Of a stretch of DNA of 64,000 nucleotides, positions 1 through 64,000 are shown piece after piece. Made by a program: the position numbers and the translations under genes. How positions within the stretch are numbered: position 1 is the first letter of the stretch; each line of letters starts with the position of its first letter. The notes under the pieces are model-generated. The model saw nothing but the letters and a program-made list of their open reading frames with translations. It did not search any database and had not been told where the DNA came from. The stretch lies in NCBI RefSeq assembly GCF_026571515.1, contig NW_026866638.1, positions 1 to 64,000 on the forward strand, given 5' to 3'. This DNA comes from Ruditapes philippinarum (lineage: Eukaryota).

Positions 1-395
1 AATTTTGGGAAAACGTTTTTCTTTTTTACGTACCAATACTTTAAAAGTGTTTTGGGGTTTAGGCCCCTTCAAACAAAAAATTGCCTTTTTTTTTTTCTAC
101 TGTTTTTTGTCGGATAAGCCCCAATAAAGGATTTTAATTGAAGTGTATCTGTAAATGAAAAAAAGACTTACTTTAAAGTTTAAATTTTCAGTAATAGCCT
201 TAAGTGTTTGGGGATGTAAAATACCCCACGTCCCATTGTTTAAAATTTTGGTCTCATTTAAATTTTTGTCGGGGGTAACATTGTTTTCAGCAACTTTTCG
301 TAAGGAAGAATTCCAGTCAAAGAAGTAGATGGTTTGCCTTTTAAAATTTGGGCAGTTTTTTGAAATTTTTATGAAATTTTTTATGCTTCTGGGAT

Positions 396-1006
396 TTTAA
401 AAAATCGTTTATTACCGTTTCCCTAATTAAAATTATAATATATATTTACTTTAAAAGCGTTTTTTGGCCCAAACTTTTTTAAACGTTAGGCGCCTAAATA
501 TTTTTGGGTGCGTAATTTTTGACTTTAATTGTTTTTTTATAAAATTTTAAAAGGTAATTTTTTCCTTTATATGTAGGGCTTTTTAAACGCTAAAGTAAAA
601 AACTGTATTTTAAAGGTTTCAAAATGTGAAAGACATTATAGTCGGTATGATAGCTGTTAAAATTATTTTGATTTTTTTTTATTTGTTAAGGGAAAAAAAG
701 AATTTTCTAATGAATTTATTTTTAAATTTTTAATAAAATTGTTACAAATTTTTTTTATGGTTTTTTAACTGTATTCGTTTTTTTAGGGTTTCTTCGTCAA
801 AAGGAAAAAAAATTTTTAAATTATTTTTATTCTTTTTATTTATTTGTTAAGTTTAAAATTCAAAAAGGGAAATGTATTATTTAATTACTTTACAATTTGT
901 TTCGGGAGAATCGTTTTTGGTTTTTATGCTGATGTGTAAAAAATAAAAATATATCTGAAATAAAAGGGCATACTCAAAGTCTAGTTGTTTCCAAAAATCC
1001 TTTAAA
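396..1006 (+). repeat. 5' LTR of the BEL/Pao element (error-rich copy, ends approximate)
   Basis: Colinear with 7759-8329. Shared words include aagacattatagtcggtatgatagctg, tttatgctgatgtgtaaaaa and aagtctagttgtt. Confidence 0.8.
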
Positions 1007-4000
1007 AATTCTGATTGGGGGTTAAAACCCGTGATGGATTTAGAAATTTTGGGAAAAATTTAAGATTCATGAAAAAAAGAAATTCCCTTTATTTTGGACA
1101 GAAGAAAGGGGTTTTGTAAACAGGGGGTTTTCTAATTACTAAATTTGAAAAAATTTTAGAAAAAAGATACTTACTATTAATAAAAGTGAATTCGGGGGTG
1201 ATGAAAAAATCAATAATTTAAAAAGTGTTTTAAACTATGGAGCAAACAGTTTTTATGAGTGAAAGGGAAAAACCCGCAACACCCAACATCTTTCAAAAGA
1301 CAAAGATTTAAAAAATGAAATTAAAAAAACAGATGGAGTTTTAAATAAAAATTTTACAAAAAAGTGAAATAATTAAAATGACCGTCCTATGTAATAGATC
1401 GAACTTTTAAAAACAGTACTTTTTAACAATGTATGGTTTTTGTGCAAAGATAGGGAAAATTTTGAGACTTTAGAAAATAGTTATATAAGCCAGCAAAAAA
1501 AATTTTGTTGAATGAAAGGGAAACAATATACGGAGGGGTTTAAAAAATTTTTTTGGGTTTCCCGGCGCAGACGATGTAACGTGTCTGTGCGCACGAGAGC
1601 TAGTTCGGAAACAGTCATCACGGGGCAGCTATGCAAAACGCAAAGCAAAAGCGGCTTGTTGGAAAAAACCGTTAAAAAATGTTGAGAGAAAAACAGAGAC
1701 TTAAACGGAAAAAAAAAGGAAATAAGAGAATAAACGAGAACTATTAGAACAGGAGAGCAAAGATAAAAATTTGGGCTAAAATTTGAGGAGTCAGTTTTTA
1801 CTGGGGGGGGTAACGAAAAAAATTTTCCGTAAGTCCAAAATTTCGGAACAGACGCATCAAAAAAAATAAAAGTGTCATAGATGTTTCTGCTTCCGGTCCC
1901 CAAAAATTTGTACCCCCGGGGATACTTCAGATAGGGCGGATCCCCTGTGTTTTTTACAGAAAAAGATTTGATGGTGAGCCCGTATCAAAGGGTTTACAGA
2001 ACAGCCCAAGTTTAATGGTAAGACAGAAAATCCTTTAACTTCCGGTTGAGTGATAGGAGAAATTCAGCATTTGAAAAATTTGGGCAAAAATTTTATTAAA
2101 AAAAAGGGGTTTTAAAAAAACCAACCCAAAATTTTTAAACTTTTTTAAAGGGGTTCTGCGATAAAATTATTCCCCAAGGGGTTTTATAAAGAATTTTTTA
2201 AAAGACAAACGGTTAGAGGAAAAAGAAAGGGGAGAATAGAACTTAGTTTAAAGCTACCTATTCAATATTGAAGGGTGAGGCGAAATCAGGGTTTGAAGAT
2301 TGCGTATTTTTAAAGATTAAAATAAAGGGTACAGAAAAGCTAAAGTTTATTTTACAGTCAGGGTTATGGTGGGGCCACATGTAATTCCCCAAAAAATTAC
2401 TTTGATAAACTGTTGAAAGGGCCTAAAATTAAAGCGCCCTGATTTGACAAACTATCTAAGTTAGCATTAGATATGCAAAGATGTATATGCCCTACCCCAA
2501 AATTGGGTTTTGTTTCTGAGTAAATAATTCAGAAAATTAAAGACAAAATTGTTAGCGTTTGCCTAGGGCTATACAAACCCAAAGTGGGCAGATTTGCAAA
2601 ATACAATCTTGAGTCCCGGCAAAGAGCCAAAGATTCTTTGATTTTTTTGGGAAATTTTGTTGAAGAGAGATCACGTGTTGTTTTGTTCGGAAATATGGTA
2701 TTGATATTGTTAAAGAAAATTTTAACCAAATCCCAAGTAAGAAAACACCCCCCTAGTCTGCCTAGTTTCTGAAAGGCAAAAAAAAACTCCCTTGCCCGTA
2801 TATACTGAAAGTGAAAAACCCCAAGAACAAAAGAAAAGGGTTTTTGGGCGCTCTGGTTCATGTTTTAGACTTAGCATCATGTCATAGTTTTTTAAAAAAA
2901 GGGACTTTAACAGGGGAAAAAGGGAAAAAATTTTGTTAAGAACGATTGTGTTTTCATCTATTAAAATTTTAGGAAAAAAAATCATTTTACTATACTAAAT
3001 TGTAGCAGAAAACATCACACATTTTTTACATAGCTGGTTCCCGTGGGTTTAAAAATACATTTGAAAACGAAACCTTAAATAAATTGTAGGGGCCACAAAT
3101 GGTTATTTTCTAAAACTTTTTGGGGGAAATTAAAACCTTTTAAAACCCCTTTTAAAAGGGTTTTTTTAAGGAAAAAGGTTTTTCTTTTTTGCCAAAGGGA
3201 AATATCCCCCTTTGTTTAAAAGGGGTTTTTGGGCGGCCGGGGGAACAAAACCCTGTTGGGGGGCCGAAAAGCTTTAAAATAAAGGAAGCTGAAAAATATA
3301 AGTGGGGCCAGTTATTTCCAGATTTAAACTTTTTAATTTTCCAAAAAGGAATGCACTACAGGGGAAAAGAAGTTGACCTAACTGTGAGTCCTATTTCCGG
3401 TAAAAAGTGAAGGGGAAAGCTTCACAATTTTTGGGGACGTAAAAAATTTGGGCCTATTTCTACGCGATCTGCAGCTAATGCCGATGATATTTTGAAAAAT
3501 AAACCCTATTTAAGTGCCTTGAATATTCCCGACGTTTAACCCTTAAAGGGAAATCATGTTTTTAAATTTGGGACGGATACACCGGAGGGACATATTCCCC
3601 CAAAGATAAAGAACAGGAAGTGTAAAAAGAAACCATATGCCCGTGAGAACGCAAAATTTGGGTTTGGGGAGTTTGTGGGCCAATACCATCAAAATTTTTT
3701 CAAAACATAATAAAACGACAACAGAAAAACCCCAAAAAAACATTCATTTCGGTCAAATCAAATGACGCCATACTAAACAAAATTGAAGTATGTGGACGTC
3801 AGACTTCAAAGACGCATCCATAATTTAGAAAAATTTTCCCTGTCAGTTGAAGATAAAAGAGCACTTGGGTTATTGGGGTCTAAAAACTTTCTGTGTTTAA
3901 AAGGGGCACTTTTGAATGGGATTACCCTGGCCCACAGGGTGACACAAAAATTGCCCAATAATTTTTTGCAACTTGCGAATGCGCGATTGAATACCTGAAA

Positions 4001-7000
4001 GAAAACCTTTTTTTCGTGACAAAAGTGGGTTTTCCGAGATGTATACCAAAACAAGACAGACCTTTTTTGAAAAGGATTCCCCAAAAAAAGTGACAAATAA
4101 GGGGAAAAAAACCCCAGGAAAAGAAAATGGGATTTAAACCCAAACCATTTCCTTTTAGCAATGTGGAAATTTTTTTCCCGGGGAAAAAGTGCGTGTTGTT
4201 TTTGATTGGGGGGGGCAAAATTAAAGGTATTTTTCACTTTTTAAAATTGGTTCCCCCTTTTTAAAAGCAAAGGGCCCGATATGATGAACAGTCTTTTAGG
4301 CGTATTTAAACCCGATTTCGAACCCAAGGGAAAAAAAGCTCTTTTCCCCTGAACATTGAGGCAAAGTTTTTACCAGGTTATGTTGGGATGTGAAAAAAGG
4401 ACTGTGAGCCCTAAAGTTTTTTTTATGGGGGGCTGGTTTTGGGGGATTTTTAACTTTTTATCACCAAAGACTTATTGTATGAAAATCCCACTTAATTTGG
4501 GGGGCAACTTTTTTCCCTCTGGAGCCCCCTGGGGTTTTGCGTGAAGAAAGAATGGCCCTTGACCAAAGCAGGGGGAATTTGAACCTGCCCGTTTAAATTT
4601 TTACTGGGAAAGAGAAAAACTTTTAAAGGGGAACGAAATGCCTGAAAGTCTGGGAAAAAATCTGAAATTAAAGGTATTTAAATTGCAAAACCCGATTTTT
4701 ACCCTCCGAGAGCTTAAAGGTGGCTTCAGATTCAAAAAAGTGGATAAGCAACAGCCGGGGGGTACTTTAATACGATTCGGAATCTGAACGGTTTTCGCCG
4801 CGGTTTTTAGCCTCCCAACCCCGGAGAGAACTCCTTGTGATGTTGGCCCCCGCGGCGTAATTTTGGGAAAAAATTTAATGAAAAGGTTTTAAAAAATTTA
4901 ACCCTTTAAGATTAAAATAAAAACAAAAAAAACCCTTAAAAAAGGAACGGAAATTTAATTTTCCTAATAATCCATTTTGTTTGGGTCCCTAGGACTTTTT
5001 TCAACACTTTGGGGGGTTTTTGGGGGGAAACGTTTTGGGGCGGTGGGGAAAGGGCCCCCAAATTTTTACAGAAACCTATGTAGGAAGAAATAGGGGGGAT
5101 AAAAACCCTTTGCAGAAAAGAAATAGAAGATTGGGGAAAAAAGTTGGAAAAAGGGAAATTTTTCCAAACGGTTTTAAAAAAAAAAATTAGTTTTTTGACC
5201 GTTGTTTCCGTCCCAAAAAATTAAAAACCCCGTAAATTGAAAAACGGGACAAACTGCAGGGGTTTTAAAAAAGGGTGGGTTTAAAAACAAAGGTTTTGGG
5301 CGCAAAAAGCGCAACTTAACGGGTTTGGAAGGGTTTAAACAGAAAAGGAATTTAAAAGGGAAATTTTGTTTTTTTGGTTTAAATCTAAAAAATTAGCCCC
5401 GGGGGAAAAAAAGCAAAAAAAAAAACCATTTTAAGAATTTAGAGCTGTTCGGGCTGAGTTAACCCCCTTTTTCGCCTTTTAAATTTCTTGTTGTTTAGGA
5501 AGAACCCCTTGAACTTTTAAAAGGGCGGGGCAAAAGTTAAGAAAACTGGAAAAGGAAAAAACTATAAAAATTTAAACTTGGATAAAAATAAAAAAAAATT
5601 AACAGAAAAGATTTAAGACCCTTCCCTTGAAATAGGGAAACAAACTACAGTCAAAAAACCAACTAACATTCCCCTTTAGAAGTGGCGGTTTTGGTTTGAA
5701 ATTTTTGGTTGAAAACCCCCTGGGAAAAAATTTTTTCGAGGGGGCAAAAAAACCCCCAAATAAAATTCCGTTGGGGCGTTAAAATATGGGTTTGAGGGAC
5801 AAAATACTTAACAAAAAAATTTTCTTTTGGTTAAACCCCAACCCTTTAAACTAACAAATTGCAGGGAGGGTTCCCCAAGGGGAAGAGAGAGAAATTAAAT
5901 TGTTTAAAACCACTGGGGATTGTAAAAAACAGGACCTCATATAAAAAAAAAAGACCCCAAAATTAACTTTTTTATCCCGTTTGGGGGCCAAAGTTTGGCC
6001 CTTTTGAGGCAGTTTCTTGGTTTAATTGGGAAAAATTTCATAACATATTGCAGCGAACTTTTCTTGAACCTTTTGAAATGAACAACGGCAAAAAACGAAG
6101 GGAAAAAAACTTACCCGTTTTCCGAGATAAAGAACGCAACTTACGTTAAAAAAGTAACGGAACCCTTGACAAAAATCAATAACCCAAAACAGGAACTGGA
6201 AAGATTTTTAAAAAGGAAATCCCGTAAAAAAAGACAGTAATTTTTTCTTTCATTAAAAACCCCATAAATTGTTAAAGGATAATTTCCGTGTATATGGAAA
6301 GAAATTTCTCAAAAAGAATAAAGATTTTCGTGCCCCTTAAACCTTCCGCACGATGTCCGTGACATTAAATTGTTTTCGTCATTAACCCTAATTTTAAACG
6401 GGCATGTTGGTAAAAAAACAGTACTTGCTGAAACACGGACAAATACTGGGGTTTTAAAAAAGGGCCCCGTACTATAAAGAAAGTTATTAGAGATTGTTTT
6501 TTTATTTAAAGGGGAAAAAAAAAACAGTCCCACCTCTTAGACAAAAGATGGGCCCCCGAAACAAGAACAGACGCCCCCCCATAAACCCCCCCCTTCCTAA
6601 AGTTTGGGGGTAAGACTACTTTTGGCCCTTTGATAGTGAAATCAAAGGGGAACTTTTTTAAAAAGATACGGGTGTCTCTTTTGCTGTCCCAACTACCAAA
6701 GCAGTCCCATCGGGAAAAAGCACAAGTCCCAAAAAATGATTCTTTCATAGCTGTTTATCAAGCTTTTCAAATCGTCGAGGGGAACCAGAAAAATATTTTA
6801 GCGATAAAAGGAACGAATCTTGTTAGCGGAGACAAAAAGTTAAAAACTCAAAAAAACAATGGGCCCGTCTAAAATCGGACAACTTCCTTTTGCAACCCTT
6901 ATGTAGACTGGCATTTAACCCACCCCATGCCACCACTGGGCGGGTCCCTGGGAAAGCTTGATAAGGTCAACGCGTACTATTCTCAAAGTTGTTTTGAGAG

Positions 7001-7758
7001 AAAATCCTTTCAGACGAAAAGTTTAAATTTACCCTGTTGCCCAAACTGAAAGAAAAAATCAACGATAGACCCATAACTAATGTAAGCAGTGATCCGAGGG
7101 ACCCACCCCACTCACGCCAAAAAATGTTTTTTTTAAAGAAGTCTAATTTTCCCTTTTTTACCAAATCGGGGATTTTTTTAAAAAAGACAAATTTTAGTAA
7201 GATGGTGGGGGAAAAAATCCAATTTTGCACTATTTGGAAAAAGATGGGTAAAAAAGTTTTTTACCAACCCCACAAGCCAGGGAGAAAAGGCAAAAAAAAG
7301 AGCGTAATGTAGATGACATTTTGCCCTTTTGGTAGGGCAATAGTGTTCCCAAGAGGCAAATGGGGCCCCAGGCGAAAGGGGAACCGAAGTTTAAAGGGGG
7401 GGGGGGGGCATAAACCCTTTAAAAGTAAAATTTTAAAAAGGGACTCAGCTATGATAAGGCCAATCACAAAGTTGTTGCCTTTTAGAAACTGTTCAGACTT
7501 AATTATTGTATTACGCTGAAAATATTTCCCACAAGATTTTAATGTTAATGGTTTAAAGGATCTACATTACTGTGTTATAGAATGATTGTTTTTAACATTA
7601 GCAAGTACTTAATAAATGCATATTTATTTGCAATTATATCATTCTAATGAACATGTGAAGTTGCGTATGCAATTTACATTTTTGTATCGAATAATATAAT
7701 TGTTAATTAGAACATAACATGATTTTGATGAAACTTAAATATTGTCCATGGAGGGCAC

Positions 7759-8329
7759 TGTAAGAATTTTATTACCGATTCTAATTAAAATATAATATAT
7801 ATCTTACGTTAAGCGTTGTTTGGCGCCAACTTATTTAACGTTACGCGCTGAATAGTTTAGCGCGTCATTTTGACGAAATTGTTGTTATTGAATTTTTAAA
7901 GGTAACTTCCGTTATATGTAGCAGCCGTTAAACGTTAAGCTGATAACCTATTTTTAAACGGTTTTCATGTGAAAAGACATTATAGTCGGTATGATAGCTG
8001 CTTAAAGTATTTTGATTTATTTATTTGTTAAACGATATAAAGAATTTTCTAATGAAGTATTTATTAATTTTAATCAATTGTTACGATTATTTATCTTTAT
8101 GGATTTTAACTGTACTTCTGTTTACTAAGATTTCTTCGTCATAGGAAATAATTATTTAATTATTCTATTCTATTATTTATTTGTTAAGTTTATATCAGAA
8201 ATGAATGTATTAGTTAATTACTTTATCATTTGTTTCAGAGAATCGCTTTGTTTATGCTGATGTGTAAAAATAAAAGATATATAGAAGCGCATACTCGAAA
8301 AGTCTAGTTGTTATCCGAAATCCTTTACA
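7759..8329 (+). repeat. 3' LTR of the BEL/Pao element (571 bp)
   Basis: Starts TGTAA and ends TTACA (5-bp terminal inverted repeat, TG...CA). Preceded by purine-rich ggaggg and contains AATAAA near its 3' end. Confidence 0.85.
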
Positions 8330-8587
8330 CCATCTATAAAACGACATCACCATTTATCCAAAGGACATCACGACTTGATAAGAGTGAATATAAGGCAGCT
8401 ATGGCGTTCCATACAAAATGCCCTATTTAAGCCATAGACACTGTTTTTCGTTTGAGAAATGTTTTTAAAAAGTGACCATATTTTCGGCGCCGCCCCATCA
8501 AAATGGTACATCAAGGGGTTGTCAGAAAGGGGGTGTGCCCCCTTCTGTTTGGGGGGGGGGCGGCGGGTTGAAAAGGGCGGGCAGCTT

Positions 8588-8975
8588 CCCCCCTCATCAC
8601 CAAAGAAAAGTTTGGACATGTGTACAGGCTTAAATGGCCTCAGGTCGAGATCGTAAGGTAACGTGTAACCAACGCTGAAAAAGCCTTTTGCTCTATCTCA
8701 ATCCATTGAGAAGTTGCAAGCACTTTGAAATCAGTTTGATGGGGAAAAAAAACAAATGCAAATTAGTGATTTTTGGCAATTTTGAGACGTTCCCCTTTGC
8801 CAATTTACAGGAATTTAAGATTGAAGCAAATGCTGTTACATGTACAGAGGCTTATTGTCCAGTCAACATTTGTGCAATTTTCATCAGTATCGCAGCATTT
8901 TTCATAGTTCCATAGCAATTTGAACTTTTAACAGGAGGCTTTTCAATGAAAACGGGCCATTTTTGGGACAATTTT
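8588..8975. repeat. Dispersed repeat, copy 1 (inverted copy at about 26915-27285)
   Basis: taaggtaacgtgtaaccaacgctgaaaaa and gtgatttttggcaattttgaga match the reverse complement of the 27 kb copy. The two spurious ORFs (8688+ and 26972-) share VIFGNFE and FFIV. Confidence 0.75.
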
Positions 8976-9329
8976 CCTCTTCAAGAAAAGGGTTAAATGT
9001 TTTTCTCTGAGATTAAATAAAAAAAAATTAAAGTTTTTAAATGTTTAACTGGTGGAAAACAAGGGAAGCATTTTTGAAAAAAACCTTGGAATGGGTAACT
9101 TGTGGACAATGTTTTGAAAATGAAAAAAATCCCGCCTGATTTTGTCTGCAAATTATCTATGCAGGCAATGAAATACTTGGGATAAATAAAAACAGTCAAG
9201 ATTTGATGAAGCTTCAGATAAGAAGTGTATAGAATTTGGCGAAAAATCGTCTCCATTTTTTTAAAATAACCAATCGAAATGTTCTGATAAACAAACAGGT
9301 CATCTATAAATAGTTCATCATCATCGTAA

Positions 9330-10532
9330 TAAAAATCACAGAACCATGGCATCAAAAATAGTATCACCATGTATAAAAAGAACATCACCACATAGCAAAA
9401 TAGTATAACCATTTATAAAAAGAACATCACCATATATCAAAATAGTATTAACCATTTATAAAAACAACATCACCATACAATCAAAATAGTATCACACCAT
9501 TATAAAAAAACAACCATCACCCTTTAAATATGGCAAAATTACAGCACCATTTATAAAAAACAACAGCACCATATATAAAATGACACCACAGCAGGTACCA
9601 AAGTGACACCACCCATATATCAAAACGAGCTTCACACCATTTATCATTACTGAGCACCAATGTATCAAAACAACAGCACCATATATATAATAACATCACC
9701 AATAATCAAAATGACACAAAACCAGCTAACAAAACCACAGCCCCCATCTGTCAAAACGACATCACCATTTATCAAAACCACAGCACCATTTATTAAATCC
9801 AACAGCAGCATTTATTTAAACTACAGTACCACCTGTCAAAACGACATCACCATTTAATCAAAAACCACAGCACTATTTACTTAAACTACAGCACCATCTG
9901 TCAAAACGACATCACCATCTATCAAAACCACAGCACACATTTATTAAATCCACAGCACCATTTATTTAAACTACAGCACACAATCTGTCAAAAAAGACAT
10001 CACCATTTATCAAAACCACAGCACCATTTACTTAAACACAAGCACCATCTGTCAAAACGACATCACCATTTATTCAAAAACCACAGCACCATTTACTCAA
10101 ACTACAGCACCATCTGTCAAAACGACATCACCATTTATCAAAAACCACAGCACCATTTATTAAATCCACAGCACCATTTTTTTTAAACTACAGCACCATC
10201 GGTCAAAACGATATCACCTTTATCAAAACCACAGCCCCATTTACTTAAACTACAGCACCATCTGTCAAAAACGACATCCACCATTTATCAAAACCACAGC
10301 ACCGTTTATTAAATCCACAGCACCATTATTTAAACTACAACACATCTGTCAAAAACGACATCACCATTTATCAAAACCACAGCACCATTTACTTAAACTA
10401 CAGGACCATCTATCACAACTACATCACCATTTATTAAAACCACATAACCATTTATCAGAACCACAACACTATCTGTCAAAAGGACATGACCACTTAAGAA
10501 GTGTTTATATAAGGCAGCTATGGCGTTCCATA
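9330..10532. repeat. About 21-bp minisatellite array with higher-order structure, ending in a short hairpin (non-autonomous element)
   Basis: Variants caccatttatcaaaaccacag, caccatttacttaaactacag and caccatctgtcaaaacgacat cycle in groups of 3-4. The array ends with aaggcagcTATGGcgttCCATA. The same terminus with a few units also occurs at 8330-8413. Confidence 0.85.
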
Positions 10533-10679
10533 GAATATTATTAAGTTACATGGTATCTGGAACTTTAAGATTTGATCTTTGACTAAATAATCCCACAGGA
10601 ACTGGTGTTATGTCATATAATTGTATACATTGTATACAATTTAATGGTATCCGTGGTCGAGGTGTTAGAGTCGATGACT

Positions 10680-11660
10680 TATATACAGTCAAAACAACAC
10701 TATATTATGTAGAATCGTCTTTACATAGAGTCAACTTAACAATATATCATGTAAATGTGTCCTTATATCATGTCAATCTTTCATTATACGATGTGCATTA
10801 ATAGATATATTATGTAGAACCATTCTTATATAGAGTCAAAACAAAAGTATATTATGTTGATCTGTTTTTATATGATGTCAGTCTTAAATTATATGATGTG
10901 CAATTACGAATATATTATGTGGAACTATTTTTATATACAGTCAAAACAACACTATCGTCTTTATATATAGTCAACTTAACAATTCGTCAGCAGTTTAGAA
11001 CCGCCCGGGGTTCCCTCAAGTCTTGAGATTTTATCACGTGTACTTCAACTGTTGGTATATAGACAGTCCCCGCCACGAACGTTGCACTGTGAGATATAAC
11101 CCGGTAAATTTAACCCCATCAGTATAATGACAGCGGTCATATAATAATAGATTTACATCGTATAATGAAAGATTGACAATATATTGATATAAAGTTGACT
11201 CTATATAATGATGCTAACACATTAATATATTCATCAATGCACATCGTATAATAATAGATTCACGTATAATGAAAGTTTGGCATCATATGTTGATAAGTTG
11301 ACTCTATGTTATGATGCTAGCACGTAATATATTCATAAATGCACATCGTATAATAATAGATTCACATCGTATAATGAAAGATGGACATCATATATTGATA
11401 AGTTGACTGTATATAATGATGCTACCACATAGCATTCTCATAAATGCACATCGTATGATAATAAATATACATCGTATAATGAAAGATTGACATAATATAT
11501 TGATAAGATGATATTATAAAATGATGCTACCACATAATATATTCATATAACATTGTATAATGATTGGTCGACATCATATAAAGACACGTTGACATCATAT
11601 ATTGTTCAGTGGATTTCATATAAGGATGCATCCACATAATATATTCACGAGTTGTGCACA
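10680..11660. repeat. Foldback-like element: two modular repeat arms in inverted orientation around a unique core of about 155 bp
   Basis: Left-arm words tgtcaatctttcattatacgatgt and tatatagagtcaa are reverse complements of right-arm acatcgtataatgaaagattgaca and ttgactctatata. The right arm has a period of about 103-107 bp (11141, 11248, 11350, 11456). Confidence 0.7.
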
Positions 11661-11998
11661 TTGTATAAAGAAAGAGTGACACAACAGCGTTCATTTTAAT
11701 AATCATAAGACGGTCAAGGCTTTCCATTATTCTCGGTGAACCTTTACTAATGAGGTTTGTCATGCCATAGATAAATCTGCATTTATTAAGTACACATTGT
11801 CTTCGATTGCTTATTAAGGGCAAATTCCACAATTGTTCTATTTGTAAATCAATGTTAGATGTTTATTAAACAACCATTAGTCAACAATACCCATGGGGAT
11901 TGAGTAAGAAATCGACCGTCTATATCGCATTCCTATTTGATTCGGTTGTGGCAGTAAATTGGGCATTATGTACAGGTGTATTGTTTCCTTGGACAGCA

Positions 11999-13758
11999 AT
12001 GGAGAAGGTTGAGATTGAATATATAAGACTGAATATTGGAGGCACAATATTCAAATGTTACAGGAAAACTTTAAGTACATTTCAAGAATCAAAGCTGCAT
12101 AACCTTGATAAAGACAAAGATGATTTTGATAGTGAACACAATGAATTTTATTTTGACCGAAATCCTTTGTTGTTTGCCTATATTATTGATGCCTGTCGTA
12201 AAGGAGCTATTCATCTACCAAAAGACATTTGCGGGACTACTTTTAAACAGGAACTGGAATTTTGGAATATTCCACTAGACAAAGTTGCTCCTTGTTGTCT
12301 AGAAACTTTATATCGAAGCAAAGATGACATCGACACAATTGAAACGTTGATAACACACGAGGAACAGACGTCTGTAATTGAATTAAAACAAGAGCGAGAG
12401 AAAATAAGTTTTCAAACGAGACTTTGGTTGTTTCTGGATGATCCAAGTTCGTCAAAATTGGCGCAGGTATTATACGTTGCACTGTGTGATTTCTTTATAA
12501 CAGGTTAAACTAGCACTTTATGCCTGTCGTTTTTAACTTACCAATAAAATACAATCTTTTTATTTTTTGTTGTGTGATATACTATAGGTTCAGACAAAAA
12601 ACGCAAACAGCGAGTTTGTATTTTAAAATTTTTAATCAATGTGCTTGTTGTATGCCATGCTGATAATAAATGCGGTGATAATGATCTTTTCATGATACAT
12701 GCACCAATACAATAGATTTTTGTATTGAAACTTAAGTTAGGCGGATGATCGAGTTACAGGTATTTTGTTATTAATGTCGGTTTATAGAGGCATTTATTTT
12801 TCTTTCTCATTTTGCAAGTATTTACTAAACTTTTAACTATTAATTAGCAACAAAAATGTTTATCCCTTGTTTTACATTTTCAGTAGAATAAATAGTGTTA
12901 CTATCTTTTAAACAGGTATGGAATACAGTTATGTCTCTACTTGTTGTTGTATCTACATTCATAGATGTGCTATCAACAGTATCAGCGTTTCAACAAAATT
13001 TCACAGAGGCTGAAATCAGGTCTTTAGAGAAAGTTTCAGGTCTACTAAGTCAGGGTAACAAAACAATGGAGAAGCTTGTAACAATGAAACCAAAAGATTA
13101 TCTCTTCTACATCATTGTTGCATGTCATGTAGTTTTAACGTTAGAGTTTTTGCTGTGTTTCATAGCATGTAAAAATAAAAGGTCTTACATGCTTTGTTTC
13201 ATACGTATGAGCACCTTAGTTGGGTATACTTCATTCTGGATTATGTATGCTCTCTATATTAACCTCGCATACATTGAATCGTGGATCGTTATTACAGTTT
13301 ACTTATTCCTCTCTTATTTACAAATCGCAAAAATCGCAAGATTGTTTTATTTTACCAAACGTATACCAGCATTTGCAATTATGGGGTTAACCTTTAGGTC
13401 GTCTATTCATGAATTTAAGATTCTGGCGTTCTTATTGGGTATTCTAGTTACTATTTTCGGCTACTTCTTCTATGCAGCCGAGGTCTTTTATAATCCTAAA
13501 ATGTCTAGCATACTTGAAGGAATTTATTGGGCTTTGATTACTGTGACGACCGTGGGATACGGTGACTACGTTCCGAAAACTGCTTTCGGTCACGTGATTG
13601 CCTCTGCCTGCGCAGTGGTTGGTATACTGGTTCTTGCACTGCCCGTTGGTATAATAGCTTCCAATTTCTACAAATTCTACAACTATCATGGGTACTCTAA
13701 GAAGCACATAGAAGCTATGAGGGAAAACCATTCCGACAAAAATTTAACACGACTGTAA
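11999..13758 (+). CDS. Shaw/Kv3-like potassium channel, paralogue 1; join(11999..12466,12916..13758), 436 aa
   Basis: Exon 1 is the T1/BTB domain (LNIGG, FYFDRNP, HLPKDIC-X20-CC, LWLFLDDPSSS). Phase-0 GT-AG intron (gcgcag/gtatta ... aaacag/gtatgg). Exon 2 is S1-S6 with YWALITVTTVGYGD and LALPVG. Confidence 0.93.
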
Positions 13759-16700
13759 TCAATAACTTATCCTAGTAGCTAAACTTGTGTTTGATTACTT
13801 TCGTCATAACAGTTTTGCAGAACCATTCCAACGCTACACATATTGATTACGAAATAAAAACGCCATTTTCGGTCCAGTCTGAAAAGATTAATTCAAAATT
13901 TTGCAGCTATATTATTTTTCTTTTTTATTAAAAAACCATGGAAGTAACAACATATAGTTTTTAACTTATGCAGGAACTTGAGAACAAAATCAAGTGTAAA
14001 TAATCCCGAGAAAAATTGATAGTTAAATATAAATTTGTGACACTATACCGTCAGGTGTTAAGTCTGTGCCTCGGGCAGCTATGTTTTTCATCGATTTTGC
14101 CAGTAACGGTTTAGAAGTTGCAATTTAATGAAGATTACTAAATCAACAGATTTTGTGCATTGAGAAATTGTGCATTTTGATAGTACGTTATATAATTGTT
14201 AAATAAAATTTTGTATTGAATTAGTTTCATGTTCCTTTTCAAGTTCAGTGGTTTTCCCAAGGGAAAAAGTACTGTTTCTATTAGGACAATGATATATATT
14301 GATATTGTAAAAGTCTCATCAACAATAGCATCATGGGTGTCTCTAGCGAATTGGATATATATCTGCCTGGAGGCTAATTTTGTTGCCATTTCTCTTGATG
14401 TACTAAATTATTGAAACATACCTACAAATTTCTGCTATATAGTAACGCATTAAGTTGATCTTACCATTAGCAATTTAACCAAATGATAGTTGTCAATCTT
14501 TCGATTATTTTCTCTCATAGCTATGTGCACATTGATTTACATTTGGCATATATATTGATAATGGAAAAAAAAAACAATAATTATTATTGATTGTGAGTTT
14601 AAATTCACAGAAAACGGAAATAATATTAAGCAACAGAGTCGATCAATAACTACAAATAATATCACTTAAACCTGATGAAAATGGAAAACATATTTATATA
14701 TCTTTAGATATTCTTTATAGATCCAGGTAATAAGAAAAGATTTTAAATTGGGTTTGCCCTTTTTTTTCCAAATTTTTATTTTTTATAATTTTTATAATTG
14801 ATTTTTACAAAAAATTGAGTGGCGTGTATTTTTGTCATAAATTCAGAAATAATGAATTTAAAGTATATTGAAAAATAAAATGAAATTTGAATTCCAATTA
14901 TAAATTATAAAAATTTTTAAAGTTTCCAACAAGTTTATAAAAATTTTTATGACGTTTTAATTTTTTTGAAATAATAAAACATTGATTATTTAAAAATAAA
15001 CTTTAACTTAAAATATGAAATATTTTAAAAAACATTGATGATTTTAAATTATTCATTTATGTTCGTATTTTCATTGTAAACATTTTGTTTTCATATTTTC
15101 CGTATTTTCACTGGTGTCTTGGCGGACTACTTTCTTCTAAATTCTGCCAATACACAAAGTTAAAAAGGATTTTTTCAAATTATAATGTTTAAAAAGAGAA
15201 AAGGTATATAATGAACATGAAAGTTTTTTTTCGATTGCTGCGGGATTTATTTTCACCCTTTTGAAAATTATCATATTTCACACTTAGTCTAGTGAATTAT
15301 TTATTTTCATTCCACTCGATGAAAATGAATTTTGTATTTATAGAAAAAACTTGATAATTTGAATAACCTCTATATGTTCTGCTGTGAAATTGATCGGTCT
15401 TTATCACATTATTGATTATCAGTAAGGTTCCATTGAATGTAAAATATGTTATGAAATACATAATTAAAGTATATATCTTCATCCCTTGTCATATGTAAAC
15501 AAATAATGAAACTAATGTAATATATTGTTTTGTTTGCTTTTTGCAATGTAAGGTACCTGTGATTGACCTTTTTTGTTACTGTTGTAGTTTTATTTAATGT
15601 TTCACGTGATGACGTAAATAAAATAGTACATGCAGTATAATCGTGACTTTGTCCTGTTTTGTTCCTTTCTACAGCTACTATGTTCATTTAAATGCTTTAG
15701 TTTAGGACAATTCTAGACATGCAAACTATTTCGCGTGCTATAAAAGATCTTGGGTGTTGAATAATAGTGTACAGTATGTAATTCAGATGCGCATTAATAT
15801 ACATTAAATGACGATTGCAGTAAGCCTATGTATTAATCTGCGCTGCACTGTTAAGTAACAAAAATGCGTAATACACGGAGAAGGCAATGAGAACAGCGAC
15901 TGAAATGTTGTGAAATAAAACACGGTTATGGCCGTTTTTGTTGCTCCGCGCTATTTGTATTTACAATTTATCGTCAATTGACCCGATTTTTATCAATTAA
16001 TTCCTTCGATTAACAGTTGAAAATAAATTTGGAATAAAAAATTCCTTCCGATTTCTATTCATATATTGGTTTACCCTTCGGAGATTCGCAGTATGTCTTA
16101 TTTATGAATTAGAATGGGAACAAATTTTACGACTCCACCGCTGGGACGGCAGTATAAAAGACAAAACAAACAAATAAACTCAAATTCGGTAATTTATTTT
16201 TTACATTTGTATCTTCTACAGAAAATTATTAATTATTTTGAAGTACACAGTGGGTTATTATGTATTTAAATGATGTACATGAATTCGAAAGCCATGAATA
16301 AAATAATGACCTTAACATTGCAAAAGTCCGAAAATCTATTTAAAGAAGTAGGTTATATAATTAATGAAACTGTTATTCGTGTAAAAAACGAACTGGAAAA
16401 TTTTCCAGGAAATGAAATGCAAACATATTCAAACAATAAATTGCACTTAAAAAATAGATAGGCCATTTTTACGAATTGTTATATCATAGTATCACATCCA
16501 ATATTAACATTTGTCCCCTTTTGTTTTTGGTTTTCTTGGTTTCCTTGTATGTCCCTGGCTTTCATTTTTTTGGCCATTTTTAACCCGTCAGAAAAGAACG
16601 AACAGTTTTGTTCAACTTTTTAAAAGTCGTTTTTATGTTTACAGTTTAAACATTAATATAATATTAAAACCTAACTTGTTTTTGAAGTTTTTTGTTACCA

Positions 16701-19166
16701 AAATGGGACCCAATTTCCGAAAATTTGCTTTTTAAATGAAAAAAAACAACGTTTAAATTGGTAGTTTGATTTTAAATGTTTAAATTTTTTAATAATTTTA
16801 ATTTGAAAAACAAAATTTCGTCCCGTTAAGAGTTTTAAAATGGTTTATTTTGTAAGGAATTAAAAAACTGGTGGGTTTGTTGGGCAGAAGAGTTTTTTTA
16901 AGAAATTCAAAAAAAAAAGTTGATTTGACCCAAAATAAAAATCAATACGTTTTTGTCGGTACCAAAGAAATTACCGGACAAAAAACTTGGAAATCTTCAA
17001 TTTTAAAAAATTTAAATAATTATTCAAAAAAACCCCATTTATAGGAACTATGTAAAAATAATTTCTAAAACTATAGTTTGGTATTTATTAAATATTAAAA
17101 AAATTTTATATTTTTTTATAAAAAAGAAAAGTATCTTTAATTTTTTTTTGAATTTTAAATCTTCTGTCTTTAAATGGTTAGCAATAATTGAAAAAAGAAC
17201 CATGTTGGGACATCTTTCATTTCACATTACATTTAAAGCAAGGTTTGTAGATCTTTTTTATTAATTTTCCATTACCAATAAGCATCAAGTAAACATAATT
17301 TGGGCCCTCTTTCCCAAAAAGACATTTCAAAACCCCAAAAGTAAAGTTTCAAATTTAAATTTAAATTTTCAAACTCCGGAAAATTACAATAGTAATAATA
17401 ATGAAAAACCCTTCTAAAGTAAGGTAATTTTTGGTAGGTAATCTTTTAATTTTAAAAAAGCATTCTTGATTTTAATGCCTTTTCGCAAACATTTTTTTAT
17501 TTAATAAAACCCAGGTAAATTTTTGAATATAATATAAAACAGCAAATTTCTTTCTTTCTAGAACAATGGATTAAAGGATTTTTTAAAAACAAACTTTTTT
17601 TTTGAAATTTTTGGCCATTTATCCTATTTCTATTTTTAAAGTTTTGAAATCTTTGGTAAACCTAAGATCCTTGGTTGAAAAGCAAACATTTTAAAATACG
17701 AATTTATTCCACCTAACTTTAAAAAAGTCCAAACTTTACATGGCAAGCCCCCCAAAGCCCCGTTTAGCCTGGTATGGGGAAAGGGAACCAAAAACTTACA
17801 AGACTTAAGTCCTTTTGGTTTAATCATACCCAACCCCGGGCACTCGCTCCCGGGTGGAATAAAAAATTTAAATTTCAACCGGGGCTTTTCGGATATCACA
17901 AGGGATAGTTTTTTCGCTTCACAAAATTATTTTTCAAAAAAAACCTTAATTGGGAAACCCTACTTTTGCCGGCAAAAAAACCGGGATTTGGTAATTAGCC
18001 CTAAGCTTTCCCCCGGGAAGAGTATTAAATAGGCAGACCCCTTTAAATACAATGAAAATGAAGGGCAGGTTTCTAAGCCCCGGGAAGGGTCAATTTTTTT
18101 CTTTCTTTTTTTGTATTTACAATTTAGTATCCCATGTTCCCTTTGTAAGGGATAAGGTTTTAAAAATAATTTTTTTTATATTATTTGGAACAATAGATAA
18201 TATTAAATAAAAGTTATGTATTTTAAAGGGTTTAAACAAAAAACGGGTTTTCATTTTTTTATCGTCCCTCTTTTTTATAGGGGCTTTGAAACCGGCCTCT
18301 TTGGGTATAAGAAGGGGGAAGGCCCCTAAGTAGAAAAAAAGGGTCTCGGAAAGAATGGAATGGGTGGGGTGGGAACTATAAGTTTCCTAATTTTGGGGAA
18401 CCATAATTTTCATGGGAAAGTCCCCAATGGTAAATAATGTTCTTCCGGGTAAATTTTGGGGAACACTTTAAATTTTAAATGTAGAAGATTTTTTAAATCC
18501 ATTTCGAAATAAAGTGCTATAAATTAGCGATTCAAGTGAAAAGTTGTACAGTAAATTTGTTTATTTGCTAAAAGGGGTTTTTTAATTTAAAAAAAAATGA
18601 AAATTTTTGGTTTCAATTCTTTATTTTGATTCAAAATTTTTAAATCGTTAAATACTATCTAAAGTAGATAAATGATAACACATCGCCCAGTTCTACGTGG
18701 TCATACACTCCGAGCCAAACAAAGTTTGAAAAAGATTTAAAATAAAAATAAACAAATAAAATATTTGTAAAACCAAATGTTTATTATTCAGCGCTATATA
18801 CAACTAGCACATGTTTGCTCTTCTTCAGTAAGACCCAGTTAATCGGGCACGTTATTTTGAATACCAAAATGACAAACATACTTATATTGTCATGTGATCA
18901 ACTGATCATATCCGTGGTTGTATCAAAATTGTCAATTATTCTAAATTCTAAATGTGTTTAAATCACTGCAACCGAATGCCTCTGGTTGAATGTTGTTATC
19001 AGAATAGAACAGAACAGGTACTTTATTTTTGACTTGCACAATTATACATGTTATTACAGGTTCAATCAAACAAAAAATTTAGCTGTGTTATACATTATTC
19101 AGGTAGAACGTGTCTCACTGTTATTTAAGAGTTATGATTTTATACAAATCATATATTATCAATAAT

Positions 19167-21151
19167 CTATGATTTACCATGTGGACAAATAGTAACCTTG
19201 CCGAAAAGATTAACATGTTTCCGGGCGTACTTTTGATAGTGATAAAATGTGTGAAACGACGACGCAATTATACCTATTGGTAGAGCAAGAGAAACAACTC
19301 CACAAACAGCACATGTTGCTGCGATCACATGACCAAAATCAGAGTTTGGGATATAATGGCCATACCCGACAGTGGTCAACGTAATCAATGCCCAGTACAT
19401 TGCGGTGAACATATTATTGAATTGAGAATTTTGAGTAAATTCGACAACGTACATTACAGTGCCGAAAATACAAACTAACAAACATAGCATAAAGAGTAGA
19501 ACTTTGAATTCGGGAATTGAAGATCGGAATGTCAAGCCCATGATATTGAAAGCTGGGACACACTTTGACAAGTAAAACAGACGTGCTAACATCAATATAA
19601 CCAAGTGTTTGATCACAATATACGATATCATTTTTACAACAGTATCTAGTTTGGATAGATTCAATTCCATTATAAAGGAAATCCAAAATGCCATATAGCC
19701 AATTGCGACAGAAAGGCGCGTGAAACACTTGCTGAATGACTTTTTTTCCGGGCAGACGACAAAAGTTACCAATAACTCGAAAGTGAGTATGAAGTGAATT
19801 ATAAAATCTGTGTAAACAAAAATTGGACTTCGTTTTGCAATCTTGTCGAAAGTTGCGTTGCTCAATTTGAAGACACTAGACATGCTCTTGATTACCTCCA
19901 TTTCTGATTCCGTAAATTCAGCACAAAATTGTTTCAAAGTAGACATTGCCATGGATATAGTTGATAACACTATTAGAAGTGAAACAAATACTCCCCATAC
20001 CTGCAAAAATTAAAAAAAAAAGCATAAAGTATGTGTACAGACAAGTGATTTCAAAAGTTTATTATTTCAGAAATTCACGACTTATTATTTCTAAATTAAC
20101 CAAGCCTTTTTTAAGTGAGCGCTTTATATGTAAGTGATACATAAAATCTTTGCAAGGTAGTGTCTTTGCTTGAAGAAAATGGTAAAATGTACAGACATGT
20201 CATTAATATGGATCATGTAAAAAAAATAAACTTCTAATAGAATAGCATGTATTTTCCACCTAAAATATTTTCTGATTTCTGCTTTTATATAGTGTACATT
20301 AAGATTATTATGTGTAAATTATCTCGGTGTAAGCAAGCTTTTGTCATGTATAAAATTCAAAAAATATGTTAAACCTAGATTTAGGTCCTCTCGTCCGTCC
20401 TAGAATAAAAAAAGGCGTTTACTAAAATGTACACGAAAGGTTTAATGATTTGAATGTAAACATTTTCCATTCTTGTAGAATAAAAATACAGTTGAAGATG
20501 ACTTCCGAATAAAGATCACATTGTAAATAAATGCAACTCTACAACTACCCTTAATCGATCAAACAAAACATTGTTACCTCCAAATAATGACCACTTATCT
20601 ATAAGGGACATGTTTAGTCACTCCTTTGTTCACAGGTTTGACTATACATTATAAGTCAAATAGTAGTAACTTACATAAGCATATTTGGATGAATCTGGTT
20701 CGTCAAGAAAAAGCCATATCCTCTGCTTTAAGTCCACGTCCGGTTTAAGTAGAAGGCATGTATTCGTGTTTTGTTTGATATTTTGAATCAACTTCTGCAT
20801 TGTTGATACGTCTTCCTCTGATTTATGTAAGGCTTCCCAACAACACGGAGCAACAAAACGCGGAGAAATCTTCCAAAATTCAAGCTCTTCTCTGAATGTT
20901 GTTCCACACATATCTTTAGGTAAATGTATCGACCCTTTTCTTGATGCGTTAAGAATATGGTAAAACGTTAATGGGTCTCTGTCGAAGAAATACTCATTTG
21001 TGTCTGCCACATAATGGTCGGCATTTTCGTCAAGATGTGCAAGAACAGAATCTGGAAATGTTTTAAGTGTTCCAGCATAACATTGGAAAATAGTCCCTCC
21101 TACATTCAATTTGATTATTCCTTTAGAATTAAAACTGACAGCCTGCTCCAT
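19167..21151 (-). CDS. Shaw/Kv3-like potassium channel, paralogue 2; complement(join(19167..20000,20675..21151)), 436 aa
   Basis: T1 with HLPKDMC-X20-CCW. Same phase-0 intron (gcttat/gtaagt ... ttgcag/gtatgg). Pore YWALITLTTVGYGH and S6 LALPIG. Confidence 0.93.
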
Positions 21152-22699
21152 GTTACCGTGTTGTGTCAACCTGTGCAAATTGCATGAAAATAAGTTACGT
21201 ATTTATATAGCTATTAGTATTCCACCGAATTAATTTTTTTAATGAAAACTTCACAATGATAGCAACAAATCTTGTTAAATTTATACTTTCTAACAATACG
21301 TAATGAATTGTATGTTCTGAAACTGAAAAGAAGAAATGTTACCTAGACTTGTGATGTGAAACAATCACGTGAAATTATTTTAAATGTCATTACATATTGC
21401 ATTTCTATATGTATCAGATTGTAAATCCCGAGGGCATTGAGACACATTCATTGCATTTGAGTGTTGGTTTTCTTTCCTTCTGTCACTTGAATAATATAAA
21501 TATATATGAGTGTGAAATGAATTTTGCCTGATAAAATAAATTAAATATTCAACGCTTATCAATCAAACCTGAAGTGATATCACAGAAATATCCGGAGGAT
21601 GATTCAATACAAACGTGCTAAAACGTATCATTGTATCCAAGTTTTGTACTTTGAACGAAATCATTCTTTACAGTCAGTGCGCGCGTGCGTTTGCGTGATT
21701 AATCTTGTGTGGTTTTTTGTTTTTTTATGTTGTTGTTGATTTGTTTTCTAAAATGGAAATAAAACATGTAACTTCAGTATATATGTTTATACCACAGACA
21801 TCCTAAACGAGCATATCATTTACGCCGCAAAATGATAATTATAAAAAATAGACACTTACTTTCTATTCCTCGTCAAATGTGATCTTACAGTACTATAACG
21901 AAAAACACAACAGCTTTTATTAGATTGAAGCACTTATTTGTTCTATGTTACGTTTCCTTGTGTAAAAAATGTTAAGGATGAAAAACCAATAACTATTTTC
22001 AAACGTATGACATTATTGGTAACTAAGTTAATTCAAATAAATAAGATTAACGCTTCTGTTTAACTTGCACTCTCAGTTCAACGTAATATTCATGTTCTCT
22101 CTTGATTATATCAATTAATTCAGTTAGTTTTACCAGTCTCGCAGGAAATTTATATTATATCAAAGCATATTTGAAATAAAATAATTGCCTTTTATAAAAG
22201 ACCATTCGTTGCCTTGTGCGTACCAAAAAATGTCCACTTTGTTTAATGAATGTTCATGGTGGTCTAAAGTAATGTTAATATTTTACAGATAAGAATTAGT
22301 AAATCGATTTTTAGGTTCATGTAATATAATCTACTTCAGATAATTAGTTTCGAAATTCCACAATTACCTAGAGAATTTAAGGTGACTCATGACTCAAAGA
22401 TGCGTTTGGCTCAGATCTACTTTATTGTAGTTATCTGACAAAGTAGTTAAAAGAAACAGATCATTCTTAATATATACATATCAAATATTAAGCGATACAA
22501 GTTTTGAAGCTTTAGAAATACACCTCGTTAAGCTTTGTTTTATTGGAAAATTCAGACTGCATTTGTTGTATTTATTCATTGATATTAATCTTTTGGGACT
22601 TCATTGTGTAAGAGTTTGTGTGAATTTTAGTACAGTTAACTAGTCAACGGTTACCCTCCTAAATTCTGTACAGAAGGAATGCAATTGATTTAAACATAC

Positions 22700-22880
22700 A
22701 TGTATTTATTTAAGCTCGATTGCGAAACAAGTTCTTGCAACTTATATTAATCACGTTTGAGTCCGCTTCCTGCCAGTACTGGTGTCATATGAAGAAACAT
22801 GGTCGTGACCCGAGTAGGGCTCGAACATATGATCTCTGGGTTGCGAGGCAGACACCTTAACCACTAGGCCACCGCTCCTC
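22700..22880 (-). mobile_element. tRNA-derived SINE
   Basis: The minus strand has A box TGGCCTAGTGG and B box GTTCGAGCC, then a non-tRNA body (tatgacaccagtactgg..caggaagcggactc). A 3' fragment of the same family lies at about 30695-30758. Confidence 0.75.
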
Positions 22881-23738
22881 TTGTAGGGAAGGACTGCAAT
22901 TGTTGTGTTGATGTAATTCAAGGTAATTCAATTAACGATTTCCATAATAAATATTGAGGAATCAGTGTGTTTGATTCTGGTATGGTAACTCAGTCAACAC
23001 TTGTCATAAATATGGGAGGCTACCATTTAGTACCACTACAGTAACATCCAAATGTAGACATAAGGCATTTGCTATAAATACTGGTGCAAAATATTTTAAG
23101 GGGGATTCAGGTTTTAACTTTCGGCACATAGTAATGGAAATATTTAGTGACTTGTAAACCGTGTGTGAGAAAGAAAAACACAGTAGATTTAAGAATATAT
23201 TGTAAATACGAAATCAGCGTTACAATAACTACACCGACTTAGTTACTATAGCCAAGATTCCCTCTAATAATTATGAGGAGCAAGTGGTTTGAAGCCGGCA
23301 ACTTAATCAACTCTGCCACGTACGTAGACCACCCACAATGTAATTTGTATGAACTCCCCTCAAGTGCAAGTTATTTGAAACGGATGTCCACTGCGATATA
23401 ATATGTTGCCCCTGTGAAGTCTATTCGGTTCAGATTTGTACATCTTCAATTTCATTTAAGTTACAATGAAATATTTTAGCTTTTAACATAGTCTTTACAG
23501 GCATGCACATGAACAGGCATGTTTCCCCTTTATTTAAACACATGCTTAATCCAAAAATACTTTTTTTTATAATTATTTCTAATTGTAATGATTTACAATA
23601 AAACAATTGTTTGTTACTATACAATTAACAACAACGCAACATGTAATGTATTTGCAAGACACGTAAAGGTAAAATATTGTATTTATAAGCTTTTTCTGTT
23701 AGTCTAAAATTCAAAAATACGACATAGGTGCCCTCTTG

Positions 23739-25863
23739 TTAAATAGTTTTCATTGGTTTCAAACCTACTTCTTCAAGCAGACTGTTGGATTCCGATGGAA
23801 CAGTTTTGAATTCCTTTAATTGTGCAGGCAATAGTTCTTTATATCGTGAATGCATCTTTATGTACTTATAAAAGTTATAGTACTTGTAAAATTTCGATAC
23901 GATTATTCCAACAGGCAAGGCGATAACAAGCACTCCACACACTGCGCATGCTCCAGCAACCACATGACCAACAACTGTACTTGGAACATAATTACCATAG
24001 CCAACCGTCGTCAATGTAATCAACGCCCAGTAGATGGCAGTAAATATGTTGTCTATATTAGAATCATGCAACAGTTCAGCGGCAAATAGAGTATAGCCAA
24101 ACACGCAAACGAGAATTCCAAGGAGGAAAACTAAAATTGTCAGCTCTTGTTTAGACGAAGCAAATGTTAAACATATTAGTCGGAAAGCAGGTACTCTTTT
24201 TGTGAGATAGAATAGTCGAGCAATTTTGAAAATGGATAGGTAGCCAAACATCAGCTGTATCATTAACACATTGACAGATCCAATATATTTTACATTAAAA
24301 TAAATTGTAAAAGAAATCCAATAAGACATATATCCAAAGCAGCTCACAAGTCGCATAAAGCAAACAAATGCCCTTTTGTTTCGGCAGACGACAAAGCTCA
24401 GCACAAGTTCGACTGTCAAGATAGTATGGAATATTGCATTTGTGTATAAAAGAAATGTAAGTGGTTTAATAGATGCTAGTTTCTCTATTGTTGAGTTTTT
24501 GAAGTTCAATGCGTCTGCAAACTTTGTCAGAAGTTTCATCTGTTTCTCCGAGAAATTTTCTTGAAACATTTTCACTGTTGACAGGCAATCTGCAAACAAG
24601 GCTGCCAGTATGATAACAGATATGAATATACTCCAAACCTGAAATAATTGATGTTTACTGTAGAACAAACGTCAATAAAAACGTTATGTATATAGAGGAT
24701 ATTGAATGAGTGTAGTTTAATACTAAATTTATTGAACGAGTTGAATAAAATTATATTATGCGAGCCTCTGGCGAGCATAATATTGTTGTATTCAACGAGT
24801 TCAATAAATTTAGTATTGAATCTACACGAATATAATATTCTACTTATCACATATATTAGATAAGGACAATAAAATGTTAAAATGAGTAATTTTTCAATGA
24901 CGCGCTTATACAGTAGTGTAACGCTAACATGCTATGTTTCTATATAGCGCAAATGACGTCACGCCAAAGTGTTATTACACTAGTGTAATATCGTTTTTAT
25001 TAAATGGCTTTATTACACTCCTGCGCCGCGGTTTATGTGATAAAATTGTTTATTTTGGATGCTGACTAGCAAAAAAAACAAGAATAAAAATCAACAAAGC
25101 AAAGGCAACGTTCACAGGACGCGGCCCCCGACACACCCAAGCATGGCACGCAGAAGGCACCAAACAAAAACCCGGAGCGGACACAAGGGTGAAGCCCGTT
25201 TCAATTAATTCATTCTTATTTATGTATGGAAATCTTTTGAAACATTTAAATATCGTGATACTGGTATTCTTTACAAAACCAAAAGCAGGTTACTTATTTT
25301 GATGAATTAACTGTTAGTATAAATCAATAATTTTGGTTGACAAAGTGTAACATTTGAAGCATGTTTTCACACCAGATCGTGCATTTCCTTACCAAAGCAG
25401 ATCTAGAAGATTTCGGCTCTTCTAAAAACAACCACACTTTTGTTCTGAAGTCTCTTTTGTCTTGAGCTCTCAAGGTTGAGATTGGTGATTGCTTAAAACG
25501 TTTATTTAGTAAGTCCACTGTTTCAATGACATCTTCACTTCCATAAAGCGCCTCCCAGCAACACGGAGCAACATGGTGCGGAGGAATTTCCCAAAAATCC
25601 AGTTCTTCTTTGAAAGAAGTTCCGCAAATATCCTTTGGCAAATGAACAGCCTTTTTCCGGAATGAATCGACAATGAAAGAGAATAAGATTGGATTTCTGT
25701 CAAAAAAGTATTCGTTTTCTTCAGAATCAAATGAATCCTGTTCTTTGTCAAGATTTGCAAGTTTTGATTCCGGAAATGTTGAAAGCGTTCTCTCATAGCA
25801 CTTAAATGTATTACCCCCAATATTAAATCGAACGATTTTCTTATTATTTATAAATTGTTCCAT
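23739..25863 (-). CDS. Shaw/Kv3-like potassium channel, paralogue 3; complement(join(23739..24638,25393..25863)), 456 aa
   Basis: T1 with HLPKDIC-X20-CCW. Phase-0 intron (gctttg/gtaagg ... tttcag/gtttgg). Pore YWALITLTTVGYGN and S6 IALPVG. Confidence 0.93.
24690..25044 (+). mobile_element. Hairpin-forming non-autonomous element in the intron of Kv paralogue 3
   Basis: Palindrome of about 150 bp (aatactaaatttattgaac ... gttcaataaatttagtatt) followed by a second inverted pair ttatcacata / tatgtgataa. Confidence 0.7.
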
Positions 25864-26192
25864 TTTGTTCCAAATACCGTTCTTCTACAATATATGGTTT
25901 AGCAACTGAAACAGGCAAATATATAATGTTTTGTCTTATTATGTTCATAGTTCACACTTAATTCCCCAAAGAATATAGCTTTATTATGACTATATTCTGT
26001 GACAGTTGCTCTTATGCATCATGAATGATAAGAGCATACATAATTCAAACGATTTCAATATTTATTTCTGCTGGGAAATACAACAGAAGTGATTCCAAGT
26101 AAAATATATTATTTATATAACTGTAAACAATTTCAGCCACCTCGACAGATAATCAATATCCGTCTGGTATTTTTTTAAATATTGTCATAAAA

Positions 26193-26429
26193 TGAAGCGC
26201 GTCACGACAAAAACAACATAATGAGTTTGCGACCAGCATGGATCTAGACCAGCCTGCGCATCCGCGCAGTCTGATCAGGATCCATGCTGTTCGCTATCAG
26301 TTTCTCTACTTGTTATAGGGTTTGTAAGCGAACAGCATGGATCCTGATCAGACTGCGCGGATGCGCAGACTAGTCTGGATCCATGCTGGTCGCAAACCAA
26401 TTATGCTGGTTTTGTCGTGACACGGCTCA
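26193..26429. mobile_element. MITE of about 237 bp, near-perfect hairpin, copy 1
   Basis: Inverted arms of about 100 bp (gtcacgacaaaa..tttgcgaccagcatggatc..gcgcagtctgatcaggatccatgctgttcgc and its reverse complement). Closely similar copy at 55971-56207. Confidence 0.9.
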
Positions 26430-26914
26430 AATGATACATGTCAGAAATATGCTAACTATAAACATTTTTATCCTTTAACTTTATATCCAGTGAATTTATG
26501 ATTCTTTTAATTCATTTAATTTTTTTATGGCCGTTTTTTATTATTTTTATTGTTGGTTAATATTTTGTTTTAATTCTTTAAACATATCTTGTATTAAAAC
26601 CACCTTGAAACAATAACACATGCCTTTGGTCCACCTATCACCTTTCCTGGTTTGAATGAAAGGCTCCTAAATGGCTGAATTCTTAAGGGCAGTAAGAACA
26701 CACATTAGACGGTAAAAGCTGTTAACTCTGCTTGACTGAAACAATTGAAGTTGACATTTATATGATGATGTTTATGCTCGTTATGTTTCTTATTTTCACA
26801 TTCGTAAGTACTTACGATAATACAGGTGCATCCAACTTTTTTTAACTAAAGTCTTAATTTTTTTTGTAATGACGATATTTTAAAAGTATGTCTCTTAACC
26901 CATTGCTTCATGAG

Positions 26915-27285
26915 CATTTTGTGAAAAATGGCTGTTTTCACTAAAAAGTCTCCCGTTACAAAATCAAATTGCTATAAAACTATAAAAAATGCTTCAATAC
27001 TAATCAAACTTGGCACAAATGTTGACTGGACCATTGCTTTTGCAACAATATGCTCAGGCTTAAATTTCCTGTTACCATGGCAATGAGGGGACATCTCAAA
27101 ATTGCCAAAAATCACTATTTTGCTTTGATTTTTTTCCATCAAAATTGATTTCAAAGTGCTGCAACTTCTCATTTGATTTGAATAGAGTCAAATGTTTTTC
27201 AGCGTTGGTTACACGTTACCTTATGATCGATCCGGTGTCATTTTTAGCTTCTTACAAGTTCAAAATTTTCTTGGCGATGAGGGGG
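26915..27285. repeat. Dispersed repeat, copy 2 (inverted relative to 8588-8975)
   Basis: Reverse-complement match to 8588-8975. Confidence 0.75.
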
Positions 27286-27439
27286 ACTCACGTTTTCGTA
27301 CTCAATTGTTTCATCTTATACAATAATCAATTAAAATAGTAAACTGTTATTGATCATGTGCTTATTGAACCAATAATGTTTAAATGCAAGTAAAGTGGAC
27401 TTGTCAATATGTGTAGGAAGTGACTTCAAACATACGATT

Positions 27440-28247
27440 ATAACAAGCAATTTTCAAAGAACTGCATGCAATAAAAAAGTCCCCTAACGATTAGAACTCC
27501 CAAGGAAGTATGTCAGTAATCTCCCTAATTAATGTCTAACAGATGTATTGCTACTATTGCAATATTTTAAGTCTAATTGTTGTCATGGCAACCAGATATT
27601 TAACATGGGAAGGAAAAAAAAAACAAGACAACCGCATGAGGTGTTAAGGCTCATCTGTAAAGGGCCAATACTATCAATTATAAGCATTTTTTTGAAAATA
27701 TTATAACTTTAAAAGGGGGATAACTTTTGAAAGTATAGGTTTCAGAATAATGTTCATTGTCTTACAACTGTGCTTTGTCTCACAATCAAGTTACAAGTTT
27801 ATAGCTTTGTTATATAGAAATCACCCTACGAATAATAAGCAATTTTATGTTAAAAAGTGACATATCTTCAAAACTATAGCTTTCAGAATAATGCCCATTA
27901 TCTTTCAACTGTGCCTTGCTTTGACAAACAAGAATTCAAAGATTCATGTTTCATACTTTCGAAAACATTATACTTGATAGGTAATTTGGACAAAAATTCT
28001 AGATTAAAATGGGTCATAACTCTAATATATATTGATTTCAAAATAATGACCCTTCTTTATCAACTTTTCCTTGTCATATTCATCAAGTGTTCCATGTTCC
28101 ATACTTGACATACAACTGCCTCTTATCATTATAAGGAAGCATTCCAGTGACTGATTGGCGATATTTAAGATTTTACACGACAACAACAACAATGACGCCC
28201 AGCGATCATATCAACTCCACTTTTCTTCGAACCAGACAAATTAAAAC
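27440..28247 (-). mobile_element. Degenerate Helentron-type (HINE-like) element with decayed internal repeats
   Basis: Repeated tttcagaataatg..cattntctt..caactgtgc units, a short caa microsatellite and an A-rich end. Boundaries are approximate. Confidence 0.4.
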
Positions 28248-28589
28248 TGATGTACATAATATTCATGCGACCATCTATCCAAACTTTTAGTCCAATGTGT
28301 TTTAAACAAGGGACACTTTATACAAAAAGAAACCCATTTTTAAGTACAATTTCTTGTCTGTACTGTTTCTGCAATTATGCAATTACATAAACACAACTCA
28401 AAAAAAGAAAAGGAATTAAGACTTAGGAAAGTAAAATTTTGAATAAAATTTCCAAATTATTTGCCAATTCGCTTGCATTGACCTGTTTATTTCTGGTCTT
28501 CATCCTTGCCATATATAATTACCTAATTATAATGCAAAATTGCCAGCATTAAGCCCCGGTTAACAAATTTATACCCGATATTTCAAATA

Positions 28590-29540
28590 TCCTGGAGTTC
28601 TTGTGATAACTTTGAAGACGTCCTTAAGTTCTTATGGTAAATGATAACTTTTGTTACTGCCAGTGTGTTTCTTGCGCTAAATCACAAAAGTTTTCCGACA
28701 AACTTTGTGACAGTTATCACAAGAACTCCTGACAAGTTATCATAAGAACTCCATCCTTCATGTAACAGTTCTTCCCCCGTGTTCTGGGTTATATTTATTG
28801 TGACGGCAGAGAAAGGGATATTGATAGAAATATCATATTCAGATGCCAGTTCAGTGGTTTCATTTTTCTGGGATTTATATTGTAATAACAGGGAACGTGT
28901 ATTATTTTGGCCTATGATACAAAAGAGAAAGAACATCAAAATCAGAACAAATCAGATAGCCTCGTGTATTGATGCTTTTTTTATTACGCGGATTTCACGG
29001 GGAAGAACTATTACACGAAGGATTGAGTTCTTATGATAACTTGTCAAGAAGTTCTTGTGATTAACTGTCACAAAGTTCGTCGGAAAATATTTGTATATAC
29101 TAAAACAACACTCGTCAAAAATGATAATTTCATCTTTAAAAGTGAGTTTTATATGCTAAATTAAACTTTAATGATTAAACTTGCCTATATGCAAATGTTT
29201 TCCGACGAACTCCATGACAGTTATCACAAGAACTCCTTGACCAGGTATCATAAGAACTCCTCCTCGTGTAACACTTCCTCCCCCATCGATATTTGCTTTA
29301 GTATAATTAAGTAATAGAAAGAGCACCGAAACACGAGGCTGTTAATCAGATTGCCGAGTGTTTCGGTGTTCTTTCTCTTTTGTATCATATTCAAACATAA
29401 AAGCACGTTCCCTGTTGTCACAATATGAAACCCCGGCAAAAATGAACCAATGATCGAACATCTGAATATGATATTTCTGTCGATTTCCCTTTCTCTGCCG
29501 TCACAATATGTAAACCCCAGCAAAAATGAACCAATCAATG
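28590..29540. mobile_element. Cluster of one MITE family: a full copy at 28683-29095 with TIRs of about 95 bp, an inverted truncated copy at 29190-29540, and a fragment at about 28590
   Basis: gacaagttatcataagaactc (28731) is inverted as gagttcttatgataacttgtc (29025) and recurs at about 29220-29260. The internal word aacagggaacgtg is inverted as cacgttccctgtt at about 29404. Confidence 0.75.
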
Positions 29541-32053
29541 GGCATGCTCTGGAGTGCGGGTAACTAATACCCGCACTCCAGTTAACGCACTGTGCATGTA
29601 TATGTATACGATTTAACCCTGACACATTTTCAACAGAAAGGTCCCCAAACTATGATACAAACACTCTTTGTAGCATTATTATGCAACCTTTATTATATTA
29701 TCTCTGTCATAGCTCTGTTTCCTCAAGTCTGCCAATTAAGCTTAGACTTATGTTACTCTCGTACCAAAAACAGGGCTTTATAGAATTCTGCTAACGTGTT
29801 TTATTATGATTAAATATTAGGTGAATAAATAGGACCCACAGGTGCTTGAAACATACTTTTTATGTTCTATATTGGCTATATACTATAATAAGATGTATGG
29901 TCTCCAAAGGAACAAAAACACCATGCGGAACAAACAAGAACACTGCTGAAAGAATCGACCAGATCATGGTTACCTGTTTGTGGTCGCCATTTGAAAGCAT
30001 CTTTCCAAGTGTTACCGCTTTTTATTTCATGAAAATCCCTCAAATAGCAAAACAAAGAGGAAAAAATTCACAAAAAACATTATTTTCAATTCATGTCATT
30101 CTCGACGTCCATACCTTTATATCTTAAAATACAACTATAGGCTGATTATGTAAAATATGTGATTTTGTGACTAGCGCCTGTAATAGGACCTGTCTTGTAG
30201 CTTTGTACTTCAAAATCAAAACACTATTTGCAGTGTTTTATTTTCTTTGCATAACGAATATTTGCGTGTACTAATATAATCGTGTACTTAAAGTTTTAAA
30301 GAGGTGGCAGGGGCGGGATTAGGTGTCTGTGGCCAAGTGGTTCAGTTCATTGACCTTAAACAACTTGTCCTCGACTCCTGTGAGGAACTTTGAATTATTT
30401 TAAGTGAGGATGCTAGTCCGTTTAAGCCGAGACGATTATTTGTTTTATGATAAATATAGGGGGATTTCAAAAAATGTAAAGAAAACAGTAGTACAATAAT
30501 TGTGAGGGTTTTTTATACGATACAGACCGTTCTTGTAGCTATAGATAAGTGTCTTTGTGCAGTGAACTGACTTAGATAATGTTTACGCATTTTGTCATTT
30601 TAACTGTGTTATAGTAAAATTGCTTTTCATTATCATGCAATATTATTTAGCAACACAGCTCTAATGCGATATATTTTGCAAATGCATTGGCTTAAACATA
30701 TGTATTTAAGCTCAAATGCGAATCAAGAACTTATATTAATCACTTTCGACTCCGCTTCGAGGCATTATCCAAGCATAGCTCTTGTTTAACTAATGGCTTA
30801 AAGGAAATATAATTTCCAAGCCATTTTACAAGGTTAGATGTGAGTTTTTATCGATACAACAAAGTCTCGGGAGAGTTATTATAACAGTTCAGTCATGTTG
30901 AAGTATATTGATATTGCTGTATTGTTATAGTCACTCAGCGTTTGTAATGGTAATTAAGCCTTGATTGATAATGAAAGGGTTTTAGAAAACATATCATAAA
31001 GTTTCATTTCGTGACAAAAATTAAACAGGAATTGGTTTAAGGTTTATTCTGAGATTTTGTAGTCACGGAACTAGTTATCATACAAATAGTTATTTTCAAA
31101 TGTTAAAAATGAATATATCAATCTATTTTATGATAGTTTACAGAAGAAACAAAAAAATCGTTTTAGCAGGAGCTTCCTCTGTATGGTTAGAATAGGGTGA
31201 TATGAAACTATAGATGAAATGTTGTTCAATGGTATTGTAATCATCTGGGGTATTTCTATATGACAATTCGTTTTGCAATGACAGTAAAATAGTTGACTTT
31301 GATGAAAAAATATCGTTAAAAGGATTGCTTCGATCACGGACTTTGTTTTTGCGACTGACAATTATCGCTTTTTTGTGGTAATAACACTTATAACACATGG
31401 ATATAACTACATGACATTGTTTGTTGAATAATTGAACATGTAACACACAAATATAACTATATGACATTTAATGCTTGCTTTCAATGGAGTGGTTAGAATT
31501 ATATTCGGAATATTAATTCATTTTTCCTAACCTTTGTGAAAAACCGACGACAAATTGAGTAATACAATATCCAACACATTTGTGTTTTAACATTTATAGT
31601 TTTATATTATATGACATGTTAAAATATTTCAAGATGAGTTTATACATGCTTGAATCATACTTGAATCAATTTTACGTAATTGAAATATTGAATATTTAGG
31701 AGAGATAGAAATATTATCACAAAGTAACGTAGTATCACTCTTCAAATATACTTTTCAGTCAAAAATAAGAAAATGCCTAATATGAAAAGCTGTGACACTA
31801 AATGTACTTAAATTTTTTTGCATTTAAACTTAATATACTTTTTGAATCAGAATTAATGTGAGTAATTGATTTTTTGATTTCATTCGATATTTCTATAAGT
31901 GAAGTGATAACAGATTGTTATTCAATATGTGTACATAAAAGCACAAACTTAGAGTAGGATGGACAAATTTTGAAAAGGATACGTGAACTAAAAATATACA
32001 TCATTCGTGTATTCTAACATTTCAGTTGAAAGAACTCCTTTTTGAGTATAATT

Positions 32054-33546
32054 ATGGAAAAGTTGTGCAATATGGACAGAACAAATAACCTGCGAATCAA
32101 TGTAGGTGGAACTATTTTCGTTTGTCATTCACATATTTTTAAATCGTTTCCCGAATCGTTTCTTGCAAATCTTGAAAAACAGGAGCCAAACTATAAAAAT
32201 GATGAATACTTTTTTGACAGAAATCCACATATATTTGCGTACATTCTCGATGGTTTTAGAAAAGGTTCAATACATCTGCCAAAAGATGTCTGTGGAACTA
32301 CTTTTAAAGCGGAGATGGAATACTGGGAAGTGTCAAAAGAACACGTAGCTCCGTGTTGTTGGGAAGCGTTATACAAAAGTGACGAGGATATTTTGACCAT
32401 GCAGAAACTCATCAATGATTGTGAGAAAAACTCCAGCTTCCTAATGATGCAGCAAAAAGATCAAAGCATAAGAAACAGATTATGGTTGTTTCTTGATGAG
32501 CCGAGATCCTCGAAATATGCTATGGTAAATATTGCGACATAAGAATATTCTGTTGAAAAACATCATAAGTCATACACTTTTCTAAAGCATATCAATGCAG
32601 TTGCTATCAGCTTTTAATTATTTTGTATTTCTTAACATAGATTTTTTTTTTAGATTAAATATTTTAATTATTTATTTCCCTGTAAGGAGGTAACAAAGAT
32701 ATTTAATTTCAAAACATTTTATTTCAGGCATGGGCTGCGTTTGTGTCTGTGTTGATTGTTGTGTCAACATTAACAGAAGCGATGACGTCAGTGCCAATAT
32801 TCCATGTAAATTATACCGAGTCTGAACAGAAAATTATTAAAAAGGCAAGTGAATTCTTGAACTGGGATGAATCTTCGTATGAAAAAATGATGACTATGAA
32901 ACCACAACCATATCTGAAACTAGCAGATATTGTTTGTCATAGCATTATAACTCTGGAATTCATTATAACCCTTGTTGTGTGTCACAATAAAATGACTTAT
33001 GTGTTTGATTTCTCACGCATATGTTTAATAATTGGATATTTTTCATTTTGGTTGAAATTAATACTTCAGCTTGAAGAAATAAGTTTGAAATCAGACATAG
33101 CTATAAAAATGATAACAGTGTTTGCTTATTTGACAGTTCTTAAGTTGGCGCGTTTGTTTTATCTAGCAAAGCATATTCCAGCATTTTATGTCATAAGGTT
33201 GACAATGTCCTCCTCAAAGACAGAACTGAAAATCCTTATGGCCATACTTGCTATTTTAATATGTGTTTTTGGGACCTTGATCTATTATGCAGAATATCCA
33301 AATTCAAAAATATCAAACGTATTCATTGGTATGTACTGGGCTTTGATCACTGTTACCACAGTTGGATATGGTGATTACACTCCTCAATCAGTCGCAGGTC
33401 ACGTGATTGCCGGAGCATGCGCATCATGTGGCGTATTGATTCTTGCTTTGCCTATTGGAGTAATTGCTTCGTCTTTCTATACGTTTTATAATTGCAACAA
33501 ATATGGCACGAAACACTACGACCACATTAAAGTTCGTCATAATTGA
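32054..33546 (+). CDS. Shaw/Kv3-like potassium channel, paralogue 4; join(32054..32524,32728..33546), 429 aa
   Basis: T1 with HLPKDVC-X20-CCW. Phase-0 intron (gctatg/gtaaat ... tttcag/gcatgg). Pore YWALITVTTVGYGD and S6 LALPIG. Confidence 0.93.
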
Positions 33547-35392
33547 AAAGCCAAGTTTATTTCACAGTTATTAAAATTTTTTACGTATATTATAGAATTA
33601 TTAAAACTAAATCTCCCTTAAAGACATAGAGCTAAAAGCTCTCATTTACTTCATCAAAGTGTATATTTTTGTATAAGTGTTCATAATTGGTTTTAAGTTT
33701 AAGTGTACGAGTATATTTGAGTGTCATCATCCAATAGAATAAGCGTTATCTACTACACGTAGTAAACGTTTTCAATCATTTTTTCTTTACAATATTATGA
33801 TATCAAAAACATCGTAATGTTAAAAAAATATCAACAAAATTTCTTATGATTATTTGATAAGTTTCCTATGATATATTTGATAAGAGCGACAGTCCTATAT
33901 ACTTTATATAGAAGCAAATACGTAGATGCAAGCGGAGTAGAGTTTGTTCTGATCAGTATGAACGATTAAACTTTTGTTGGATGATTTTTATAATGATGAA
34001 AGTTCCTTAAAAATAACACTATAACTTTTAACTCAGTTCTTTTAATTCTATTATTATATAGACATTGTGTTGATGTATTAATGTATATTTGTAATAGAAA
34101 TAAAAAAAAGTGTTGATATAAAACATATTGTTCTTTTGTGATTATTTCTTTATCTTAGATGTTCAACTAAAGTGTGTGTTGACTTCTCTGTGTTATAAAT
34201 GGTCATTGCATGACTTTCAGGACAAAGATAAAAGTTATTCCCAGGTAATAATAAATTTATTCTTCCTTTCATTTATTTGTTGCTAAATCATTATCTGTTT
34301 TTCTCATCAAAAGAATGAGTCATATAAAAAAAAATACAAATACGCGACCTATTGGCTGTACTTTTGACTAAAACTACAGTACACAATATCCAGGCTAATA
34401 TTCAAAATCAATTGGAAATTGTTCTAAGTCATTGGATAATTAACTATTACGGCCAAATTTTCGATTCGTAATCATTTTCAACCACACTCTCGTCACTTTC
34501 GTCATTAATATAGGTTTAAAATTGATTCGTTTAGAGACTTGCAATAATTATGTTGAAACGTTTCAAAATGTTAAGATGATATTTCAGATTAAACTACACT
34601 TATTCACAAGTCATTCAAAATAATAAGTCGTATGAATTTGGACATAACTTTGAACGTGCTAAACAAACTGACCAACATTTAGATGTTTCAGATCATAGCA
34701 ATACTGATATACAATAAATAAAAGAATCGTATAGTCATACAAATCATTTTTTCAATCTGAAATTAGGTTTTACTTATTTTATATTATAAAATGTTGACAT
34801 TTTCGTCACATTATTAATACTCTCGATCAAACGCGTGTCTGAAGGAATATTTTTGCCAAGTTCATTTTTTCACTTTGTTTCCAGATTTTTATACTGCACA
34901 ACAGCAGGTGTCAAGTGCTGTGTGGCAGCTGTAAAAAGTTGCCCCATACTTCACTTCAGTGTTGTTATGTTTTTCTGGTCCTTCTGGATCATTGATGCCA
35001 GCACTATTAAGTGTTCGGAATTGAGTACCGCTTAAGCCGGTGCTAGGGGGCGTGAGGGATGTTGCACTTATTCATTATCCCTTATGTACAGACTCAATCA
35101 AACCGAGTCTGCAATTTTCATGTTATTTTGTTGTAAATAATGCTTTCGAGGGATCACTTTGTTTCCAGATTTTAAAAGATAATAGAAAATGATAGTCTAG
35201 GAAGGTTTGCAAAATTATTTGTCACATGTTCACATCCTTTCAAGAAGGAAAACCACTGCAATGAGTTTGTTGATTGTATTCGATCGTTCATCAGATAATT
35301 GTTATAGAACACTTGATTCAACGTCATTGAGAATTTTTCTTACCAGATATATTTAACTTTAAAGGTCAATTTTAGTAATTGTCAGTCTCAAT

Positions 35393-35478
35393 AAAAAATG
35401 TGCAGTCTGACCGGGACTCGAACCCGGGACACCCGGAATACCGTACCGCGGCTCTACCGACTGAGCTTTACGGCCGCT
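35393..35478 (-). pseudogene. tRNA-like sequence (tRNA pseudogene or tRNA-derived repeat head)
   Basis: The minus strand has D-arm GCTCAGTCGGTAGAGC, T-arm CCGGGTTCGAGTCCCGG and a following T-run, but the acceptor and anticodon stems pair poorly. Confidence 0.6.
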
Positions 35479-35950
35479 TAAACATATTCCCCCGTAAACA
35501 GTGAACAGTTTTCAAGAAAGATTTATTACTAGATCTATTATTATTATTATTATTATTATTACCATTCAAGTTTTGTAGTTTCTTCTGAGATGATTTGGAT
35601 AGTCCTGTACTTCTGGCTTCGAAAGCTTTAATGTTTTTGTATTCTTGATAATAAATAAATCATGTGCATTAATGGATAAAGACTATATTTCATTGATAGT
35701 TTGCCTACTTCTAGGCAATACAGCAGTAAACACTCTTTTCAACCCCAACAGTTAGAAACATCGCGATATCTCGCGAACCACAGATAAAATTAAACATGTA
35801 TACTTTTGGGTTAATTGAAAATAGAAATAAAACAAAATAAAGTAAATTTACTTTTTATAATATGTAAAGAAATAATTTATTTTTAGATAAATACTGGATA
35901 GAAATCACATAATTTATTTCTCATATGCCAATTAGTGTGCCAATTTACCA

Positions 35951-36473
35951 CATATTAAAGGTCATCTCGGGACTACGGTATTAACCATATTGTCAGGGTG
36001 GCGGCGGAGTGCTAAACTATCAGACATATTAGAGGTCATCTCGGGACTACGGTTTTAACCATATTGTCAGGATGGCGGCGGAGTGCTAAACTATCAGACA
36101 TGTTAGAGGTCATCTCGGGACTACGGTATTAACCATATTGTCAGGATGGCGGCGGAGTGCTAAACTATCAGACATGTTAAAGGTCATCTCGGGACCACGG
36201 TATTAACCATATTGTCAGGATGGCGGCGGAGTGCTAAACTATCAGACATGTTAGAGGTCATCTCGGGACTACGGTTTTAACCATATTGTCAGGATGGCGG
36301 CGGAGTGCTAAACTATCAGACATGTTAGAGGTCATCTCGGGACTACGGTATTAACCATATTGTCAGGATGGCGGCGGAGTGCTAAACTATCAGACATGTT
36401 AAAGGTCATCTCGGGACCACGGTATTAACCATATTGTCAGGATGGCGGCGGAGTGCTAAACTATCAGACATGT
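35951..36473. repeat. 74-bp tandem repeat, 7 copies
   Basis: ggtcatctcggga recurs at 35960, 36034, 36108, 36182, 36256, 36330 and 36404. Copies are nearly identical and have no spacers. Confidence 0.97.
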
Positions 36474-38295
36474 CTGTATGTTTATGCTCAAATTTAGGAT
36501 TTTATTGCTGCTGTTTTTTTTATTAAAGTAAAGTTTAAATATCGTGTTTAATATCGTATCAGATAGTAGCACTTTATTTATGCAAAATCCAATACGAGCG
36601 TGTCAGCACCGTTTTTATTATGTAAATAAGACTAATTGTGTTAGATTCCTAGCACAATTATTAGTTAGCTTTACCTATTCCATTGACGTAAGCGTATACG
36701 CCCTATCACAGTATAAAACGAGTACTGATATGGACGTCATGGGTGTTTTCCCCTTTATGTTTAATGCAAACATCTGCGCAGATCTACACAGTCATTCGTC
36801 AAAGTATTCCTTCATACGGCCCTTCTCAACGTATGTAGTGCACACCATTCTTTTGCAGTCATCTGTGCTTGTGTAAAACACCACTTGTTCATCTCAACTA
36901 CAGACATAAAGCCAGCTTATTATCAGAATGTATCTAAAAAATATATATCTGTCATATAATTCTCTTTGTGAATAATGTACTAACATTTTCCAAATTGAAG
37001 CCTACGTTGATCATATATGAAAGGATCGCGTTCCAGGTCATCTATTGTATTAAATATTATTCTCCCCTGACACAATTTGGAATGTTATTAACGTAAAGCA
37101 CTCATTGTTTCTCTTCTGTAAAGTTTAACAATTAAATCATATTGAAGAGAGCCCTTATCATAGCAAATTCCACATAATCAATTAAATCAATATTTGTTTA
37201 GGGAAACTACTGAATAACGGGATTCAATAATATCTAGTCATTACTTAGAATGACAATGAAATCAACCAGGAGAGATTTTTCAGCATTGTATTAAACAGAG
37301 ATACATATGATCTAGTTTCTCTTTGTACAAACATTATCAGATCAAATATGAAAATAACGTTGTTAATTGGTATGTCATTATTTTGTTGATGACAAAGCAG
37401 AAAAGACTTAAAGTTATGATAATAATCATTTTATTATGATGAGAGTGAAGCTGTAATAACAAATGGTTTAATCATATTCTATTTGTCATATACAAAAACA
37501 CATTTTATATGACATTTTCAATACAAAAATGGATTAGATTGGAAGCAACTAAATTCTTATTGAAGTCTTTTCCCGAAGTAAGTTATATTGTGTTATTGCA
37601 AGACGCCTTGGATAAGGCGATAGATTTTATCATTTGTTGACGAAGAAAGTCATCTTAGTAACTATTATTACCGGCAGTCTAATTAACTGAAGCACTTTCA
37701 CGGTTCTTTTGGTGTGTCTCTTATAAACTCGGTATTTTGAGGCGTAGTGTAGGTCCAGTTTTAATGACAATGGGAAAATACAATATTAAAGTGGCAATCT
37801 TTAATCAGAACAGTGAAAACAATACCACAAAGATAGTAAAAACGTTTATTATAAAAATGTGAAATATAAAAAGGCATAAACTATTCGCCTAATAAAAAGT
37901 ATCGAAGAAATTGTTGAATAAAAAAGAATGTAAAGAAAACAAATACATTGCACATTCAAAAGTCATTTCCATATCCCATTATTTTATTAATTTTCTTGAA
38001 ACAGTGTCGAACAGATATCATATTTCAAGAATGGCAGGTACTAAAGTTAATCAACTAAGTCAACTTTCTACTTTATTTTTGTTTTTCTTGAGGGCTGGAA
38101 AATGTTACGAAAAAGACATGTGTTACTGCGTCATGTATTTCAAGTGATTTCTCCCATAATTTTTTACTTAAGATAGCATAATACAACCGAAGTCACTGTC
38201 ATAAGCACTATACATATACGTTTTTTCAACAATCACAGAATAAATGTTATTAATAATAAACAGGTGCAAGGTAAACTTTAAAAAATTAATATGTA

Positions 38296-40054
38296 TTATA
38301 AATCATTTAATTCAAGAATGCTGTTTTCATCTAAACTTATCTTTGATGCTTGGTCCCCATTAACTGATTGCGGCATGTTAACCTCCGTAATAGAGTTTGT
38401 CTTGATGTATGAGCAATAGTTGTAATATTTGTAAAATTTCGATGCAATAATTCCGACAGGTAGAGCAATAACTATCACACCACATACTGCGCATGATCCA
38501 GCAATCACATGACCGACAGTGGTAACAGGCACATAATTACCATATCCAACAGTCGTTAGAGTTATTAACGCCCAATAGATTGCTTTAAAAATATTGTTTA
38601 TATTAGGATTGTGCAGGAATTCGGCAGCGAATAAGAAATATCCATAAACAAAAACACATATACTTAGCAAAAAAACTAATATTTTCATTTCTTGCTTACA
38701 TGATCGGAATGTTAGAGTAATAAGTCTAAATGCAGGGATACTTCTAGAAAGATAAAAAAGTCGAAAAAGCTTCAATATAGAGAGATAGCCAAATATAACT
38801 TGTATAGTTACAACATATATGGAAGTAACATATCGTAAATTTAAGTAGATGCAGCATGAAATCCAATAAGCTACATATCCAAAACAAGCAATAACTCGGG
38901 AAATGCATTTGAAATAACTGTTTTTATTCGGGCAGACGACAAATCCGATAACAAGCTCTAATGTTAGAATGGCATGTAACATTACACTGATAAACAACAG
39001 GTATGCGTTTGGTTTCATGGCCGAAATCTTTTCCATTGTTGCATTACTGAAATGAACGGAATCAGCAAATTTCGCAAACACCATCATATCCTCTTCAGTG
39101 TGGTTTTCTTGAAATATATCGATAGTGGATAGAGAATCAGCAAGCAAAGCAGCCAGAATAAGGAATGATATGAATAAGTTCCATACCTGAAAACAATGTA
39201 ATATGTATTAAATTCACCTATAAGCATAACAAGTTCATCAATTCACTTCTTTGATTAAAAAAGAAACAAGGCAGTCGGGGTTCTGCATGAATATGTTAAT
39301 ATTAATCCTATAACGAATCTTACAAATAACAAATATGAAAGAAATTTCATGTTGGAAAATAACATACATTCATATCGCCACTGACTTTATAATAATAATA
39401 ATAATCTAACATGTAAACAGTATACTAGCATGTTCTTATTTACATATGTATATTACAACACACCGAATTTACAAATTGTGACATCCGTAGATATATTATA
39501 TATATAATTAAGTTAAAGACAAAGTATACCATAAAAGGAAAACAATCAATGTTACAAAAATAATCAATAAATTTTATTCTTACAAAAGCTGATCTGGAAG
39601 ATTTCGGCTCATCCAGAAAAAGCCAAAGTCGTGTCCTAAGACCCGATTTTCGGTCGTGAATACGGCTCCAATTTTGACCTTGACGAAAATTTTCCAGCAG
39701 CAAGTGCACTATTTCTATATCACCTTCGCTACCATAAAGTGCCTCCCAGCAACACGGAGCAACATAGCGCGGAGGTATTTCCCAGAATTCTAACTCCTGT
39801 CTGAAAGTTGTTCCACATATATCCTTTGGCAAATGTATTGCTCCTTTTCGGAACGAATCCAGGATGTATGCAAACAGTATTGGATTTCTATCGAAAAAAT
39901 ATTCATTTTTTTCGTCGTCATATTCGTCGTTTTCTTTGTCTAAGTTAGCCAACTTCGAAGTAGAGAAAGCAGTAAGCGTTTTTGTATAGCACTTGTAAGT
40001 TGTTCCACCGATATTTATCAGAGTGAATTTGTTTTTAATTGTATGTTTATCCAT
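38296..40054 (-). CDS. Shaw/Kv3-like potassium channel, paralogue 5; complement(join(38296..39186,39584..40054)), 453 aa
   Basis: T1 with HLPKDIC-X20-CCW. Phase-0 intron (gctttt/gtaaga ... tttcag/gtatgg). Pore YWALITLTTVGYGN and S6 IALPVG. Confidence 0.93.
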
Positions 40055-40325
40055 AGAACTTTAGATTGTTTCACGATATGCAACAAAGAGATATGAATGT
40101 TCACTCTACAGAAACGATCTTATTTCATTAATCAATAACTGTCTGGGATATATACTACACATATACACACATTTCCTTTGTTTCCTTATGTTTATCCATA
40201 GAACTTTAGATTGTTTCACGATATGCAACAAAGAGATATGAATGTTCCCTCTACAGAAACGATCTTATTTCATTAATCAATAACTGTCTGGGATATATAC
40301 TACACATATACACACATTTCCTTTG
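40042..40325. repeat. 139-bp tandem duplication spanning the start codon of Kv paralogue 5
   Basis: 40042-40180 and 40187-40325 differ at one base and are separated by tttcct. Confidence 0.95.
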
Positions 40326-40490
40326 GGAAGATACGGCGTCAAAAACACAACATTCGCGCTGCTTATCCTCTGAATTATTTAGATAATTTTCTCCTGGCAT
40401 CCGATTAAAGGTACTTAACATTGCTATTTCTACATACATAAAATGGAGAAATGTAACATGGACGATACAACAGTTTCAAACTGATATTAA

Positions 40491-40865
40491 AGGCACACTT
40501 AGCCTATAAAATGTTGTTGTTTTTTTGTTGTGTTTTTCGTTTTCCAAAAATTTTAATGATTTGTGAATTGTAGCATTTCCAAAAAGAACCTCGTCGTCCT
40601 TATAGTTAAATTATTTTTGCTATTAGGTTTAGGCAATAAGCTACCAATGTACTAGTTTAGTATTTTGTATGAAAGTCAAAATACTACTCTGTTTATATTT
40701 ACGTTTTTTTCACAAATAACTACATATATACATTATATCAGTGCTATGTTCTTCAAGTGAATAGCATTTTACATATCCGGAATCCATTATTACAATATTG
40801 TAAACACACGTTTATCATTTCTTTAGAAAATAAAATAATATGTATTTCTGAGGCTTTATGTGCCT
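40491..40865. mobile_element. MITE flanked by TTAA (Kolobok-like termini)
   Basis: ttaa/aggcacacttagcct ... aggctttatgtgcct/ttaa: a 15-bp imperfect TIR with TTAA on both sides. Confidence 0.6.
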
Positions 40866-42066
40866 TTAAGTTTTGTGATTGTGAAAGCCTATTACGATCC
40901 ATTTGTAAGTGTTTTCCATAAGCGAATTAAATCATCAGGGAAAATGCGTTCACAGAAAATAACAATAATCGTATTGACTTTTTGAAGATGCTTTGTATTG
41001 TTTCAAATGCGCTTACGGTTCTAACTTACGGTTAGAATTCGTTTTGAACAGTAAATAAACATTTGCTTTTTTTACTCATATGACGCAGAATGTTAAGAAT
41101 CTACTTTTTCCAGTGGTTAAGTCAGCAAGTACAAAATGAATTGTCTCCCATAGTAATGCCAATATAATCAGGTGCGGGATAAAACCAGTGTAGCATTATT
41201 CACCGGGGACATACGTGCGTTATTGTGTATTTGGCGCCGAAGCCTTGCCATCTACAATAGTTAAATATTTGAGACGTAAATATGTAGTGACAAACTACTT
41301 CGTTTTTTTTTTCAGTTTCCCATTCATTTATCAAAACTGCACATGACTTTAGAAACCTTAAAATAGGTATATATACTATAATAAATATAGCATAACCTAT
41401 ACATTAGGGTGATATTTTTCATATCTAAGTATAATTGATGTATGTATGAATAAAAGTAAAAAAACCTTCAAATTTTGCCATTATTCTTTTCATTTATTTT
41501 ATAATATAAAACAAATAACAAAATATACAACAATTCAATAGGGCTGAATCAAGAATCTTTATCATTTATCTGTCCATTCTCTGTAAAAGTTATGTATGTA
41601 ACGAAATCTAACAATACATTAAGCAATTCAATTGTCTCGATAAACGTTCTTTTAAATTATGAAAATTAACAATGTAAGAAAACATTGAGACACACACAAA
41701 CTTATTTATTAGAAATATACTTAACGTTCCAATACATTAAAGTTATATGAAGGTTAAACATACATGTCTTTCTTTCAGGCAAATTCCTCTGACAAAATGC
41801 GTATGAAAATTGACTTAAAGAAATATACCAAGTCTTATTAAGATTAGATAAAACCTTTTGAGTATTGTCAGCAAGATTAGGTTTTCAAACGTTTCAGCCA
41901 TATGCGAATGTTAAAACATAAATAATGTTATATCCAAACATAGATTATCTTTTTACAATGTACTTTACCAGTTTGACGGTATTATACATGTAAGATAATA
42001 TAAGTTAACGATGCGTCATGAATCGACTCTGACAAGTTGATAAGAATCATACATCTCTAGTAACTA

Positions 42067-43190
42067 CAGTGTTGCATCAGAGGACGTTTTCAATTTTGCA
42101 CTGACTGGACAAAGAAACACTTCACCCCGAACTACCGCTTTTGAGCATGCAAACCCAGCCAAACTGTTTATATCATGGTACCAAGTAACAGTAAAATAAT
42201 GATTATTACTGGTACAAACCAAAGCCACCGCTACGAATTTTTCATGCGCTCTGTGCACTAATTCCGCGCAGTTTCATTTTGTAAAATTACTCGCGTACAT
42301 GTGTAAGTCAAAACACAACCTGTATGTCATAAATCTGCCGAAAAGAAGAGATAACCAATGATGTAGTGGCTAAAAAAGTAAAAGACAGACCTTGCGATTT
42401 AACCATGTTCGAATGTGAACCTTGTACAAATCAGATGGCAAAAAGTTTAAATGTTGCACGATCAATAATAAAGCGACTCGTTCGACGTGGAGGAGACACA
42501 GGAACATTTATTGATAGGTCACGATCAAGTGCGTCTCGGTTGAAAGCCATTAGGCACTATAATTACAAACGTTAATTTTCATTTATGTGGCAGAATCAAC
42601 TTCTGATTTAGTGGTCGGTAATCGTATCGTGGCGGTAAACCTTTACACTATATCAAAAGTGTTTATAAGAGCGAGGCAAATAATTCTTCAGACCATACCG
42701 CGCTGTCGTTCTAAAAAAAACGTCACTGTCAAAAACGTCTTTTTATGGATTCGTTACCATGCCCACGATCGTTGGAATATCGTCGTTTAAATAACGAGTT
42801 GCAATTTAATTTATTCAATGTTGACGGGTATAAAACGTCGAAATAAACATTACTTTAATAACTGTTTATCAGTCAATGTGTACGTAAACGTCAAACAAAT
42901 TCAGCCACAAATCATACAGTAATTGCCAGCAGCTATTCGCGTGGGTGTAACAGGATTTTTACGTAACCTTCTACGAAACTATGCGGGTATATGAGAAGGA
43001 TATGGACGGTTGTTATAGCCAGTGGTGGAAGTCGTTTACGATAAGAGTTCGAAACATGAACCGTTTATGACTTTAGTTGTTATCAGTAACGTTATTATTA
43101 TTGCTTAGTAATCCAGTTCTTGTATGTAATTTACTTTTAACATTGTTTAGAATTGAATAAAATTATGCAAGAAAAATATGATGCACTTGT
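42067..43190 (+). mobile_element. Decayed Tc1/mariner transposon
   Basis: ORF 42366-42575 resembles the Tc1 HTH region (AKSLNVARSIIKRLVRR..DTGTFIDRSRS), followed by a WNIVV..FNVDG-like remnant. TA/CAGTG left end at 42065. The right end is degenerate and approximate. Confidence 0.55.
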
Positions 43191-43619
43191 TCTGTATCCT
43201 TTCAGTGTAGTGATTTAGCCACTTCTTGATAAGAAACCATCTTATTTTGATATAATGACTGAAAGGTGTATCGTGTAATGTTCATAGTGCTAATTGTAAC
43301 GCTCAATCTAATTGCCGAAACAATTACTCTTCTGATTTTTCGACAAAAACGATAAGAAACAGCACATATGAGTTAATATTTACAGAGGATGATCTTGTAA
43401 CTATTATTGACACAAAACAAATACAATAAAAAATGATAATTAATTTTGTTCATTCTTTTCACCGTCAGTAGACAGCACTGTAGATTTCTAAAGCTTCTTT
43501 GCTACTCTACACACAACATAACCAAAACTAAATTACATTAAAAACAAAAAAGAATTCATAGAAAGAGTTTCTTGTTGCCATAAATAAAGCAATAAAAGCA
43601 ACAGGTCGCATAACACTGT

Positions 43620-46600
43620 CTAGGTTTTAGAGCTCCTTGCCTTCACAAGTAAAAGTATGAAGGCTATTATTCTGTAAACAATCAGCATTGCTAGCAGCAG
43701 ACCGATATTAAACCACAGATTGTCCTGTAATCAAACAAAAAAAAGATATTTAGGAATCAATTTCGTTGCATATTGAAAATGCCAAATTATACATGTTGTA
43801 TAAGTGTTGATGCCCTCAATTACAATTTTTTCGGTTTGAAAGATTTTTGAAACTATTAATAACAATGGCAATATAATAATAAAAATTCTTTTACGTGCAT
43901 TCTATAAAAAGGATACAAATATGTTTGTCGTACCTTGCTGTAATTTAGATACAGTATAACTTGCTTTCCGTTGTGAAAATGACAGCTGTCAACAGGAGAT
44001 GTACTGTTACTATCACAAGCTACAAAACAATTCCATTTTTTTTTTGAAATATTATAGTTCTTTTTAACCACACTGTTTTCTTTTAAAAAATATAGAACAT
44101 ATTATCACTTATTTATTTCTTTGTGTTCTAGGGTTAAAAACTTGATCTAGGGATCAAAGATTTGGGAACGACCATATTGCCCCATCAAACCTGATAAGTT
44201 CAAGAAAGTGGACATGGAGGAATATCGCGTAATGTCTTATTTTAAATAAATGAATACATTAATTAGATCAGATATCTTCTTTTGTCATCTGTAAATGTTC
44301 ACGCGTGTATAGTACATTATTGGAATAATAGATCTATAATAAAGATATACCCACATAACATGTCAACATCATCCCACTGGTTTACCATAAGTAGCTCATT
44401 TGAATATTTGAACCATGATAAATATTCCAGCCAAATAAAATAAACTGGGACGGAACTGAAAACAAAGTTTTATATCTATTTTAAGGCAAAAGAAGCAATG
44501 AAGTCTCTCGTGTACAAAATATTTTTGTACATAGCTTTCTGAAATTATTTTAAACTAGCTACTTTAACAGTGGCAAAATGGGCAATGCTAAAGTTACATA
44601 TTATATAACCAATCTGCTTAAAATATCGACTTATTTTATACGTTAAATGTGCTTTTTTAATGTCGGACCATTTCATAACTTGTAAACCATATCATATAAT
44701 AATAAGCAAAAATCTAAAATCTGTTTAAAAGAATATTTAGGGAAAGGAAACATACTCTGAATTTAAGAAAAATCCACCAAACATTACTAGTGGAATAAGT
44801 GTTGGTGGAGCAATTGCCAATGCTGTGGTCACGGAGTTAGTACCCGCCGACACTATATAGCCTGAAACAATAAATAAATAATTCACATGAAAATGTTTTC
44901 ATGAATCGATTGATATACTAGAAACTTGTTTTAATGATCAAGGGATTTAATGCAAACACCGTTATAAAAAAGGATAAAATAGTGTACATGTAGATTGCTT
45001 TTGCTGAGTAATTGGTGTATACAATTCTGTCAGTTATTCAAGGAATTTTTATCAATATATGTAATGATGAAATCTAAGTTTCAGTAAACCGATGTTAAAT
45101 ACAAAACATGGATTTATAAAATGGCGAAAATGAAATGCTTACCAAATGAAACTGATATATTTGAAACAAGCACAATCACGGCAGTAAACACAAGAAATGC
45201 TTCCAGTGTATTGTATAACCCTGTATTTTACAATAAATGACATAAGCAAGTTTGTGCAATGTATATTGCTGCATGTTCTCATTGTATAACATGCTATGAG
45301 ACAGAGTCAAAATATCATTAATTCAAATATAACTAAACAATTTGGAAGAATGATTCAAATTTCAAATAGCTGTGAGAAATCTGCATCTTACCAAATGTTT
45401 AAAAGATGAATACTCAGTTTAAATGGTTGAAGGATACTTTTTAGACGGCAAAGTTATATAATGTCGTCGTGATAACAAGTAATAATTTCGCTGCTACAAT
45501 AATCTGTTATATAAAGTCTGTGAAATGATACTTTACCAATCATCCAGTATGCAATAGCTGAGAAGATAACTGGAATGATTAAGTATGAAGGCAGCTGTAA
45601 ATAAAAAAGGGAATTTTATTTCTTCAAAAGAATGTAATAATATCGTACAGAATGGGTATTGTAGACAAATATTTCTAGCACATCACACAGGATTATCTAC
45701 CGTTTACACCTGTGCTAGAAAAACCTGTCCTCGCGTGCTTAAAATGAAGTAATTTCCGCGTGCCTTTTATGAATGAATTGCGTTCTTAGGATGTCTTCAT
45801 TTTACCGTTATTAAGTCCATACGCTTCTATAAGAAAAAAGTGCATAATGAGAATCAGTTTTCGTAATTTCTGTTCTGAAAATAATTGATATCTAATATAC
45901 AAGAAAAAGAATCAAACACCGGCTGACGGTACAGACGGGAATATCTAGTTCTCGGGTAACTTAAGCGGAAACTCGACAGTGCCTCGTTACCACCGTAAAC
46001 AATTACTCTCGAGCTATATAATTCAGTCTCTACCGGCAGCCGGTGTAAGATTTTTATATGATTATTGAACACTTAAATGATTTGTATGGGTACGATATCT
46101 TTAATGACTTATATTAATCTAATCGTGTTAAAGGTTTGAACCTTGATCACATTTCAAACTCTTTACCTTATTCAAAGTGAGTATAATTTCTGGATATATT
46201 TGAATATCAAAAATGAAGATTTATTATACCTCTGCTAGAGTCTTGCTAATAAAGTAAATGTCCACCCTGTACAGCCCAATGCCGTACTCTCGTTTGAATA
46301 TTGGTGTCTCTAAAGGGAAAGACTGTAGGAAAAAAAAAACATTTCTTGTTATCTATCAAAAAAAAAAGTATTGGTTCAGCTACGTACCATTGCGTATTTT
46401 GGTTTCTTTGCATGCAAGTGGCAAGGGAATAGGAAGAACTTCAATCAAAAGTTAGCAACTAATTAAACGAGTAAGAATCATAAAAGATAGGAACGTGTAA
46501 CATTATACACAAATGCAGGACAACACGTCAATGCGGCGTTGGAGGACCACATAATCATGAAGTTAAACAAATGCAACAACTATCGGTTCTCCGACTAAAT

Positions 46601-49600
46601 TAACCGGGGTCATGTAAACAAATAATAATAGTATAGTTTTTTAGGTACTGCCAAAACTTTGAAATATCGAAACCGTTAAAACTTACATTTAGTACACCAA
46701 GCATATTTGTAACAGTCATATTTATAAGTATAAGAAATATGACCCCATTGATGTTCATAACACCTTCTTGGTCGTGGTTTAACTGGAGATAGATCAGCCC
46801 GAGAACTATGGATAATACCTGAAACCATCGTATTCATTTACAAAAGGATTTGATGGATCATTTTTAAACATCCAATGACACTGTGGCATATGCTTGCTAT
46901 TTAAATGATCTTAAAACAAGAAGATTTCATTTGTATTTAAAACTGAATAAAATGTGGAGATGCATGAAAAATGTTTAAGAAATTGAAACATATTGAATAT
47001 TTCTTATATGGAAGATGGTAAGTCAAATATCAACACGTATTGGGCTCGGGTGTTGATAGTAGCTTGCACAGTCCCTGCTGTCCATGAACAGACCAAACTC
47101 AAACCGAGCCTACGTTTTTTTTCAAATTGTCCACGTTATAAGACCTTAAATGCTGTACCTCATTTGACTGTCTAAAAAAGTGGAAGTATTTACTAAATAC
47201 ATCAATAAAATTGTTAAAAGTGAACATGCTATCTTTCCTTTATTTCATTTACATGTCAGATCAAAGACATGGGTAATAGTTAATGACACTAATGTTAACA
47301 AAATGTCATTAAAAAGTCATCAGTAAGTACTCACGATTGTCTGAACTAGTCTTACTCTCATAACCATAGGTTCTCTTAGAGTTGTCTTCCATGATCGTGT
47401 TAAAACTGCCGCAAATTGTTCATACCAAGGTGACCCATATCTGATATATATACAAATATAAAGATGACCCATATCTGATATACACAAATATAAAGATGAC
47501 CCATATCTGATATACACAAATATAAAGGTGACCCATATCTGATATACACAAATATAAAGGTGACCCATTCTGATATATACAAATATAAAGATGACCCATA
47601 TCTGATATATACAAATATAAAGATGACCCATATCTGATATATATACAAATATAAAGGTGACCCATATCTGATATATATACAAATATAAAGATGACCCATA
47701 TCTGATATACACAAATATAAAGGTGACCCATATCTGATATACACAAATATAAAGGTGACCCATTCTGATATATACAAATATAAAGATAACACATATCTGA
47801 TATACACAAATATAAAGGTGGCCCATATCTGATATACACAAATATAAAGGTGACCCATATCTGATATATACAAATATAAAGATGACCCATATCTGATATA
47901 TATACAAATATAAAGGTGACCCATATCTGATATATATACAAATATAAAGATGACACATATCTGATATACACAAATATAAAGGTGGCCCATATCTGATATA
48001 CACAAATATAAAAGTGACCCATATCTGATATATGCAAATATTCAAGTAAGCATTTACTGTTATTTTCTTAGCTTTTTAAACACAAACATACATGCATGAT
48101 TAATACTTATGACACTGTTGATTCTCTCCTCTGTAATGTTACATGACTTAATTATTGTATATTTGATTGTTTCTTATTATCATATTATAAATTATGTATT
48201 TGATTATTATTTTTTTATAAATTATGAATTAAGCAATAGATGATTGATATTTGACATATTCTGCAGAATTTCAAATGATATAAAATTTAATACCTATCCG
48301 AGCTTTCTGAGACGAGTAGCTGAAAAGATAAAACTAATTTTAAATTACTTTACACGACACTTCAACGGTGATAATTAACGATTCTGAACATGATTCTAAC
48401 TTTGATTGATTAAATGTTTTTCCGTACTAGAATATTTAAATTTTCTAAACTTGAATAACAATAAATAAGATAATCATATCCGAGTCCCATCACTATTGTA
48501 TTTATAAAAAACACATGTATATTTTGTTAATGCCGTTACAGTTGAATACAATGTCTTTTTGACGTGCATGTTTGAGTGGAGCTGTTTTGTTTATTTACTC
48601 ACTGAACTTCTGGAGGAACTGTTTATTTCCTTTGGATGATTTTCATTTTTCATTTCGATGGCATTTGTCGTCTTTTCAAATTCATCACATATTGTCTGCA
48701 AAAGATATATTTTTTTTTATAAATATCATGCCGAGTAAGAAACAGCAACACACTTACAAAATAGGTAAATCAATTCTTTCTAAGTTAAGACTAATTAATG
48801 TTAAATCATTAAGCTAAACAAACAGAGAAAAACTTAAATAATACAATTATACAAGATTGACGTAATTAACATTCAGGAATTTCAACTTGTGAGCAGATGT
48901 TTATACCTTTACATTGCTTCTGCATTCAGCTTCATTACCAGGTACCACAGCCATAGACGCTATAAAGAAATCACAAGGGTTGTAATTCTGTGGGCAGGGC
49001 TTACCGACACTGCAAATTAAAAAACAATAAAGCGTGTGTTATGATATGAAAGATTCGAGCTGATTGAAAGATAGAGAGATTAGAATGTTTTTCTTGGGCC
49101 ATTCTGTCCACACTTTGATATCTCGCGACTGTTACTACTCCTATTGTGTATGATTGATTTCCTCATACCTCTAAACTGTTTTGTACCTACATGCATGTTT
49201 GCGTGTAGACCTTTAACTTCCTTCCCTGCATATCTGCATTCCTTTTCTCACCCATTCAAAGAAAATTCCTTTAAATTTTATAAACTACTAAAACCCAAGG
49301 CGGTATTTACAAGCGACAGCCCAATTCAATAAATAATTTTATAACATAAAAAAGATGTTATTTGGGCAGAGCAAGCTGATTTCTTTTGTAACAGAAATTA
49401 CGATATGTAATTGAGTTATCAACTTAAAATATCAAAAATTTTCTTAAATAATCTCTCATACCATGGTTTTACCCAGATGAAAACATCAATAAACTTGAAT
49501 CTCCATTAATACTGTCATGTCCTCTCTAAAACAAAATTGGCCCTCTAATCATCTTGGCCCTTAACTTGACTCATAATTGTATTTCTGGCAACAATAAGAT

Positions 49601-52600
49601 GCATGATTTTTTTCTTCTATTTTCACCAAGTATTCACAAAATAATGCTCATTACACGTGTATAGAAAGAGAGATTTACAAGTTTTAATGAGAAAAAAATA
49701 TGTGCTGTATGCGTATATTTTAGGTACCAAAGTTGATTTATTTTATAATACTTCTTTGAGTGGCATTGTACGTTATTCAGAACAAATATTCATTCTCTTT
49801 ATAATTGCATTTTCAGTGTCACAATGTTACAAACAGATACCGACAAAAGTCAAAATTGGCCGAAGTTGGCCGAGTTGACTTGTAACTGGACAATATGTCG
49901 AGCGGGTGTAGTACAGTCGTACTTCTAGTTTTAAAAAGTAAAGTTGCTTACCTTGAGAAAAAGTTGAGGGCATCATTTATACCTCCGAGAAATGCGACTC
50001 TTCCTTCAGCCATTATAAGAATTCTTGATAAAAAAAACATGAACAATCTTTTAAGAAATTAAGTAAGGTATGATGAAAGGAAACCCAATAATCAGCGAAC
50101 GATTAGACGACGAGGATTAGAAGTACATTTACAGTACTGTAGGCAGTCAATATGTCCCTAAAATTTACATCACATGAAACCCGCCATATGTTTTTCCTGA
50201 TGGAAAAGTGCAACCGCATGCAAATGAAATTAATTTACATGTAACCATATCACTAAAAATACACGAATTAGGATTATATATATCCTACAACATCGAACAG
50301 AATTTCAATTTGCACTGAATGGAATTGCAAAGCTTTCAAAAGGGCAACATAGATAAAGATTAAAGAAAGATAAAAACATCTATAATGTAATAATTCAAAA
50401 TATTTCTACATCATATCTACAATTATACTTATTCATTTTCAACTGTGATGAGAGTTACCATCACTTTTACTAACTGTACATAGCTTGGTATTCACTTAAA
50501 TTTCTCTATTTACAAAATAATCAGTTTTTTAAATGTATTATTTTCCCTTACTGGTTGAATAAAAAGAAAACTTCCGAGGAAGGCTGGTGAATTGTACACA
50601 TAACCGTTTTTCCTTTGTTTGTCATAGATCTCAGATTTTGAACGATGCTTTCAGCCATGAATGAATCAAGTCCAGATGTTGGTTCATCACAAAATAATAG
50701 TGGTGGATCATTTAGTATCTAAAAATACAATATTTGTGGTAATCTTAACTACCCATTTAGCACAACAAGGCGTTTTGATGCATGCCAACTCGTTTTGTTG
50801 CCTTGTCACGAATTAAATGTATTTAATGTAAGCATAAAATGTTATTTGTTTTTTTACTCATTTGTAACAAGGTTTGTATTACAAATAAATATACTAAGTA
50901 TTTCCGTCAGTGTCCTTAACTTTTTGTTTTAGAAACAAACTACATGTATTATCAAAACATAAGGTTGAATTATTATAACAAACCTCTGAAGCAAAGGAGA
51001 GTCGCCTCATTTCTCCTCCAGATATCCCTTTTATTCGGCCAGGATCCCCAATCATGTTATTCATACATTTCTGCAGACCAAGTTCATGAATAACTTCTTG
51101 TACTCGAGCCAGCCTTTTATCCTTCGACAAAGTTCTATCCATCCTTAGTAAGGCCTATAAAACATTAGGTGACGAACTGCTTTTTGATTTAACAATTATA
51201 GAAAATGATTCATATATCTATCAGAAATAAACAAATTAAAAGGTGATATTGATAGATGGTGAAAACACAATACTAGTAAGTATAAAATTAAAAATATTTC
51301 AAAAAGAGAAATTGCTTTCATTTGTTTACTTTTATGTTGGCGATAAATAAAACAGGTTTGCAAAATGTTTGCTCTTCAGTAAAGGAACTGTATTATACAT
51401 TTCAACTATTTTGCAAATTGGTATTTTGATTGGAAATGGTGTGTTGTCTTACATTGTTATTTCAGGGAAGGGATAATTATCCAGTACATATGAACACCTG
51501 TTGCCGAACAAATATATATATATTCCTGCAATATCAAATTGTTTTATGGTTTTGAGACCCCTAGGGTATTGTTTATGTAATGATTTTATCTTACCCTAAA
51601 TGTGAGATGTTCCTTTACTGTCATTGTGGCAATAAACATGTCGTCCTGACGAACGTATGCAGAAATATCTCTTATATTTGTACCAGCAACTTTTCCATTG
51701 ACTCTGATATCACCTGTGATTGATAGAGAGTTTGTGTCCACCCTTGTTGTCAGGGTATTCAGCAAAGTTGTCTTTCCAGAACCACTAATAAATTAGTAAA
51801 TAAACTAAATGCTAAATAAAGGTTTTACGTTGTAATGTACTGTAAATTCAACCATCGTATTCTATTTAATCATTCTTTGTTGCAATAAACTAATGCATAT
51901 CATTTTGGTTTTTCTTTTTTTTCGATAATGTATTCATACACAACTTGAATAATAACAGTACAATACGGAAGTTTGAAAGTATAACAAATATTACCTCGCC
52001 CCAATGATAGCAAGTAGCGTTCCTGGCTTTATGCTTCCATAAACTGTAATAAGTAAGAAATGTGTATCTTTGAATCGAAATAAAATAAACGTTTTGCTTT
52101 AAATTATTATTAACACCGTGTATATCCAGTAACGCCGGAATGAGAAAATAACGCACGATTCGTTCAATAAGTAATGCAGAATTGTGCAATAAATGGCAGA
52201 TACCTGACAGGATTTGCGACGCGGTAAGTAAACTGGCCAATATATTTTTTATTTAATCGAACTTGAAAAAATGAATAGCCGTATAAGGCTGCGAAGACAT
52301 TACTCTTTATCCCTCATCAAGATTATTTCCACGAAATTGTTTACTTTTCAAGATCATTCGTGCAAATGATGGCATGACCACCGTTTTGAGCGTATTTTTG
52401 GCTTTTGTCGTCTCTTATAAGTACAACAATGCATATTATACCGTATACTTTCGATTTTCGGTAGGCCAGTGACATTAACTAAGCGACGGGTGATATAAAA
52501 AAATTAAAATAAGCTGATAAAATGTGATTCAAGCTGTTTTATGAGGTAACGTCGATGTACGTGAATTGTGCTTCGCGGTAACGCCGGAAAATGTGATTTT

Positions 52601-55194
52601 TTCATATATGTCACTGAACTGCTACACAGGTTGAACGCCTTTTATCGGCGAAAATAATAAAGTCATTTGTGACGTAGTCAATGTATTTTCTTCGTAACTT
52701 ATATAGAAATATATAATAATTAAATCTTGACAAACTTGACAATTGTTTCCTGAAATAAATTAATATTTGCAAACATGTTGCCCACGTCTAATCTTGTAAG
52801 AAAATAAGAACAATAAACTTCCATTGCAAATAAGTTGAATATAAAAATAATAAATAAATAAAGAGAAAACGTGTCTGTGTATTTTATGCCTGAAATAATG
52901 CACCTGTAAAGCTTAAAGTCTCCATATGTCCATGAATGTGTTGGCGTGATTTGAAACCCAACCAAAACAAATATATGGCTGTAGCACTTTGGCTGGTTTA
53001 CTTCTTTGAAAATGGATTATTTATCTAATATATTTTCTCTTATATAAGGAAGTGACTTGTATTCAAAATATATTTTACATAGAAACTATAATACCCAAAA
53101 CTTGTAAAAGCATAACCTTACTGTCCTCTGCTTAAGTCAAATCAATTATAACCCTTGAGGTAAAGATTAACCCTACTCTTGGGGTTTCTTATTATTTGTT
53201 AACTTGTATGGAAAAAACATATGAATCTGCCTCAGGAGCTTATGCTAGGCATTAATATAGACACGTTTACAAAACTAACAGGACTAATGACCCTTAAAGA
53301 GGCCACCAGTACAGGGCCAGGTAACATGCATACAGAGTGACCATTTGCTCACTCAGGTAACTCATTTGTACAAATACATTAAATATCTAATACCAATCTC
53401 TCAGACTTTGAATGAACTGTTCCAAATTCACAGCTGAGCAAAACCATTTCATAAATTCACCAGGTCAATTGTGACAAAGTTGAATATATTTTGGTCTCTT
53501 AACTCAATGTACATGTGTATTGAGAGCTACTAGAGATGTGTTTGGGGAATATTTTATCTATCCATGCCATGAAGGTCTAAATGTGGAATTCCCGGTGTTT
53601 ACTTCGTCAAATAATTAAAAATTAAAGAGTGAGAACAATGAAAAATTCCTCGTATTCACTTCAACAAAGATTAATTATATTACGAAGCTTATAGCTCTGT
53701 GGTTTTAGGGACGGATTCGAGACTGTGTCTTTATTTTCTACGCAATCAATCTAAATTAAATTCTGTATAAAATGAATTAAAGTTTCCGCATTAAATTATA
53801 TTTGAAAAGTAAAATATACTCGGTGATTAATGGCATTAAACCTGTGTAACAGTCAGTACAATATATGAAAAAAACACATTTTCCGGCGTTACCGTGAAGC
53901 ACTTTTCACTCACATCGGCAATACCTCATAAAACAGCTTGATTCACATTTTATCACCTTATTTAAATTTTCTTTATCACCAGAAATTTAGTTAATGTCGG
54001 CCTACCGAAAATAAAAATTATACGGTACAATATGCCTTTTTGTACTTGTAACAATCGACGAAAAGCCAAAACCTTGCTCAAAACGGTGGTCAAGCCATCA
54101 TTTCACGAATGATCTTGCAATATAAGCATTTTTTTCGGAAATACTCCTGATGAGGAATAAAGAGTATCGTCCTCGCAGCCGTATGCAGCTATTCCTGTTT
54201 TTACAGTTCGGTTAAGTAAAAAATATATTGGCCAGTTTACTTACCGCGTTGAAATTCCTGTCAGGTATCCGCCATTTATTGCACAATGCTGGGTTACTTA
54301 TTGCACGAATCGTGCGTTATTTCCACATTCCGGCGTTTCTGGATAAACACGGTGATTAAAATGAAATTAAAAAATAACTTAGTACAAATTAATCTCTGTG
54401 AAATCCAAATGACTGGGAAACACGGAGTTACATTTTGATAATACGAATTTGTGACATCGAATATACTCACCATTTTTCAGAATTTGGTTTGGAGGGTCTA
54501 TCGAGTCTTGTCGTCTGCAGCATATACGACGTTTTGGTTTAACATGAACATTAATATTATCCCATGATAACGTCACTCCATCTGCTTTTTCTTCCACGTT
54601 ACGCCTGTTTAAATCATATATATTTACAATTATAGGTTTCTTTGAATATTTTTTTAATTTGAAAAGATGCTTTATTATTTGCTTACTTTCAACGAGTCAA
54701 TTGAGATCATAACTTATTTTACTGTAAACGGAAATCGAGAACGTATCTGGATATAGAATAAGCCTACTTTTGTTGAACATAGTTTAAATCAATTGAAATA
54801 TGCAGTGACTGATGTACAAAGTTTTAAACTGTTTACTTTTATTTTGACACTTTGACTTTACTAACTTGGCATGTCATACACTTTCGTGTGATTTTTAAAG
54901 AAAATAATTCCTTTGTTTGATAGATAACCATTCAAATATGTTGAAAGGTCTTAAGTTAGTTTAAAGTATTTCTCGTCCAATTTAAACAGTATCTATTATA
55001 TAAAGGCAATAGCTTGCTTGTTAATATATATATATATATATATCACAACCACGTAAGGTTTCAAAATAAGATTATAATAAAAAGAACTAAGGATCACAAT
55101 AATATCAATAAAATGTAAGGCTTCAAATAATAAAAACTTACCGTGTCATACAGATAACACTATCCTGCCACTTTTTCATCATTGATTTTAGCAT
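43620..55194 (-). CDS. white: ABCG half-transporter, white-like, 19 exons: 55194(or 55149)-55142, 54604-54471, 52043-51995, 51784-51595, 51154-50984, 50718-50552, 50023-49952, 49009-48907, 48695-48603, 48319-48294, 47440-47335, 46818-46687, 46322-46230, 45594-45537, 45220-45143, 44861-44756, 44455-44355, 44019-43934, 43724-43620; about 625-640 aa
   Basis: All introns are GT-AG with matching phases. Walker A GASGSGKTT, Q-loop AYVRQDD, signature ISGGEMRR, Walker B/D-loop [13 protein letters not shown]-loop TIHQP, NYNPCDF, then the TM region with [23 protein letters not shown] and YLSWFKY. Exon 1, the start codon and the 26-nt exon are less certain. Confidence 0.9.
45905..46055 (-). mobile_element. 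Hairpin element of about 150 bp in a white intron
   Basis: acaccggctg.cggta.agac ... gtctctaccggcagccggtgt inverted arms with a central aactcg..cctcgtt. Confidence 0.6.
47428..48041. repeat. 31-34 bp minisatellite, 19 copies, built from the intron 10/exon 11 junction of white
   Basis: The unit on the minus strand is tttatatttgt(g/a)tatatcag/atatgggtca(c/t)c. The last copy runs directly into exon 11 ([10 protein letters not shown]). Confidence 0.95.
52114..54354. mobile_element. Long inverted repeat pair (arms of about 530 bp at 52114-52650 and 53820-54354) in white intron 2
   Basis: caccgtg..cgccggaatg..cgcggtaagtaaactggccaatatatttttt is mirrored by aaaaaatatattggccagtttacttaccgcg..cattccggcg..cacggtg. 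The arms are clearly diverged and the spacer of about 1.2 kb has no long ORF. Confidence 0.85.
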
Positions 55195-55970
55195 ATACCA
55201 CTCTATTATGCTTCAATTTAATGTTGCATATTCCTCATTGCTATGCGCACGACTACCCGGAAGTGTTGGATCAGTGTAAAACTTATGTAATATCGACCTC
55301 GTCTAACTGCTTTCTGTGAAGCGTGCAATCATTAAAAGCGTTCGCCTCATGTCTGTTTGATTTATTGTAAGCTGTGATGCAGATGAATTTGCAAAACATC
55401 CTTATTAATGTTTTCTTTGCCATATCCAAGTGTTGTTGTATGTACATATATCATATTAGGAGTGTTCTTTTTGTTCTTTAAAAAAAGGACAACAAAATAA
55501 TGTAATTAAATAATCTAAAATTATATGTATTTTACATTTATACGAATTTAGCTTCTCATCTAATCATTAAAAAATGTTTTAAGTATGTAAAATGCTGGCA
55601 ATCAAGTCAGCCCTTTGAAGCTGCTGCATTCTAAGATTTTAAAACTAGAAACACTTCAAGGTATCTTAAATATATCAGCAAGGCAAATAGATATCTCCTT
55701 CCCATGACTCCAGTGACTTAACGACTGGCCATCAGTTTTGTTTAAAAGATTTCAACTCAATTTTACTATAAACCTTTGCCCTTATTATGACCTCGACTTG
55801 CGTTTATAAAGAACAGCTAAATTCTTGAAATACTTCAATCTTGCAACGGATTAGATAACAAGCCTTTGTAAATGCTGGTAACATGGGCAAGATAATTAAT
55901 CTCCGCGAGTTATTAACGCATAATTTTGTTTACAACGTCTGGTTGAAAGAATGTAAAACTAGGATAAATA

Positions 55971-56207
55971 TGAGCCGTGTCATGACAAAACCAAGATAGT
56001 GGGTTTGCGGCCAGCATGGATCCAGACCAGCCTGCGCATCCGCGCAGTCTGATCAGGCTCCATGCTGTTCGCTATCAGTTTCTCTACTTAAAATAGAGTT
56101 GGTAAGCGAACAGCATGGATCCTGATCAGACTGCGTGGATGCGCAGGCTGGTACGGATCCATGCTGGTCGCAAACGCATTATGTTGGTTTTGTCGTGACA
56201 CGGCTCA
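55971..56207. mobile_element. MITE of about 237 bp, near-perfect hairpin, copy 2
   Basis: tgagccgtgtcatgacaaaacc ... ggttttgtcgtgacacggctca, flanked by TA. Same family as 26193-26429. Confidence 0.9.
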
Positions 56208-56890
56208 TATCAATTTACAAAATATATATCTTCATGATAAACTATCATCAGGGCATATTTATACTTACAAACCTCTGTCAAAAGCCAAAAAATAAAGAAG
56301 CAAAACGGCCATATGTAGAATTTCTTTTTAGGTAGGTTTTATTGCAAAGTCCTTCTTTTTGCAATTGCACGCTTATAAATTTTCGGTGCATGACTATTTG
56401 TATAGTTTACAACAGTATAAATGTTTGTTATTTACACTGGAAATCAATAAATCTTCGCCTGTCTCGACAAGAGGTATTGTGCAGTAAATGAGAAATATGT
56501 CATAAATTGACTGTCATTTGAATAGAATTCTAATCTTTATTATTTGATGTTTTATGGTTCATGAGTCGTAGATACATCAATTTTGTAAAACTGCCTTGAC
56601 TAAAATCAACAAATAATGAATAATTATTACTGTAATGAATGCATATGGCTTATAAAACGATCTTTAAAAGATAGAATGTTTTTAAAGCTATAAATCTGCT
56701 TTCCAATTATTCTATCTTGTCAATATGCTTTTATCATATATAAAACTTAACATATAAAGTACATCACACACTAAGAGAAACAAATGGAAACTACAAAAAT
56801 CAGTTTGAAACTTAATATAATCGAGCGATCCTTAAAGTGTGTTGCTTTATTTTTTTAATATTCCATAGGTCTACGAAATAGATTACAGTT

Positions 56891-59152
56891 GTTTTGTGCC
56901 CCCACTTATAAGGGGGGGGGCATTTAGATTTACCCGTGTCCGTCCGTCCTTTCGTCCGTCCAAGCAGGGCTGTATGTGGACTTGTGGACTTGTTGATGTG
57001 TACTTGTGCACCTGGGTGTCTGCATGTGGATTTATTCGGTTTTTGTAGAGTTACTGGCTTCTGACTTAGTAAAATTTGCAATGTTGAACTTGTGTGTCAT
57101 GTAGCTCGAAATGTTTTTGACCTAGAGTCATGAATGTTAACAGGCATGTTGCTCAGCATGTGAAGTTGTACACCTGATCTTTTACTTATTGATTTATTCT
57201 GTTTCGTCAATGTTATGGCCCTTGACTTAGTAAAAATTTGCAATTTTCAATTTGTGTCCTGCGTGTCTCAAAAAGTGTCTGACTTAGAGTCATGAAGAGG
57301 AATGTTGATCAGCATGTGTAATTGTGCACCTGGTGTTTGTTTTTGAATTTATTAAGTAATTTTGTAGAGTAATTGTCCTTGACTAAATAAAAATTTACAA
57401 TTTTCACATTGTGTCGCGCGTAGCTCAAAAATGTTTCACTAAAGTCATGAAACTTCACAGGAATGTTAATCAGCATGTAACGTTGTGTACCTTGTGAATT
57501 TATTCTGCTTTGTCAGAGTTATTGCCCTTGACTTTGTTAAAAATAAAAAAAAATCTTTTTGTGCTGCACGTAGCTCAAAGAGTATTTGATCTAGAGTCAT
57601 GAAACTTAATAGAAATGCTGGTCAGCATGTGAAGTTGTGCACCAGGGGTTTCTGTTGTGGAATTATTAAGTATTTATAGAGATTTGCACTTAGATAAGTA
57701 AACCTTTGCAATTTTCAACTTGTGTTGCACTCAAGTAGTACCTAGGGTCATGAATCTTTTCAGGAATGTTCTTTAGCATGTGAAAATGTACACCTGATGT
57801 TTCGCTTGCAGATTTATTCTGTTGTATCAGAGTTATGGTCCTTCACTTAGTAAAATTTTCAATTTTCAATTTGTGTCTAGCGTAACCTAAAAAGTATTTG
57901 ACCTATAGTGATGAAACTTTACAGGAATGGTGATCAACATGTGTCGTTGTGCACGTGGGTGTTTTCGAGCGGATTTATTCAGTATCCGTAGAGTTATTTC
58001 ACTTGATTTAGTAAATTTTGCAATTTTCAACTTGTGTTGCACGTAGCTCAAGAAGTATTTGACCTAGGGTCATTCAATTGTTCAGAAATGTTGCTCAGGA
58101 TATATACACCCTATGTTTTGCTTGTAAATTTTTGTTTTGTCAGAGTTATGGCTCTTGAATTAGTAAAATTTGCAATTTTAAATTTGTGTCGTGCTTAGCT
58201 AAAAAGGTATTTGACTTTGGTCATGACACTTAAGAGGAATGTTGGTCAGCATGTAAACATAGAGAAAAACAGAGTCCCTAAACAAAGCCCAATACGACAA
58301 AAGTTGTGCGCCTTGTGATATGCTTGTAGATTTTTTCAGTATTTGTAGAATAATTACGCTTGACTTAGTAAAAATTTTCAATTTTCATCTCGTGTCATAG
58401 CTCAAAAATTGTATGACTTATTGTGATGATATTTTACAGGAATGTTGACAAGCATTTGATGTTGAGCACCTGTGTTTTAGTTGTGAATTAATTCTGCTTT
58501 GTCATTGACTAAGTACAAAATTTCAATTTTCAATATGTGTTGCATTTAGCCCAAAAAGTATTTGACCTTGAGTCAGGAAACTTTGGAGGTATGTTGGTCA
58601 GCATGTGTAGTTTTGTACCAGTGTTTACGGTTGTGGATTTAGTCAGTATTTATAGAGTTATTGCCCTTGAATTAGTAAACATTTGCAATTTTAAGTTGTG
58701 TCGTAAGATGTATTTGACTTACTACACTCGTGAAACTTGACTTCGCAAAATCCATTCCAGATGTTAAATGTACCTTAAATGCTTGAGTTAGAATCAACCG
58801 ATCATCAACAACACTGAGAAGCTGTGTACCTGGAGATTTGCATCCAGATATTTTTCAATTTAGTTAGAGTAACTGTATTTGATTAAGTATAAATTATAGA
58901 TTTCTCCATGCATATCTCATAAATTATTTGACCTGTAGTCGTGAAAGTATACAAGAATGTTTATCAGCATGTGTAGTTATGTACCTTTGAGTTTGCTTGT
59001 GGATTTTTTAGTAATTGTAGAATCTATGTCATTGACTAAGTAAAAGATTGTCGGTTTTCAACTTGTGTCACGTGCAGCCAAAACAAATTTGAGTTAGAGT
59101 TAGATGATTGACAAAACATTGGGGTGTGGACCTTTGGGCACATTTCTAGTTT
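56891..59152 (+). mobile_element. Helentron-associated non-autonomous element (HINE/DINE-1-like) carrying about 13 diverged repeats of about 160 bp
   Basis: 5' T-run, short hairpin gccccc..gggggc and a (gtcc)n microsatellite, then units containing gacttagtaaaa..gcaattttcaa..gtagctcaa..agagtcatgaa..cagcatgtg. Ends catttctagtt. Confidence 0.8.
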
Positions 59153-59389
59153 CTGATTTTGAATAATTTTACTTCAATTTAAATCAATAGATGTTTTGTG
59201 AAACTCAAAACAAGCGTTTGCAAAACTTTTATTTTGTAAAAATTTGTGTTTAAAATGAAATAAAGGCTGTAATTGACATATTCTCATGTTCGTCACAAAA
59301 TTAAGATGTCATTGTAATAATTCTGATTCCAGAAAATCAATAGGAACACCTTATAGTGTGGAATAAAATCAAATAAAAAAAATGTAAAG

Positions 59390-59998
59390 TCGTTATAACT
59401 CAAATAAAGGCGTTAAAACGTGAAACAAAACGCGTTATAACGTGAATAGAAATGCGTTATTACGCGAATCAAAAGGCGTTGTAACGCAAATAAAGGCGTA
59501 GTAACGCGAAACAAAAAGACGAAGACAATTGAAATATGACGCACATATATCTTGAGCTATTTATTCAGATCAATATTTTTCTATCGTTCTTACTTTATCA
59601 GGAAATTTGATGAACACAAATATGGTTTTAAATTGGCATAATAACGCCTTTTGTTTTGCGTTATCACGACTTTTAGTTCGTGTTATAAAGTCTTCTGTTT
59701 TGCGGTGAAACGCCCTTTGATCCGCATTTAACTCTTTTCCCCGCGTTTTTTGCGTTATTCGCGTCATATCGCATTTTTATGTTTTTGCGTACTTTGTGTT
59801 TTTTTTTTTTTGCAAATGCGCCTTTTGATTCGAGTAATTAGGCCATTTATCTGCGTTTTACACCATTCATTTTACGTTACTACGCCTTAATTATTGCCAT
59901 TATACCTTTTATTTCGCGCAGTTACGCATTTTGATTCGCTTTATTATGCCTTTCCAAATGGTTTTTCTTATTTAATTTGATACTGTTAGGCCATCGTA
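59390..59998. repeat. Inverted arrays of about 21-bp units (foldback-like)
   Basis: taacgcgaa..aaaaggcg units (59390-59520) are opposed by cgccttttg..gcgttat units (59640-59955). Confidence 0.6.
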
Positions 59999-61692
59999 AT
60001 TAAACCTATGTGAAAATTAAAAAGAAATTCTACACTTATAATGCAGGTGTGATAAGTAATAACTTCTTTATACATGTACAGCGTCCTTCAATTTTAGCAA
60101 CGTAATCTTATTATTGTTTCATGACTTTAAAAGTGTCAATGTTTACTTTCTTTGAATTAAGATTTTTATATTTACTGATATTCTGTAATATTGATATTAT
60201 CCCTGCAATGAATACAGTTTTGAATAAGGCATGTTTTATAAGTTGATATAATAAAGGTTTTATTCACCATGTCTTCCGGGTGCCGTTGAATGTGGGGTTT
60301 TATACAGACCAAATACTTCTTTGTCAATAAACATGTTTACAAATCAACTGAATGCTTTTTAATAAACGCCTACGGTTAACATTGTCAAAGCGAATTTACA
60401 AATTTAATAAAAAAAAAAGCATTGCACTCAAAACTTCCTGATAACGAAATGGGTTCAAAAGATATGATATATTTAACTTCCCGTCCTTGGAACAAAATAT
60501 ATTGGACCGTAAAAACCTCAGTAGATGGTAGGATTTACAAATACAAAGTATATCACAAGCAAATCTTTTGTGTATATGCAACTATTTCTTGAGTTCGAAG
60601 CTGTATACTAGATTTACAAGAAAGGACATGTTTTTTTGTGTAATTCTTGTTGTACAGACCTTTTGTGATGAAAAGCGACAGATTTCCTAAAATTCACCTA
60701 ATACCAGTGTTATTTTAAGAAACATAATACACAAAATAGTTAAAAACTCTTTGGAGACCTGTTTTATTGCATGTGCAAATCCCATCCTTAACTACCAAAA
60801 TTATTTTCTATTATTCTATAAATATATATTATTAACTATAATGTTAAGATTCAAAAATAAAATTATATCTCTCAATATGTTTTGAAATCATCTCTTAATA
60901 AATAATATTATATTTTGTTATGTTTAACTACCTTTATTGATCATAATTTGCACGAAAATATATCATACATGTATTACTGAATAATAAATTTACTGGTGCA
61001 ACTCGACATTTTATATCAAAATCAAACGAATTTTTTATTGATTGTTAAAGTCACTAAAAAAATTTAATCTAATTTATGATACAATCATGATGTAACGCAA
61101 GGACATGCTTCGATAAATGAGACATTAAGTTCACTTAACTACACTGACAAATTTCTCTTCCTAGTTTTAAAGGACAAACGGAAACTCTTATCTGGAAAAT
61201 TGCACGTATGGTAAGTTATATTTTATAATGTTTGATGTCATATTAGTATTTACATAATTTCTGATCAGCAAAACAAAATATGTGTTTCAAAATATTTTTA
61301 TTATATATTTTAAATTTTCAAACGTAATGTCACTTTTCTGTGTTTTAAACTAATTTTTCTCAATTCGTTGCTGTTAACATTTCAGAGATAATCAAATATT
61401 AGAAATATGTTTTCATCTTTCATTTTGTTATCAATTTGATTTTACGGAAATAAAGCTGTTTTAGTTAGAATATATCAATATTTCAATTAATAATTATGAT
61501 ACTAAATTATTAGTTTTATTTTTATTGATGCATTTATTTACATATTTATTTTTTTGTGGAGTGTTTGCTTTTATACTGTTTGTTTGTTTACTTGATTCTT
61601 TTTGTTTGTTGACTGTTGTTCGGTTTTTTATTTCGCCATTCAGAACATTATTATACAATTTGTGTTTCAATATTTTCAATAATAAAGCTAAG

Positions 61693-61831
61693 ATGGATTA
61701 CAAGGAAATGTTAAGGGTTAAAACAACAGATAACGCACTTGTAGAACTAGCACGGGCCGAGGTAAATGAACACCCTGAAAGAAGACAACAAGACATACTT
61801 ACACTTAGAAACAGAATTCAGTTGCACCCAG
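61693..61831 (+). CDS. First coding exon of a probable CRAL-TRIO (alpha-tocopherol transfer/clavesin/RLBP1-like) gene; the rest was not found in the window
   Basis: MDYKEML...LVELARAEVNEHPERRQQDILTLRNRIQLHP matches the A..ELNE.P..R...I..LR..I..HP N-terminal pattern of this family and ends at cccag/gttggt. Confidence 0.7.
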
Positions 61832-62565
61832 GTTGGTTTATTTATTGATATCGTTTAACTTTTAAATGCCCTTGACTATATTATGTAAGACATTCAATAC
61901 ATTTAACGCATTATATAGTCCAAACAATTAGTAACTGTAGAGAACAAAGATATATAATATAATAAAATATATTGAGAGAAAAGTGTTTCTCCAGCTTTCC
62001 TCCTTTCAATTAAGAACAGGGCATTCGAATGTAAGGGAATAGATAATTTGGAAATCCAGACAGATTGTGCGGCTTAGCGGCATAAAAATAAATAGAAATG
62101 ACTCTTAATTGATATCTAAGTAATAGTTTTAGTATATGAAACGAGTTTGTTACGAGGATATAAAACTTGCTTAGGCGAATCGAAGGATGTTTCTGCAAAG
62201 ATTTTCTATTTGCAGAGACATAACGAGATGTCGCCAAGCCAGGGTAATACACCCGAGTTCATATTTTTGTTACATAAATAAAAGAAAAAATAATACGTTC
62301 ATTCCCTCTCTTTTGTTCTTTCCTTGTTGTATCAAATGTTAACCCTAGACAAAATTAAACTATGTCAGAGAATTCATCTATGTTGTTTTTGCTACTGGGA
62401 ATGTGTGATACCCTTTTTAATTTTACTGTCAAGAAATGTCATCGGCACTCCAATTATAAGCTTATTTATTCTCTTTATGAAGCAAAGGACTGCAAGCTCT
62501 GTGGTATTTTCTGATATTTGCAATCTTAATCGACTGTATATACGTATGTATTTTCCTGTATAAGT

Positions 62566-63985
62566 TTATTATCCCCCGCCGATTGAATCGGGAGGGGGAT
62601 ATTGTTTTGGAGTTGTCCGTCCGTCCATTCGTCCGTCCGAATTTCGTTTCGTTGCTAGTTCTCTGCAACTACTGGCTGGAATTCAATGAAACTTAATGGG
62701 AATCATCAATATCAAGAGGAGATGCGCATATCGTCGGCTTGTTTCAGTCAGATCTTTTAGTTATGGCCATTGATTAGTTATGCATTATGCATATAGAGGA
62801 AAAATCGTTTCCGCGCTACTTCTCTGCAACTTTTGTCTGGAATTCAACGAAACATTATGGGAACCCTCAATACCAAGAGGAGATGTGCATAACGTCGCCT
62901 TGTTCCGGTCAGAAACTTCAACTCAGAGTTATGACCCTTGATTAATTATGCAGTATGCATATAGAGCAATAATCGTTTCCGCGCTTCTTCTCTGCAACTT
63001 CTAGCCGGACTTTATGGGAATCATCAATATCAAAAGGAAATGCGCATATTGCCGGCTTGTTCTGGTAAGACCCTTGAACTCAGAGTAATGGCCTTTGATT
63101 AGTCATGCATTATGCATATAGAAGAAAAATCGTTTCCGCGCTACTTCTCTGCAACTTTTGTTTTGAATTCAATTCAACGAAACTTTATGGGAACCCTCAA
63201 TACCAAGAGGAGATGCGCATATCGTTGCCTTGTTCCGGTCAGACAGTATACCTTAGAGTTATGGCCCTTGGTTAGTTATGCAGTATGTATAAAGAGCAAT
63301 AATCGTTTCCGTGCTACTTCTCTGCAACTTCTGGCTGGAATTCAACGAAACTTTATAGGAACCCTCAACAGCGACAGGAGATGCGAATATCGTCAGCTTG
63401 TTCCGGTCAGACACTTAAACTCACAGTTATGGCCTTGATTAGTTATGCCGTATGCATATAAGCAATATTTGTTTCCGCACTACTTCTCTGCAGCTACTGG
63501 CAGGAATTCAACGAAACTTTATGGGAAACATTAATACCAAGAGGAGATGTCCAAGAGGAGAGGTGCATAACGTCGCCTTGTTCCGGTCAGACACTTCAAC
63601 GCAGAGTTATGACCCTTGATTAATTATGCAGTATGCATATAGAGCAATAATCGTTTCCGCGCTTCTTCTCTGCAACTTCTAGCCGGAATTCAACGAAACT
63701 GTATCGGAATCATCAATATCAAAAGGAAATGCGCATATCGTCGGCTTGTTCTGGTAAGACCCTTGAACTCAGAGTAATGGCCTTTGATTAGTTATGCAGT
63801 ATGCATATAGAGCAATAATCATTTCCGCGTTCTTCTCTGCAACTACTGGCTGGAATTAAACGAAACTTTATGGCAACCTTCAATACCAAGAGAAAATGCC
63901 CATAACAACGCCTTGTTTCGGTCAGACAGTTTAACTCAGAGTTATGGCCCTTGATTAGTTATGCAGTATGCATATAGGGCAAACT
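62566..63985 (+). mobile_element. Second Helentron-associated element with about 8 repeats of about 165 bp
   Basis: tttattatccccc..gggggata hairpin and (gtcc)n, then units with tctctgcaac(t/g) at about 62660, 62822, 62989, 63147, 63319, 63486, 63668 and 63835. Confidence 0.82.
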
Positions 63986-64000
63986 TTTTGATACATTCAA

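What the first reader, a model, noticed from the sequence alone, without database searches (positions are those of the whole stretch)
12916..39186. Invariant S2 histidine plus a new S1 acid: possible proton/metal site or gating-pore conductance
Seen: all five have His six residues before the conserved S2 Glu (CHVVLTLE, IHFILTFE, FHTILTVE, CHSIITLE, LHAILTLE). Four of five have D/E in S1 where canonical channels have the Phe of FCLET (IDVLST, ADCLST, TEAMTS, ADSLST), while the LET Glu is lost. By eye the His aligns to Shaker I287. Established, from memory: I287 and F290 line the hydrophobic plug, His substituted at I287 gives proton current through the Shaker voltage sensor, and loss of outer S4 arginines opens omega pores. 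Inference: these S1-S4 domains may sense pH or Zn2+, or conduct protons, which would be relevant to a calcifying or estuarine animal.
Basis: partly seen in the sequence, partly recalled or inferred. Interest (0 to 1): 0.7.

Follow-up and report, generated by a model that had tools for sequence, protein, structure and literature searches.

The report
Clam potassium channels with rewired sensor
Five neighbouring clam genes encode Shaw-like potassium-channel subunits whose voltage sensor has lost most of its charged residues; the histidine and acid that were flagged are real but not invariant, and they likely brace a sensor parked in the 'on' position rather than carry protons.

Summary
Five intact two-exon genes (T1 + S1-S6) carry His at Kv1.2 I230 (Shaker I287), and four carry D/E at F180 (Shaker F244). 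Three are identical to RefSeq 'Shaw-like' proteins of Ruditapes philippinarum; at least three are spliced in probable RNA assemblies.

'Invariant' fails. His is in 33 of 44 clade members (0 of 150 other Kv-like rows) and is replaced by Asn/Gln/Tyr/Val/Leu, including in the closest Mercenaria relative of gene 4. The acid is in 28 of 40 and does not co-vary with His.

The K+ filter is intact.

Best reading (0.5): weakly voltage-dependent K+ subunits with a sensor parked 'up', His and acid forming a polar brace around R4. pH/metal gating 0.2; omega/proton current 0.12, kept alive by S4 double gaps in all five genes and the flatworm N.at-Kv3.2 precedent. No paper on this clade was found. Interest 0.5.

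The parts
11999..12466 (+). Gene 1 exon 1: T1/BTB domain with HX5CX20CC motif
   Evidence: matches RefSeq P0013 except for a 21-aa insert at the junction; junction not seen in reads
12916..13758 (+). Gene 1 exon 2: S1-S6; D at F244-equivalent (12964), His (13126), R4 (13339), filter TVTTVGYGD, gate PVGIIA
20675..21151 (-). Gene 2 exon 1: T1
   Evidence: whole gene identical to P0017; intron of 674 nt skipped in contigs of runs X2 and X4
19167..20000 (-). Gene 2 exon 2: S1-S6; Met (no acid) at 19950-19952, His 19794-19796, S4 K-V-M-R-Y, filter GYGH
25393..25863 (-). Gene 3 exon 1: T1
   Evidence: whole gene identical to P0231 = XP_060575756.1
23739..24638 (-). Gene 3 exon 2: S1-S6; Asp 24588-24590, His 24426-24428, filter GYGN
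   Evidence: S1-S4 model pLDDT 87, pTM 0.78
32054..32524 (+). Gene 4 exon 1: T1, best solved relative is Shaw T1 (3kvt)
   Evidence: whole gene identical to P0353 = XP_060575758.1; 203-nt intron bridged by an X4 contig
32728..33546 (+). Gene 4 exon 2: S1-S6; Glu 32776-32778, Asp at E283-equivalent, His 32938-32940, filter GYGD
39584..40054 (-). Gene 5 exon 1: T1
   Evidence: 397-nt intron skipped in an X4 contig
38296..39186 (-). Gene 5 exon 2: S1-S6; Asp 39136-39138, His 38974-38976, filter GYGN

Best explanation
These are Shaw/Kv3-derived potassium-channel subunits with a conserved K+ filter and a voltage sensor that has lost most of its charges, likely parked in the activated ('up') position, with the S2 His and S1 acid predicted to form a hydrogen-bond and salt-bridge brace around the one fixed S4 arginine rather than an ion path. 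Shown by sequence (Shaker numbering): only 2-3 basic residues remain at R1-K5; K374 is Tyr/Phe/other, D316 is small or hydrophobic and R297 is lost; N313 becomes Arg; E293 and R371 (R4) stay; I320 becomes Tyr, F324 Trp, F290 Leu/Ile/Met. Inferred: the new S3 Arg takes over E293; Tyr packs where the K374-D316 pair was, which fits only the up register; with no free inner acid, R3 and R4 would find the down state unfavourable. R4 then sits at the level of H287, Y320 and an outer acid (E283 or the new acid at 244). Predicted behaviour: shallow or no voltage dependence, current through the central pore, as homomers or as modifiers of canonical Shaw. Modest pH tuning through the His is possible but would not be the family's defining job.
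For: Conservation order: Y320, R4 and W324 are 40 of 40, R/K313 40 of 40, K374 non-basic 40 of 40, D316 non-acid 40 of 40, against His 33 of 40 and acid 25 of 36. Caveat: 13 of the 45 rows before de-duplication were admitted by R/K313 and Y320; in the 32 tree-defined rows both are still 32 of 32 and His 26 of 32, rank 17 of 91 helix columns. Four further core-type rows keep Y320, R4 and the three losses, two lack R313, none has His. Net charge of the inner cluster is 0 in 38 of 40, as in canonical Kv (E,R,N,D,K) and in the sister clade, which keeps K5=Arg, an acid at 316 and usually R297. In Shaker, K374Q fails to express and is rescued by D316N or E293Q (PMC3347040): the clade carries the same paired loss. 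At least one outer acid is present in 34 of 36 rows. His is replaced by N5, Q2, Y2, V1, L1 of 44; Asn is the commonest residue there outside the clade (37 of 150) and is one base from His. The filter reads xTT[VI]G[YF]G in 40 of 40. The fold is a normal Kv monomer and S1-S4 bundle. Loss of one S4 Arg makes TPC1 voltage-independent (PMC13095418).
Against: No recording exists. R3 is basic in 25 of 40 and R1 in 25 of 40, so some gating charge remains. The gate is PxG, and Shaker P475G is closed at negative voltage and right-shifted (V50 about +45 mV; PMC2229584), so a standing current does not follow automatically. His is kept in three quarters of members across five named clam genera and absent outside, which a titration role would also explain. 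Acid/R1/R3/E283 associations (Fisher p 0.003, 0.07, 0.03) vanish under phylogeny: only 1 supported independent pair.
Confidence: 0.5

Rival explanations
1. The His is a titratable extracellular pH or Zn2+ sensor that gates the central K+ pore, as the extra S2/S3 acids do in EAG channels.
For: I287 is analogous to an eag ion-binding residue and is reachable by outside Zn2+ (PMC3149438). His is clade-specific: 33 of 44 against 0 of 150. Gene 4 and its relatives place E244, D283 and H287 together, and L002/P0003 add E247.
Against: I287H alone showed little or no Zn effect; the partner position F324 is Trp in 40 of 40 and the A359-equivalent is mostly hydrophobic. His is lost at least 5 times, mostly to Asn/Gln/Tyr. 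His and acid are uncorrelated (21 of 36 have both; p=1.0).
Confidence: 0.2
2. The S1-S4 domain conducts protons or cations (omega current) on hyperpolarisation, like flatworm N.at-Kv3.2 or zebrafish HCNL1.
For: S4 double gap in 30 of 40 rows and in all five window genes; a double gap suffices in Shaker (PMC10651576). F290 is Leu/Ile/Met in 40 of 40. Shaker I287H leaks protons. The acid is at the Hv1 V116 position. A natural Kv3 omega channel exists (PMC2443804). The residue after GYG is N/H/R in 17 of 40, which might silence some pores.
Against: It needs S4 to move down, yet D316 is gone and E293 has a new Arg partner (inference). R4 is fixed, and Arg at the fourth position blocks Hv1 (PMC7306766). 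New fixed bulky Y320 and W324 could reseal the crevice. The filter is conserved, whereas HCNL1's drifted. Hv signature residues are absent. The acid is missing in 12 of 40. Bivalves have up to eleven Hv genes (PMC10377628).
Confidence: 0.12
3. They are 'silent' regulatory subunits that work only in heteromers with canonical Shaw; the sensor changes tune the heteromer. This concerns assembly and can coexist with the best explanation.
For: The gate is P[IV]G[IV]xx, not PVPVIV, in 40 of 40; 42 of 43 known regulatory subunits have atypical gates and such subunits arose in cnidarian Kv3 (PMC6279357). Post-filter Asp is replaced in genes 2, 3, 5. Read depth over exons is low. A canonical Shaw-like gene with PVPVIV is in the genome (L026).
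Against: The PxG gate is fixed in the core and sister clades rather than drifting. Shaker P475G and V478A are functional homomers, and KvAP has Gly there. The T1 Zn motif is intact in 5 of 5 window genes and 13 of 13 full-length relatives.
Confidence: 0.25
4. The His and acid are neutral hitch-hikers in decaying paralogues.
For: Broken copies exist on another contig; the site is variable among Kv-like proteins.
Against: All five frames are intact, 41-62% identical in S1-S6, with strict conservation at many buried sites; relatives with His occur in Mercenaria, Mactra, Mya and Dreissena; spliced contigs exist for genes 2, 4, 5.
Confidence: 0.06

Closest known systems
Kv3/Shaw channels (Shaw T1 3kvt; human Kv3.1 7phh)
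   Same: T1 best hits (E 3e-22 and 7e-20), HX5CX20CC motif, six-helix fold (top Foldseek hit 7phh), TTVGYG filter.
   Different: 2-3 S4 charges; K5, D316, R297 and F290 lost; new S3 Arg/Tyr/Trp; PxG gate; Tyr at W434; two-helix S1-S2 loop; C-terminus of about 40-60 residues.
N.at-Kv3.2 (flatworm, natural omega current; PMC2443804)
   Same: Shaw-type protein with non-basic residues at S4 charge positions and a normal-looking pore.
   Different: Its His is in S4 (R1), not S2. Whether it keeps the inner acid cluster was not checked here.
Shaker mutants I287H and K374Q+D316N
   Same: The clam proteins carry natural equivalents of both.
   Different: Here they come with F290L, N313R, I320Y, F324W and R297 loss, a combination not found in the papers read.
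Hv1 and the D112V/V116D mutant (PMC3840923)
   Same: Acid at the V116-equivalent in four of five genes, with Ser/Ala at the D112-equivalent.
   Different: Full pore domain; no RxWRxxR; Arg at the fourth S4 position; no Phe at F150/F290.
HCNL1 (PMC7306766)
   Same: Six-helix channel with a gap in the S4 Arg series; gene 2 has Met at R3.
   Different: HCNL1 has a long Arg series, keeps the S2 Phe and has a degenerate filter.
EAG/hERG S2-S3 divalent site
   Same: A polar ligand at the I287 (hERG D460) position.
   Different: The S3 partner position is Trp, not an acid.
Regulatory (silent) Kv subunits (PMC6279357)
   Same: Atypical S6 gate, lineage-specific expansion.
   Different: Gate is fixed across the clade; T1 self-incompatibility unknown.

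Membership tests
Kv3/Shaw voltage-gated K+ channel | N-terminal T1 of Shaw type with HX5CX20CC (motif recalled) | tested here: met
Kv3/Shaw voltage-gated K+ channel | S1-S6 Kv fold and K+ filter | tested here: met
Kv3/Shaw voltage-gated K+ channel | S4 basic ladder with F290/E293/D316 charge-transfer centre | tested here: not met
   2-3 basics; F290, D316, K374, R297 lost
Kv3/Shaw voltage-gated K+ channel | PVPVIV gate | tested here: not met
   P[IV]G[IV]xx in 40 of 40
Kv3/Shaw voltage-gated K+ channel | Transmembrane tree groups with canonical Shaw | tested here: inconclusive
   quick, midpoint-rooted tree with long branches; clade sits among other divergent Kv-like rows, apart from L026
Kv3/Shaw voltage-gated K+ channel | Depolarisation-activated K+ current | not testable with these tools
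   needs recordings
Hv proton channel | S1 Asp at position 112 | tested here: not met
   S/A/T/V at that column; the acid is one turn out, at the 116-equivalent
Hv proton channel | RxWRxxR S4 motif and no pore domain | tested here: not met
Natural omega-current Kv (N.at-Kv3.2 type) | Gaps at S4 charge positions | tested here: met
   double gap in 5 of 5 genes, 30 of 40 rows
Natural omega-current Kv (N.at-Kv3.2 type) | Pore-independent inward current | not testable with these tools
   needs recordings
HCNL1-type proton channel | Degenerate selectivity filter | tested here: not met
   xTT[VI]G[YF]G in 40 of 40; HCNL1 lacks it
EAG-type divalent/proton site | Ligand at S2 I287-equivalent | tested here: met
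   His
EAG-type divalent/proton site | Ligand at S3 F324-equivalent | tested here: not met
   Trp in 40 of 40
Regulatory (silent) Kv subunit | Atypical S6 gate | tested here: met
Regulatory (silent) Kv subunit | T1 self-incompatibility | not tested
   no complex prediction was run; a pass would follow from likeness to solved tetramers
Regulatory (silent) Kv subunit | No homomeric current; modifies partner | not testable with these tools
   needs co-expression

The most novel reading that the evidence does not exclude
A clam-specific family of Shaw-derived channels conducts protons through its S1-S4 domain, using a native S2 His (the natural Shaker I287H) and an S1 acid at the Hv1-116 position across a gapped S4: a new, independently evolved route to proton or omega conduction in a six-helix channel.
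Probability: 0.12. Interest if true: 0.8.

Novelty: new variant of a known kind. Interest (0 to 1): 0.5.

Why it matters
The clade is a natural experiment on voltage-sensor design. It carries, fixed by evolution, changes that biophysicists made one at a time in Shaker (K374/D316 double neutralisation, I287H, loss of F290, S4 double gaps), plus a new Arg that keeps the buried charge at zero. A sister clade preserves an intermediate state. Expressing a few members would test directly whether such a sensor is frozen, senses pH or leaks ions. It would also show what a lineage-specific Shaw expansion does in clams. The proteins are already auto-annotated as 'Shaw-like', and the physiological link to calcification is unsupported.

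Tried and rejected
1. Co-variation of His with the S1 acid: none (p=1.0). Acid versus R1, R3 and E283 looked associated in raw counts, but the tree gives 1 supported independent pair, so no claim is made.
2. Placing His and Asp in 3D: two AlphaFold models were good but no coordinates were served. Both residues lie in predicted helices; orientation rests on homology and on PMC3149438.
3. Fold search of the isolated S1-S4: Foldseek gave no match at E<=0.001. VIA-align gave a tie of Cav, Kv3.1, Kv2.1, Nav and TRPC domains at Z 11-11.6. Hv1 was not among the 50 rows, which excludes nothing. The sensor state cannot be read from this.
4. 'PxG gate means constitutively open' was rejected: Shaker P475G is closed at negative voltage.
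5. Calcification role: no support; named members are from five clam genera including freshwater Dreissena, and the listed oyster, mussel and pearl-oyster hits are about 28-31% identical outsiders.
6. ESM Atlas: only generic Ion_trans clusters under 0.9.
7. Tissue of expression: run labels are coded; most RNA runs held under 0.2 of the words. Raw-read runs gave 0-4x depth on both strands and no listed exon joint.
8. Earlier scan notes: nothing.
9. The careful 93-row tree did not finish; the quick tree was used. No dN/dS was computed, as paralogues are too diverged and DNA of relatives was not held.
10. Campos et al. 2007 (I287H proton current) was not held; that the current appears on hyperpolarisation is recalled.
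11. The sister clade has no named member, so its taxon is unknown.

Full report
WHAT IS THERE. The window holds five two-exon genes, each a T1/BTB exon and an S1-S6 exon joined by a phase-0 GT-AG intron. The models give 429-456 residues without internal stops. Genes 2, 3 and 4 are identical to NCBI proteins named 'potassium voltage-gated channel protein Shaw-like [Ruditapes philippinarum]'; gene 1 matches one apart from a 21-residue insert at the junction. Contigs of runs guessed to be RNA skip the predicted introns of gene 2 (2 of 4 runs laid), gene 4 and gene 5 (1 of 4 runs). Genes 1 and 3 have no listed joint, and depth is low throughout. The genome has at least four more intact copies and two broken ones; some may be haplotypes. 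T1 is closest to Shaw and the predicted fold is a Kv monomer.

THE OBSERVATION. All motifs are present. Against native-numbered Kv1.2 the His is I230, the acid F180 and the lost Glu E183, i.e. Shaker I287, F244 and E247. His occurs in 0 of 150 non-family Kv-like rows, so it is a true clade mark. It is not invariant. The core clade (SH-aLRT 98, quick tree) had 32 rows with His in 26. Adding 13 rows and dropping 5 near-duplicates (over 90% identical) gave 33 of 40. Four further core-type rows lack it (not de-duplicated, only P0253 placed on a tree), for 33 of 44: N5, Q2, Y2, V1, L1. There are at least 5 changes on the tree. P0005, the Mercenaria sister of the gene 4 group (100/100), has Asn, while Mercenaria relatives of gene 3 and of two other paralogues keep His and acid. 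Asn is the commonest residue at this site outside the clade (37 of 150) and stands in the genome's canonical Shaw-like gene L026; Asn and His differ by one base. The acid is in 28 of 40 rows and independent of His (p=1.0 on 36 rows).

The sensor core is rewired, and more strictly than the His (Shaker numbering). K374, D316 and R297 are lost in 44 of 44; R371 (R4) and I320Y are fixed in 44 of 44; N313 is Arg/Lys in 42 of 44; F324 is Trp in 43 of 44; F290 is Leu/Ile/Met; E293 stays acidic. Thirteen rows were admitted by R/K313 and Y320, so for those two columns the unbiased count is 32 of 32. The buried cluster sums to zero in 38 of 40. A sister clade of unnamed records keeps Arg at K5, Glu at 316 and usually R297, also summing to zero in most rows, and has Tyr/Phe/Asn/Cys at the His site. 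S4 has two basics in 30 of 40 and three in 10. The filter is conserved in 40 of 40; the gate is PxG; W434 is Tyr; the residue after GYG is N/H/R in 17 of 40.

HOW IT MOST LIKELY WORKS. In Shaker, K374Q is rescued by D316N or E293Q (PMC3347040, passages), so the paired loss is a viable, charge-balanced design. I infer that R313 replaces K374/R297 as E293's partner and that Tyr fills the K374-D316 space. That packing belongs to the up register, and moving R3/R4 inward would meet no free acid. R4 then lies just outside the plug with H287, Y320 and an outer acid; at least one outer acid is present in 34 of 36 rows, and genes 1, 3 and 5 have the S1 acid but have lost E283. Replacement of His by Asn/Gln/Tyr fits a hydrogen-bond role better than titration. 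The predicted result is a weakly voltage-dependent K+ subunit conducting through its central pore. Whether it opens alone is unresolved: Shaker P475G is functional but right-shifted (PMC2229584, passages; PMC2233862, passages), and atypical gates mark regulatory subunits (PMC6279357, passages). Sequence facts are shown; state, gating and assembly are inferred.

RIVALS. pH/Zn sensing (0.2): the site is accessible and analogous to the eag site, and gene 4 clusters E244, D283 and H287; but I287H alone is Zn-insensitive and the partner F324 is Trp (PMC3149438, passages). Omega/proton current (0.12): all five genes have a double gap (PMC10651576, passages), I287H leaks protons in Shaker (second-hand in PMC6754559, passages; the original was not held), the acid is at Hv1 position 116 (PMC3840923, passages), and N.at-Kv3.2 is a precedent (PMC2443804, abstract and section 5 part 1; PMC3982104, passages). 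Against it are the fixed R4, the lost inner acid, the conserved filter unlike HCNL1 (PMC7306766, passages) and the many Hv genes of bivalves (PMC10377628, passages). Silent subunit (0.25) overlaps with the best reading. Drift (0.06) is unlikely. One passage of PMC13095418 gives the TPC precedent.

MEMBERSHIP AND NOVELTY. By T1, fold and filter these descend from the Shaw type, but they fail the canonical sensor and gate tests, so I file them as a Shaw-derived variant, not as ordinary Kv3 channels. They are not Hv, HCNL1 or EAG-site members. Named members come from Ruditapes, Mercenaria, Mactra, Mya and Dreissena; many members are unnamed, and the word-based searches have limited reach, though the index-free profile search showed the same clade boundary. 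Searches aimed at this family in print (listings only; also 33, 40) returned no paper on it. The library lacks most subscription journals and no supplements were read, so gene lists there could mention it. The HX5CX20CC motif, the Kv1.2-to-Shaker offsets and the voltage range of the I287H current are recalled.

VERDICT. Real feature, overstated as invariant; interpretation possible but not the best supported. New variant of a known kind, interest 0.5; 0.8 if pore-independent proton current is found (probability 0.12).

Noticed in passing
window 46600-54696 (-): Multi-exon ABCG/white-like transporter gene: ABC_tran and ABC2_membrane pieces.
   Followed up: partly
window 61696-61848 (+): Possible first exon of a CRAL-TRIO-like lipid-binding protein, by eye only; no Pfam hit.
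   Followed up: partly
window 40042-40325: 145-bp tandem duplication (99%) that repeats gene 5's start codon, giving an upstream ATG at 40199 with a 14-residue frame; real or an assembly artefact.
   Followed up: partly
genes 2, 3, 5 exon 2: Residue after GYG is His or Asn (Arg in Mya and Dreissena relatives), with Tyr at the W434 position in all members; may alter inactivation or silence the pore.
   Followed up: partly
all five genes, S1-S2 loop: About 40-residue loop predicted as two helices plus a short strand pair; N-glycosylation sequons seen in genes 1-3 and conserved Lys-Pro. A possible extracellular cap.
   Followed up: no
P0027-P0036, P0089, P0335-P0348: Sister clade of unnamed records with His at the S3 N313 position, Glu at D316 and Arg at K5: an intermediate rewiring; three or four members have His in place of R4.
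   Followed up: partly
G000 C10829 (L010, L020), C1718 (L002, L003), C6752 (L009): Further family copies, two broken and two nearly identical: birth-and-death expansion or haplotypes.
   Followed up: partly
G000, 56 matches: Large Kv-like expansion in this genome with many other atypical gates and sensors (e.g. L018, L022, L023 with Lys at the D316 position).
   Followed up: no
window 14644-15591, 22702-23175, 24598-25545, 34870-35500: High-copy repeats (very high read depth, loose ends), one inside the gene 3 intron.
   Followed up: no
window 9355-11647, 35950-36473, 47427-48041, 57062-58254, 62654-63982: Tandem arrays of 21, 105, 74, 32, 161 and 168 bp units; several long ORFs there are repeat artefacts.
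   Followed up: no
window 12466-12916: The RefSeq model of gene 1 has 21 extra residues at the junction compared with the splice sites shared by the other four genes; unresolved by reads.
   Followed up: partly

What the first reader, a model, noticed from the sequence alone, without database searches (positions are those of the whole stretch)
11999..40054. Five-gene cluster of intact Shaw-like K+ channels sharing a dismantled voltage sensor
Seen: five complete ORFs with one conserved phase-0 intron, the T1 HX5CX20CC motif and TVGYG. S4 reads YLQIAKIARLFYFTKR, HLVILMLARLFYLSKC, YLSIFKIARLFYLTKR, YLTVLKLARLFYLAKH and YLSILKLFRLFYLSRS. S3 reads RMSTLVGYTSFW, RLSVAIGYMAFW, RLVSCFGYMSYW, RICLIIGYFSFW and RVIACFGYVAYW. 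S2 ends VLTLE, ILTFE, ILTVE, IITLE and ILTLE. Established: Shaker-family channels have RLFK/RIFK (K5, Shaker K374), S3 NxxD (D316) and S2 WFTxE (F290, E293), which form the gating-charge transfer centre; invertebrate Shaw channels already have few S4 charges. Here K5 is Tyr, the S3 Asp is gone, the S3 Asn is Arg and F290 is Leu/Ile in all five. Inference: partner residues were lost together and the new residues are fixed across divergent paralogues. That suggests a repurposed subfamily (voltage-independent, chemically gated or regulatory) rather than decay. I cannot check whether this family has already been described.
Basis: partly seen in the sequence, partly recalled or inferred. Interest (0 to 1): 0.88.

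Follow-up and report, generated by a model that had tools for sequence, protein, structure and literature searches.

The report
Clam Shaw-like channels with remodelled sensor
Five intact, transcribed Manila-clam genes belong to a conserved bivalve branch of Shaw (Kv3) potassium-channel subunits in which the inner charge network of the voltage sensor and the second proline of the gate have been replaced, so they probably act as regulatory or only weakly voltage-sensitive subunits, which nobody has yet tested.

Summary
Observation confirmed. The window is Ruditapes philippinarum; two of the genes equal RefSeq proteins named 'Shaw-like'. It holds five intact two-exon genes (429-456 aa). Each has a T1 domain (BTB_2, HX5CX20CC) and S1-S6 with TVGYG, split by one phase-0 GT-AG intron that the clam's canonical Shaw and Shab genes share. 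Spliced contigs from three studies show g2 and g3 transcribed as modelled.

Alignment to Kv1.2/Kv1.3 confirms K5->Tyr, D316->neutral, N313->Arg and F290->Leu/Ile. It adds R297->small residue and an S6 gate changed from PVPVIV to P(V/I)G(I/V)I(A/V). R3, R4, R6 and E293 persist.

The set is fixed, with few exceptions, in 39 sequences. The named ones come from Veneridae, Mactridae, Myidae and Dreissenidae. The clade (100/99) lies inside Shaw. Its nearest relatives keep Glu316 and Arg at K5, so the network was taken apart in steps. Synonymous sites are saturated while dN is 0.27-0.61, so decay is rejected.

Function is untested. I favour regulatory (silent-type) Shaw subunits, because loss of the second gate proline is their hallmark. 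The main rival is homomeric, weakly voltage-dependent channels, since KCNQ1 gates with PAG. I found no paper on this clade. Verdict: new variant of a known kind, moderate interest.

The parts
11999..12466 (+). g1 exon 1: start codon, T1 domain with HX5CX20CC, T1-S1 linker
   Evidence: Identical to the N-terminus of RefSeq P0009.
12916..13758 (+). g1 exon 2: S1-S6 and stop. S2 VLTLE 13132-13146, S3 13204-13239, S4 13318-13362 (RLFY 13339-13350), TVGYGD 13549-13566, gate PVGIIA 13642-13659
20675..21151 (-). g2 exon 1 (T1). The transcribed exon runs on to about 21167, where two alternative leader introns begin (joints 21168->21341 and 21167->21566).
   Evidence: The protein equals RefSeq P0027.
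19167..20000 (-). g2 exon 2: S1-S6. S4 19560-19604 (Met at R3), filter TVGYGH 19356-19373, gate PIGIIA 19263-19280
   Evidence: The spliced joint 20000/20675 is seen in contigs of runs X1, X4 and X5.
25393..25863 (-). g3 exon 1 (T1). Best solved relative is the Aplysia Shaw T1, 3KVT.
23739..24638 (-). g3 exon 2: S1-S6. S4 24195-24239, TVGYGN 23991-24008, gate PVGIIV 23898-23915. The 3' UTR reaches at least 23202.
   Evidence: The spliced joint 24638/25393 is seen in X1 and X5, and a 1220-nt contig covers 23202-24422. AF2 model pLDDT 88.9.
32054..32524 (+). g4 exon 1 (T1)
32728..33546 (+). g4 exon 2: S1-S6. S2 IITLE 32944-32958, S4 33130-33174, TVGYGD 33358-33375, gate PIGVIA 33451-33468
39584..40054 (-). 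g5 exon 1 (T1)
38296..39186 (-). g5 exon 2: S1-S6. S4 38740-38784, TVGYGN 38536-38553, gate PVGIIA 38443-38460

Best explanation
The five genes are functional, transcribed members of a bivalve-specific branch of the Shaw (Kv3) subfamily of Shaker-type K+ channel subunits. That part is shown. Each keeps what is needed to fold, tetramerise and line a K+-selective pore: a Shaw-type T1 with the zinc site, six helices, TVGYG and the first gate proline.

Two modules were rebuilt and then frozen by selection. In the voltage sensor the inner network (F290, R297, D316, K5) became Leu/Ile, a small residue, a neutral residue and Tyr. An Arg appeared on S3 at N313. Basic residues at R3 (most members), R4 and R6, and the acid at E293, stayed. 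In S6 the gating hinge PVPVIV became PxGxI(A/V).

The mechanism is inferred. I think they most likely work as regulatory ('silent'-type) subunits. They would enter tetramers with other Shaw-type subunits of the clam through the shared T1. There they would contribute a sensor with little or no charge-transfer capacity and a non-standard hinge, and so tune the voltage range, slope and kinetics of the heteromer. They would not make a classical delayed rectifier on their own.
For: Identity. BTB_2 plus Ion_trans on every gene. The T1 is closest to the Aplysia Shaw T1 3KVT (E 2.9e-24) and to Kv3.1 (2.7e-20), against Kv2.1 at 2.9e-16, Kv4.3 at 1.1e-15 and Kv1 at 4e-9. The careful ML tree puts the family (100/99) inside a clade with the clam's canonical Shaw (99/97) and outside Shab and Shaker.

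Real genes. Exact spliced joints for g2 in three studies and for g3 in two. There are nine intact copies, each with exon 1 within about 1.3 kb of exon 2, plus separate pseudogene remnants that carry stops. Named relatives occur in Mercenaria, Mactra, Mya and Dreissena. pS is 0.63-0.86 (saturated) while dN is 0.27-0.61. The substituted residues are fixed across 39 sequences. The AF2 model is confident, with the sensor blocks at pLDDT 90-97, and matches only Kv1-Kv4 structures.

Regulatory reading. The second gate proline is Gly in 37 of 39 family and 17 of 18 sister sequences, and V6 is mostly Ala. Pisupati et al. 2018 (PMC6279357) found atypical S6 gate sequences in 42 of 43 regulatory subunits from eight independent origins. 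The 27 homotetramer-forming channels share the PVPVIV consensus. Labro and Snyders 2012 (PMC3440756) state that all silent KvS subunits lack the second proline. Silent subunits are documented inside Kv3 itself: vampire-bat Kv3.5 and a Nematostella cluster (10.1101/2025.09.21.677649; PMC6279357). The residue after GYG varies (Asn, His or Arg in 10 of 39 sequences). Such variation is easier to tolerate if few such subunits sit in a tetramer; that last step is inference.
Against: No functional datum exists. The PxG hinge is not drifting. It is almost invariant across family and sister groups. That looks like a selected alternative hinge rather than the relaxed gate that Pisupati's two-step model predicts. 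KCNQ1 forms working homotetramers with a PAG hinge (PMC3440756). The T1 zinc site and core are intact, and nothing in them signals self-incompatibility. No sequence rule for self-incompatibility is known (PMC6279357). Many other clam Kv genes also have non-consensus gates, so in molluscs the rule from mouse and sea anemone may not carry over. Co-expression with a conducting partner was not examined.
Confidence: 0.45

Rival explanations
1. The subunits form homotetrameric K+ channels with very shallow, strongly shifted or absent voltage dependence (a leak-like or otherwise-gated conductance). The sensor would be held in one position by Tyr at K5, the new S3 Arg and E293. The PxG hinge would work as PAG does in KCNQ1.
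For: The whole pore, the T1 zinc site and the PxG hinge are under strong conservation. KCNQ1 gates with PAG (PMC3440756). The new sensor residues (Arg at N313, Gly-Tyr in S3, Tyr at K5) are fixed, not variable, which suggests a new stable packing. From my own knowledge, the parent type, invertebrate Shaw, is already weakly voltage dependent. The clam's canonical Shaw has only R3, R4, K5 and R6.
Against: Loss of the second gate proline marks nearly all known silent subunits (PMC6279357; PMC3440756). Asn, His or Arg after GYG in several paralogues would sit four times around the filter in a homotetramer. There are no currents to look at.
Confidence: 0.33
2. They are ordinary voltage-gated Shaw-type delayed rectifiers. 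R3, R4 and R6 with E293 would be enough for sensing, and the substitutions would only shift the midpoint and kinetics.
For: R4 is invariant, R3 is basic in 30 of 39 sequences and R6 in 38 of 39, and E293 is acidic in all 39. The sensor is predicted to fold normally. From my own knowledge of Shaker mutagenesis, paired neutralisation of K374 with D316 or E293 is tolerated, and Leu at F290 shifts gating but does not abolish it.
Against: Four conserved partners of the inner network are gone at once, and the hinge is changed too. No characterised Kv1-Kv4 channel that I know of carries this combination. Searches for such a description found none.
Confidence: 0.17
3. They are decaying or neutrally drifting duplicates (young pseudogenes) whose sensors are falling apart.
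For: The genome does hold broken copies of the family on contig C10829, with stops in both exon types. The youngest tandem pair on C1718 has dN/dS of 0.70, but from very few changes.
Against: All five reading frames are open and the splice sites are canonical. g2 and g3 are spliced in transcript assemblies. Each paralogue has closer relatives outside the window than inside it. The same replacement residues are fixed in 39 sequences from at least four families of bivalves. dN is far below saturated dS.
Confidence: 0.02

Closest known systems
Invertebrate Shaw / vertebrate Kv3 (KCNC) subunits, e.g. the Aplysia Shaw T1 (PDB 3KVT), human Kv3.1 (7PHH) and the clam's own canonical Shaw on contig C486
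   Same: T1 with HX5CX20CC and the highest T1 similarity. Six-helix architecture and TVGYG. The same phase-0 intron between the T1-S1 linker and S1. Placement inside the Shaw clade. No basic residue at R2, and R1 basic in only some members, as in canonical Shaw, which has neither.
   Different: F290, R297, N313, D316 and K5 are all replaced. W289 is Ile. The gate is PxGxI(A/V), not PVPVIV. Exon 2 is only about 30% identical to the canonical clam Shaw.
Regulatory ('silent') Shaker-family subunits: vertebrate KvS (Kv5, Kv6, Kv8, Kv9), vertebrate Kv3.5 and the Nematostella regulatory clusters
   Same: Loss of the second proline of the S6 PXP hinge and a change at V6. They are lineage-specific expansions that branch within a conducting subfamily (PMC6279357, PMC3440756, 10.1101/2025.09.21.677649).
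   Different: It is not known whether the clam proteins fail to form homotetramers. Their gate is Gly, not the hydroxyl residue typical of mouse Kv6, Kv8 and Kv9 (PMC6279357), and it is highly conserved rather than degenerate. Kv6.4 keeps its charge-transfer Phe (F273; PMC12206438), whereas the clam family has replaced this Phe. The origin is independent (bivalves).
KCNQ (Kv7) channels
   Same: An S6 hinge of the form P-x-G (PAG in KCNQ1) that supports gating in homotetramers (PMC3440756).
   Different: There is no close homology. KCNQ lacks T1. The KCNQ chains match only the S4-to-S6 part of exon 2, and much more weakly (E about 1e-16 against 1e-28 for Kv1).
Shaw-like proteins of the gastropod Batillaria attramentaria (KAG5694307.1, KAK7479944.1)
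   Same: Tyr at the K5 position of S4, and a gate without the second proline (PxA).
   Different: They keep F290, R297 and D316. They fall in a different subclade, so Tyr at K5 arose independently there.

Membership tests
Shaker-type (Kv1-Kv4) K+ channel alpha subunits | N-terminal T1 (BTB_2) tetramerisation domain followed by a six-helix Ion_trans domain | tested here: met
   Pfam BTB_2 E 1e-21 to 5e-24 and Ion_trans E 1e-19 to 2e-22 on all five genes. The AF2 model matches only Kv1-Kv4 chains.
Shaker-type (Kv1-Kv4) K+ channel alpha subunits | K+ selectivity filter TVGYG | tested here: met
   TVGYG in all five and in 39 of 39 family sequences. The next residue is D, N or H in the window genes.
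Shaw (Kv3) subfamily | Zn-binding T1 motif HX5CX20CC (non-Shaker T1) with closest similarity to Shaw T1 | tested here: met
   The motif is in all nine intact copies. For the g3 T1: 3KVT E 2.9e-24, Kv3.1 2.7e-20, Kv2.1 2.9e-16, Kv4.3 1.1e-15, Kv1 4e-9.
Shaw (Kv3) subfamily | Phylogenetic placement with canonical Shaw, apart from Shab, Shal and Shaker | tested here: met
   Clade with the clam's canonical Shaw at 99/97, with Shab and Shaker outside (quick trees). Caveat: no Shal row could be included.
Shaw (Kv3) subfamily | Canonical gating-charge transfer centre: F290, E293, D316 with K5, plus R297 | tested here: not met
   L/I, E, neutral residue, Y and small residue in all five genes. Numbering is from the alignment to Kv1.2/Kv1.3.
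Shaw (Kv3) subfamily | S6 activation gate consensus PVPVIV | tested here: not met
   P(V/I)G(I/V)I(A/V). Gly at P3 in 37 of 39 sequences.
Regulatory ('silent') Kv subunits | Atypical S6 gate, usually loss of the second hinge proline | tested here: met
   set against the rule in PMC6279357 (42 of 43 regulatory subunits) and PMC3440756.
Regulatory ('silent') Kv subunits | No functional homotetramers (self-incompatibility) | not testable with these tools
   This needs expression. No sequence rule for T1 self-incompatibility exists (PMC6279357).
Regulatory ('silent') Kv subunits | Functional heteromers with a conducting subunit of the same subfamily | not testable with these tools
   Candidate partners exist in the genome: the canonical Shaw on C486 and other Shaw-type genes. 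Co-assembly was not tested.

The most novel reading that the evidence does not exclude
A conserved, bivalve-specific Kv3-derived subfamily has converted its S1-S4 domain from a voltage sensor into a static or differently tuned module. This came about by stepwise, compensated replacement of the K5-D316-R297-F290 network with Tyr, a neutral residue, a small residue and Leu, plus a new Arg on S3. The result would be either voltage-independent K+ channels or a new, independently evolved class of obligate regulatory Shaw subunits. It would also be a natural experiment that replays the classical Shaker second-site-suppressor pairs.
Probability: 0.3. Interest if true: 0.7.

Novelty: new variant of a known kind. 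Interest (0 to 1): 0.52.

Why it matters
The gating-charge transfer centre (F290, E293, D316 with K5) is one of the most conserved features of voltage sensors. Here a whole, long-lived gene family has lived without three of its four parts under purifying selection, and living relatives preserve intermediate states. That gives three things.

First, it is a natural test of which parts of the network are needed for folding and which for sensing.

Second, it is a candidate for a further independent origin of regulatory Kv subunits, this time in a protostome Kv3 lineage. It would extend the pattern seen in vertebrates, cnidarians, ctenophores and choanoflagellates.

Third, it is a concrete target for understanding the very large Kv repertoire of bivalves. 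The search of this clam genome gave at least 62 matches to exon 2.

If the subunits turn out to be ordinary weak rectifiers, the finding reduces to a divergent paralogue group that RefSeq already labels 'Shaw-like'.

Tried and rejected
Pseudogene or decay reading: rejected on open frames, splicing in transcript assemblies, relatives in other genera and fixed replacement residues.

'All partners lost in one step': rejected in part. Relatives P0115 and P0118 and the RLxR group show intermediate states.

'Tyr at K5 is unique to this family': rejected. The gastropod Batillaria has it with an otherwise canonical centre. In the same clam other Shaw-type genes have His or Val at K5 with the S3 acid kept. 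One Mya family member has Asp at K5.

Per-domain dN/dS. It was computed, but dS is saturated between all old paralogues (pS 0.63-0.86), so only upper bounds can be given (about 0.12-0.37 where dS could be estimated). dN in the sensor is about twice dN in the pore domain. The only young pair (C1718a/b, dS 0.036) has too few changes to be informative.

The organism of the sister (RLxR) group could not be named. Its proteins come only from unnamed ENA assemblies.

Raw RNA reads of run X21, of which about 4% were read, gave only 0-2 reads per bin on the exons. That is uninformative.

A Shal reference for the tree was sought with PF11879 and in 12 further own-genome Kv loci, without success.

Literature searches for a description of this clade found none.

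Complex prediction was not used. Its controls replace a chain by unrelated proteins, so they cannot tell subfamily-specific T1 compatibility from generic T1 tetramerisation. A pass would not have moved my odds.

The joined (spliced) coding sequences were never sent to a search tool. 
Full report
WHAT IS THERE.

Between 11999 and 40054 the window holds five two-exon genes in the order + - - + -. Exon 1 (156-159 codons) begins with ATG and encodes a T1 domain. Exon 2 (272-299 codons) encodes S1-S6 and ends in a stop. All five introns (203-754 nt) are GT..AG and phase 0, and they lie at the same place, between the 'SSxxA-x' end of the T1-S1 linker and the '(V/A)W' start of S1.

Pfam finds BTB_2 on each exon 1 and Ion_trans plus Ion_trans_2 on each exon 2. 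The zinc motif HX5CX20CC is intact in all five. The S1-S2 loop carries N-glycosylation sequons in all five.

The joined coding sequences were not sent to any search tool. Every search was made exon by exon, by reference.

ORGANISM AND ANNOTATION.

Two proteins returned by the homology search are the window's own products. P0027 equals g2 residue for residue. P0009 equals g1, except that the public model reads through the donor site and adds 21 intron-derived residues. Both are named 'potassium voltage-gated channel protein Shaw-like [Ruditapes philippinarum]'. The genes are therefore already in RefSeq under an automatic name.

EXPRESSION.

I laid four runs on 19880-25870. Contigs of X1, X4 and X5, which come from three studies, skip exactly 20001-20674, the g2 intron. 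Contigs of X1 and X5 skip exactly 24639-25392, the g3 intron. Both skipped stretches have GT..AG on the minus strand. A 1220-nt contig covers g3 exon 2 and about 540 nt of 3' UTR. g2 has one or two further leader introns upstream of the start codon.

The tool only guesses that these runs are RNA. The intron-less contigs are what argue for transcripts. Raw reads of X21 were too sparsely sampled to add anything. g1, g4 and g5 were not examined.

THE RESIDUES.

HMMER alignments of g1 exon 2 to the Kv1.2-2.1 chimera and to Kv1.3 fix the numbering. A MAFFT alignment also includes the clam's own Shaker, Shab and canonical Shaw. Counts below are for 39 family sequences.

In S2:
- E283 is Asp, Asn or other residues.
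- W289 is Ile in 34.
- F290 is Leu in 34 and Ile in 5.
- E293 is Glu in 34 and Asp in 5.
- R297 is Ser, Gly, Ala, Thr, Cys or another non-basic residue in all 39.

In S3:
- N313 is Arg in 36.
- D316 is Val, Ala, Thr, Leu, Ile, Ser, Phe or Gln in all 39.

In S4:
- R2 is never basic.
- R1 is basic in 18 of 39.
- R3 is Lys or Arg in 30.
- R4 is Arg in 39.
- K5 is Tyr in 33, Phe in 5 and Leu in 1.
- R6 is Lys or Arg in 38.

The clam's canonical Shaw has E, S, R, R, K, R at R1 to R6. The family therefore has lost one S4 charge relative to its parent type (g2 has also lost R3). The striking loss is the inner network K5-D316-R297-F290.

R297 is lost. The S6 gate PVPVIV reads P(V/I)G(I/V)I(A/V), with Gly at P3 in 37 of 39 and Ala at V6 in 28 of 39.

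The residue after GYG is Asp in g1 and g4, Asn in g3 and g5 and His in g2. Arg occurs in the Mya/Dreissena subgroup.

Family-specific invariant residues include the S3 Arg, a Gly-Tyr pair and a Trp in S3, and a His after the filter. The new residues are fixed, not noisy.

An AlphaFold2 model of g3 exon 2 is confident (mean pLDDT 88.9; sensor blocks 90-97). Foldseek matches only Kv1, Kv2, Kv3 and Kv4 chains.

FAMILY SIZE AND AGE.

The genome (1.41 Gb) holds nine intact exon-2 copies. Five are in the window. The others are one on C6752, one on C10829 and a tandem pair on C1718. Each has its T1 exon within about 1.3 kb. Stop-bearing remnants lie on C10829.

After these copies the scores drop from E 1e-58 to 1e-26. 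The best hit outside the family is the canonical Shaw.

Named relatives come from Mercenaria mercenaria, Mactra antiquata, Mya arenaria and Dreissena polymorpha. No named oyster, mussel or scallop protein appeared, although the word-index search has limited reach.

In the trees each window gene has closer relatives outside the window than inside it. g3 groups with Mercenaria P0001 and g4 with Mercenaria P0018. g2 sits near a Mactra group in the first quick tree and beside the clam's own C10829 copy in the careful tree. g1 and g5 group with the unnamed P0012 and P0004. For g3 and g4, and probably for all five, the paralogues predate the split of these genera.

SELECTION.

Between paralogues the proportion of synonymous differences is 0.63-0.86, which is saturated. 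dN is 0.27-0.61. Where dS can be estimated, dN/dS is 0.12-0.37.

dN in S1-S4 (0.31-0.84) is about twice that in the S4-S5 linker to S6 (0.14-0.36). The sensor evolves faster than the pore but is still constrained.

The young C1718 pair (dS 0.036, dN/dS 0.70) rests on too few changes to interpret.

PLACEMENT AND ORDER OF EVENTS.

The g3 T1 is most similar to the Aplysia Shaw T1 (3KVT, E 2.9e-24) and to Kv3.1 (2.7e-20). Kv2.1, Kv4.3 and Kv1 follow at 2.9e-16, 1.1e-15 and 4e-9.

In a careful ML tree of 59 S1-S6 sequences:
- the family is one clade (100/99);
- it joins two groups from unnamed assemblies in a 'PxG' clade (100/100);
- this clade sits among further mollusc Shaw-like groups with PxA gates;
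- all of these lie inside a clade with the canonical Shaw (99/97), with Shab and Shaker outside.

No Shal sequence could be included.

The relatives show intermediate states. The RLxR group has Ile at F290, keeps R297, and has His at N313, Glu at D316, Gln at R3 and Arg at K5. P0115 and P0118 are sister to the family with moderate support (92/79). They have Leu at F290, have lost R297, and keep His313, Glu316 and Arg at K5.

The likely sequence is as follows. First came the gate change and conservative swaps in the centre. Then R297 was lost. On the family stem came Arg at 313, loss of the acid at 316 and Tyr at K5. The last three map to one branch, so their mutual order is unknown.

Tyr at K5 also arose in the gastropod Batillaria with F290, R297 and D316 intact. 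Other clam Shaw-type genes have His or Val at K5 with the S3 acid kept. Loss of K5 therefore does not by itself force loss of D316.

The shared intron is ancestral. The clam's canonical Shaw and Shab genes are split at the same place, whereas its Shaker genes are not split there.

HOW IT MOST LIKELY WORKS.

Shown: these are constrained, transcribed Shaw-derived subunits with an intact T1, filter and first hinge proline.

Inferred: they act as regulatory subunits in heteromers. The main argument is the gate. Pisupati et al. 2018 (PMC6279357) found atypical S6 gates in 42 of 43 regulatory subunits from eight independent origins. The 27 homotetramer-forming channels share the PVPVIV consensus. 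Labro and Snyders 2012 (PMC3440756) note that all silent KvS subunits lack the second proline. Silent subunits exist within Kv3 (bat Kv3.5 in 10.1101/2025.09.21.677649; a Nematostella Kv3 cluster). The same preprint records separate Kv3 duplications in lophotrochozoans, without characterising them.

Against this reading, the PxG hinge is strongly conserved rather than degenerate. KCNQ1 gates as a homotetramer with PAG. Nothing in T1 points to self-incompatibility.

The main rival is a homomeric channel with weak, shifted or no voltage dependence. A third possibility is near-normal gating through R3, R4 and R6 with E293.

From my own knowledge of Shaker mutagenesis (Papazian and colleagues), K374, E293 and D316 form a structural network in which paired neutralisations rescue folding.

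My idea that the new S3 Arg and the S4 Tyr now pack against E293 is a hypothesis only.

NOVELTY.

The genes are annotated automatically, and lophotrochozoan Kv3 duplications are on record. I found no description of this clade or of its motif set.

It is a new variant of a known kind: a Shaw-derived, bivalve-restricted subfamily that has replaced the charge-transfer network and the hinge.

Interest is moderate. It is testable with standard electrophysiology and bears on how sensors and regulatory subunits evolve. No functional claim can be made yet.

LIMITS.

Expression was checked for g2 and g3 only. Pairwise dN/dS is limited by saturation. The trees lack Shal and rest on one alignment.

Noticed in passing
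window 12467-12915 (g1 intron): The public RefSeq model of g1 (P0009, 457 aa) reads through the conserved donor at 12466 and adds 21 residues of intron-derived sequence. The other four genes, and the spliced contigs for g2 and g3, support the 436-aa model with the donor at 12466 and the acceptor at 12916.
   Followed up: partly
window 19356-19373 (g2 filter) and 19560-19604 (g2 S4): g2 has TVGYGH and Met at R3. By my alignment its S4 still has Lys at R1 and Arg at R4, so two basic residues between R1 and K5, not one. Asn follows GYG in g3 and g5. Arg follows it in the Mya/Dreissena subgroup.
   Followed up: partly
window 21167-22332 (- strand, upstream of the g2 start): Transcript contigs show two alternative leader introns (joints 21168->21341 and 21167->21566). 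In run X4, contiguous coverage reaches about 22332. This suggests a long or alternatively spliced 5' UTR for g2.
   Followed up: no
window 22680-22879 and 24680-25279: Two short stretches have depths hundreds to thousands of times higher than the flanks in all four runs, with many loose ends. One lies between g2 and g3 and one lies inside the g3 intron. They are probably fragments of an abundant, transcribed repeat.
   Followed up: no
window 47320-48045 and 50894-51142 (- strand): An ORF at 50894-51142 carries an ABC-transporter signature ([12 protein letters not shown]), and the ORF at 47320-48045 ends in a stretch that looks like the start of an ABCG membrane domain. An ABCG ('white'-like) gene therefore lies downstream of the channel cluster. 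A minisatellite of about 700 nt abuts that second exon.
   Followed up: no
G000 C10829:155926-157090, C10829:69053-69328, C10829:99610-99930: These are broken copies of the same family, with stop codons in T1 and pore exons. They show gene birth and death alongside the nine intact copies.
   Followed up: partly
loci L016, L018, L023, L026, L028 (G000 C6070, C10241) and L025 (C14844): Other expanded Shaw-type groups of the same clam also lack Lys at K5 (His in RIFHLVKH, Val in RIFVLMKH). They keep F290, the basic residue at R297 (Arg, or Lys in L025) and the S3 acid. Their gates are also non-consensus (TIPVIS, SVPVIV). The genome search gave at least 62 matches to exon 2.
   Followed up: partly
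P0117, P0123, P0125 (Batillaria attramentaria); P0112 (Mya arenaria): The gastropod Shaw-like proteins have Tyr at K5 with an otherwise canonical charge-transfer centre. Their public models fuse two or more tandem genes. One Mya family member has Asp at K5.
   Followed up: partly

Follow-up and report, generated by a model that had tools for sequence, protein, structure and literature searches.

The boundary between intron 10 and exon 11 of a white-like ABCG gene of the clam Ruditapes philippinarum has been reiterated into a minisatellite of 19 copies, a mirage, which is most likely a neutral by-product of repeat slippage in which the spliceosome uses the last copy only. Mirages are tandem duplications of an intron/exon boundary, described in amphioxus for Adh3 and the globins BflGb6 and BflGb9 (PMC3087553, in the part of the text available to us). 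The array lies within the 64,000 nucleotides of contig NW_026866638.1 that were analysed (positions 1 to 64,000 of the forward strand, hereafter the window), and coordinates given without a contig name refer to it. Four features of a mirage are found in the clam array: a tandem unit that spans the intron/exon boundary (some 18 nt from the intron and 14 nt from exon 11, in 19 copies), intronic copies with the authentic exon at one end (by the RefSeq gene model and the exon length of the paralogues), retained splice signals (CAG in 19/19 copies) and length instability with turnover of units (19 vs 26 acceptors in two genomic copies, which share a single unit type). The elements involved are the following.

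43620..55194, minus strand: white-like ABCG half-transporter gene, 19 coding exons, 640 aa (exact spliced alignment of RefSeq isoform X1, P0002; all introns GT-AG)
48294..48319, minus strand: exon 10, a 26-nt micro-exon of phase 2 whose donor faces the array (RefSeq model; spliced RNA joint 48319/48603; 29-nt counterparts in two paralogues)
47441..48293, minus strand: intron 10, 853 nt up to the last acceptor, the repeat making up its 3' 584 nt (RefSeq model and array coordinates)
47335..47440, minus strand: exon 11, 106 nt (RefSeq model; equal length in the paralogues on C6471 and C8099)
47427..48041, minus strand: mirage minisatellite, 19 copies of intron end and exon 11 start, 10 unit types of 31-34 nt
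48025..48027, minus strand: first CAG, adjoining unique intron, frameshifting, with the lowest score of the 19 (3.75)
47475..47509, minus strand: the two pseudo-acceptors closest to the last CAG on its upstream side; 47475 would shift the frame and lead to an early stop, 47507 would keep the frame and add 22 aa
47441..47443, minus strand: last CAG, the acceptor of the RefSeq model

A query with a single exon of the host gene retrieved the RefSeq 'protein white-like' isoforms X1 and X2 of R. philippinarum at 100%. The best NCBIfam match of P0002 is TIGR00955 (residues 36-638, E 1.3e-218), with a score below the family cut-off (727.6 vs 736.35 bits), and we have therefore filed the product as white-like only, a putative transporter; the paralogue P0025 passes the same cut-off at 745 bits. 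Isoform X2 (P0001) lacks exon 12 (46687-46818, minus strand), which encodes 44 hydrophobic aa that are likely membrane-spanning. The assembly contains five white-like loci, the host gene among them. In both paralogues with a complete exact model, those on C6471 and C8099, exon 10 measures 29 nt and exon 11 measures 106 nt, and TRF identified no array at their exon 11 acceptor. Since these paralogues share the intron position without the array, the position is old and the array a later addition. For a third paralogue, on C8925, tblastn coordinates were used.

TRF delimits the array at 47427-48041, with a period of 32, 19.0 copies and 92% matches, and the 19 CAG acceptors of the minus strand are separated by 18 units of 31-34 nt. 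The initial annotation, made from the letters alone, had described a 3' splice site of a white gene amplified into 19 tandem acceptors; all 19 of its minus-strand positions coincide with ours, and the unit does span the intron end and the exon start of a white-like gene. Its wording of the unit (tatatcag/atatgggtca) holds as regards the boundary and fails in the detail, with 6 of the 18 units beginning otherwise. Weak matches to the repeat (65-70% identity) were seen on six other contigs. The motif CTTG is present in the unique intron and again in exon 11; in the single-copy ancestor that we infer from the array ends, the two are 33 nt apart. One slippage between these two 4-nt direct repeats would have generated the unit, and after this first duplication the array would have expanded and turned over as any minisatellite. 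By its junction with unique intron, the first CAG (48025) presumably retains the ancestral acceptor context.

The strength of all copies was compared with a weight matrix derived from 47 acceptors in three white genes. By this measure the copies are comparable to real acceptors, as their earlier designation as tandem acceptors implied: their scores range from 3.75 to 7.36 (vs a median of 8.1 for true sites), between the 17th and the 49th percentile of the 47 genuine sites and in most cases beyond the 90th percentile of the 398 decoy AGs. The RefSeq acceptor (47441) scores 5.71, a value that 13 of the 18 upstream copies exceed, 4 match and 1 falls short of. With copies that are not weaker than the site in use, local sequence cannot make the choice and position would have to decide. 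The array thus provides a natural test of 3' splice-site choice, with 19 near-identical acceptors among which the used one is no stronger than the rest.

The last copy alone has the full exon body and a downstream donor at 106 nt, and would be picked by exon definition; exons starting at the upstream acceptors would be 140-690 nt long, against 106 nt from the last one. Seven of the upstream acceptors (47507, 47570, 47702, 47765, 47861, 47927 and 47993) lie at an offset from 47441 that is a multiple of 3 and would add from 22 to 184 aa, and the other 11, 48025 included, shift the frame and meet a stop within exon 11, at 68 or 88 nt from its 3' end. Both this frame arithmetic and the hydrophobic nature of the inserted residues (mean Kyte-Doolittle 1.17 over 183 aa in the longest insert) had been given correctly in the initial annotation. 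Mis-splicing to these 11 of the 18 upstream sites would create a premature stop, for which the 50-55-nt rule predicts nonsense-mediated decay. Splicing by intron definition could favour short introns, and we have counted against the use of the last copy that splicing to the first acceptor, at a distance of 269 nt from exon 10, would leave the intron short. The RefSeq model, itself a prediction, splices to the last acceptor and gives exon 11 its normal 106 nt.

The RNA comparison covered the stretch 47994-49050 (exons 8-10 and the first unit, exon 11 lying outside it) in four runs. Spliced joints of exons 8-9 were found in the X1 and X2 contigs at depths of 153 and 49, and the joint of exons 9-10 (48319/48603) in the same contigs at depths of 69.3 and 61.7, which confirms the micro-exon and the expression of the gene. 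Among the contigs and reads of the four runs, no splicing of exon 10 to the first unit was detected, within 47994-49050 only and with contigs that drop rare forms. The contigs of the array sum to depths of 33.3 and 20.3, about 2.5 times the single-copy intron (13.3 and 7.8), at a place where many units collapse. Raw run X21 contributed 14 reads, mostly unspliced and partly resembling the second genomic copy described below, and raw run X23 contributed 0. At the protein level, no insert was present at the exon 10/11 position in any of 16 aligned white-like proteins (0/16), and two queries made of the translated array and exon 11, which are weak searches, gave no insert-bearing protein: 2 of 178 and 1 of 459 candidates came back, each with a query cover of 16%, the length of the exon 11 part.

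A diverged copy of the gene is found on contig C15246, with 84% identity over 44913-48041. It is located at about 30800-40600 (loci L011 and L012), inside a rearranged duplicate of C15125:55.8-77.4 kb. As assembled the copy is broken, with the equivalents of exons 8 and 11 interrupted by stops, with the micro-exon and part of exon 6 missing and with exons 16 and 17 not found; assembly errors may explain part of this damage. C15246 may represent either a paralogue or a divergent haplotype of the white-like gene. Its array has 26 acceptors, as against 19 in the window, and contains 4 TAA and 2 TAG. The window has 10 unit types and C15246 has 7, with 1 common to both; the divergence of units is 0.087 between the arrays and 0.083 and 0.080 within them, and the flanks differ by about 15% or more. 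These differences in copy number and unit types indicate turnover of the kind seen in minisatellites. Other clams add to this picture. Tandem units of the array are carried by three other runs, as contigs or reads, and one X1 contig is identical to the window over 47994-48068, where C15246 differs, and then continues into a unit bearing a TAA; further unit types appear in runs X2 and X21.

The initial annotation had drawn from the array the possibility that repeat number tunes or abolishes a functional transporter. In its general form this would be a length-dependent splicing rheostat, in which longer alleles divert transcripts to upstream acceptors, mostly into decay, so that less transporter and perhaps less pigment is made. 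We consider it improbable. It can draw on copies that score like true acceptors, on a copy number that differs between genomic copies and unit types that differ between clams, and on the human genes 6-16 and CBS, in which nearby pseudo-donors are used (PMC1557585, in the text available). By analogy with these two genes, 47475 and 47507 would be the likeliest sites of leakage. Against it, though weakly, neither a joint from exon 10 to the unit nor a clear excess of array depth was seen in the RNA of 47994-49050, and in the amphioxus mirages and the human F7, lamin B2 and PDGF arrays the authentic site alone is used, according to the accessible portions of PMC3087553, PMC3902484 and PMC1557585. 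Arrays of this type are also commonplace, as one paralogue has three of them. With a normal-length linker in the RefSeq model and in the 15 other aligned proteins, no insert protein and a repeat type that recurs in the genome, the proposed tuning of the transporter finds no backing here. The role in colour, put forward as speculation, fared no better, as a literature search on the clam, shell colour and ABC/white genes gave no study of the host gene; for the Pacific oyster, an involvement of ABC proteins in shell colour is only hypothesised (PMC4691203, as far as its available text goes). The more specific version, in which a polymorphic acceptor mirage acts in the wild, colour-polymorphic clam and longer arrays leak to 47475 (decay) and 47507 (+22 aa) and thereby set the dose of transporter, is less probable still, and no report of a rheostat effect of an acceptor array on splicing was found in the literature examined. 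If leakage did scale with array length, the common intronic repeats of bivalves would become candidate splicing QTLs.

Much less credible is a coding device, in which the array would stay free of stops to let in-frame acceptors insert 22-184 hydrophobic residues before the first membrane helix. The sense strand of the array has indeed 0 TAA, TAG or TGA in 615 nt and 10 unit types, so that the earlier observation of an array without stop codons in any sense frame is confirmed by the count; seven sites are in frame, and among the 12 mirages examined the host array is the only one free of stops (0/11 for the others). The stop-free state is nevertheless not clearly beyond chance. Shuffled units lack stops in 18% of dinucleotide and 2.8% of mononucleotide shuffles, and 2 of 15 real acceptor-spanning 32-mers of the host gene lack them too, one being the array's own site. 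Only 3 of 32 transitions in the unit make a stop, vs 23 of 96 of all substitutions (24%), and most of the changes between units, five, are transitions. Units of 31, 32 and 34 nt scramble the frames along the array. The openness is a property of the allele in the window, given the TAA-bearing unit in the X1 contig and the other unit types in X2 and X21. Of what would mark a coding VNTR, that is, a repeat kept in transcripts or proteins and conserved in its openness, we found neither: no insert-bearing protein turned up, and stops interrupt both the sister copy on C15246 and the allele of another clam; the importance that had been implied for the open frames is not supported.

An assembly artefact is the least likely reading, in spite of a homopolymer-rich first 8 kb of the window that looks error-prone by eye and of the many breaks in the C15246 copy, since a second, independently assembled and divergent copy carries the array, the two contigs share just 1 of their 10 and 7 unit types, tandem units appear in three other runs and the units are 92% alike and not identical. 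The exact copy number could be off. We thus return to a mirage shaped by repeat slippage as the preferred explanation, and as it stands the array is one more mirage in this genome and matters little.

Eleven further mirages were found in the genome, three in one white paralogue and eight among 49 arrays in about 411 kb of myosin and ABC genes. These last loci were picked by family search and not by their repeats. In the myosin genes (213 kb) 4 of 21 arrays span a splice site, and in the ABC genes (197 kb) 4 of 28. Seven of the eight adjoin an exon with a Pfam hit and one was judged by eye; six are at acceptors and two at donors.

C9722:47002-47396
C14505:133533-134009
C15363:45006-45130
C9155:157097-157733
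C8285:87996-88115
C1237:117037-117470
C1237:117856-118158
C5820:9621-10029

The Pfam check covered all but 3 of 43 frames, these being of low complexity, and the flank check covered the myosin-locus arrays other than three with a period >120. The array L092 was rejected because it ends about 90 nt short of the acceptor despite its Pfam hit. With 8 mirages in 411 kb, the DNA of conserved multi-exon genes has a density of about one in 50 kb. An enrichment at splice sites is not established: the three white paralogues gave 3 mirages vs 0.44 expected (Poisson P 0.010), all three in one gene, and the myosin exon ends detected by tblastn gave 2 vs 1.0-1.6 expected (P 0.27-0.46), by a method that overlooked 2 of the 4 myosin mirages and picked up one array (L087) that we have rejected as a mirage. 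Neither is the bias toward acceptors significant (7/11, P 0.55).

The three mirages of the paralogue on C6471 comprise one at an acceptor and two at donors. At the exon 12 donor of the gene of P0025 there is a donor mirage of 55 bp x 16 (L025, about 136375-137246). The RefSeq model has GC as its donor, and GT is present in about seven of the copies downstream (a count by eye); should the GC site indeed be the one in use, this would be a sharp test of position over strength. At the exon 6 acceptor, L024 (about 131866-132340, 81% matches) is an older, decaying acceptor mirage, with AG lost from the nearest units and absent from the 125 nt that precede the true acceptor.

Other parts of the window have their own repeats and genes. 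Five tandem two-exon genes (11870-13758, plus strand; 19167-21202, minus; 23739-25884, minus; 32030-33546, plus; 38296-40060, minus) are presumably voltage-gated potassium channels, a label that we base on motifs. Positions 35950-36473 hold a young minisatellite of 74 bp x 7.1 (97% matches), with a G+C content above that of its surroundings, and 57062-58254 and 62654-63982 hold satellites of 161-168 bp, with arrays of similar period in many other loci examined. In 1-8000, the abundance of Phe and Lys in the frames and the numerous homopolymer runs suggest by eye an error-prone assembly. A gene starts at 61465-61848 (plus strand), which we take to resemble CRAL-TRIO lipid-binding proteins.

Duplicated splice sites have reportedly been the subject of work by Reed and Maniatis in 1986. 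Internal tandem repeats that alter gene structure are known from human segmental duplications (PMC2812944, in its accessible text), and there, as in the clam, a minisatellite that sits at an exon-intron boundary differs from one copy of a duplicated gene to another; the human repeats often give rise to introns or persist in alternative transcripts, and neither was seen in the clam. Closer are the human boundary-spanning donor arrays of F7 IVS7, the interferon-inducible 6-16, CBS IVS13, lamin B2 and PDGF. In the sections of PMC1557585 available to us, F7, lamin B2 and PDGF use the authentic site only, and 6-16 and CBS use the two nearest copies as well. A splice site is reiterated within an intron in these arrays and in the clam, and the site adjacent to the exon is mainly or solely the one used. 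The human arrays are made of donors and that of the clam of acceptors, so that the 5'-to-3' scanning model of PMC1557585, in the form available, cannot apply to the clam as it stands.

The closest counterparts are the amphioxus mirages, which, in the available text of PMC3902484, also include troponin C and PGBD5. Splicing is reported there as unaffected (PMC3087553 and PMC3902484, same limits), and for the Adh3 mirage somatic instability is reported (PMC3087553). A mirage in a mollusc was not reported in the literature that we searched, a search that most subscription journals fell outside. The clam array differs from those described for amphioxus, as far as the accessible text goes, in its mollusc host, in its 19-26 copies vs 3-6 in BflGb6, in keeping AG in all copies, in the stop-free allele and in a splice site that is known from a gene model. 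It resembles them in the tandem repetition of intron end and exon start, in the splice signals that are kept, in the normal protein that is predicted, in a copy number that differs between genomic copies and in a unit that falls within the 10-72 bp range given for Adh3.
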